22,393 nucleotides of DNA from an uncultured virus (IMG/VR IMGVR_UViG_3300021976_000009) (taxonomy: Duplodnaviria > Heunggongvirae > Uroviricota > Caudoviricetes). The translations under genes and the position numbers were made by a program. Location of the stretch: the IMG/VR virus record IMGVR_UViG_3300021976_000009; one strand, 5' to 3'. Of the stretch, positions 1 to 22,393 are shown one piece after another; positions within the stretch are counted from its first letter, which is position 1; each line of letters begins with the position of its first letter. Under the pieces are notes generated by a model. The model made no database searches. It saw only the letters and a list, made by a program, of their open reading frames with translations, and was not told the origin of the DNA.

Positions 1-81
1 ATCATTTTCGGACTGATAGCATTGATGGTCTTCGTCTATCTCATCATTTACTATCCGCCGCAAACTACCAAGTTTCTCTAA
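1..81 (+). CDS. 3' end of a small membrane protein (partial)
   Basis: Frame 1 reads IIFGLIALMVFVYLIIYYPPQTTKFL-stop; hydrophobic TM-like stretch; start lies outside the window. Confidence 0.4.
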   Translation: MIFGLIALMVFVYLIIYYPPQTTKFL

Positions 82-140
82 TAGATTAGTTCAAACGATT
101 TCTCTAATAGATTAGTTCAAACGATTTCTCTAATAGATTA
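73..140. repeat. 26-bp tandem repeat (TTTCTCTAATAGATTAGTTCAAACGA, ~2.6 copies), each carrying TCTAATAGA
   Basis: TCTAATAGA at 77, 103 and 129 with exact 26-bp period. Confidence 0.95.
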
Positions 141-169
141 ACGTGTACTTTAACAGTAAATAGTGATTT

Positions 170-338
170 TCTAATAGATTCGAGTACCTTTAGATTAGAG
201 AATTCGTTAAGTGAAATGTTGTAATTTTGCGACATTTTATTGTTGCATAGTTCGCGCATTTATGTTACAATGATAGTGCAGGAGGCACCAGTGAGAATGG
301 ATGATTTCTCTAATCTAAAGGTACTCGAATCTATTAGA
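170..338. repeat. Perfect 33-bp inverted repeat (170-202 / 306-338) enclosing a promoter
   Basis: TCTAATAGATTCGAGTACCTTTAGATTAGAGAA and its exact reverse complement. Confidence 0.95.
243..271 (+). promoter_or_regulatory. sigma70-type promoter with extended -10
   Basis: TTGCAT (243-248), 17-bp spacer, TGn-TACAAT (266-271); AT-rich upstream; precedes the long + strand gene run. Confidence 0.7.
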
Positions 339-361
339 GAAAGTGAAAGGGGGAAAGTAAG

Positions 362-637
362 ATGGTCAAGTTCACGATCGACGAGCTACTCAATTTTAAG
401 GCGGAGGAAAAGGCAATGAGTAAGGTTATTATTCTAAAAGAGTCAGCGCCATCGGAGTGCCAGCTTTGCCATGAGGCAATTACGGATTCATTCATTGACG
501 GTCGTACTATCCAGGGTCCGTGGGGGTACATGTGCCTGAGGTGCCATCGGGAGCATGGCGTTGGACTTGGGACGGGCAAGGGCCAGATGTATGAGAAGCA
601 GGCCGAGACCGGGAATTTCATCAAAACGCAGGGTTGA
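362..637 (+). CDS. Zn-binding phage hypothetical protein
   Basis: CQLC...CLRC pairs and DGRT..GPW..MC..C....G.GLG.G.GQ.Y pattern; alternative start at 416 after GGAGG. Confidence 0.75.
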   Translation: MVKFTIDELLNFKAEEKAMSKVIILKESAPSECQLCHEAITDSFIDGRTIQGPWGYMCLRCHREHGVGLGTGKGQMYEKQAETGNFIKTQG

Positions 638-645
638 GTCAATTC

Positions 646-697
646 GCCAGGGACGGCAACCTTACCCGGCATGATGCCATTTCTATTAGAGAAAGTT
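646..697 (+). promoter_or_regulatory. Leader cassette: GGA-loop hairpin + TCTATTAGA + GAAAGTT
   Basis: GCC-AGGGAC-GGC (646-657); second small hairpin GGCA-TGA-TGCC; TCTATTAGA 682-690. Confidence 0.6.
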
Positions 698-717
698 CAA
701 TTACGGAGTTCAGTCTA

Positions 718-936
718 ATGCCTTTCGAGTTCACAGCCGCCGAAGTGAAAAGTTTCCAGATGAGTTACGACGAGTTCGAGCGGCTCATGATCGACACCGG
801 CATGGATGCCGATATGGTCGAGGCTCTCGTAATCTGGATGGGTATGGCCGATCAGCCTATGCTCAACATGGCCGAGATCATGCAGCGAATGGGTGGACTG
901 GTTTTTACTCAGCCTGACATCCAGATCATTGATTAA
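718..936 (+). CDS. Hypothetical protein (likely paralogue of next gene)
   Basis: GGAG before ATG 718; the 634 start in the ORF track runs through the leader cassette. Confidence 0.65.
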   Translation: MPFEFTAAEVKSFQMSYDEFERLMIDTGMDADMVEALVIWMGMADQPMLNMAEIMQRMGGLVFTQPDIQIID

Positions 937-946
937 GGAAAGTTAG

Positions 947-1159
947 ATGAAAAGTAACCTCTCGTTAGCTAATGACGTTGATCATCACCTGATCAAGTCC
1001 GTCTTCATGACGAAGGAAGAGGTGAACGCCCTCTTGAAAGAGGACGGCTTTACTGACACCACGCTCCAGTATTTCTGGCAGCGTCTCAACTATCCTGAGG
1101 GGAGTCCGGTTTCTATCTCGATCTTGATCCAAAACCTCGCCTCACTCGCCACGTTTTGA
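947..1159 (+). CDS. Hypothetical protein
   Basis: AAGGAAAG RBS-like element, tight packing. Confidence 0.7.
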   Translation: MKSNLSLANDVDHHLIKSVFMTKEEVNALLKEDGFTDTTLQYFWQRLNYPEGSPVSISILIQNLASLATF

Positions 1160-1171
1160 GTGAGCCTACCC

Positions 1172-1202
1172 GCCAGGGATGGCAAATCTACTAGAGAAAG
1201 TT
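1172..1202 (+). promoter_or_regulatory. Leader cassette: GGA-loop hairpin + TCTACTAGA + GAAAGTT
   Basis: GCC-AGGGAT-GGC-AAA-TCTACTAGA-GAAAGTT just before ATG 1206. Confidence 0.65.
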
Positions 1203-1205
1203 ACA

Positions 1206-1487
1206 ATGTACGTGAGAACTACAATGAGATTCGATCACAAGATGCAACATGCCCTGCATACTTACCTGATGGCAAATTTTCCCATCAGGTGCATGGCTCC
1301 GATTATCGCTGAGTACGGCGGTATCCTGGTCGAATACTCAATCGGAGAGGGCGGAAATTTCATCGTCCAGTATCGTTTCAAAGAGGAGGATATCTGCCTC
1401 TATTGGGGTATGGATATCAATTACGCTGCCATGATGCGTATCAAGGAGATTTGCACTCAGCACGGTTTCATGGTCAGCGACGTTTGA
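1206..1487 (+). CDS. Hypothetical protein (paralogue of 1657-1911)
   Basis: Start reassigned downstream of the leader; shares I.V.Y....E...F.VQY...E....LY...G[FY].V pattern. Confidence 0.7.
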   Translation: MYVRTTMRFDHKMQHALHTYLMANFPIRCMAPIIAEYGGILVEYSIGEGGNFIVQYRFKEEDICLYWGMDINYAAMMRIKEICTQHGFMVSDV

Positions 1488-1495
1488 CCTTACCC

Positions 1496-1527
1496 GCCAG
1501 GGACGGTTCCCTCTAACTGAGAAAGTT
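1496..1527 (+). promoter_or_regulatory. Leader cassette (degenerate palindrome)
   Basis: GCC-AGGGAC-GGT then TCTAACTGAGAAAGTT. Confidence 0.55.
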
Positions 1528-1533
1528 ACAGTT

Positions 1534-1611
1534 ATGCTGTTCAAAACCTGGGCCGTTATCATGACCGTTGCAATTATAGTTGCTACTATTTATTTAGGCA
1601 GCCAACTATAA
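1534..1611 (+). CDS. 25-aa single-TM peptide
   Basis: MLFKTWAVIMTVAIIVATIYLGSQL; fills the gap between two leader cassettes. Confidence 0.6.
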   Translation: MLFKTWAVIMTVAIIVATIYLGSQL

Positions 1612-1619
1612 GGTTATCC

Positions 1620-1649
1620 GCCAGGGATGGCAAATCTTCTAGAGAAAGT
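1620..1649 (+). promoter_or_regulatory. Leader cassette
   Basis: GCC-AGGGAT-GGC-AAATCTTCTAGAGAAAGT, near-identical to the 1172 copy. Confidence 0.65.
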
Positions 1650-1656
1650 AACTTTA

Positions 1657-1911
1657 ATGGGGGCATTGTACAAAGCACAGTTCGCTACACTGGAACAATT
1701 CCAGTTACATCGGAGCTTTGTCCGAGATGGATCGCGAGCACGTTATCACCTTACACAAGGTGCCCACACAATCGTTGTCTTCTATCGCAAGGATGAATGG
1801 TTTTTCCTGGTTCAATACCATGAGGAGAGCGGAGTCACACTTTACGTTCATACGGAGGAGTGCCGTTCTTACTGTGAGAAGATGATCAAAGCTAAGGGGT
1901 ACAATGTCTAA
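1657..1911 (+). CDS. Hypothetical protein (paralogue of 1206-1487)
   Basis: Start reassigned after the leader; shared motif pattern. Confidence 0.7.
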   Translation: MGALYKAQFATLEQFQLHRSFVRDGSRARYHLTQGAHTIVVFYRKDEWFFLVQYHEESGVTLYVHTEECRSYCEKMIKAKGYNV

Positions 1912-2104
1912 AATCATCGTGCCTCCCGGCTTCAAATTGATTGAGTGTCCGCAGTGTGGCGGATATGGCGGTGAGCCAGGAAGTAATTTCGGAGATTACG
2001 GCTGGCACAGTTGCTACAAATGCGGTGAATTAGGGATGATCATTGTTCTGGAAAGTTACGGAACGGAACCGGAGTTGCCTTTGGAACCGGAACCCCTCTC
2101 TTGA
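1904..2104 (+). CDS. Small DnaJ-type zinc-finger protein
   Basis: CPQCGGYG ... CYKCGELG (CxxCxGxG-like). Confidence 0.7.
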   Translation: MSKIIVPPGFKLIECPQCGGYGGEPGSNFGDYGWHSCYKCGELGMIIVLESYGTEPELPLEPEPLS

Positions 2105-2113
2105 GGAAATGCA

Positions 2114-2365
2114 GTGCCAAAGTCACGGAAACAACTCAAGGAAGAGTTTGCGGCGGAAATCTATCTTCAGGCTAGTTTCTTCAAAATGAAGACTACCGGC
2201 TCAGCTAAGATAGATGATCGAGCTAACGATGTTGCTAAGGATATCGGGCTCAATGCAATTGAGGTTCCTCTAGTAGATTTTCCCAATGCGGACGTTACCA
2301 CACGGTTCATTCCGGAGCGTGAAAAATGGCCAAAGATGAAGATAACCCGTTCGGGGAAGAAATAG
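2114..2365 (+). CDS. Hypothetical protein
   Basis: GAGGAA upstream of GTG; fills gap. Confidence 0.55.
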   Translation: MPKSRKQLKEEFAAEIYLQASFFKMKTTGSAKIDDRANDVAKDIGLNAIEVPLVDFPNADVTTRFIPEREKWPKMKITRSGKK

Positions 2366-2673
2366 TTCTCGGCGGAACTATTCTCGAACAACTCTTCGGA
2401 AAGAATTTCAAACACTTCACGCTACAATATATGCCTAGCGTGAAAAGGCGACCTCAACACGAGGAGGATTGGGGAGACGAGGATACTCGCGGAGTTTGCG
2501 TGAAAAAGCGTATCACTCACATCCAATCTGATGGGGTGCAGTTCGGACGCTACTTAGGCAACATCAAAGGGAGATATTGGATCGGTACTTTCGAGGCCGA
2601 CTCCATTACTCCCGGCGACGCTATTAGTTTCAGTAGCGTTGCAGAAATGAAAGTTGAATGGCTTCTTGACTGA
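2326..2673 (+). CDS. Hypothetical protein
   Basis: GGAG upstream; 115-aa ORF on the coding strand. Confidence 0.65.
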   Translation: MAKDEDNPFGEEIVLGGTILEQLFGKNFKHFTLQYMPSVKRRPQHEEDWGDEDTRGVCVKKRITHIQSDGVQFGRYLGNIKGRYWIGTFEADSITPGDAISFSSVAEMKVEWLLD

Positions 2674-2674
2674 A

Positions 2675-2704
2675 GTGCAGTGCAGTGCAGTGCAGTGCAG
2701 TGCA
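2675..2704. repeat. Pentanucleotide microsatellite (GTGCA)6
   Basis: Six perfect copies directly upstream of the helicase. Confidence 0.95.
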
Positions 2705-2750
2705 AGTTTCGCTACTAGAGTTTCTAAACGAGTACCGGAGATACGGTCAG

Positions 2751-4304
2751 ATGCACAATGCGACGCCGCAACAGTTCGATTTCTATCGCTGGTTAGATCA
2801 GGGCCAGGGCAATGCAGTCCTGGAAGCGGTTGCCGGGAGTGGCAAGACCACTTCCATTATCGAGGGTCTCAACTACATTGATGACGTGGAGCCGGTCCTG
2901 CTTTGCTCGTTCACGAAGTTGATTGCAACGGAATTGCAACGTCGTGCCCAGGAAGCCAATTTCAGAAACGTTACGTCGACAACGCTTAACGCCCTCGGGT
3001 GGGGCGTGTGTCGGCGGAACGTGTCCGGAGTCCAGTTAGATCAGTACAAGACGGAGAATATTCTCCAGTGGCAGATTGATAATCAGCAGCGGTATTCCGG
3101 GTTAGACCCCAAGAAAATCTTTCAAAGCTTGAGGGGTCCAGTTAAGAAATTGGTGGGCTTGCTGAAAGCCTACGTTGTCACAGGAAACATCATTGAGCGT
3201 GCCGAGGAAATCGCCGCTTATCATAGTGTAGACTTGCCGGAGGGCAATACGAAAGAGGCTCAGTTCGCTCGTGAAACTCTATACGAGAAAGTGGTCTCCG
3301 TTTACCTCCAGAGCAACGAAGTCACGTCCATGATGGACTATGACGACATGAAGTTCATGCCCGTGTACTATAAGTGGGATGTTCCCAAGTACAAATGGGT
3401 GATCGTCGATGAGGTCCAGGATGTCAATGCATGTGATATCGCATTGATCGAGAAGTTGCATATGGCAGGTCGTGCTCGGGTCGTAGGAGTGGGCGACCGC
3501 ATGCAGGCCATCTATCTGTTCAGGGGAGCACTGAACGATGCGATGGAGATTTTCCAGAAACAGTTCGATGCCGTCCAAATGCCACTTACGGTATGTTGGC
3601 GATGCCCAGCCGCCATCATTGAGGAAGGAAAGAAAACCAACCCCGCCATTGAAGGTCCTGTCCCCAATCCCAAAGGTGATGGGATCGTCCGTACCGTTGA
3701 GACTCTTGAGTTTCTGGAGCAGGTTCGTATCGGCGACTTTGTTATCTGCCGCACTACTGCTCCTCTTGTTAAGCGGTGTCTCAAGTTGGTTCAGAATGGA
3801 ATCCCCGCCAAGGTTAAGGGACGAGAGGTGGGACGATCTCTTCTGGCCGTGATCGACAAGGTGATCGGGAGGATGCCAAAGTTCGATGGAGCAGCTAATG
3901 CTTCTCTATTAGAGTTCGTTGCGGAGCTAAGTAACTATAAGGTGGAAACGGTCGCCAATCTAGAGGCAATGAAACGTGAAGACTCGGCGATCCGTGTACA
4001 GGACGAATGCGAAGCACTGGAATACTTCTGCATGGAAGCGTATAACGTTGACGGAGTTGCGAACCGGATTAATACTCTGTTTACGGACGATCAGGACGAC
4101 GCTGCCATTGTATTGTTCCTCACGGGCCACAAGTGTAAGGGTCTACAAAATCCGAGGGTATGGTTCCTGCGACCAGACCTTTGCCCGCATCCGAAGGCTG
4201 CACAGCCACATGAGCAGGATCAGGAAATCCATATCCGCCACATCATCGTGACACGAGCGGAAAAGGAACTGGTCTTCGTGAACAAGGAAAAGGATGAAAA
4301 GTAA
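2751..4304 (+). CDS. UvrD/Rep-family superfamily 1 DNA helicase
   Basis: AVAGSGKTT (Walker A), IVDEVQD (II), VGDRMQAIYLFRGA (III), WRCP (IV), HKCKGLQ (V), VTRAEKEL (VI); ATG 2751 follows GGAG (in-frame GTG at 2685/2700 possible). Confidence 0.93.
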   Translation: MHNATPQQFDFYRWLDQGQGNAVLEAVAGSGKTTSIIEGLNYIDDVEPVLLCSFTKLIATELQRRAQEANFRNVTSTTLNALGWGVCRRNVSGVQLDQYKTENILQWQIDNQQRYSGLDPKKIFQSLRGPVKKLVGLLKAYVVTGNIIERAEEIAAYHSVDLPEGNTKEAQFARETLYEKVVSVYLQSNEVTSMMDYDDMKFMPVYYKWDVPKYKWVIVDEVQDVNACDIALIEKLHMAGRARVVGVGDRMQAIYLFRGALNDAMEIFQKQFDAVQMPLTVCWRCPAAIIEEGKKTNPAIEGPVPNPKGDGIVRTVETLEFLEQVRIGDFVICRTTAPLVKRCLKLVQNGIPAKVKGREVGRSLLAVIDKVIGRMPKFDGAANASLLEFVAELSNYKVETVANLEAMKREDSAIRVQDECEALEYFCMEAYNVDGVANRINTLFTDDQDDAAIVLFLTGHKCKGLQNPRVWFLRPDLCPHPKAAQPHEQDQEIHIRHIIVTRAEKELVFVNKEKDEK

Positions 4305-4324
4305 CTGAGTCCCGCGACGGCCCA

Positions 4325-4358
4325 GGCTCAGGGATGAGCCAATTCTATTAGAGAAAGT
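4325..4358 (+). promoter_or_regulatory. Leader cassette: GGA-loop hairpin + TCTATTAGA + GAAAGT
   Basis: GGCTC-AGGGAT-GAGCC-AAT-TCTATTAGA-GAAAGT. Confidence 0.7.
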
Positions 4359-4367
4359 GAGAATGAA

Positions 4368-4613
4368 ATGGAAAATCGAGTTTACATGATCAAGTTACAT
4401 GACGAGTTAGCGGTCCTAGTTAACGAAGGGAAAATTACAGTCAGTCACGCCTATATTATTTGCCGTCTCCCACCTGAGAAGCAGATCGAGTTTAAAAGCC
4501 AGTTATTAGCTATGGCTGTGAAGTTCAAGGAAGTTCAGGCCGAGTCCGCATTGTTAGAGGAGTGTGTACGCACGTTAGTTGATGATTCTCACCGACTAGG
4601 GAAAGTTGAATAA
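4368..4613 (+). CDS. Small protein resembling the ParB/Spo0J central DNA-binding region
   Basis: LHDELAVLVNEGKITVSHAYIICRLPPEKQ resembles ParB LP.EV...L..G.IS.GHA..L..L....Q. Confidence 0.55.
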   Translation: MENRVYMIKLHDELAVLVNEGKITVSHAYIICRLPPEKQIEFKSQLLAMAVKFKEVQAESALLEECVRTLVDDSHRLGKVE

Positions 4614-4918
4614 TGCAAGCTGCATATTGCCATTACATTCTCATGGAAGAGGAGGGCATTGACCTTGAGCAAAATTTTCATATTCCTGCCCTGATCGCTT
4701 TACACAGGGAAGAACTGTTCACAGATGAAAAGGACAAGGAAATCCTTTCCGCGATCAAAGCAAATCCGGAGGGCGGCATAATAGTCGTTCAGCCGGGTAT
4801 ACAGGTTCGTTGGTTCACTATGCCAGCTCACACAAACGTGAAGGAAGCTAAGTATAACTATCCTCGTTTCACGCTAATGGTTGAAGACGAGGGAGCAAAG
4901 AAATCAAAACTCTATTAG
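4613..4918 (+). CDS. Hypothetical protein
   Basis: TAATG coupling to previous gene. Confidence 0.7.
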   Translation: MQAAYCHYILMEEEGIDLEQNFHIPALIALHREELFTDEKDKEILSAIKANPEGGIIVVQPGIQVRWFTMPAHTNVKEAKYNYPRFTLMVEDEGAKKSKLY

Positions 4919-4938
4919 ATAATGCCGGAGGATTACAA

Positions 4939-5205
4939 ATGCTTATGAAAGACGCTCGAAATGAGGATATCGGTTGGGCTGCCCTTGTTATCTTTACTTA
5001 CGGAGCACAATTACGTTTCGGTATTGTACGTAATGTTTACGGATTGGATTGTTGTGATGTAATTATGCCAACAGGAGATGGCATTACTACTGAAATCCGC
5101 TGTAACTCTAAACAAGTGATGCGTATCAGGGATGCTCAAGTTCCAAATGATCAATGTGATAGTGTATTCGCGTTAAGGAGGCAGTTGATGGAGAAATTAA
5201 TCTAG
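4939..5205 (+). CDS. Hypothetical protein
   Basis: GGAGGA RBS. Confidence 0.7.
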   Translation: MLMKDARNEDIGWAALVIFTYGAQLRFGIVRNVYGLDCCDVIMPTGDGITTEIRCNSKQVMRIRDAQVPNDQCDSVFALRRQLMEKLI

Positions 5206-5217
5206 GGAGGGGAATTG

Positions 5218-5466
5218 ATGGACGATGTAGTCCGATTTGCGACAGTAACCAAGAGGGTTATGATCGAACTTGCGACGAGGCTAATTGACAGAGGGTGTTC
5301 TTTCAAAGACGGAGTGCTTTTCGATGGCGATGAGCCCGTCTTATTTGCAACCAAGGCTGAGACTGATCGCTTATACTTTATCGAGTTTACGGACAGTTCA
5401 AGGTTCTATTGGGTCGGAAACGGAAGTCCGCTCCCAACTCTAGGAGAATTTTACAGCGATGACTGA
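5218..5466 (+). CDS. Hypothetical protein
   Basis: GGGAGGGG RBS. Confidence 0.7.
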   Translation: MDDVVRFATVTKRVMIELATRLIDRGCSFKDGVLFDGDEPVLFATKAETDRLYFIEFTDSSRFYWVGNGSPLPTLGEFYSDD

Positions 5467-5476
5467 CCAGTACAAA

Positions 5477-5626
5477 ATGAGTGAAACGATTAAAGAGATC
5501 GCTAGAGAAAAGAAATGGAGCGATGAAGACCTTCTTGAAAGGCTTCTCGTCGCCATTGATGAACTTGATGCGACTCTGACACCGGAGCAATCTCATCAAG
5601 TTATCGACTTTCTAGAGGAGAATTGA
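5477..5626 (+). CDS. 49-aa acidic hypothetical protein (not in ORF track)
   Basis: MSETIKEIAREKKWSDEDLLERLL...; fills the gap. Confidence 0.6.
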   Translation: MSETIKEIAREKKWSDEDLLERLLVAIDELDATLTPEQSHQVIDFLEEN

Positions 5627-5627
5627 A

Positions 5628-5870
5628 GTGAATAAAACTTTTATTGGAACAGTTACGCCAGCTTTGCAAATGAAATTGATGATTCAAGCAGCACAAACAT
5701 ACAACAAACCGATTAGAGTAACTAGGGACGGAGACAAAGCGACTTATCGAGTTGACGATTTACGTGGTGATACTTATGTCACCACGTTTGATGGAGTAAA
5801 TCGTATGATCATGGATGAATTACTGAGTCATTTACGCTGCCCAATTGACTCTATTAGAATAGAGGAATAG
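5628..5870 (+). CDS. Hypothetical protein
   Basis: GAGGAG RBS, GTG start. Confidence 0.7.
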   Translation: MNKTFIGTVTPALQMKLMIQAAQTYNKPIRVTRDGDKATYRVDDLRGDTYVTTFDGVNRMIMDELLSHLRCPIDSIRIEE

Positions 5871-5874
5871 GAGA

Positions 5875-5938
5875 TGTCCAGCCGGGTGGGCAAGGAACGG
5901 GGCGCTACCTTGTGGAGGTTCGATTCCTCCCTGGACAG
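5875..5938 (+). ncRNA. tRNA-like RNA lacking D-stem and canonical anticodon loop
   Basis: Acceptor TGTCCAG/CTGGACA; T-arm GGAGG-TTCGATT-CCTCC; central stem CAAGG/CCTTG with 12-nt loop. Confidence 0.7.
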
Positions 5939-5939
5939 A

Positions 5940-6010
5940 TGCCCGGATAATGGTATATAACGTACTTCTCATGAGAGTACGTTAGGAAGGTTCGATTCCT
6001 TCCCGGGCAA
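5940..6010 (+). ncRNA. tRNA-like RNA with CAT anticodon-type loop, no D-stem, extended anticodon stem
   Basis: Acceptor TGCCCGG/CCGGGCA; T-arm GAAGG-TTCGATT-CCTTC; AATGGTA D-loop remnant; stem TAACGTACT/AGTACGTTA, loop CTCATGA; no encoded CCA. Confidence 0.75.
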
Positions 6011-6011
6011 A

Positions 6012-6201
6012 TTAGTCCCGCTTTTACACTCCACAGTGAGCAGGTTGCATGGGTAAACGGGGCTAAGCTAGGACTGGACATGCAAACCTAGGTATCTTGG
6101 ATTGGCGTCAGGTGATCGTACATATATCCAAGAGCCGAATAACTAACGACACCAGATCAGTAGTCGATTATGAAGCTCAGCAATCGACATTGATCACTGT
6201 G
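6012..6201 (+). ncRNA. Putative structured ncRNA with pseudoknots
   Basis: No good + strand ORF; stems 6012-20/6058-66, 6068-72/6087-91, 6095-102/6126-33, 6163-69/6182-88; crossing pairings 6045-51/6079-85 and 6032-39/6194-201. Confidence 0.5.
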
Positions 6202-6234
6202 CTCAGGGATGAGCAATAGAGCAAATCTAATAGA
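6200..6234 (+). promoter_or_regulatory. Leader cassette: GGA-loop hairpin + TCTAATAGA
   Basis: TGCTC-AGGGAT-GAGCA; TCTAATAGA 6226-6234. Confidence 0.65.
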
Positions 6235-6282
6235 AAATGGCCGCGTAGCGGCAATAGAAAATGGCCGCGTAGCGGCAATAGA
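6229..6282. repeat. 24-bp tandem duplication with GCCGC-GTA-GCGGC hairpin
   Basis: AATAGAAAATGGCCGCGTAGCGGC x2 plus AATAGA. Confidence 0.95.
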
Positions 6283-6297
6283 GAAAGTGAGAATGTT

Positions 6298-6534
6298 ATG
6301 GGTCGTAAGAAGCATAGTGAAAAGTTCATTATCAAGGTTCAGATTTCTCTTAATCCTCCTGATGGGAGTGTCTGTCTCATTTATAATGAGGATAAGAGTG
6401 TGCATGATCAAATGCCAACGCCTAGAGAGTTGCCATTACTTTTACGTGGTCGCAAGAAAGGTTATTTCTGGGCAACCAGGACACCTGATGGCGTTGTAAC
6501 GATTGTTAATGGTGCTCGTGATCAGGAGTGGTAA
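6298..6534 (+). CDS. Hypothetical protein
   Basis: Follows GAGAAAGTGAG leader. Confidence 0.7.
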   Translation: MGRKKHSEKFIIKVQISLNPPDGSVCLIYNEDKSVHDQMPTPRELPLLLRGRKKGYFWATRTPDGVVTIVNGARDQEW

Positions 6535-6535
6535 G

Positions 6536-6769
6536 ATGATACACCTTATCACAACCAAAGAAAATGGTGAAAAAATATTCAAACGGCTAGAAAAACTGGG
6601 CTGTATCCGTCACCTAAATGCTAATACTTTTCGTGATCATGATGGTCACTTGGTGCTTCGTATCAATCCGATATCTGACGGGTATCGGTTAGAGTTGCAT
6701 GAAACAGAATCTGTCTATTGGAAAGATAATAATTATCCGCTTATAAGGAAAAGAGATGAAAATCTTTGA
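6536..6769 (+). CDS. Hypothetical protein
   Basis: AGGAG before ATG 6536. Confidence 0.65.
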   Translation: MIHLITTKENGEKIFKRLEKLGCIRHLNANTFRDHDGHLVLRINPISDGYRLELHETESVYWKDNNYPLIRKRDENL

Positions 6770-7037
6770 TGGCATTGACGAAGAAGAAGGGGTAGCTAAC
6801 GGGTTAACTTGCAGTCTTCTATTGAAAATCGGATCACGAGAATATGGCGTTAATGCCGTTGCAATTAACGATTTTCAATTTGAATCTCTAATAGCAAATT
6901 TTCCATTAACGATTCTCAGGCGAAGTTACTATTATAAAGGAGCTTTGTTATCTGAAAAGAAAATCCATGTTGATATGGACCAAGGACATATAGTTCAATT
7001 TGAACTTCCTGACGATGATCGTGAGAAAATAAAATGA
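6756..7037 (+). CDS. Hypothetical protein
   Basis: AAGGA RBS, overlap coupling. Confidence 0.65.
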   Translation: MKIFDGIDEEEGVANGLTCSLLLKIGSREYGVNAVAINDFQFESLIANFPLTILRRSYYYKGALLSEKKIHVDMDQGHIVQFELPDDDREKIK

Positions 7038-7417
7038 CGAAAGTTGAACAGTTTCATTTTCAGCGACGAATGTTCGCATTGCCCTATAACATCATTAAGC
7101 TTGCTCCTAAAGGAGATTTACGTTCCCACGCCGAATGGTTATGGGACGAACTTCACTTTGACAGATCATGCTTGAGAGGATTCATTGATCCAACCGGATT
7201 ATATTTTTACCGTACCAAGGATTGCAAAGCTCTCAAAGGAGATTGGGAAAGGGTCAAGTGTGCCATAATAATCTTGATAGTGAGTGGTCAATTGGATATT
7301 GATCCATTATTACCAGTTTACTCGGGAATGATTCCCGGGAAGCATGGGGAACGATGGGAACCTCGACATAAGCTCGGGGTTATACGTAGTCTTATCCCAA
7401 TGGTAGAACTACTATGA
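7034..7417 (+). CDS. Hypothetical protein
   Basis: ATGA overlap. Confidence 0.7.
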   Translation: MTKVEQFHFQRRMFALPYNIIKLAPKGDLRSHAEWLWDELHFDRSCLRGFIDPTGLYFYRTKDCKALKGDWERVKCAIIILIVSGQLDIDPLLPVYSGMIPGKHGERWEPRHKLGVIRSLIPMVELL

Positions 7418-7650
7418 TCAGGACGTATGTCGGTAGAGTGAACAACCGCCGAGTTGAAATTCGTGGAGAAACTCTAATAGACGCAATGGAGCGAGCAGGA
7501 TATATTCCTCGCACTAAAGCAACTAGCACGGGACGTATCCTGGGCATATTGTCAACGGGACAGCGATACACTTTCAGGATCGCACCCGATAGCAGTTTTC
7601 ATAAGCCAGTTACCAATGACAAACATCCATCTCAGGATCATGACCGATGA
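7414..7650 (+). CDS. Hypothetical protein
   Basis: ATGA overlap. Confidence 0.65.
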   Translation: MIRTYVGRVNNRRVEIRGETLIDAMERAGYIPRTKATSTGRILGILSTGQRYTFRIAPDSSFHKPVTNDKHPSQDHDR

Positions 7651-7817
7651 AAATTTTAGTTTCACCTGATTTGTTAATGGAACTCGCAACTCAAGTAAAC
7701 GAATTTGATCGAGAGTTTGCTATCGAAATGCGATATATCGCAGTTATTGTTAATGTTCAAGGAATCTGTAAAGTGCAACGGCCTAACGGTATGCTTCTTA
7801 TTTACTATAAGGAATAA
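7647..7817 (+). CDS. 56-aa hypothetical protein (not in ORF track)
   Basis: ATGA overlap; MKILVSPDLLMELATQ...YYKE. Confidence 0.6.
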   Translation: MKILVSPDLLMELATQVNEFDREFAIEMRYIAVIVNVQGICKVQRPNGMLLIYYKE

Positions 7818-7820
7818 ATA

Positions 7821-8051
7821 ATGAAAATTAATCCCGCACAGTTGCATTTTATTGGATGGCGTATTCGGCCCAGTTACGTCAATCAATTACTCATTGATTC
7901 TATTAGAGAAGAGGGTCAACGAGTACCAATTAGAGTTAGACCGAAAGGAAAAAGTTATGTATTTAATGATGGCATGTGTCGAGTGGCCACATGCATCATT
8001 CTCGGGATTGATGTTGAGTGCATACTAATTGACAATGATCAGCTTCTATGA
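7821..8051 (+). CDS. Stand-alone ParB N-terminal (ParBc/Srx-like) domain protein
   Basis: LIDSIREEGQRVPIRVR....Y...DGMCRV....LG matches ParBc L..SI...G...PI.V......Y...DG..R......LG. Confidence 0.7.
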   Translation: MKINPAQLHFIGWRIRPSYVNQLLIDSIREEGQRVPIRVRPKGKSYVFNDGMCRVATCIILGIDVECILIDNDQLL

Positions 8052-8682
8052 AAGGATAGTTCCAGTGAACGCTTTTGACGTTTTAGCAGTGAAAAAGTAT
8101 GAGCCAAATTACGCCATCCGCTATAAAGTGGGCGGCAATCCAATGATCATGGGAGAAGATAAGATTATATGGTCCTTAACGGACAAATATTTCAAAGTCG
8201 TTGAATCCTCTCTCGCACGTAAGTACGGAGATTGGGAAGCGATGATGCCTTCCGATGCTCATTATCTTCTCGTTGCAGCGGCCAAAGCAGGCCAAGGTTA
8301 CTTAGAATTCATGGGTCGTGAGATCATGATCATGACCCCGGTGGATGGCGTCAACCTAATGCCACATCAAGTAAAGGATAATGCAGCAAAGCCGGTAACT
8401 CGTTCTCCCGTTACCCGCACTACGTTAAGATCAGCGGGCCAAGTTGCGGAAGCACTTGGCAAAGCAATTGAAGGCTACTTACCAATTGACAAAATTAAAG
8501 CGGATGCTGCTCTAAAAGAGTTGATCTGGATTGCTAAAAATGTTTCCTGGGAGAGTAAAGCGAATAGACATTTATTCGAGTCGAGGGGGACCGATGAACG
8601 TCAGGAACGAACGGCTTCAGGCAATCGAGAACCTGAAGGTAGCGAAGGTGGTGGGAATCCCCCACCTGATAAGCCATTGTGA
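8035..8682 (+). CDS. Hypothetical protein
   Basis: 215-aa ORF. Confidence 0.7.
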   Translation: MISFYERIVPVNAFDVLAVKKYEPNYAIRYKVGGNPMIMGEDKIIWSLTDKYFKVVESSLARKYGDWEAMMPSDAHYLLVAAAKAGQGYLEFMGREIMIMTPVDGVNLMPHQVKDNAAKPVTRSPVTRTTLRSAGQVAEALGKAIEGYLPIDKIKADAALKELIWIAKNVSWESKANRHLFESRGTDERQERTASGNREPEGSEGGGNPPPDKPL

Positions 8683-8782
8683 TGGTATTCTGTCGGCTCT
8701 TATTGCCGAGGAAGAAGTAAGCCATGTTCAACTTAACCGAACGAACGTTGATCTTCGGAGGGAAAACCCTTCCCATAGTTAA
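8594..8782 (+). CDS. Hypothetical protein
   Basis: GAGGGGG before ATG 8594; overlaps both neighbours. Confidence 0.4.
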   Translation: MNVRNERLQAIENLKVAKVVGIPHLISHCDGILSALIAEEEVSHVQLNRTNVDLRRENPSHS

Positions 8783-8942
8783 GTGGGAAGTTTGGTTCAT
8801 GACCCCTTTTGGGCTCATCGCTGATTTGCAGGAGGCGAATCAGCGATGTATAGACAACGATATGAATCCTAATCAGGTCGTCTCCCCGGTGCCTGTTGCA
8901 TTGGACAGTGACGAACGTTACGAAGTTATCTTACGAGGATGA
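8724..8942 (+). CDS. Hypothetical protein
   Basis: GAGGAAG upstream. Confidence 0.65.
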   Translation: MFNLTERTLIFGGKTLPIVKWEVWFMTPFGLIADLQEANQRCIDNDMNPNQVVSPVPVALDSDERYEVILRG

Positions 8943-8943
8943 A

Positions 8944-9294
8944 ATGGGTCCGGAATATACCAAGGGTACACCTACTTTAAGAGAGAAACTCAATATCATG
9001 TTAGATGATGTTGAGATTACTCCGGAACAAAAAGCTATCATTATCGGGAGGATAATGGGCCTTACCCGTCCAGGGACGAATGACATTGTTCATCAGATCG
9101 GTCCCAATGGATTCCATCGGTTAGTAATCAGTGGAGAGAAATCTCCCTGGTCTCCTCAAACAGATATCATCAGGGTGGGTGATATCGTAGCATCGACCGA
9201 TGCATACATTAACCTACTTCCACAGGTAGGTAGGGTGTACGCTTTCAAAGGAAAAGATTTCCGAACAGAATCTGTCCAAACTCTAATAGACTAA
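8944..9294 (+). CDS. Hypothetical protein
   Basis: GAGGA before ATG 8944. Confidence 0.65.
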   Translation: MGPEYTKGTPTLREKLNIMLDDVEITPEQKAIIIGRIMGLTRPGTNDIVHQIGPNGFHRLVISGEKSPWSPQTDIIRVGDIVASTDAYINLLPQVGRVYAFKGKDFRTESVQTLID

Positions 9295-9312
9295 GGGACA
9301 AGGGAGCGTAAT

Positions 9313-9618
9313 ATGGAAGTTCCGGATAAGTTACTTGAGATGGCAGTGAAAGCTTATGGCGAGAGTGTACGCCAAACATGGAAACAGGGCGGTCGGAAAC
9401 CGAAACTCTATAAGAAAACCCAGGAGCAAAAGATAGTCGACAAGACCGTGCTGACTACATACCTGGATATTCTTTCCAGAGTATTTGATGTCACAGGAGG
9501 ATTATTCACTTTGATGGAGATGGCGGAAAAATCGAAAATTATCAATGAATCCGGAAAGCATTGCGACGATCCTTATCCGGTTGAAATGGACAAACTTATA
9601 GTGAAAGGGAAAGGCTAA
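9313..9618 (+). CDS. Hypothetical protein
   Basis: AGGGAG RBS. Confidence 0.7.
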   Translation: MEVPDKLLEMAVKAYGESVRQTWKQGGRKPKLYKKTQEQKIVDKTVLTTYLDILSRVFDVTGGLFTLMEMAEKSKIINESGKHCDDPYPVEMDKLIVKGKG

Positions 9619-10688
9619 TGGCCAGTCGCCGTAGTTTCCTCATGCTTGCTCACACTTACAGTCCGAAGAAACACAAAGTGAAAGGTTGGTACGCTTCAGA
9701 AAAATTGGATGGGATTAGGGCACTCTGGGACGGAGGTATTAGTCGTGGCTTACTCAAAACCGAAGTACCCTTTGCCAATCATGAAAAGGACTCTCGGTTT
9801 GTCCGACCACCAATTGCTACTGGCCTCTGGAGTCGTTACGGTAATATTATCCATGCTCCTGATTGGTTTCTTGACCAATTGCCAGATTATCCTCTCGATG
9901 GGGAATTATTTAGTGACCGTCGATCTTGGCAAACCCTCAGTACAGTGGTCAAACGAATCGTCCCCGATGAAACCGCCTGGAAAGCGGTAAGTTATAACGT
10001 GTTTAATCTGCCCAATTACAGTATGATTTTTCAAACGGGATTGATCAATGATCCAAATTTCGTTAAAAACTTTATTCATGATGACCTTTATCGGTGGGCG
10101 ATGACACGAACCAAAACACTGCCACGATATATGGCCTTTAAACAGGTTGTCCCTACTCTATTAGATTTGTTCAGAGACCATTCGATCATCAAACCGATAG
10201 TGCAAACTCCTATCATTGATGAGGAAGATATTACCCTTCGGTTACGAGATGTTCTTGCTCTTGGCGGCGAAGGGATTATGCTAGCCGATCCCAATTCATA
10301 TTGGGAAGCGAAACGTTCTCATCATCTTGTGAAAGTCAAACCCGAGAATGATGATGAAGCTATCGTCACAGGGTATGTTTGGGGAAGGCAAACTGACAAG
10401 GGCTCGAAGCTTCTTGGCATGATGGGTGCTCTAGTAACGGATTACAAAGGGAAACGTTTCGAGCTTTCCGGATTTACCGATAATGAAAGGAAAATGTGTT
10501 ACAAAGAACTTAAGATCGGTGGACATGATCATGCCTACGTAAATGGATGTGCTCATCCTGGCGAGGATGTTGATAATGCATTTCACAACCCAGAGTTTCC
10601 AATTGGAACAGTAATCAGTTTCAAGTATAGAGAACTCAGTGATGACGGTTTGCCCAAAGAAGGGCGTTACTGGAGAAAGCGAAACTGA
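9618..10688 (+). CDS. lig: ATP-dependent DNA ligase (minimal adenylation + OB fold)
   Basis: SEKLDGIR (motif I), LDGELF (III), EGIML (IV), VKVKP (V), C-terminal OB fold. Confidence 0.93.
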   Translation: MASRRSFLMLAHTYSPKKHKVKGWYASEKLDGIRALWDGGISRGLLKTEVPFANHEKDSRFVRPPIATGLWSRYGNIIHAPDWFLDQLPDYPLDGELFSDRRSWQTLSTVVKRIVPDETAWKAVSYNVFNLPNYSMIFQTGLINDPNFVKNFIHDDLYRWAMTRTKTLPRYMAFKQVVPTLLDLFRDHSIIKPIVQTPIIDEEDITLRLRDVLALGGEGIMLADPNSYWEAKRSHHLVKVKPENDDEAIVTGYVWGRQTDKGSKLLGMMGALVTDYKGKRFELSGFTDNERKMCYKELKIGGHDHAYVNGCAHPGEDVDNAFHNPEFPIGTVISFKYRELSDDGLPKEGRYWRKRN

Positions 10689-10897
10689 TGAAGGAAAAAG
10701 GAAAGTGCAATCACATTTATCAGGAAATGCGGCTTTTACTTCCTTTGATTCCAATAGATGGACAACCTATGGAAATATGCTATAAATGTTATCAGCGTGA
10801 AATGTTTTTAAGGGAACGTTATTTTCCGAAAAGTGAACGACCAAAGTGGCACGAGCTTCCTCTATTAGAGAAAGGAAAGGAAAATGAAAGCGATTGA
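10688..10897 (+). CDS. Small Zn-binding hypothetical protein
   Basis: CNH...CYKC; TGATG coupling. Confidence 0.6.
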   Translation: MKEKGKCNHIYQEMRLLLPLIPIDGQPMEICYKCYQREMFLRERYFPKSERPKWHELPLLEKGKENESD

Positions 10898-11324
10898 TAA
10901 TTGGCAGGATTTGGAGTGGTATGGCATCTTTCGTCTAACAGGAGAAGCCTGTCCATTCGGTATGCGACAGTTATGCGATTTGACAGAAAAGGGTGCCATT
11001 ATCATTCGGAGCTTTTTCGGATTAGCTCCGGATGCCAAGTTTCAAGCCAATTGGAATAGTGGAGCAAGTTGTTCCACTATGATTCCTATCAGTTTGCTTG
11101 ATGATCTGAAAGTGTTTTGTCTCTTCTCCGATGGAGCAGCCAAGGTCCTATTACTTAAGGATGGTAGTGCATTTGGCTATTATCCCGAGGATACTGAACA
11201 GGATTATCTTGATCATTGGCGTATACTAATGGCCGGAGGTTCGTTAGAGCGCGATTACGTTCCAACAGCGGGACCACGCTTAGGAACAAGAATGATTCAC
11301 GGGATGTCCGGGAGGTCAGAATGA
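10884..11324 (+). CDS. Hypothetical protein
   Basis: TCTATTAGA-GAAAGGAAAGGA leader; LTGEAC..MR.LCDL. Confidence 0.75.
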   Translation: MKAIDNWQDLEWYGIFRLTGEACPFGMRQLCDLTEKGAIIIRSFFGLAPDAKFQANWNSGASCSTMIPISLLDDLKVFCLFSDGAAKVLLLKDGSAFGYYPEDTEQDYLDHWRILMAGGSLERDYVPTAGPRLGTRMIHGMSGRSE

Positions 11325-11482
11325 ACGCTTTAATGTTTGGTCTCGTTCTCGGTACCGGATTTATAATTGGTTGGTTGGCAAGAATTTATGGAGAAATACG
11401 AGAACGTGATGCAAAATCTATTAGAGAAGAGGATGACGCTTACCAGAACGAATTACCCATGGACCAAGAGGACTTTTACTAA
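11321..11482 (+). CDS. Small single-TM protein
   Basis: GGAGG RBS, ATGA overlap; MNALMFGLVLGTGFIIGWLA. Confidence 0.65.
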   Translation: MNALMFGLVLGTGFIIGWLARIYGEIRERDAKSIREEDDAYQNELPMDQEDFY

Positions 11483-11673
11483 TGCGTGAGAGCTTGGAAC
11501 AATTCATCGTGAAAGAAGCAACCACATTGCTCAAGGAAACAGAAAGCTATGATGATGCCCTGCTCTATGCCGAGGATATCGTTAATGATGCGGTAAAGAA
11601 ATTTCCTGGCCCCCTCAAAGAGTCCATCGAGAAGATGGTAGTTGAGGAACTTAAGAAACAGGCAATGCGATGA
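11482..11673 (+). CDS. Hypothetical protein
   Basis: TAATG coupling. Confidence 0.7.
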   Translation: MRESLEQFIVKEATTLLKETESYDDALLYAEDIVNDAVKKFPGPLKESIEKMVVEELKKQAMR

Positions 11674-11840
11674 AAGATATTGAAGAATATCTTCGTGAGA
11701 AAATCGCTGCCCTTGTCTATGAGGAAGAGTACGCTCAAACTCAGAAAGAAATTCTTGATGAGGCTATTGTACTCTTTCCTGATCGAACTGATACCGTCTA
11801 TTTATTGTATCAAACGATAGTGGAGGAACTAACAGCATGA
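11670..11840 (+). CDS. 56-aa acidic hypothetical protein (not in ORF track)
   Basis: ATGA overlaps at both ends. Confidence 0.7.
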   Translation: MKDIEEYLREKIAALVYEEEYAQTQKEILDEAIVLFPDRTDTVYLLYQTIVEELTA

Positions 11841-12838
11841 GGATACCTACATACCTTTCGCCAAGTGCCATTGCAAAATGGGAAACTTCGGTGGAGGGAT
11901 TCTATCTCCATTATTTAACGGATAATCCACCACCAAGGGAGCAACAAAATCAGGCGATGGCGATTGGATCATCCTTCGATGCCTATGTCAAAGCCTTTTT
12001 GCATGAGAAGTTGTTCGGCAAAAGTCACACTGACTCTAATAGATTCGGATTACGTGCGTTGCTTGAGGCTCAAGTGGAGCCGCAACATCGCGATTGGGCA
12101 AAACGCCACGGATTGTACGCTTTCCAGGTATATCAATCTTCCGGAGCACTGTTAGATTTACTTTCGGACCTTCAGGCGGCTCAAAAGGAACCACGTTTTG
12201 AATTTGAAGTAAAGGGACAGGTTGACGGCTATCGTGAAGGTGTTATGAAGGAGATGGAGGGCGTCATCTTCCTTGGCAAACCTGATGCCGCCTATATCAA
12301 TCGGGATGGGAAACATATCATCCTGGATTGGAAAGTGAATGGGTATTGTTCAAATTACGCTACGTCACCTAAGCCTGGATATGTTCGTCTCCGTGGTATG
12401 GGTGGTCGCAGTTGGGGAATGCACAAAGGCTGTTCTCCAATGGAAATTGGCGGAATCACTGTCAATATCGCCTCGACTTTGGAGCATTGTGATGAGGGAT
12501 GGGCTCGGCAACTTGCCATCTATGGTTGGCTTTGCGATGAGCCCGTTGGAAGTGATTTCATCGTAGCCATTGATCAATTGAGTTGTAAGCCTTCCGGAAT
12601 GGCTGACATTCCTCCGGAGATCAGGGTAGCGGAACATCGTATACGTATTGGAAAAGAGTATCAATTCAAGGTGTTCAATAGAGCAAAAGAAATCTGGTCC
12701 ATTATTAAAAGTGGACATATTTTCAGACAGATGAGTGAGGGAGATTCCAAGGCACGTTGTCAGTTACTAGATCAACAGGCCGAAGAACTTTACGGCCCTA
12801 ACGCCGATAGTGATTTCCTGGAAATGACTCGGCGATAA
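11837..12838 (+). CDS. PD-(D/E)XK (RecB/Cas4-like) exonuclease
   Basis: YLSPS, GSSFD, GKPD...IILDWK, QLAIY motifs. Confidence 0.85.
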   Translation: MRIPTYLSPSAIAKWETSVEGFYLHYLTDNPPPREQQNQAMAIGSSFDAYVKAFLHEKLFGKSHTDSNRFGLRALLEAQVEPQHRDWAKRHGLYAFQVYQSSGALLDLLSDLQAAQKEPRFEFEVKGQVDGYREGVMKEMEGVIFLGKPDAAYINRDGKHIILDWKVNGYCSNYATSPKPGYVRLRGMGGRSWGMHKGCSPMEIGGITVNIASTLEHCDEGWARQLAIYGWLCDEPVGSDFIVAIDQLSCKPSGMADIPPEIRVAEHRIRIGKEYQFKVFNRAKEIWSIIKSGHIFRQMSEGDSKARCQLLDQQAEELYGPNADSDFLEMTRR

Positions 12839-12846
12839 ATATAGGG

Positions 12847-12870
12847 ACAACATTCAGTATTGGGTGTTGT
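12847..12870 (+). other. Intergenic hairpin
   Basis: ACAACATTCA-GTAT-TGGGTGTTGT (with G-U pairs) just before a TCTATTAGA. Confidence 0.45.
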
Positions 12871-12896
12871 AAATCTATTAGAGAAGGGGAAATCAG

Positions 12897-13304
12897 TTGA
12901 AGAAGTTCGTACTGTTCGTGTTGGCATTGGTGATCATGGGAGCTTCGGCGGAGGCCGGATGTGGCGAACGTCAGGCCAAGAGGCTCGCTAGGAAGCAGGC
13001 TAAGCTCATGGCCAAGATGAGCGTTGGCGGTGGTTGCTATGGTGGCGGGGGAGCAGCTTTCTCCTACCACTCCGAAGCCGCAACGGTTCCGGTAGCGGTA
13101 GCAGCTCCCTGTGCAACGGCCAGCTATTCGGCTGAGTCCTACTCCTACCAGAGCCAGAGCAATGGGTTCGCTACCGTGCAGGTGGCTCCCGGTCCCGGCC
13201 CCGGGCCAATGCCATCGCCACAGAGTGGTCCGCCGCCAGTGATTCAAACACCTCCGGTGCCATTGAAGTCAATGCCCCCTGTTCCGTCTAAGCAGGGCGG
13301 TTAA
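12897..13304 (+). CDS. Secreted low-complexity protein (signal peptide, Gly/Ala/Ser-rich middle, Pro-rich tail)
   Basis: MKKFVLFVLALVIMGASAEA signal peptide with AxA site; TTG start after AAGGGG. Confidence 0.75.
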   Translation: MKKFVLFVLALVIMGASAEAGCGERQAKRLARKQAKLMAKMSVGGGCYGGGGAAFSYHSEAATVPVAVAAPCATASYSAESYSYQSQSNGFATVQVAPGPGPGPMPSPQSGPPPVIQTPPVPLKSMPPVPSKQGG

Positions 13305-13314
13305 CACATTCCCA

Positions 13315-13330
13315 GGGCCACGGATGGCCC
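13315..13330 (+). promoter_or_regulatory. GGA-loop hairpin (CsrA-type site)
   Basis: GGGCC-ACGGAT-GGCCC upstream of AAAGGA RBS; TCTAATAGA at 13361. Confidence 0.6.
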
Positions 13331-13352
13331 ACTTTCTAAAGGAAAATGTCAT

Positions 13353-13580
13353 ATGAAAACTCTAATAGACACGGCGACTCGTACTCCGGTACATGAAATT
13401 GCTCCGGGTGATGTATTCCAACTCGTTGAAGGAAATATTCATAACCCTCATGTGCGAATTGCAAGTAACTCACCGCACCTATCCGCAGTAGGTGGCAGAG
13501 TTTACTCTTTGCAAGGGGGTATTATTCATGAACATGATCCAGAAACGATTGTGTTCATCATGACAGTATCAAAGGCTTAA
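13353..13580 (+). CDS. Hypothetical protein
   Basis: AAAGGA RBS. Confidence 0.7.
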   Translation: MKTLIDTATRTPVHEIAPGDVFQLVEGNIHNPHVRIASNSPHLSAVGGRVYSLQGGIIHEHDPETIVFIMTVSKA

Positions 13581-13627
13581 TTCTATTAGAGTATTAGGGT
13601 ATCAAAGTTAGGAGTTAGGAGTTATCA

Positions 13628-14011
13628 ATGCCGATGAAACTTGCCACCGTTTACAAAATCACTCACAACAGATATAGTTTCATGGCTGAGTGTAAGCCCT
13701 ATGGTGCCGTTGGCACTACTGAAATGGAAGCATTGGCAAATCTCCAGGAGCTTTTGGATTTTCCAGGTGATGATAATCAGGATATTCCGCCAGATGATAC
13801 CGTTTGTCCGGAGTTCATCAGCTTCATACAAAGACAGATTTGGTTTGCCGCCTATCAAGTTGACGATTTGGAGCAAGCTACTTACCTAGAAGATACGCTC
13901 TTATCTGAGGTTCTTCATGAGATCGCTCGTAATCCCTCGGTTAATCCGAAGGAACTGGCGGAGTTGGTGTTGAAAACTAAGCGGTGGTCATTCAAGAGGC
14001 TACGACTCTAA
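13628..14011 (+). CDS. Protein with HicB-antitoxin-like N-terminal region
   Basis: FMAEC....AVGTTEMEALANLQELL resembles HicB G.T.EEAL.NL.E.L. Confidence 0.5.
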   Translation: MPMKLATVYKITHNRYSFMAECKPYGAVGTTEMEALANLQELLDFPGDDNQDIPPDDTVCPEFISFIQRQIWFAAYQVDDLEQATYLEDTLLSEVLHEIARNPSVNPKELAELVLKTKRWSFKRLRL

Positions 14012-14421
14012 TGGAGAATGATGACATGACAGGACGTGAAGGCGAAATCGTCACCCGAGAGATCGAAGATGGCCAATGGGAAGCCCATCTCAAGGACAAT
14101 CGGGATGATCTTTGGTTGGGTGCCACCGAGCAAGAAGCTCGTGAGAAGGCATTGAAAAACTCCATTGAGAAAAAGATCAGTAATCCCAATGATCCGGCAC
14201 CTGTGGTGACTCAAAAGATCGAGGCCAGGGTCAATCGGCTTATTGCCAAGGAACTGAAATCGACCATCGTTCATGGTGGCGTGGCCTGTACTCACGTTGC
14301 CTATCGGGAAGACAATCCCGAAGTGCAACATTACGGACAGGATGTCACGTCAGCGAAAAAAGCCTTTTTAGAGGCCGAGCGTCAAGCTGAGATCGACGCC
14401 CCAATCTTCAAAAACCCATGA
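14011..14421 (+). CDS. Protein with two HicB-like repeats
   Basis: EDGQWEAHLKD......GATEQEAREKA and HVAYREDNPEVQHYGQDVTSAKKA. Confidence 0.5.
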   Translation: MENDDMTGREGEIVTREIEDGQWEAHLKDNRDDLWLGATEQEAREKALKNSIEKKISNPNDPAPVVTQKIEARVNRLIAKELKSTIVHGGVACTHVAYREDNPEVQHYGQDVTSAKKAFLEAERQAEIDAPIFKNP

Positions 14422-14445
14422 CCATACGGAGAAGGGATCATAATC

Positions 14446-14700
14446 ATGGGCGATGATGGTCCCTTCTCCGATAGATTTCGTCAATTAGTTGATATTGGTG
14501 CAACTAATTGTGCAACCCGCCGTCGTTTCTGGGAAAATCTAAAAGAGAATGGCTTTGAGTTTGCCTTTAAGAAGTATCTCAAGCGAAGCAAGAACGTATT
14601 TACTGCTAACTTAGTTAAGGAATGCTATGAGCGAGAAAAACGGCAGTATCCCAATCGCGGAACTTCGGAAAAATCTAGCGAGAGCAACTCGCACGCTTGA
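14446..14700 (+). CDS. Hypothetical protein
   Basis: AAGGGA upstream. Confidence 0.55.
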   Translation: MGDDGPFSDRFRQLVDIGATNCATRRRFWENLKENGFEFAFKKYLKRSKNVFTANLVKECYEREKRQYPNRGTSEKSSESNSHA

Positions 14701-14878
14701 AAAAGCGGCCCTCGATCGACATCAATTGCAGCGAGCCATTGAGGAGATTGAAAATCGTTGTGTACACAACTGGAGTAGGAATCAACTGGTCAAAGGAACT
14801 CAAGATCAGTTTTACAGGGAATGTTCAATCTGCGGCAAAACACAAAAGTCCAAGGATGTGAAAGTGAAATTCGACTAA
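14627..14878 (+). CDS. Coiled-coil + Zn-finger hypothetical protein
   Basis: CVHNW...CSICG; AAGGA RBS. Confidence 0.7.
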   Translation: MSEKNGSIPIAELRKNLARATRTLEKAALDRHQLQRAIEEIENRCVHNWSRNQLVKGTQDQFYRECSICGKTQKSKDVKVKFD

Positions 14879-14884
14879 TTGAAT

Positions 14885-15055
14885 AAGGGCCGTGAGGCCG
14901 AGAGTCTCTGGGTGGCCAACCCGCCCTTTTTTAAGGACGGCTCCTGAAAAGCCAGATTAAACTAACCTTGTTGGTTAGGGAGCCGGGGGAAACAAACTCA
15001 CTGATGGTCTCTTGAACCGCTACTATTAGTGATCCCCCGGCTTTTAGAAGGTTCA
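14885..15055 (+). ncRNA. Putative structured RNA / attenuator
   Basis: AAGGGC/GCCCTT+T tract; GGCTCC/GGAGCC; CTAACC/GGTTAG; AGCCGGGGGA/TCCCCCGGCT; TCACTGATGG/CTATTAGTGA. Confidence 0.5.
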
Positions 15056-15080
15056 TTATCTATTAGAGAAAGTTCGATCA

Positions 15081-15272
15081 ATGAGCAACAACGATGACGA
15101 GTTTCGCATTAGCGAGTTGAAGAAGGAAATTCTTACCATTACGATCAAGCTTGAGGACCTCAAGACTGAAAGGGAAAAGAAATTTATTGAGTTGACTACA
15201 ATCTATGGTGACAGAGTTTGCCCAATTTGTGGTAAATTACGGGCGGAGGAGGACAAAAATGTCGTTCAATGA
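15081..15272 (+). CDS. Hypothetical protein (coiled coil, CPICG)
   Basis: TCTATTAGA-GAAAGTT leader. Confidence 0.7.
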   Translation: MSNNDDEFRISELKKEILTITIKLEDLKTEREKKFIELTTIYGDRVCPICGKLRAEEDKNVVQ

Positions 15273-15465
15273 TATGAGTTGTCCGAAATGTAAAAAGCGG
15301 ATGGGCTGGGTCGGACCCATTCCCGATAAGATAGTATGTATTCGATGTGAATACGTTATCGACATGACGGCTACTAAGAGGGAAATGGACGAAGCTCGAA
15401 AGGAACTTCTCGCTGAGAAGAAAAAGCGAAAGGAGAAGTATGAAGTTCCAGATCAAGATACATAA
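15259..15465 (+). CDS. Zn-ribbon protein
   Basis: GGAGGAGGA RBS; CPKC...CIRC. Confidence 0.7.
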   Translation: MSFNDMSCPKCKKRMGWVGPIPDKIVCIRCEYVIDMTATKREMDEARKELLAEKKKRKEKYEVPDQDT

Positions 15466-15631
15466 CGTCAAGGAGTTGTTCAATGGCGGCTTAGAAATCA
15501 CCGTTTCTGTTAGAACCGTTGACAAAGGAAGGATTCTCTTTCAAGGGGTCGAACACACTAAGGTTATTATGAAGGGTGATAGCCTTAGTTTCGATCTCGA
15601 TAGACTAATCATATTCCCGGAGTTAAATTAA
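15440..15631 (+). CDS. Hypothetical protein
   Basis: AAGGAG RBS. Confidence 0.65.
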   Translation: MKFQIKIHNVKELFNGGLEITVSVRTVDKGRILFQGVEHTKVIMKGDSLSFDLDRLIIFPELN

Positions 15632-15634
15632 CTT

Positions 15635-15790
15635 ATGCAAATTGATTGGACTGAGAAAGCAATCAAGGAATTAGATATCAATAAATTACCGGATTCATTG
15701 AAGGAGCCGGTCTCAAAACTGTTGCAGGATGCAATTGCAAAACGTAATGCAATCACAAGGAAAATCTATAATGCCGACACAAAATCTTGA
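15635..15790 (+). CDS. 51-aa hypothetical protein (not in ORF track)
   Basis: GGAG upstream; MQIDWTEKAIKELDINKLPDSLK. Confidence 0.55.
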   Translation: MQIDWTEKAIKELDINKLPDSLKEPVSKLLQDAIAKRNAITRKIYNADTKS

Positions 15791-16652
15791 AATCAACATT
15801 GGTAATTTTTCCGTTAATCTCCTGAAACATTCCATCCAAGGGATGGGAAAGGAAGCGATCTCATTCCTGTTTACGTATGAGCGTTTCATACATGCTGAAG
15901 TAATGACTCATCGCTGGAGCCGAAACTACTCAAGTAGTCGTGCCATTCCATATAGGGATATGCAGAAGTGGATCAAAGGTGATCCGGCCCTTCCTCTCCA
16001 TATGGGAAAGAACAAGGGTGGGATGCAATCAGGCGAATTGGTACAGGAACATGAGGCATTCAAGAAATCTCTATTAGATTTTTACGATCATACCAGAGGA
16101 TGGTGTGACGGCTTGATCGAACGATTCGATCCGCACAAAGAAATCATTAATCGTTATACGGAACCTTGGGGGTGGATCACCGGAATCATGACCACTGGTC
16201 GCCGCCAACTTATGAATATGTTCAACCTTCGGATAAGTCCGATGGCTCACCCTAATATTCAAAGGTTAGCGGTGGCTATGGCCCGGCTCTATCGTCACTC
16301 TATTCCTCAAGTTTTGCAACCGGGTGAGTGGCACTTACCATTTGTATCAGATGTTAAAGGAACAGCTAATAATATTAGCTGGTCAGTGGCTAGAAGTGCA
16401 TGGTGTTCATATAACAATCCAACAAAGGATGCCACTTTGGAAAGGGCAAAGAAACGTCACGCCGATTGTATAGATTTCAAGCATGCCACTCCATTGGAAC
16501 ATCAGCTTGAAGCTCGGGCAGATAGGGCTCACACGGGATTAGTCCCGGGATATAATTCCTATCGTTCTATGATCCCTCAGGAGTGTGCCAGTGAATTTGA
16601 CTTTGGTATATTGGATAGAGAGTACAAGGATAGATGGTACGTGGTCAACTAA
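15771..16652 (+). CDS. thyX: Flavin-dependent thymidylate synthase (phage type)
   Basis: RFIHAEVMTHRWSRNYSSSRAIP (ThyX motif variant), FNLR....AHP.IQ.LA, WHLPF, SVARSA..SY, HATPLEHQ. Confidence 0.9.
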   Translation: MPTQNLEINIGNFSVNLLKHSIQGMGKEAISFLFTYERFIHAEVMTHRWSRNYSSSRAIPYRDMQKWIKGDPALPLHMGKNKGGMQSGELVQEHEAFKKSLLDFYDHTRGWCDGLIERFDPHKEIINRYTEPWGWITGIMTTGRRQLMNMFNLRISPMAHPNIQRLAVAMARLYRHSIPQVLQPGEWHLPFVSDVKGTANNISWSVARSAWCSYNNPTKDATLERAKKRHADCIDFKHATPLEHQLEARADRAHTGLVPGYNSYRSMIPQECASEFDFGILDREYKDRWYVVN

Positions 16653-16676
16653 TCTAATAGAAACGGAGAGAAAATA

Positions 16677-17096
16677 ATGGATGACAGCGCCCTCGGACTG
16701 TACAACAAGTATAGGATTTACGTTCCTGCTACATATGAGGGCGATGTTCATAACTATGATCTATGTGAATTTTTCGTTCTTGATCTTAACCATGATTGTT
16801 ATGCCTTTACCGCATTGTCAGCTTATGTTGAAGAGTGGCAAAAGGATCATCCCGAGACCCATTTCTTTCCAACAGTTCAACCTACTTTTAGAGTAGAGAG
16901 GACACGCCCATCAGCGAAACATAAAAACTGTCAATATTTCGTTCTGGACACATGCCATGATCGTTACGCCATTGCGGCACTCCGTTGTTATAAGTGGCTT
17001 TGTTTAGAAAGCGATCCCATGTTAGCGAATGACTTGATCCAGTTAATCAATCGGCACGAAGGAAAGTACAATGAGCACTGCAACGCGAAAAATTGA
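16677..17096 (+). CDS. Phage hypothetical protein with internally duplicated domain
   Basis: CEFFVLDLNHDCYAFTALSAY and CQYFVLDTCHDRYAIAALRCY. Confidence 0.75.
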   Translation: MDDSALGLYNKYRIYVPATYEGDVHNYDLCEFFVLDLNHDCYAFTALSAYVEEWQKDHPETHFFPTVQPTFRVERTRPSAKHKNCQYFVLDTCHDRYAIAALRCYKWLCLESDPMLANDLIQLINRHEGKYNEHCNAKN

Positions 17097-17298
17097 CATA
17101 GAGCTATTGAAACGGCTTTACGATGAGCAGGGATTGACAGTGGATATGCTACCTCATAGTGAACAGGAGAGACGTATCGTGGAAAGTTACAACGCTCTCA
17201 AAAATGATCATGTTACAGAACGGGAAGTCTACATCGCTTTGATGAATTTGCGAAAGCGGTCACAACTAAAGAGAAAACCATACTCCCGTGGAGGTTAG
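17071..17298 (+). CDS. Small helical, probably DNA-binding protein
   Basis: LY...G.TVD.LP.S....EVY.ALMNLRK...L; basic C-terminus. Confidence 0.65.
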   Translation: MSTATRKIDIELLKRLYDEQGLTVDMLPHSEQERRIVESYNALKNDHVTEREVYIALMNLRKRSQLKRKPYSRGG

Positions 17299-17302
17299 TT
17301 GT

Positions 17303-17743
17303 ATGTACATATTTGCTGTGGACAAGGGCGTTATTGTTCTCAATTTGATGGATGAGAAACGCGAACGCCATGAATTTGACACTTTAACGGAGGCTAAAGC
17401 CTGGCTTGGTGATAAGGAAATCATATTCGCTGGTAGATTTTTCGCTGGAAGTCTTTATCTGTTGCCGTTCGATGACCATTTGCCAACTCTAAAAGAGTGC
17501 GTAGCTCGTAGTGGGCATAAAAATGGCCCATTGGGCGATGCTCACAGCTTGCTAGATGTCGTCGAGGCTAGGATGTGTCTTGTTACTGATACCTATAACG
17601 GGGGTCTTTATTCAATTGTTGATGATAATCTCAATGATTTGGAAACTGGAGCATGCTTTGTCCTGTTCCGGAACAAGGCAGGACATGGTTATATCTGTCG
17701 GCGGGAGTTATTCAATGAGCGATTTAGCTCTTTAGCTCTTTAG
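17303..17743 (+). CDS. Hypothetical protein
   Basis: GGAGG before ATG 17303. Confidence 0.7.
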   Translation: MYIFAVDKGVIVLNLMDEKRERHEFDTLTEAKAWLGDKEIIFAGRFFAGSLYLLPFDDHLPTLKECVARSGHKNGPLGDAHSLLDVVEARMCLVTDTYNGGLYSIVDDNLNDLETGACFVLFRNKAGHGYICRRELFNERFSSLAL

Positions 17744-17773
17744 GAGCCTAATTCCTCTATTAGAGAGGGTGAA

Positions 17774-17944
17774 ATGATCAATTTCAACGTAAATTATGAC
17801 GGTGTGAAAAAGAAACTTCTCATTTTCATTGGTGAAAGTGAATTAGAGGAGAAAATAACCAAAGTTACATCGTTTTACGTCACTCCAGACGATGCACGTT
17901 TGCTAATTGACAAGATACTTAGTGCCATTCCCAAAGGAAAGTGA
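17774..17944 (+). CDS. 56-aa hypothetical protein (not in ORF track)
   Basis: TCTATTAGA-GAGGGTG leader; MINFNVNYDGVKKKLLIFIG. Confidence 0.65.
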   Translation: MINFNVNYDGVKKKLLIFIGESELEEKITKVTSFYVTPDDARLLIDKILSAIPKGK

Positions 17945-17951
17945 GATTTCA

Positions 17952-18251
17952 ATGGTCGCGAAAGCAAAAGAAATCAATCGAGTTGCGGAAATTCTTGAGC
18001 GAACCCGGAAATTATCAGGAGATTTGACAGTAGAAGAGATGTTATTTCTTGAAATTGAGTTTCAGTGCACCGCAGCCTATGATTTAATGAAGGGAATTCT
18101 CACAATAGTGAAAGATCATATGTTCACGGAAAACGAATGGGCTCTCATTGATGATATTCTCGGTGATAATATAGTAGATTTCAACCGCAATGCACTTTAC
18201 AAGAGGACTGCTCTCGTCTGTTTGACGAAAATTGCAGTGGAAAGAGCCTAA
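17952..18251 (+). CDS. Hypothetical protein
   Basis: GGAAAGTGAG before ATG 17952. Confidence 0.65.
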   Translation: MVAKAKEINRVAEILERTRKLSGDLTVEEMLFLEIEFQCTAAYDLMKGILTIVKDHMFTENEWALIDDILGDNIVDFNRNALYKRTALVCLTKIAVERA

Positions 18252-18284
18252 TTTAGGGTTGACTAATCGAGAAAGGGCCGTATA

Positions 18285-18866
18285 ATGTGGTATAAGCGAA
18301 GTGATGATAGAGCAATTCAACCTCGGAGAGCCCATCCATACGATGCCGGATTGGACCTTTTCGCACTGGAGGACGTTCACGTCCGTCCTGGCGAGGTCCT
18401 ACGGGTACGTACAGGTATTCATATCGCCAATTATCCTACTTCGGTAGCGTTATATTGGGATAAAAGTGGCAGAGCATCCCACGGTCTTACTATCTTGGGT
18501 GGTTGCATTGATGGTCCCTATCGTGGAGAATTGGAAATTGTCGTCGCCAACGTCAATATTCGCTCGACATTGGACTTTTTACAATTTCAAATAGAAAATC
18601 TAGTAGAGCATAGGAGCATTCCCTTAGATCGTTATGAATTTATGCTACAAAAAGTAGTAACAGCTACAGTGACAGTCCCTTACGGGAAGGCATTGACTCA
18701 GGTTTTGGTAGTAAATAGTGTCATTAACGAAAGTGATGATGCTGTACATGATCAAATTCCTGGGTTAGACTTCCCCGAGTTAAATGAACTTTCACCAAAT
18801 CAATTCGATGAGCTTTTCGGAAAGACTCTGAGAGGAGAAAAAGGCTTTAGTTCCAGTGATCAATGA
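18285..18866 (+). CDS. dut: Trimeric dUTPase with insertions
   Basis: DAGLDL (I), KSG (II), GCIDGPYRGE (III), LTQVL (IV), RGEKGFSSS (V). Confidence 0.92.
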   Translation: MWYKRSDDRAIQPRRAHPYDAGLDLFALEDVHVRPGEVLRVRTGIHIANYPTSVALYWDKSGRASHGLTILGGCIDGPYRGELEIVVANVNIRSTLDFLQFQIENLVEHRSIPLDRYEFMLQKVVTATVTVPYGKALTQVLVVNSVINESDDAVHDQIPGLDFPELNELSPNQFDELFGKTLRGEKGFSSSDQ

Positions 18867-18968
18867 TCCAAATAAGTAAGGTTGAACTCACCTGTTACCT
18901 ATCCGATGTTCGGATGGTACTCAAGGGTTTCTAACCAGAGGTAGTGATTTAACGATCACTAAAGCTAA

Positions 18969-19532
18969 GTGAAATTCGCTAAGGTCCTGAATCACGCTCG
19001 TCCTCCGGTTCGACTCAATCCGAATGATCCCGGCCTGACCATCTTCAGTGCCGAGGACTTCAAAGTCGAACATGGAGAAGTCCATGCCTATCGTACCGGA
19101 GTAGTGTTAGACGTTCCCGAAGGCTATTTGGGAATGTTCGTCGAAACCCAGAGCATGGGTTTCAAGGGCGTTACTGTCGCTGGAGGCGTTCTCTCGCCCA
19201 ATGACATTTCCGAGGTCAGGGTGGCTTTGATCAACTCTCATAGAGAAGCGTATGAGATCAAATCGGGAATGCCATTGGCCCAGATCATCCTTCTGAAGAA
19301 CGATGACAAGGATGATGACGCCGAAGAGGTTGATCGGGAAGAACTGACTGAGGAACTTCAGAAGCGGCGTGACGCTGCCATGAAGGAACAGAAGGTTCGT
19401 TCGGCCAAGCGTGGCGTTGACGCTGCCAAAGAAAACCTCGAACTCGCTGAAAAGAAGGCCAAGGGTGTGACCACTGAAGGTGGCAGGCCCAAGCCAAACC
19501 CGGTTCCCCCGTCCAATCCCCCGAAGCCTTGA
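18969..19532 (+). CDS. Degenerate dUTPase-fold protein with coiled-coil and Pro-rich tail
   Basis: DPGLTI, RTGV..DVPEGY.G, GGVLSPNDISE, LAQI; catalytic motifs altered, motif V absent. Confidence 0.8.
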   Translation: MKFAKVLNHARPPVRLNPNDPGLTIFSAEDFKVEHGEVHAYRTGVVLDVPEGYLGMFVETQSMGFKGVTVAGGVLSPNDISEVRVALINSHREAYEIKSGMPLAQIILLKNDDKDDDAEEVDREELTEELQKRRDAAMKEQKVRSAKRGVDAAKENLELAEKKAKGVTTEGGRPKPNPVPPSNPPKP

Positions 19533-19536
19533 CCTG

Positions 19537-19573
19537 AAAGGGAGCAAACTCTATTAGAGTTTGCTCCCTTTTT
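19537..19573 (+). terminator. Intrinsic terminator centred on TCTATTAGA
   Basis: AAAGGGAGCAAACTCTA-T-TAGAGTTTGCTCCCTTTTT. Confidence 0.8.
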
Positions 19574-19602
19574 GACGTTCCCATAGCTTGAAAGGACAGG
19601 AA

Positions 19603-19788
19603 ATGGACGAAAAGAAGGACAAGAAAACCCCTGATAAGGGTCAAAAACCTGATGTTCCGGGCGTGGATGTGCCGGATGCTGACGGCGATCAGGAAACTCT
19701 CGATCCGAAATACGCAGAGCCCAAAGGGACAAAGCATTCGGATCAGTTCAATACCCAATTTCCCGGCGAGAAAACCGTCCGGAGATAA
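19603..19788 (+). CDS. Small charged disordered protein
   Basis: GAAAGGACAGGA RBS. Confidence 0.55.
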   Translation: MDEKKDKKTPDKGQKPDVPGVDVPDADGDQETLDPKYAEPKGTKHSDQFNTQFPGEKTVRR

Positions 19789-19883
19789 CTCAGCATTGAT
19801 GAGAAAACCGTCCAGAGGTAACCCGCCAACAGGGAATGGGGCAGCGTCAGCTTACCAGTACGATCTAGCAAGGAGATGGAACG

Positions 19884-20033
19884 ATGAAAAAGGCAGGCAG
19901 CGGCATCCCGAAGATGACGAACAAGGGCATTGTCAACGGGAGCAAGGCCCAGAACAAGGGCGGCACACCGATGAAGGCTGGAACGAACCAGATGGTCGGT
20001 AAGACGGCCACCAGGATCACCAAGGTTCGGTAA
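19884..20033 (+). CDS. 49-aa basic Lys/Gly-rich peptide (not in ORF track)
   Basis: AAGGAG RBS; MKKAGSGIPKMTNKG...TATRITKVR; no acidic residues; followed by terminator. Confidence 0.6.
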   Translation: MKKAGSGIPKMTNKGIVNGSKAQNKGGTPMKAGTNQMVGKTATRITKVR

Positions 20034-20059
20034 CTCATGTTCGCAAGAGTTGCTTAACG

Positions 20060-20100
20060 AAGCCCGCCATTTGCACACGCGAATGGCGGGCTTATTTTAT
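20060..20100 (+). terminator. Intrinsic terminator ending the gene run
   Basis: AAGCCCGCCATT...AATGGCGGGCTT then ATTTTAT. Confidence 0.85.
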
Positions 20101-20275
20101 GTTACTTTTTACCCTGGATTCGAGGGCGTTAGAACACAGTTTAATCTAATAGAGTTTCTTGCGTCCGCGTAGCTGTAATAGAATCTCTTGTACTTTGCTT
20201 CTTAGTAGCTTAGCGTGTTTTGCGAAACGCCGTAAATCACGATCTCAAAAAAGGCATTTAGCAGCATATATTTGG

Positions 20276-20772
20276 CACGTTTTTTGGGCCAAATTTGTGC
20301 CACGCTCTAGGAGGCCGGTAGAGCCACGGGAAGGGCTTTGGCATGGATCGTTCCTTTCGCTGCTCGCGCGTGCTTGCGCTACCCCTTCACGGCAATGCGC
20401 TACCCCATTGCGTGACATGGGAGCGGGCTGGCCAGGCTGGGAATGGGGCCATTTGCATGAACATTTGGATACGCTTTACGCAAGTCCTTACCCCGTCAGG
20501 GTTTGCAATACTAATAACGTTAGCTCGTATACCTTCTTACAATATCTTATTACTATTACTACTATTTCCATACAAAGAATGGTGAAAAGCATTAGAGTTA
20601 AGCATTGGAAACCCTTACAGGGTAACGACTTTGTGTCATATAAACAAACACAGTTGTTATAGGATCTAACCAATAAATTAGTTATATCCCCCAAATTATA
20701 CTCGTTATCACACAATATTGTTGCAACGTGAATTTGGGTAGGTATTGGCACAATTTTGGCCCAGAAAACGTG
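20276..20772. repeat. 27-bp inverted repeat pair (20276-20302 / 20746-20772), 25/27 identical
   Basis: CACGTTTTTTGGGCCAAATTTGTGCCA vs revcomp CACGTTTTCTGGGCCAAAATTGTGCCA. Confidence 0.85.
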
Positions 20773-21125
20773 AAACTCTACATTGAAATAAAGCCTTTTC
20801 CCCAGATTCGCCATTCTAAAATCGCCATTTCAAAAACGGCATTTCGAAATTCTACATGAATATAGGATATTGCATACATGAATATAGTATATATAGATTA
20901 TAAATTTTACAAAATTTGGAGTAAAATAAAGTTACGGAGTTACCTACGGACACTAATATAAATTAATACACCACTGGTTACTTCGCTGCTCTTTTGTTAC
21001 ATGAATACGAATCAATATCTTACCCACTATATGGAATCAAATGTACAAAACGCTGTGTACTCTAATAGAGTAAAACTATATCTATACACAATGTGAGTAT
21101 AATATGTATCTATATAGATATACTT

Positions 21126-21213
21126 CTACCACCTACCCTACCCTACCACCTACCCTATCACCTACCCTACCACTTACCCCTGCCCACTTACCCCTGCCCA
21201 CTTACCCACCACC
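21126..21213 (-). repeat. C-rich short repeats (CCTAC / CCACTTACCCCTGC); G-quadruplex motif on the minus strand
   Basis: Minus strand contains GGGTAAGTGGGCAGGGGTAAGTGGGCAGGGG and GGGTA repeats. Confidence 0.85.
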
Positions 21214-21574
21214 ATGAAATCTGATAGAAAAAATGATCCACCCTGGTCGCAGACACGAGATATGAGCCAAAGGCCCTCAGAACATACCCCTTCCAAAGCC
21301 CTTTCTACAGGTACCCAAATTAAGCGCAAAATTTGAACATATGTTTATACGTTCACGCGTAGGGCTCTGGGTTTATTGACGTATGTTTATATGAACCGAA
21401 TTTTAGGCGTTTTTTCGGCACCCTAATTTTAGAGTTTTCGGCGAAAAGGCCAGTTGGACAGCCCGGTTTTGAAAAAATCTACTAGATTTTTCGAAAATTC
21501 GGAGGAAAAAAGTTCACTTGATGGTGTGGACGCACACTGTGTGAACGGGAAAACCGCCAAAAAAAGTTGGGCTG

Positions 21575-22135
21575 GCCCAACTTTTGGTTTTGGCCGCCCC
21601 CGACCCAAAGTTTTGGTCGCCCAAAATCTTTTTTTCGGTCGGCCCCTGCCCAAAGAAAATGTTTGGGCGACCGAAACCTTCGACCACCCAAACTTGAGGT
21701 TTTGGTCGCCCAAAATCTTTTTTGAGGGAGGCCCACGCCTAAAGAAAATGTTTGGGCGACCAAAACTTTGGACCACCCTCAACCCAAATCGAAAGTTTGG
21801 GCGACCGAAACTTTGGATCGCCCTCAACCCAAATCGAAAGTTTGGGCGGCCAAAAGTTTTGGTCGTCCAAAAATCTGATAGAGTTTTTGCCCTCCCGAAA
21901 CTTTGGACCACCCTCAACCCAAATCGAAAGTTTGGGCGGCCGAAACTTTGGACCACCCTCAACCCAAATCGAAAGTTTGGGCGACCGAAACTTTGGATCG
22001 CCCTCAACCCAAATCGAAAGTTTGGGCGACCGAAAGTTTTGGTCGTCCAAAAATCTGATAGAGTTTTTGCCCTCCCGAAACTTGAGGCCCGCCCCTCTCC
22101 AAATCGAAAATTTGGGCGGCCAAAACTTTTGGACG
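21575..22135. repeat. 45-bp higher-order tandem repeat rich in inverted motifs
   Basis: Units from 21760 at exact 45-bp period, order A1-A2-B-A1-A1-A2-B-C; diverged 90-bp dimers upstream; TTTGGGCGACC and its complement GGTCGCCCAAA. Confidence 0.92.
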
Positions 22136-22142
22136 GCCCATC

Positions 22143-22237
22143 CCAAATGGCCAAATGGCCAAATCGACCAAATGGCCAAAGTGCCAAAGTGCCAAAGTGC
22201 CAAAGTGCCAAATCGACCAAATGGCCAAATGACCAAA
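22143..22237. repeat. Octamer repeats (TGGCCAAA / GTGCCAAA)
   Basis: About 11 CCAAA-ending units, (GTGCCAAA)4 perfect. Confidence 0.92.
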
Positions 22238-22266
22238 TCTAATAGAGTCAGCTGCACTCATGCACG

Positions 22267-22393
22267 TCCTCTCATATGACCATCCTCTCATATGACCATC
22301 CTCTCATATGACCATCCTCTCATATGACCATCCTCTCATATGACCATCCTCTCATATGACCATCCTCTCATATGACCATCCTCTCATATGACC
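22267..22393. repeat. Perfect 16-bp tandem array (TCCTCTCATATGACCA) x ~8, truncated by window end
   Basis: Exact 16-bp period; internal palindrome TCATATGA. Confidence 0.97.

Follow-up and report, generated by a model that had tools for sequence, protein, structure and literature searches.

The palindrome TCTA-N-TAGA recurs densely and evenly along a 22,393-nt stretch of uncultured virus DNA (the whole stretch analysed, hereafter the window), and it is the core of a 15-bp palindrome, WWC-TCTA-N-TAGA-GWW. As judged from sequence comparisons, we put at about one half the probability that a dimeric phage protein, most likely one or both of the two orphan ParB-type proteins of the phage family, binds or loads at these palindromes.

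A motif search recovered all 29 TCTAWTAGA copies that the sequence-only reading had listed, and likewise its four TCTASTAGA copies (at 1187, 2269, 18599 and 21478). That reading had expected less than one copy per window by chance, and 100 dinucleotide-preserving shuffles gave a mean of 0.20 and a maximum of 2 for TCTAWTAGA (mean 0.09 for TCTASTAGA). Counted as TCTANTAGA, the motif is present 33 times in the window versus 0.30 expected, and 64 times versus 0.67 in the related phage contig G003. The enrichment holds when synonymous codons are shuffled 500 times among 52 hand-picked + strand ORFs of the window, whose coding sequences contain 16 copies of TCTANTAGA against a mean of 0.43 and a maximum of 4 (13 against 0.30 for TCTAWTAGA alone), and in the G003 coding sequences the corresponding values are 43 and 0.77. 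It is also specific to the arrangement, since the window has 33 copies of TCTA-N1-TAGA, at most one copy at any other spacing and none of the reversed order TAGA-N-TCTA. Across the 29 window and 58 G003 sites, C or A at −1 is mirrored by G or T at +1, both −2 and +2 carry A or T, and the scarcity of C at −3 is matched by that of G at +3; the flanks are thus symmetric, and the full site is therefore the 15-bp palindrome, with an invariant core of 9 bp. The centre base of the 29 TCTAWTAGA copies is T in 16 and A in 13.

The sites are spread evenly over the whole genome at about 1.3 to 1.5 copies per kb, with a coefficient of variation of the gaps of 0.59 in the window and 0.62 in G003 (about 0.97 for random placement, P ≤ 0.0004), a median spacing of 0.6 to 0.7 kb and a maximum near 2 kb (longest gaps 1636 and 2157 nt, respectively). 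The window comes from a soil phage, and no other DNA was seen to carry this motif as densely. One-mismatch copies stand to exact ones in the same ratio in the window (20:33) and in G003 (38:64), so there is no sign of motif decay. Thirteen of the 29 copies are intragenic, long genes having 1 to 3 internal copies about 1 kb apart, and 10 sit 5 to 23 nt ahead of a start codon, distances that, like those listed below, are conditional on gene calls picked heuristically from ORF lists. In G003 the copies run through all modules, late structural genes included, and 15 of 64 are no more than 40 nt from a start codon. A domain scan of the window found a ligase, a PD-(D/E)XK nuclease, ThyX and two dUTPase-fold proteins, and the copies said to lie within the helicase, ligase, nuclease and thyX reading frames are indeed there. 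The features are as follows, with a strand only where one was assigned:

73..150, 26-bp tandem array, unit TTTCTCTAATAGATTAGTTCAAACGA, two exact copies and one partial; motifs at 77, 103 and 129
167..205, left arm of a 39-nt inverted repeat, containing motif 170-178
243..271, + strand, candidate sigma-70-like promoter TTGCAT-17 nt-TACAAT between the arms (our own reading)
303..341, right arm of the inverted repeat; motif 330-338 is 23 nt ahead of ATG 362
682..690, motif, centre T, in ORF 634-936, frame 0 (S-I-R)
1187..1195, centre-C variant TCTACTAGA, 5' end of ORF 1179-1487, 10 nt ahead of an alternative ATG
2269..2277, centre-G variant inside the coordinates of ORF 2114-2365
3905..3913, motif in UvrD-type helicase gene 2685-4304, frame 2 (L-L-E)
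4344..4352, intergenic motif 15 nt ahead of ATG 4368, hairpin GGCTCAGGGATGAGCC just before it
4368..4613, + strand, 81-aa ParB-derived mini-protein
4911..4919, motif overlapping the stop codon of ORF 4613-4918, 19 nt ahead of ATG 4939
5850..5858, motif in ORF 5628-5870, stop 12 nt further on
6226..6234, motif in ORF 6209-6499, beginning a 24-bp tandem repeat (6229-6282)
7473..7481, motif in ORF 7414-7650, frame 2
7821..8051, + strand, 76-aa ParB_N-like mini-protein (phrog_6218, E 4.5e-4; family profile positions 31-79, E 6.8e-4)
7899..7907, motif in that ParB_N-like ORF, frame 0
9282..9290, motif at the end of ORF 8896-9294, 22 nt ahead of ATG 9313
10157..10165, motif in ATP-dependent DNA ligase gene 9618-10688, frame 2
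10861..10869, motif at the end of ORF 10688-10897, 14 nt ahead of ATG 10884
11417..11425, motif in ORF 11216-11482, frame 0
12035..12043, motif in PD-(D/E)XK nuclease gene 11837-12838, frame 0 (S-N-R)
12874..12882, intergenic motif 14 nt ahead of TTG 12897
13361..13369, motif in ORF 13353-13580, frame 2
13582..13590, intergenic motif 37 nt ahead of ATG 13628
15059..15067, intergenic motif 13 nt ahead of ATG 15081
16070..16078, motif in thyX gene 15729-16652, frame 2
16653..16661, intergenic motif adjoining the thyX stop, 15 nt ahead of ATG 16677
17756..17764, intergenic motif 9 nt ahead of ATG 17774
18599..18607, centre-G variant inside the coordinates of dUTPase-fold ORF 18285-18866
19540..19573, + strand, putative terminator-like hairpin, 3' of ORF 18969-19532
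20145..20153, motif 5 nt ahead of TTG 20159
21061..21069, motif in the right end, which is non-coding and rich in repeats; counting its flanks, a full 11-bp palindrome CTCTAATAGAG
21478..21486, centre-C variant in the repeat-rich right end
22238..22246, motif closing the CCAAATGG repeat array

The copy previously placed in a terminator (19550-19558) does lie between GGGAGCAAAC and GTTTGCTCCC arms followed by TTTTT; this hairpin was read from the flanks, its loop being longer than the 8-nt limit of the hairpin scan. The crowding of copies around the promoter also stood, as five (77, 103, 129, 170 and 330) flank the promoter-like region, where the promoter scan listed only a minus-strand candidate (297-270). 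The inverted-repeat arms are 95% complementary and 97 nt apart, the left one has a direct-repeat variant, TAGATTAGA, 12 nt beyond its motif, and both resemble G003 DNA (left arm about 90% identical to 42622-42663, right arm 95% to 42621-42661).

Two related IMG/VR phage contigs have the same motif, with 64 copies in 50 kb (G003) and 15 in 18.5 kb. In an alignment of L330 with G003, which are 62.6% identical in nucleotides overall, TCTANTAGA sites in diverged orthologous genes match in column (7 of 11 from L330, 7 of 15 from G003), and the centre base flips between W and S. More distant relatives have different dense palindromes instead, mostly intragenic: GATT-N5-AATC in G009 (41 in 36 kb), G010 (45 in 68 kb) and G016 (32 in 78 kb), GATT-N4/5-AATC in G011 (80 in 56 kb), TGAT-N6-ATCA in G012 (40 in 35 kb), GAT-N6-ATC in G013 (138 in 55 kb) and TAGT-N7-ACTA in G008 (18 in 33 kb). 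Shuffle controls for the relatives' palindromes gave 26 versus 1.25, 27 versus 0.63, 19 versus 0.62 and 11 versus 0.56, and GATT-N5-AATC reaches at most 3 copies in any of 324 unrelated loci (L001-L232, L236-L327). Dense palindromes thus characterise an entire family of siphophage-like environmental phages, in which every lineage has its own and the motif shifts along the phage phylogeny. Among the GAT-type relatives the intragenic share of sites is 78 to 94%, about the coding fraction, with no start-codon bias. Because the palindromes are replaced between lineages and are mostly intragenic, their function should be read from DNA, phage-encoded and independent of gene structure; that GATT-N5-AATC is common to phages of 35%, 41% and 53% GC likewise argues for a phage-encoded reader. 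The half-site spacing ranges from N1 to N7 among lineages, which is awkward for one dimer geometry, and G014, a structural-module relative with no ParB within its 51 kb, still shows a weaker excess of GCTG-N3-CAGC (21 copies versus 0 to 5 at other spacings).

ParB1 orthologues are present in seven genomes and ParB2 orthologues in five; all have ParB_N and HTH_ParB domains, in the PDB they match Noc and ParB best, and CTP-binding motifs are canonical in ParB2 and degenerate in ParB1. The relatives' two ParB genes adjoin a divergent early regulatory region with a site cluster, and within 1.2 kb upstream of parB1 the observed and expected site numbers are 6 and 1.5 (G003), 6 and 0.7 (G008), 5 and 1.4 (G009), 4 and 1.7 (G011) and 7 and 3.0 (G013), with no excess there in G010 and G016. 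Among 66 ParB2-encoding loci, 34 have a strong 4+4 palindrome and 32 do not; 33 of the 34 are of GAT or ATTT type, 27 of these 33 with the helix SRGW[VI]Q[VI]R, and one TCTA-type locus has SQKWVQIR. Of 147 pairs with the same ParB2 helix 55 agree in motif class, as do 24 of 414 with different helices (8 of 8 and 71 of 520 for ParB1), counts that take no account of relatedness and include near-duplicate loci (L398-L401). ParB2 helix diversity is under-sampled, since the helix pattern S[RQ][GK]WVQ[IV]R was one of the two probes of the locus-fetching scan. On these counts ParB recognition helices co-vary with motif class.

The 22-kb window has no intact ParB, only the two fragments listed above, despite its motif density, and the relatives' ParB1-SNF2-ParB2-PolA module is missing where synteny would put it, between regulatory region and ligase gene. 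The sole protein similarity between the window and G003 is to the ParB1 DNA-binding domain. Of two proteins suggested earlier as binders, 4368..4613 does prove ParB-derived (37% identity to G003 ParB1, E 4e-9; family profile positions 132-189, E 8.6e-12; Pfam HTH_ParB positions 39-94 at 21.4 bits, below the 22.6 cutoff) but what it retains of the DNA-binding domain all lies behind the recognition helix, and 17071-17298 has no detectable DNA-binding signature. The window fragment and G003 ParB1 alone share a His at a position that is Asn in the six other ParB1 sequences. With no motif decay and no intact ParB in the window, the reader must be encoded elsewhere in the phage or not be a ParB.

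We infer that ParB is the reader, that it spreads, and what purpose its coating of the DNA would serve. A symmetric, presumably dimeric, phage-encoded protein, putatively ParB1 and/or ParB2, would read the 15-bp palindrome as double-stranded DNA; by analogy with ParB/parS, Noc/NBS and KorB/OB, dimers might bind or load at each site and then spread outward, and since sites are at most about 2 kb apart such spreading would cover the entire phage chromosome. The cluster bracketing the early promoter region could then serve autoregulation or temporal control, and self-marking is a possible role of the palindromes. Known ParB sites are 13–16 bp long, and the invariant 9-bp core here is narrower. 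The OB length in this comparison is from the available text of PMC11790492, which describes KorB as loading at its palindromic operator and sliding up to 1.5 kb. The earlier interpretation, a genome-wide site for a dimeric protein, fits the 15-bp symmetry, orthologous conservation, even spacing and lineage replacement, and of its three analogies parS-like loading seems to fit best, given the ParB genes beside the cluster and the helices that vary with motif. Its stoperator analogy fared worse: stoperators, in the portions of PMC6550527 that describe them, are asymmetric 13-bp sites mostly oriented with transcription, whereas the window palindrome is symmetric and without orientation, and we rejected identity with stoperators on this ground.

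A small dimeric repressor unrelated to ParB could nonetheless occupy every copy as a stoperator-like operator and block RNA polymerase at gene boundaries and inside genes, silencing or timing transcription. The copies just ahead of start codons, the five that bracket the promoter-like region with its 39-nt inverted repeat, the lack of an intact ParB in the window and a motif that differs among related phages, as stoperators co-evolve with repressors (in the available account of PMC6550527), are in its favour. We think it rather unlikely, since the GAT-type relatives lack start-codon bias, internal copies in long genes are few and about a kilobase apart, G010 has direct terminal repeats, and the scanned ORFs (56 in the window, 36 with Pfam and 48 with PHROGs in G003, 52/84 in G010) yielded neither a repressor-like or integrase domain nor any other lysogeny domain; the stop codons within TCTAWTAGA itself, by closing one of three frames per strand, can account for its intergenic excess. 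Also unlikely is the site of a modifying or nicking enzyme (methyltransferase, base-hypermodifying enzyme or nickase), which would leave marks or interruptions in virion DNA rather than landing pads. In being short, strictly conserved and palindromic, with a free centre base, the core does resemble a type II recognition site, and the window's ligase, nuclease, ThyX and dUTPase-fold genes would suit such an enzyme, but we know of no reason why enzyme targets should be about 100-fold enriched and evenly spaced, and the scanned ORFs of the window, G003 and G010 have no DNA methyltransferase, TET/JBP dioxygenase or HNH nickase domain. ParB-fold proteins can activate phage DNA-modifying enzymes, as with ParB-dependent T-dioxygenases (PMC13229309), and ParB-methyltransferase fusions are common in phages (PMC12704722), both according to the accessible parts of these papers; the ParBs of PMC13229309 as described there, however, lack a DNA-binding domain, whereas ParB1 and ParB2 have HTH_ParB.

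Replication signals, with palindromes as sites where either the conserved DUF5906 primase-helicase or the SNF2 helicase would load or prime, the 73-150 array as an origin-like iteron cluster and the dispersed copies for re-priming, seem to us quite unlikely. The site spacing falls within bacterial Okazaki fragment lengths, a palindrome works on either strand, the 26-bp repeats are iteron-like and sites cluster in the divergent region beside the primase and ParB genes (G003, G008 and G009), but phages whose motifs differ have primases that are 49 to 54% identical, and we know of no precedent for 9–15-bp palindromic priming sites. It is very improbable that the phages accumulated a host-determined signal (Chi-like, uptake-sequence-like or a host nucleoid-protein site), in spite of the resemblance to uptake sequences, which also occur about once per kb, evenly spaced, in preferred reading frames and with some copies in terminator hairpins; phages sharing GATT-N5-AATC at 35, 41 and 53% GC are unlikely to share a host, and the motif follows the phage phylogeny. 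Chi-rich phages do exist, according to the available text of PMC12315714. A scan for three clustered copies in one genome per species (185,579 species) found only tandem arrays and no relative, which is weak evidence against a host signal because an evenly spaced host motif would escape the clustered-copy pattern. Finally, we give scant credence to a phage sigma-factor promoter element or an RNA or translation signal ahead of starts. TCTATTAGAGAAAG followed by a Shine-Dalgarno and ATG does recur (330, 4344, 15059 and others), and G003 has a sigma-like protein (Sigma70_r4_2, 19.8 bits, below the 25.7 cutoff), but the flanks are perfectly symmetric, both centre orientations and many intragenic copies occur, G003 copies reach every module, the GAT-type relatives show no preference for starts, and the RNA form of the core would be a stem of 3–4 bp at most.

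Exact TCTAWTAGA (the W copies) occurs 29 times in the window, where dinucleotide shuffles give a mean of 0.20 copies and never more than 2, and four variants with S at the centre compare with a shuffle mean of 0.09; all 29 W-copy coordinates claimed by the sequence-only reading were recovered exactly, as were its four centre-S variants. A check against a codon-shuffled null had also been proposed, and there the excess stands: 16 copies of the general form, TCTANTAGA, lie in genes of the window, where shuffling of synonymous codons (500 times, among 52 window ORFs that we chose) gives 0.43 on average and at most 4. Spacing N1 alone is enriched: TCTA-N1-TAGA has 33 occurrences, no other spacing has more than one, and the reversed order is absent. 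One-mismatch variants show a modest excess of about 2.5-fold (20 versus 8.1). With all 33 copies counted, the gaps between them have a coefficient of variation (CV) of 0.59, where randomly placed sites would give 0.96 (P = 0.0004); the widest measures 1636 nt where 2668 is expected, and the centre-S copies fill what would otherwise be the longest gaps. The palindrome pattern in the window is real and strongly non-random, and the window is one case of something seen across a phage family.

The bases around the core are also constrained. At −1 the window W copies have C in 16 cases, A in 8 and never G, at +1 they have G in 15 and T in 8, and positions −2 and +2 are nearly always A or T; this pattern is repeated in the 58 W copies of G003, a related IMG/VR phage contig. 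Because the flanks are symmetric, the unit defined by these 29 + 58 sites is a 15-bp palindrome, WWC-TCTA-N-TAGA-GWW, with a near-invariant 9-bp core whose centre prefers W, and a two-fold symmetric DNA-binding protein would read such a site. An RNA form of the core could have a stem of 3–4 bp at most, and the centre base has no orientation with respect to the genes (T in 16 and A in 13 of the window W copies, read on the coding strand).

The window is 45% GC and carries early and DNA-metabolism phage genes, all on the + strand, with no tRNA genes found in it:

2685-4304, + strand, UvrD-type helicase
9618-10688, + strand, ATP-dependent ligase
11837-12838, + strand, PD-(D/E)XK nuclease
15729-16652, + strand, ThyX
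+ strand, two dUTPase-fold proteins

Thirteen of the 29 W copies lie within ORFs, five in frame 0 (S-I/N-R) and eight in frame 2 (L-L/I-D/E), the remaining frame of the motif holding a stop codon. Ten are found 5 to 23 nt upstream of a start codon, where the order TCTATTAGAGAAAG, Shine-Dalgarno sequence, ATG is common, and five copies flank the promoter-like region. Intergenic copies make up 17 of 33 TCTANTAGA sites in the window and 22 of 64 in G003, and the higher intergenic share of TCTAWTAGA is due, at least in part, to its built-in stop codons. Some copies are parts of larger elements:

73-150, 26-bp tandem array with three motif copies
167-205 and 303-341, 39-nt inverted-repeat arms, 95% complementary, one motif copy each
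19540-19573, terminator-like hairpin whose top is formed by one motif copy

A second word, CAGGGATG(A)GC, partly in the hairpin form GGCTCAGGGATGAGCC, lies at 1160-1186, 4325-4340 and 6200-6225, just 5' of the motif copies at 1187, 4344 and 6226. The ORF at 6209-6499 contains a perfect 24-bp tandem repeat (6229-6282, 2.2 copies) with the hairpin GCCGCTACGCGGC in each unit.

G003 (49.7 kb, 54% complete by CheckV) has 58 W and 6 S copies along its full length, a control pattern being present once, and the inverted-repeat arm is common to it and the window at 90 to 95% identity. It is siphophage-like, with TerL, portal, major head protein and tape measure genes on one strand and with two early modules, one leftward with a DUF5906 primase and one rightward that opens with a ParB protein. 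Genes of G003 contain 43 copies versus 0.77 under synonymous shuffling (38 of its 58 W copies are inside genes), the gap CV is 0.62 (P < 0.0002) with a longest gap of 2157 nt, and by our reading each gene longer than 1.5 kb has one to three internal copies. A further contig, L330, whose TerL is 73% identical to that of G003, has 15 copies in 18.5 kb. The sequence-only reading had asked for conservation in related phages, and this was found: over 10.9 kb in which L330 and G003 align with 62.6% of nucleotides identical, the other genome also has TCTANTAGA in the same column for 7 of the 11 sites in L330 and for 7 of the 15 in G003. Chance would keep all eight arm positions in about 2% of sites, the flanks of the kept sites are 0.55 to 0.75 identical, and their centres change from A to G or from T to C; the motif is therefore under purifying selection as DNA, with some turnover. 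The XbaI-type word TCTAGA, which contains CTAG, is wholly absent from the 22.4-kb window and from G003, where TCTA-N-TAGA occurs 33 and 64 times, respectively.

The ligase (36–46% identity) and nuclease (29–48%) link the window to TerL relatives of G003, and these have 0 to 1 copy of TCTANTAGA and other dense palindromes instead.

Replacement palindromes in relatives of G003 (genome, palindrome, copies, length, GC where given)
G009, GATT-N5-AATC, 41 copies, 36 kb, GC 41%
G010, GATT-N5-AATC, 45 copies, 68 kb, GC 53%
G016, GATT-N5-AATC, 32 copies, 78 kb, GC 35%
G011, GATT-N4-AATC and GATT-N5-AATC, 52 and 28 copies, 56 kb
G012, TGAT-N6-ATCA, 40 copies, 35 kb
G013, GAT-N6-ATC, 138 copies, 55 kb
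G008, TAGT-N7-ACTA, 18 copies, 33 kb

Shuffle controls for the replacement palindromes gave 26 versus 1.25, 27 versus 0.63, 19 versus 0.62 and 11 versus 0.56, and as a negative control GATT-N5-AATC never exceeded 3 copies in any of 324 unrelated loci. G014, a relative by its structural module whose 51 kb contain no ParB, shows GCTG-N3-CAGC weakly and ambiguously enriched. Two other words were set aside, AAGANTCTT in G008 as a false lead (10 copies versus 4 of the control) and AATAATATT in locus L335 because it stems from a repeated peptide. Genes contain 78 to 94% of the sites in the GAT-type genomes, with no excess upstream of start codons, so the family-wide function is independent of gene structure, which speaks against promoters, translation signals and classical roadblocks. 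Since the same motif is used across very different GC contents and close relatives use different motifs, the reader should be encoded by the phage and not by the host. That one palindrome, GATT-N5-AATC, spans phages of 35 to 53% GC and that the motif follows phage lineage also speak, indirectly, against a host-wide signal such as Chi, DNA uptake sequences or HIP1-type elements.

What might the reader be? Protein similarity between the window and G003 is limited to an 81-aa window ORF (4368-4613), which matches the DNA-binding domain of the G003 protein ParB1 (37% identity, E 4e-9). G003 and G010 each encode two proteins, ParB1 and ParB2, with ParB_N and HTH_ParB domains above the Pfam thresholds, and their genes stand in a conserved order: primase, divergent region, ParB1, two unknown genes, SNF2 helicase, ParB2 and family A polymerase. 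The ParB1 and ParB2 genes of G003 are L235:2714-3790 and L235:8519-9400. The best PDB matches of the G003 proteins are Noc and ParB/Spo0J structures (E 1.5e-10 and 4.6e-17). ParB1 orthologues with 37–41% identity are present in G008, G009, G010, G011, G013 and G016, and ParB2 orthologues in G010, G011, G013 and G016, so that with G003 included ParB1 is found in 7 and ParB2 in 5 genomes; the contigs that lack them are 18 to 58% complete. The nucleotide-binding boxes of ParB2 are canonical, all 5 orthologues having AGFRRF and NLxENxxRxDLN without change, and those of ParB1 are degenerate (DGLHRF/DGLQRY and ANxHxIETKP); we take these to be the CTP-binding motifs, that is, the GxRR and ENxxR boxes. 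No ParA/CbiA-type domain was found among the scanned ORFs (36 in G003, 52 in G010 and 56 in the window), and the ParBs of this family are orphans, a kind of protein that is frequent on mobile elements (PMC12704722).

Two lines of evidence, both indirect, point to recognition of the motif by these proteins. The 1.2 kb upstream of parB1 is enriched in sites in five of the seven genomes, G010 and G016 being the exceptions; this is not specific evidence, because the same stretch is the early regulatory region. The other line is co-variation of the motif with the recognition helix. The ParB2 helix begins SRGWVQ in four GAT-type genomes and SQKWVQ in G003, and in a set of 66 ParB2 loci, fetched in part by the helix pattern itself, a strong 4+4 palindrome is present at 34. 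GAT or ATTT types account for 33 of them, 27 with the helix SRGW[VI]Q[VI]R, and the single TCTA-type locus is the SQKW one. Loci outside this helix pattern are mostly 57 to 62% GC and lack a strong 4+4 palindrome. For ParB1, the helix KST[SA]WI[AG]GR is present at 4 of 4 GATG-N4-CATC loci, and Pro occupies helix position 3 at 8 of 11 GATT-N5 loci versus 0 of 9 N4 loci. Motif class is shared by 55 of 147 pairs with the same ParB2 helix versus 24 of 414 pairs with different helices, and by 8 of 8 versus 71 of 520 pairs for ParB1, counts that ignore kinship and include near-duplicate contigs.

Several observations weaken the ParB reading. The ParB1-SNF2-ParB2-polymerase block is absent from its usual place in the window, and the family profile finds no intact ParB there, but two fragments, neither over the helix-turn-helix:

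4368-4613, ParB fragment of 81 aa, profile positions 132–189 (E 8.6e-12), rear half of the DNA-binding domain
7821-8051, ParB_N-like ORF of 76 aa, profile positions 31–79 (E 6.8e-4), ParB_N core

Each of these mini-ORFs has a motif copy upstream or within it; they may be relics, or small proteins that modulate a complete ParB. The 81-aa fragment has His, as does G003 ParB1, where six other ParB1 proteins have Asn, which marks it as descended from a TCTA-lineage ParB1. The window motif shows no decay relative to G003; its reader either is encoded on unsequenced DNA of this phage or is a different protein. In addition, half-site spacing across the lineages runs from N1 to N7, G014 shows its weak palindrome excess despite the lack of a ParB in its 51 kb, and 32 of the 66 ParB2 loci are without a strong palindrome of the kind screened for.

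RK2, a plasmid, carries about a dozen sites for KorB, its global and long-range repressor of the ParB family, whereas the phages have 33 sites in 22 kb (window) and 64 in 50 kb (G003), two thirds of them in genes in G003; they are phage elements (G010 has direct terminal repeats), and no KorA-like partner was identified in them. KorB forms a clamp that depends on CTP, is loaded at its palindromic operator OB (core TTTAGCGGCTAAA in the oligonucleotide) and slides up to 1.5 kb (PMC11790492). The likenesses are an odd-length palindromic site with a free or degenerate centre and a sliding distance comparable to the largest phage gaps (1.6 to 2.2 kb); both systems also have dispersed copies on a mobile element, some at promoters and some distant, and a ParB_N+HTH protein. 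Noc, whose structure along with ParB/Spo0J the G003 proteins match best, binds tens of palindromic sites scattered over the chromosome. There are about 70 of them in 4 Mb, a density roughly 70 times below that of the phage sites, and parS and NBS are even-length palindromes of 16 and 14 bp. The phages differ in that no ParA was found among their scanned ORFs and that their sites are evenly spaced and lineage-specific. The parS-like sites of the sequence-only reading hold in part. A palindrome of about 13–16 bp is what a ParB/parS-type site calls for, and the 15-bp unit, with N1 alone enriched, is one; relatives encode ParB_N+HTH_ParB proteins, with GxRR and ENxxR boxes that are present in ParB2 and degenerate in ParB1. 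On the other side, the scanned ORFs of G003, G010 and the window yielded no ParA-type partner and the window has ParB fragments alone, so its membership in the ParB/parS kind is plausible and not established.

The stoperator analogy does not hold in its defining features. Stoperators of Cluster A mycobacteriophages (read by an L5 gp71-type repressor) likewise have tens of short copies per 50-kb genome, often at gene boundaries, and a motif that differs between related phages, and both many copies and variation between relatives are found here. Stoperators are asymmetric, oriented sites of temperate phages (PMC6550527), and among relatives their motif co-evolves with its binding protein (PMC6550527; PMC9283540). 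Theirs are 13-bp, monomer-bound sites with one main orientation, whereas the site and flanks here are symmetric, the centre is T or A almost equally, and family-wide most copies are in genes. No repressor, integrase, parABS or lysogeny domains were found in the scanned ORFs, the records being incomplete except perhaps G010. Start-associated sequences of Cluster K mycobacteriophages are asymmetric and lie solely a few bases upstream of start codons, unlike a palindrome with 13 of 29 (window) and 38 of 58 (G003) copies in genes. The phage-plasmid N15 has several dispersed inverted-repeat ParB-type sites on a phage genome, namely four SopB sites in different operons that affect phage gene expression; it is a plasmid prophage with a full partition system that includes a ParA-type ATPase, whereas these phages have dozens of sites and orphan ParBs. 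Finally, PMC13229309 describes ParBs without a DNA-binding domain that activate thymine dioxygenases (5mYOX) with 2–3-nt preferences; these too are orphan ParB-fold phage proteins in a sequence-dependent process on phage DNA, but ParB1 and ParB2 differ in carrying HTH_ParB, and no 5mYOX domain was found here. The nearest working parallels are the ParB-family proteins that have several palindromic sites, namely KorB/OB, Noc/NBS and SopB with its N15 sites.

The best explanation of the motif is that a symmetric DNA-binding protein encoded by the phage lands on it. This retains the dimeric phage-protein site of the sequence-only reading, given the symmetric flanks and the family-wide palindromes; a ParB-type clamp is the leading candidate for the protein, and is unproven. 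We tentatively propose, with a probability of about 0.35, that an orphan ParB pair reads lineage-specific palindromes and coats the whole viral genome as a private self/non-self code. A palindrome every 0.4 to 1.5 kb, also in essential genes, would address the phage's own chromosome; one CTPase-competent orphan ParB and one degenerate partner would load at the palindromes and coat the full genome; and the protein-site pairing would switch specificity between lineages, like plasmid incompatibility groups. Such a mark could serve during infection in compaction, nuclease protection or competition among co-infecting relatives, and its carriers would be a widespread environmental siphophage family, probably virulent.

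If true, this would be a genome-wide use of a ParB clamp, which is not described for lytic phages. According to a 2025 survey, ParB-fold orphans of mobile elements are frequent and uncharacterised (PMC12704722), and this family offers a directly testable case for their role on phages and other mobile elements: the predicted code is 9 to 15 bp long, each genome supplies dozens of natural sites, and variants of specificity that occur in nature (TCTA-N-TAGA, GATT-N4/5-AATC, GATG-N4-CATC and TAGT-N7-ACTA) are paired with variant recognition helices. Confirmation would mean that ParB clamp-loading is scalable to an entire viral chromosome and that phages pay a measurable coding cost for the code, because the motif forces CTA, TTA, ATA, AGA and TCT codons into genes. 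Such motifs also mark lineages strongly, which is of practical use in the binning and classification of uncultured phages. The literature searched had no description of orphan phage ParBs linked to evenly spaced, lineage-specific palindromes, nor of the phenomenon in work on phage ParB/parS, over-represented phage palindromes or ParB in lytic phages; literature matches for the 9-mer itself were primers and unrelated sequences among the matches listed.

Megablast with the window found no close relative in the phage collection, tblastn with the helicase gave at most 31% identity there and no relative in viral_contigs or metagenome_contigs, and neither 17071-17298 nor 362-637 had a usable match in PDB sequence searches. 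A 19-nt pattern from the inverted-repeat arm matched G003 alone in viral_contigs, a 30-nt arm pattern had no match in metagenome_contigs, and a 35-nt tandem-array string had none. As probes for relatives, the 14-mer TCTATTAGAGAAAG gave at least 113 matches, mostly single and due to chance, and a two-copy motif pattern at least 119 loci, mostly unrelated tandem repeats. A three-copy scan of genome_contigs, which an evenly spaced host motif would escape, found tandem arrays alone, with no tblastx similarity. The window is present as contigs in four soil-metagenome runs, with no RNA run listed. Its left end begins at the 26-bp array, and 20808-22393 is nearly all tandem repeats (units of 8, 12, 14, 16, 45 and 90 bp), with a perfect 16-bp unit, TCCTCTCATATGACCA, in 7.9 copies that extend to the final base; perhaps the window is a complete contig that broke off at repeats, possibly close to a genome terminus.

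Nucleotide metabolism is prominent in the relatives. G010 encodes a dATP/dGTP diphosphohydrolase N-terminal domain (L355:1122-2048; PF18909, E 1.7e-28), an NT5C nucleotidase and a NYN nuclease (L355:18321-18914 and L355:16435-16920, respectively), and G003 encodes NDK and a dNMP kinase; judged from these genes, such heavy reshaping of the nucleotide pool may hint at non-canonical DNA. A 375-aa early protein of G003 (L234:18277-19404) has a weak Acb2/Tad1 hairpin match (E 1.7e-4, below the Pfam cutoff) and is possibly a relative of anti-CBASS or anti-Thoeris sponges.

Two other repeated words came to light. Search with the 9-mer CTCTAATAGATAACT turned up G001 (locus L006, G001 4196-14209), an unrelated 170-kb phage, and the related contigs G002 (locus L054) and G005 (locus L142), which we treated as a separate system, having no window similarity and no ParB1 homologue found; their 21–22 copies all lie in the first 27–29 kb, are often paired 15–40 nt apart and flip orientation near 9.2–9.6 kb, and the word has the look of a class of operators or promoters for the early region of a large phage. 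An iteron-like word of about 25 nt, ATCGATATACTCTAATAGAACAGTCA, is both tandem and dispersed in contigs of Nitrosopumilaceae (L261, L256), Alphaproteobacteria (L245) and Acidobacteriota (L311) MAGs, and its presence in MAG contigs of three phyla points to a mobile element that they share or to mis-binning of a replicon.

Follow-up and report, generated by a model that had tools for sequence, protein, structure and literature searches.

Candidate CsrA-type translational operator hairpins in the leaders of seven small genes of an uncultured soil phage

Why should one type of small hairpin front seven small genes of a phage, and what could read it? The window, the whole stretch of DNA analysed here, is 22.4 kb of the genome of an uncultured soil phage, estimated at ~84 kb. 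Its relatives are soil phages as well; its helicase is ~31% identical to the best cultured-phage matches, and the best genome matches are at 32%. An earlier note on this DNA had claimed hairpins at 646, 1172, 1496, 1620, 4325, 6200 and 13315 with an ANGGAY loop closed by C-G. All seven were found on the coding strand between genes, and loop and closing pair were seen in every one.

Each window hairpin preceded by a gene lies 8-20 nt past the stop codon. On the + strand, and with scores from model R1, GCC AGGGAC GGC (646-657, 23.9 bits) follows the stop of ORF 362-637 by 8 nt, GCC AGGGAT GGC (1172-1183, 24.8 bits) that of ORF 947-1159 by 12 nt, GCC AGGGAC GGT (1496-1507, 16.6 bits, outer pair G-U) a stop at 1487 by 8 nt, and GCC AGGGAT GGC (1620-1631, 25.0 bits) the stop of the 25-codon ORF 1534-1611 by 8 nt. 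Other stems are found farther on: GGCTC AGGGAT GAGCC (4325-4340, 24.1 bits) lies 20 nt past the helicase stop, TGCTC AGGGAT GAGCA (6200-6215, 23.3 bits) lies at the end of the non-coding stretch 5871-6297, and GGGCC ACGGAT GGCCC (13315-13330, 25.6 bits), whose leader is orthologous to L242 20445-20485, lies 10 nt past a stop at 13304.

The core CANGGAYG occurs 15 times in the window (14 on the + strand, 1 on the - strand) against 4.96 expected, and 0 of 100 shuffles reach 15. By the ORF calls made in this analysis, the 14 + strand cores divide equally: 7 lie between genes, all with at least two further flanking pairs, and 7 within ORFs, of which one, at 801, has a stem of at least two further pairs. 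In 199 unrelated viral loci (2.24 Mb), used as background for the chance estimate, 38 of 307 cores (12.4%) bear a stem, a density of 0.17 per 10 kb of strand. At this rate ~0.38 stem-bearing hairpins are expected on the + strand of the window; 8 were found there and 0 on the - strand.

Seven more hairpins were found in leader positions of relatives, four in L242 and the others in L240, L245 and L247. Their loops are AAGGAU, ACGGAU or AGGGAY, and their stems differ. When the 14 sites were aligned, the invariant columns were C, A, G, G, A and G; the Y column holds 10 U and 4 C, the N column 7 G, 5 A and 2 C. At 14/14 sites a short hairpin has GGA in its apical loop, in the ANGGA context with a free N. 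CsrA recognises ANGGA in apical loops, according to the available part of a published account (PMC5207318), and the loop with its closing pair matches that rule. Apart from the N of ANGGA no loop position is free: the closing C-G, the A, the GGA and the Y are kept.

The inner three stem pairs are paired in 14/14 sites, a proportion biased upward by the choice of sites for having a stem. Two of these pairs show double changes, with U-A in place of C-G in three sequences and C-G in place of G-C in three. Covariation scores 0.437; shuffles give 0.170 (0/500 reach 0.437) and slid partners at most 0.130. A compensatory change is also present between the orthologous post-helicase sites, GGCTC/GAGCC in the window and GACTC/GAGTC in L245. 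The covariation noted earlier is backed by the relatives and by orthologous sites, but the window by itself gives it only three stem types, because 4/7 hairpins share one stem (GCC/GGC or GCC/GGT). When the 18-nt segments are folded in isolation, the minimum-free-energy structure contains the hairpin at 13/14 sites; three-pair stems are weak alone, at -4.3 to -5.9 kcal/mol in this 18-nt context.

In the leaders, the stop codon is followed first by the hairpin, then by a TCTANTAGA-type palindrome and a purine-rich ribosome site, and last by the start codon; the ribosome site is GAGAAAGT in the window and GGAG in the relatives. The earlier note had most hairpins followed by TCTANTAGA-GAAAGT and a start. 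Exact TCTANTAGA follows four of the seven (682, 1187, 4344, 6226) and GAGAAAGT six, but two palindromes are degenerate and none follows the hairpin at 13315. On the + strand, TCTATTAGA overlaps GAGAAAGT at 682-696 in the leader of ORF 718-936, where a second hairpin, GGCATGATGCC, stands ahead of the palindrome, and again at 4344-4358, before the start codon (4362 or 4368) of a ParB-HTH-like ORF. The same overlap is seen for TCTACTAGA at 1187-1201 (start codon 1206) and for the degenerate TCTAACTGA at 1512-1526 (start codon 1534) and TCTTCTAGA at 1635-1649 (start codon 1657). At 6226-6288 (+), TCTAATAGA is followed by two 24-nt direct repeats, each with a GCCGC GTA GCGGC hairpin, and then by CAATAGAGAAAGT, with the start codon at 6298. 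The start codon lies 32-39 nt after the core in 5/7 window leaders and 70 and 94 nt after it in the two with inserts; across all sites the spacing is 27-39 nt in 12/14.

A related hairpin that had been placed near the predicted transcript start, GTGC AGGAG GCAC, is present at 276-288 (+), where the early transcript begins or close by. It carries GGAG in the loop, does not belong to the CANGGAYG set and was missed by model R1. The likely early promoter, TTGCAT, 17 nt, TGtTACAAT (243-271, +), was read from the sequence and is under the consensus-scan threshold. It is flanked by the arms (167-205 and 303-341) of a 39-nt inverted repeat at 167-341, 95% complementary, with a palindrome copy in each arm.

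Could the hairpin be a signal in DNA, either belonging to a promoter that a phage or phage-modified RNA polymerase reads (N4-type hairpin promoters included) or to a composite operator with the palindrome? It adjoins a palindrome that clearly acts genome-wide, also within coding sequence (33 copies against 0.32 expected; 29 in G001), ~30 nt ahead of the genes are conserved, and L247 encodes a sigma-70 region-4 protein. However, a sigma-70-like match (9 of 12) is present in only 1/7 leaders and would start transcription within the start codon, promoter-like sites are not above shuffles (22 vs 24.4), and no RNA polymerase domain was found in any scanned protein of the window, L241, L242, L247 or G001. 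The stem G-U pairs are present only as read on the + strand and become A-C mismatches on the opposite strand, and varying arms round a conserved asymmetric centre are unlike the target of a dimeric DNA binder. With these points against it, a signal in DNA is very unlikely, and the element would rather act as RNA. Two known hairpin classes do not fit. An N4-type hairpin promoter has a 5-7 bp stem and a 3-nt loop and is read by a virion RNA polymerase; here the loops are 4-6 nt and the stems 3-7 pairs, and the scanned part of the genome has no RNA polymerase domain. A lambda-type boxB (nut) hairpin has a GNRA-like loop, which the GGGA loops of the window could fit, but relatives have AGGA and CGGA at the same place.

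Hairpin, palindrome and ribosome site move together before unrelated genes, as the claim of one portable unit had it: the genes behind the 14 hairpins have no pairwise similarity at E 0.01, and the leader marks a gene gain/loss junction among three close relatives. Both observations suit a role of structure only, in which the hairpin stabilises processed messages or uncouples translation, or a cassette spread by recombination, whose loops are alike by common descent and gene conversion and which serves as a gene-shuffling recombination point. So do the near-identity of four window copies across ~30 nt and the different kind of hairpin (loop UCAGACGARGG) that L243 has in the same leader position, as its main intergenic type. 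What makes such a role or origin distinctly unlikely is that L242 and L247, with helicases only 53-57% identical, retain the loop although palindrome and flanks have changed there; that compensatory substitutions occur in the stem while the loop is constant; and that three-pair stems give little stability. Two relatives that carry the palindrome, L241 (17.7 kb) and L244 (10.5 kb), have no hairpins of the CANGGAYG kind.

Is there a CsrA-family protein to read the hairpins? Some phages are known to encode CsrA homologues, and those that do tend to have CsrA-bearing hosts, in the available text of PMC8450108. The search for csrA in the phage, suggested in the earlier note, found no CsrA-family gene among the 50 proteins scanned from the window, nor among 124 ORFs from the three relatives L241, L242 and L247, nor in G001, but did reveal a divergent family member in L243, the sole match of a three-sequence profile among 2437 six-frame ORFs of the phage family. 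L243:2731-2904 matches Pfam CsrA PF02599 at E 7e-5 over profile positions 1-50 of 53, with 23.2 bits against a curated cut-off of 27, and P0123, 48% identical to the L243 protein, is over that cut-off with 55 bits. When the profile of three proteins was run against solved structures, CsrA/RsmE chains took the first seven places among 15 matches (best E 0.0041), with the N-terminal M-L-x-L-T-R-K and the C-terminal R..E (Arg-x-Glu) lining up; a single-sequence search of solved structures with the L243 protein gave no CsrA. Its AF2 monomer has five strands (mean pLDDT 67.5). Judged from its sequence, L243:2731-2904 is a gene for a divergent CsrA-family protein. Its own ribosome site lies within a GAC ACGGAG GUC hairpin, and the TCTANTAGA palindrome is absent from L243.

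CsrA/Rsm sites lie in leaders near the ribosome site, and usually another GGA coincides with the Shine-Dalgarno sequence or is close to it. Here 3/7 window leaders and 5/7 leaders of relatives have a second GGA within ~25 nt of the start codon, which does not discriminate, GGA being common in ribosome sites. No classical two-site clamp is evident, because only 3/7 window leaders have the second GGA and GAGAAAGT has none.

A constant loop on varying stems implies a sequence-specific reader, which could be a protein of another kind, with the resemblance to CsrA sites coincidental. The hairpins would then be RNA operators or cleavage sites for a ribonuclease like T4 RegB, which switches early to middle expression, for an NYN-type RNase or for a phage translational repressor. 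Their place between early-operon cistrons, directly past stop codons, is in keeping with this, as are NYN-domain ribonuclease genes in all three long relatives (L241, L242, L247) and the failure to find csrA in the window or the hairpin-bearing relatives scanned. The target of T4 RegB is GGAG. A Y follows GGA in every loop and GGAG is in 0/14, which rejects the RegB site; GGAG occurs only at the 276-288 hairpin and in the leader of the csrA-like gene of L243. Moreover, cleavage at a hairpin upstream of the ribosome site would leave that site in place, L241 has an NYN gene but no hairpins, and the kept and free loop positions fit ANGGA exactly. These other readers, taken jointly, are unlikely.

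We tentatively favour the hairpins as a candidate CsrA-type translational operator, also over the alternative that the polycistronic message is a CsrA sponge. For CsrA control, as proposed in the earlier note, speak the loop rule, the conservation in relatives and the CsrA-family gene of L243; against it stand the failure to find csrA in the 22.4-kb window, the hairpin-free relatives L241 and L244, the other hairpin type and missing palindrome of L243, and the weakness of three-pair stems. The sponge is the weaker version of the claim, with a single hairpin per leader in a coding polycistron and no dense non-coding array. CsrB/RsmZ-type sponge RNAs likewise have several GGA hairpins on one highly transcribed RNA, but the phage hairpins are 124-2705 nt apart, one per gene leader, and no Rfam family, Csr/Rsm RNAs included, was matched at the gathering score or at E up to 5.

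Among known systems, the bacterial CsrA/RsmA/RsmE leader hairpins (glgC leader; RsmE-RNA, PDB 2jpp) are alike in the short stem, the apical ANGGA and the sense-strand position in a 5' leader ahead of the ribosome site, as far as the available text of PMC5207318 describes them. The phage hairpin differs in that it repeats before unrelated small genes in a portable leader with a DNA palindrome, that the ribosome site of the window lacks GGA, and that a CsrA partner for the phage is only presumed. L243 has a gene for a small CsrA-family protein and in this resembles the phages with CsrA/RsmA homologues in the accessible part of Campa et al. 2021 (PMC8450108). The L243 protein is far more divergent than those homologues, being under the Pfam cut-off, and what that part of the paper describes is proteins with proposed host targets, e.g. 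CRISPR-Cas, rather than operator hairpins on the phage's own messages.

The earlier note knew of no described phage element with such architecture, and a literature search found none; there are two architectural analogues. The start-associated sequences (SAS) of Cluster K mycobacteriophages (Pope et al. 2011, PMC3203893) are brief conserved motifs found where translation begins in some of the non-structural genes; all have one orientation, about half have an inverted repeat upstream, and a translational function has been suggested. They resemble the phage element as start-associated conserved elements in one orientation with an inverted repeat upstream. In the extended SAS, however, it is the 17-bp arms that are conserved and the spacer that varies; the phage hairpins have variable arms around a constant loop, and their sequence is unrelated to the SAS. 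The PeSL cassettes of T4-type phages, a strong sigma-70 promoter with a terminator stem-loop, are likewise small repeated regulatory cassettes between non-essential early genes, marking insertions, deletions and replacements among close relatives, in the available portion of Arbiol et al. 2010 (PMC2839356). The hairpins here are not of this class: the seven leaders have one promoter-like match, the 9-of-12 one, and one weak terminator-like call, at 4325.

In the CsrA-type reading, the hairpins would be sense-strand RNA elements of early polycistronic messages. Each short stem would offer its A-N-GGA-Y loop on a C-G closing pair, the form read by CsrA/Rsm-family proteins, and a CsrA-family dimer, from the host or from a phage copy like that of L243, may dock there, 27-39 nt ahead of the start codon. 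Alone or bridging to the region of the ribosome site, the docked dimer would set the translation or stability of the downstream gene. The prediction is that this phage probably ties the expression of seven small genes to a CsrA-like protein.

Seven intergenic hairpins were found in the window where the earlier note had placed them, at 646, 1172, 1496, 1620, 4325, 6200 and 13315. Each has the core CANGGAYG, in which a C-G pair closes an A-N-GGA-Y loop. This core occurs 15 times in the window versus 4.96 expected, and 14 of the 15 are on the + strand. With intergenic status defined by our own ORF calls, two or more further flanking pairs extend all seven of the intergenic + strand cores and one of the seven cores within ORFs. 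In a background of 199 unrelated viral loci (2.24 Mb, both strands counted), a stem was formed on 38 of 307 cores (12.4%), equivalent to 0.17 for every 10 kb of strand. Stemmed cores on the + strand of the window number 8 versus ~0.38 expected, and those on the − strand 0. By hand arithmetic, the Poisson chance of eight stemmed cores is ~1e-8, and the chance of seven out of seven at 12.4% is ~5e-7.

The hairpins that follow a gene begin 8–20 nt after its stop codon. The palindrome said to be fused to them is present as an exact TCTANTAGA in four of the seven leaders and as a degenerate copy in two, but is absent at 13315. The proposed ribosome-site element, GAGAAAGT, lies 3′ of the hairpin in six of seven. 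A start codon comes 32–39 nt after the core in five leaders, but 70 and 94 nt after it in two leaders with inserts. In the leader at 6200, two 24-nt direct repeats (6229–6276), each with a GCCGC GTA GCGGC hairpin, separate the palindrome from the ribosome site. A CYTTACCC-like motif is found beside three hairpins (662–669, 1164–1170 and 1488–1495), at L243 1313–1325 in a relative described below, and in about ten tandem-like repeats at 21120–21213, within the window’s non-coding right end. Two readings of the cassette were rejected. The AUG of the loop is not a general start codon: it is in frame at 1179 and 1627 only, the one at 4334 reads into a stop, and that at 6209 is in another frame. 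In addition, no consistent match to a sigma-70, sigma-54 or PeSL-type promoter was obtained within the cassette.

A scan of metagenome contigs with an alignment of helicase homologues returned eight loci that belong to the window’s phage family. Their helicases are 98% (L245, fragment), 89% (L240, fragment), 57% (L247), 54% (L241 and L243), 53% (L242), 50% (L251) and 46% (L244) identical to that of the window. Seven more hairpins in leader position were found, one each in L240, L245 and L247 and four in L242. No such leader hairpin was found in L241 (17.7 kb), L244 (10.5 kb), L251 or G001, a 33.7-kb IMG/VR contig that carries a structural module and has the palindrome in common with the window. 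The relatives’ loops are AAGGAU, AAGGAC, ACGGAU or AGGGAU, and their stems are GCC/GGC, GGCC/GGCC, AGCC/GGCU, UGGCC/GGCCA, GACUC/GAGUC and GGGAGCC/GGCUUCU.

In an ungapped alignment of all 14 sites, only the C and G of the closing pair, the A of the loop and GGA are invariant. GGA is followed by U in 10 sites and by C in 4, and preceded by G in 7, A in 5 and C in 2. Because this preceding position varies among G, A and C, the window loops are not GNRA tetraloops; the AGGA and CGGA loops of the relatives rule out a GNRA or boxB reading of the GGGA loops in the window.

The stems vary with their pairing kept. All 14 sites form the three inner pairs, a percentage inflated by the selection of these sites for having a stem. 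Two of the inner pairs are changed on both sides, one from C-G to U-A and the other from G-C to C-G, each in three sequences, with the caveat that one orthologous pair is among the three CUC/GAG stems. The covariation that had been claimed for the stems is borne out, with a score of 0.437 versus 0.170 for column shuffles, none of 500 reaching the observed value, and at most 0.130 when the partners are slid by 1–3 columns. The cleanest single compensatory case is the orthologous hairpin 3′ of the helicase, GGCTC/GAGCC in the window and GACTC/GAGTC in L245, with the same loop and ~79% identical flanks. In another orthologous pair, window 13315 and L242 20452, the core of the loop and the leader that follows are kept while the stem length and N differ. 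A structure-only element or a recombination cassette is contradicted by a loop that is conserved while the stems vary.

On the + strand as read, the stems include G-U pairs, in keeping with an RNA of sense polarity. The hairpin was obtained on folding 13 of 14 isolated 18-nt segments; the three-pair stems are weak (−4.3 to −5.9 kcal/mol), as expected for protein-dependent elements. A covariance model trained on these 14 sites (R1) was used to search 136 kb of family sequence; no new member scored above the training sites, and the best non-member reached 18.2 bits. The GTGC AGGAG GCAC hairpin at 276–288, which the earlier note had taken as related, does exist but is of a different family and undetected by R1. 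It lies directly 3′ of a likely promoter at 243–271 (TTGCAT, 17 nt, TGtTACAAT), which was read by eye and is under the threshold of the consensus scan.

The leader appears in front of unrelated genes, as pairwise comparison of the proteins downstream of the 14 hairpins shows no similarity at E 0.01. Three close relatives differ in gene content over the interval from the helicase to the orthologue of the window ORF at 4613: the helicase is followed by a ParB-HTH-like ORF in the window, by an unrelated 67-residue ORF in L245 and by no ORF in L240. In all three, the hairpin and palindrome lie directly 3′ of the helicase stop. Because they are constant while gene content differs, the leader marks a junction of gene gain or loss. 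In the first 6.3 kb of the window, every intergenic gap of at least 45 nt holds a cassette, and the genes that lack one overlap or abut their upstream neighbor. The PeSL cassettes of T4-type phages, in the portion of their description consulted (PMC2839356), are alike in marking indel junctions but differ in composition. The start-associated sequences of Cluster K mycobacteriophages, as far as the text consulted describes them (PMC3203893), have a similar architecture, although there the arms are conserved and the loop is variable, the reverse of what is found here.

The palindrome TCTANTAGA, often extended to CTCTAWTAGAG, reaches far beyond the leaders, with 33 copies in the window versus 0.32 expected, some of them within coding sequence in two reading frames. 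There are 29 copies in G001 and 14–19 each in L241, L242, L244 (34% GC) and L247. ParB-like genes are found throughout the family (window 4368–4613 and 7821–8051; two full-length in G001). These sequence patterns suggest that the palindrome is a genome-wide DNA site, recognized by a ParB/KorB-like protein. Three 26-bp direct repeats at 73–150 contain one copy each, and a 39-nt inverted repeat (167–205 / 303–341, 95% complementary) flanks the likely early promoter at 243–271; the layout of 73–341 suggests operator sites on either side of the promoter. Another copy forms the loop and upper stem of a terminator-like hairpin at 19530–19575 (GGGAGCAAACTCTATTAGAGTTTGCTCCC, then a T run), 3′ of the second dUTPase-like gene.

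The hairpin could be a DNA signal. However, no consistent promoter or terminator accompanies it, an RNA polymerase domain is absent from the scanned proteins, and its variable arms and asymmetric centre are ill-suited to a dimeric DNA binder.

CsrA/Rsm proteins recognize GGA, generally ANGGA, in the apical loops of hairpins in mRNA leaders, according to the part of the source consulted (PMC5207318). The hairpins fit this rule in their short stem, C-G closing pair and A-N-GGA-Y loop, in which only N is free. As a candidate operator, the window element would work as CsrA/Rsm operators do. A possible reader is encoded in the relative L243, where 2731–2904 gives a 57-residue protein with the N-terminus MLVLTRK. 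It matches nearly the whole Pfam CsrA profile at E 7e-5, with 23.2 bits, short of the cut-off of 27. Exhaustive HMMER searching among 1.84 billion representatives returned two relatives, P0122 and P0123, of which P0123 is 48% identical to it and a clear CsrA (55 bits). When a profile of the three proteins was compared with solved structures, CsrA/RsmE chains were the top seven of 15 matches (best 2jpp, E 0.0041), and the N-terminal strand and the C-terminal R..E line up. The L243 sequence used singly found no CsrA among solved structures, a word-indexed homologue search returned only itself, and a cluster look-up gave no link to the window’s contig. Its AF2 monomer has five strands at modest confidence. 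The ribosome site of its gene lies within a GAC ACGGAG GUC hairpin, of the same design as the window hairpins. Together, these matches and the gene’s own hairpin indicate that the phage family includes a divergent CsrA-family gene with a matching leader hairpin.

No CsrA-family gene was found among the 50 proteins of the window, among 124 ORFs of L241, L242 and L247, or in G001, and a family profile over 2437 six-frame ORFs detected a CsrA-type gene in L243 only. L243 has no TCTANTAGA palindrome. Its main intergenic hairpins (1311–1373 and 2020–2075) have GC-rich six-pair stems that covary (CCCCGG/CCGGGG versus CCCGGC/GCCGGG) and the loop UCAGACGARGG, which is conserved; TCTCTAAAGGAG and a start codon come next. 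As the window ribosome site GAGAAAGT is without GGA, the usual two-site clamp is not evident in the window; in L242 and L247, the palindrome position is taken by TCTAGGAGA, which supplies GGAG. The proposal of CsrA control is partly supported by the ANGGA match, stem covariation and the divergent gene in L243.

Another RNA-binding protein or a ribonuclease could read the hairpins instead. NYN-domain RNase genes are present in L241 (2310–2795), L242 (2829–3320) and L247 (3494–4006), where they adjoin a ribonucleotide reductase gene, an arrangement conserved in the three relatives. However, no loop contains GGAG, and L241 has the NYN gene yet no hairpins. Alternatively, the hairpins could act as a CsrA sponge, as the earlier note had also considered. 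This is less likely than control in cis, since there is one hairpin per leader, 124–2705 nt apart, and no resemblance to Csr/Rsm RNAs in Rfam, which at a permissive threshold gave noise plus two T-arm-like matches only.

The window, in which every gene is on the + strand, represents the early and replication region of an uncultured soil phage. Besides many small ORFs without known families, it encodes a UvrD-type helicase (2751–4304), an ATP-dependent DNA ligase (9618–10688), a PD-(D/E)XK nuclease (11837–12838), a ThyX-like protein and two dUTPase-like proteins. Its DNA matched none of 50,697 cultured phage records, and the best cultured relatives of its helicase are ~31% identical. Since this helicase is on record on an 84,393-base contig, the window would be about a quarter of the genome. 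An IMG/VR helicase peptide scan found neither the window nor the relatives, and three IMG/VR DNA-pattern scans gave chance singletons or nothing, except for G001 (locus L058, palindrome in common) and an AT-rich locus, L002, that is probably unrelated. A PHROGs search with 37 small proteins gave nothing informative. Contigs from three DNA runs (two studies) contained zero sequence variants, so covariation at the population level is unreadable. No RNA run was listed as carrying the sequence.

Several other features were observed. GTGCA is repeated six times in tandem at 2675–2704, directly 5′ of the helicase start (2751), where assemblies of other runs break. Two tRNA-like remnants at 5880–6010 have perfect T-arm hairpins (GGTTCGATTCC; 5914–5930 and 5986–6002) and acceptor-like pairing; ARAGORN called no tRNA there, and Rfam gave weak T-arm matches only. 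L247 has comparable stretches in gaps at 13974–14107 and 20732–20822, and also encodes a protein with sigma-70 region 4 (5895–6569). The right end (20100–22393), ~2.3 kb, is apparently non-coding and rich in repeats: ~60-nt units with GGTCGCCCAAA and CCAAACTTT motifs (21540–22140), short repeats CCAAAGTG and CCAAATGG (22140–22230), and a 16-nt unit in eight or more tandem copies (22262–22393), which extend past the window end. This region may be a genome terminus or origin region.

Of the readings considered, the hairpin is best taken, tentatively and judging from sequence, as a candidate translational operator of the CsrA type, carried by a portable leader of early genes. A broader and rather doubtful conception is that the soil phage family operates a Csr-type post-transcriptional circuit of its own, using operators that are mobile. 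The portable cassette would couple a CsrA-type RNA hairpin with a genome-wide DNA palindrome, and its copying upstream of newly acquired early genes would place each under both controls simultaneously. The palindrome would probably be read by the phages’ ParB-like proteins, and the hairpin by host CsrA, hijacked or titrated in takeover, or by a highly divergent phage CsrA like that of L243.

In the portions of text returned by full-text literature searches, no paper on CsrA-type hairpin arrays in phage leaders was found. CsrA homologues of phages are already known, and their presence correlates with CsrA-bearing hosts in the part of the survey consulted (PMC8450108). If the hairpins are CsrA-type operators on the phages’ own early messages, they would provide a concrete, testable set of targets for such homologues. 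To our knowledge, the targets of phage CsrA copies are not known. Copying of a 45-nt leader would then be a way for a phage to bring acquired genes under post-transcriptional control, and because the leaders mark gene gain and loss between close relatives, they are relevant to the shuffling of small-gene regions in phage genomes.
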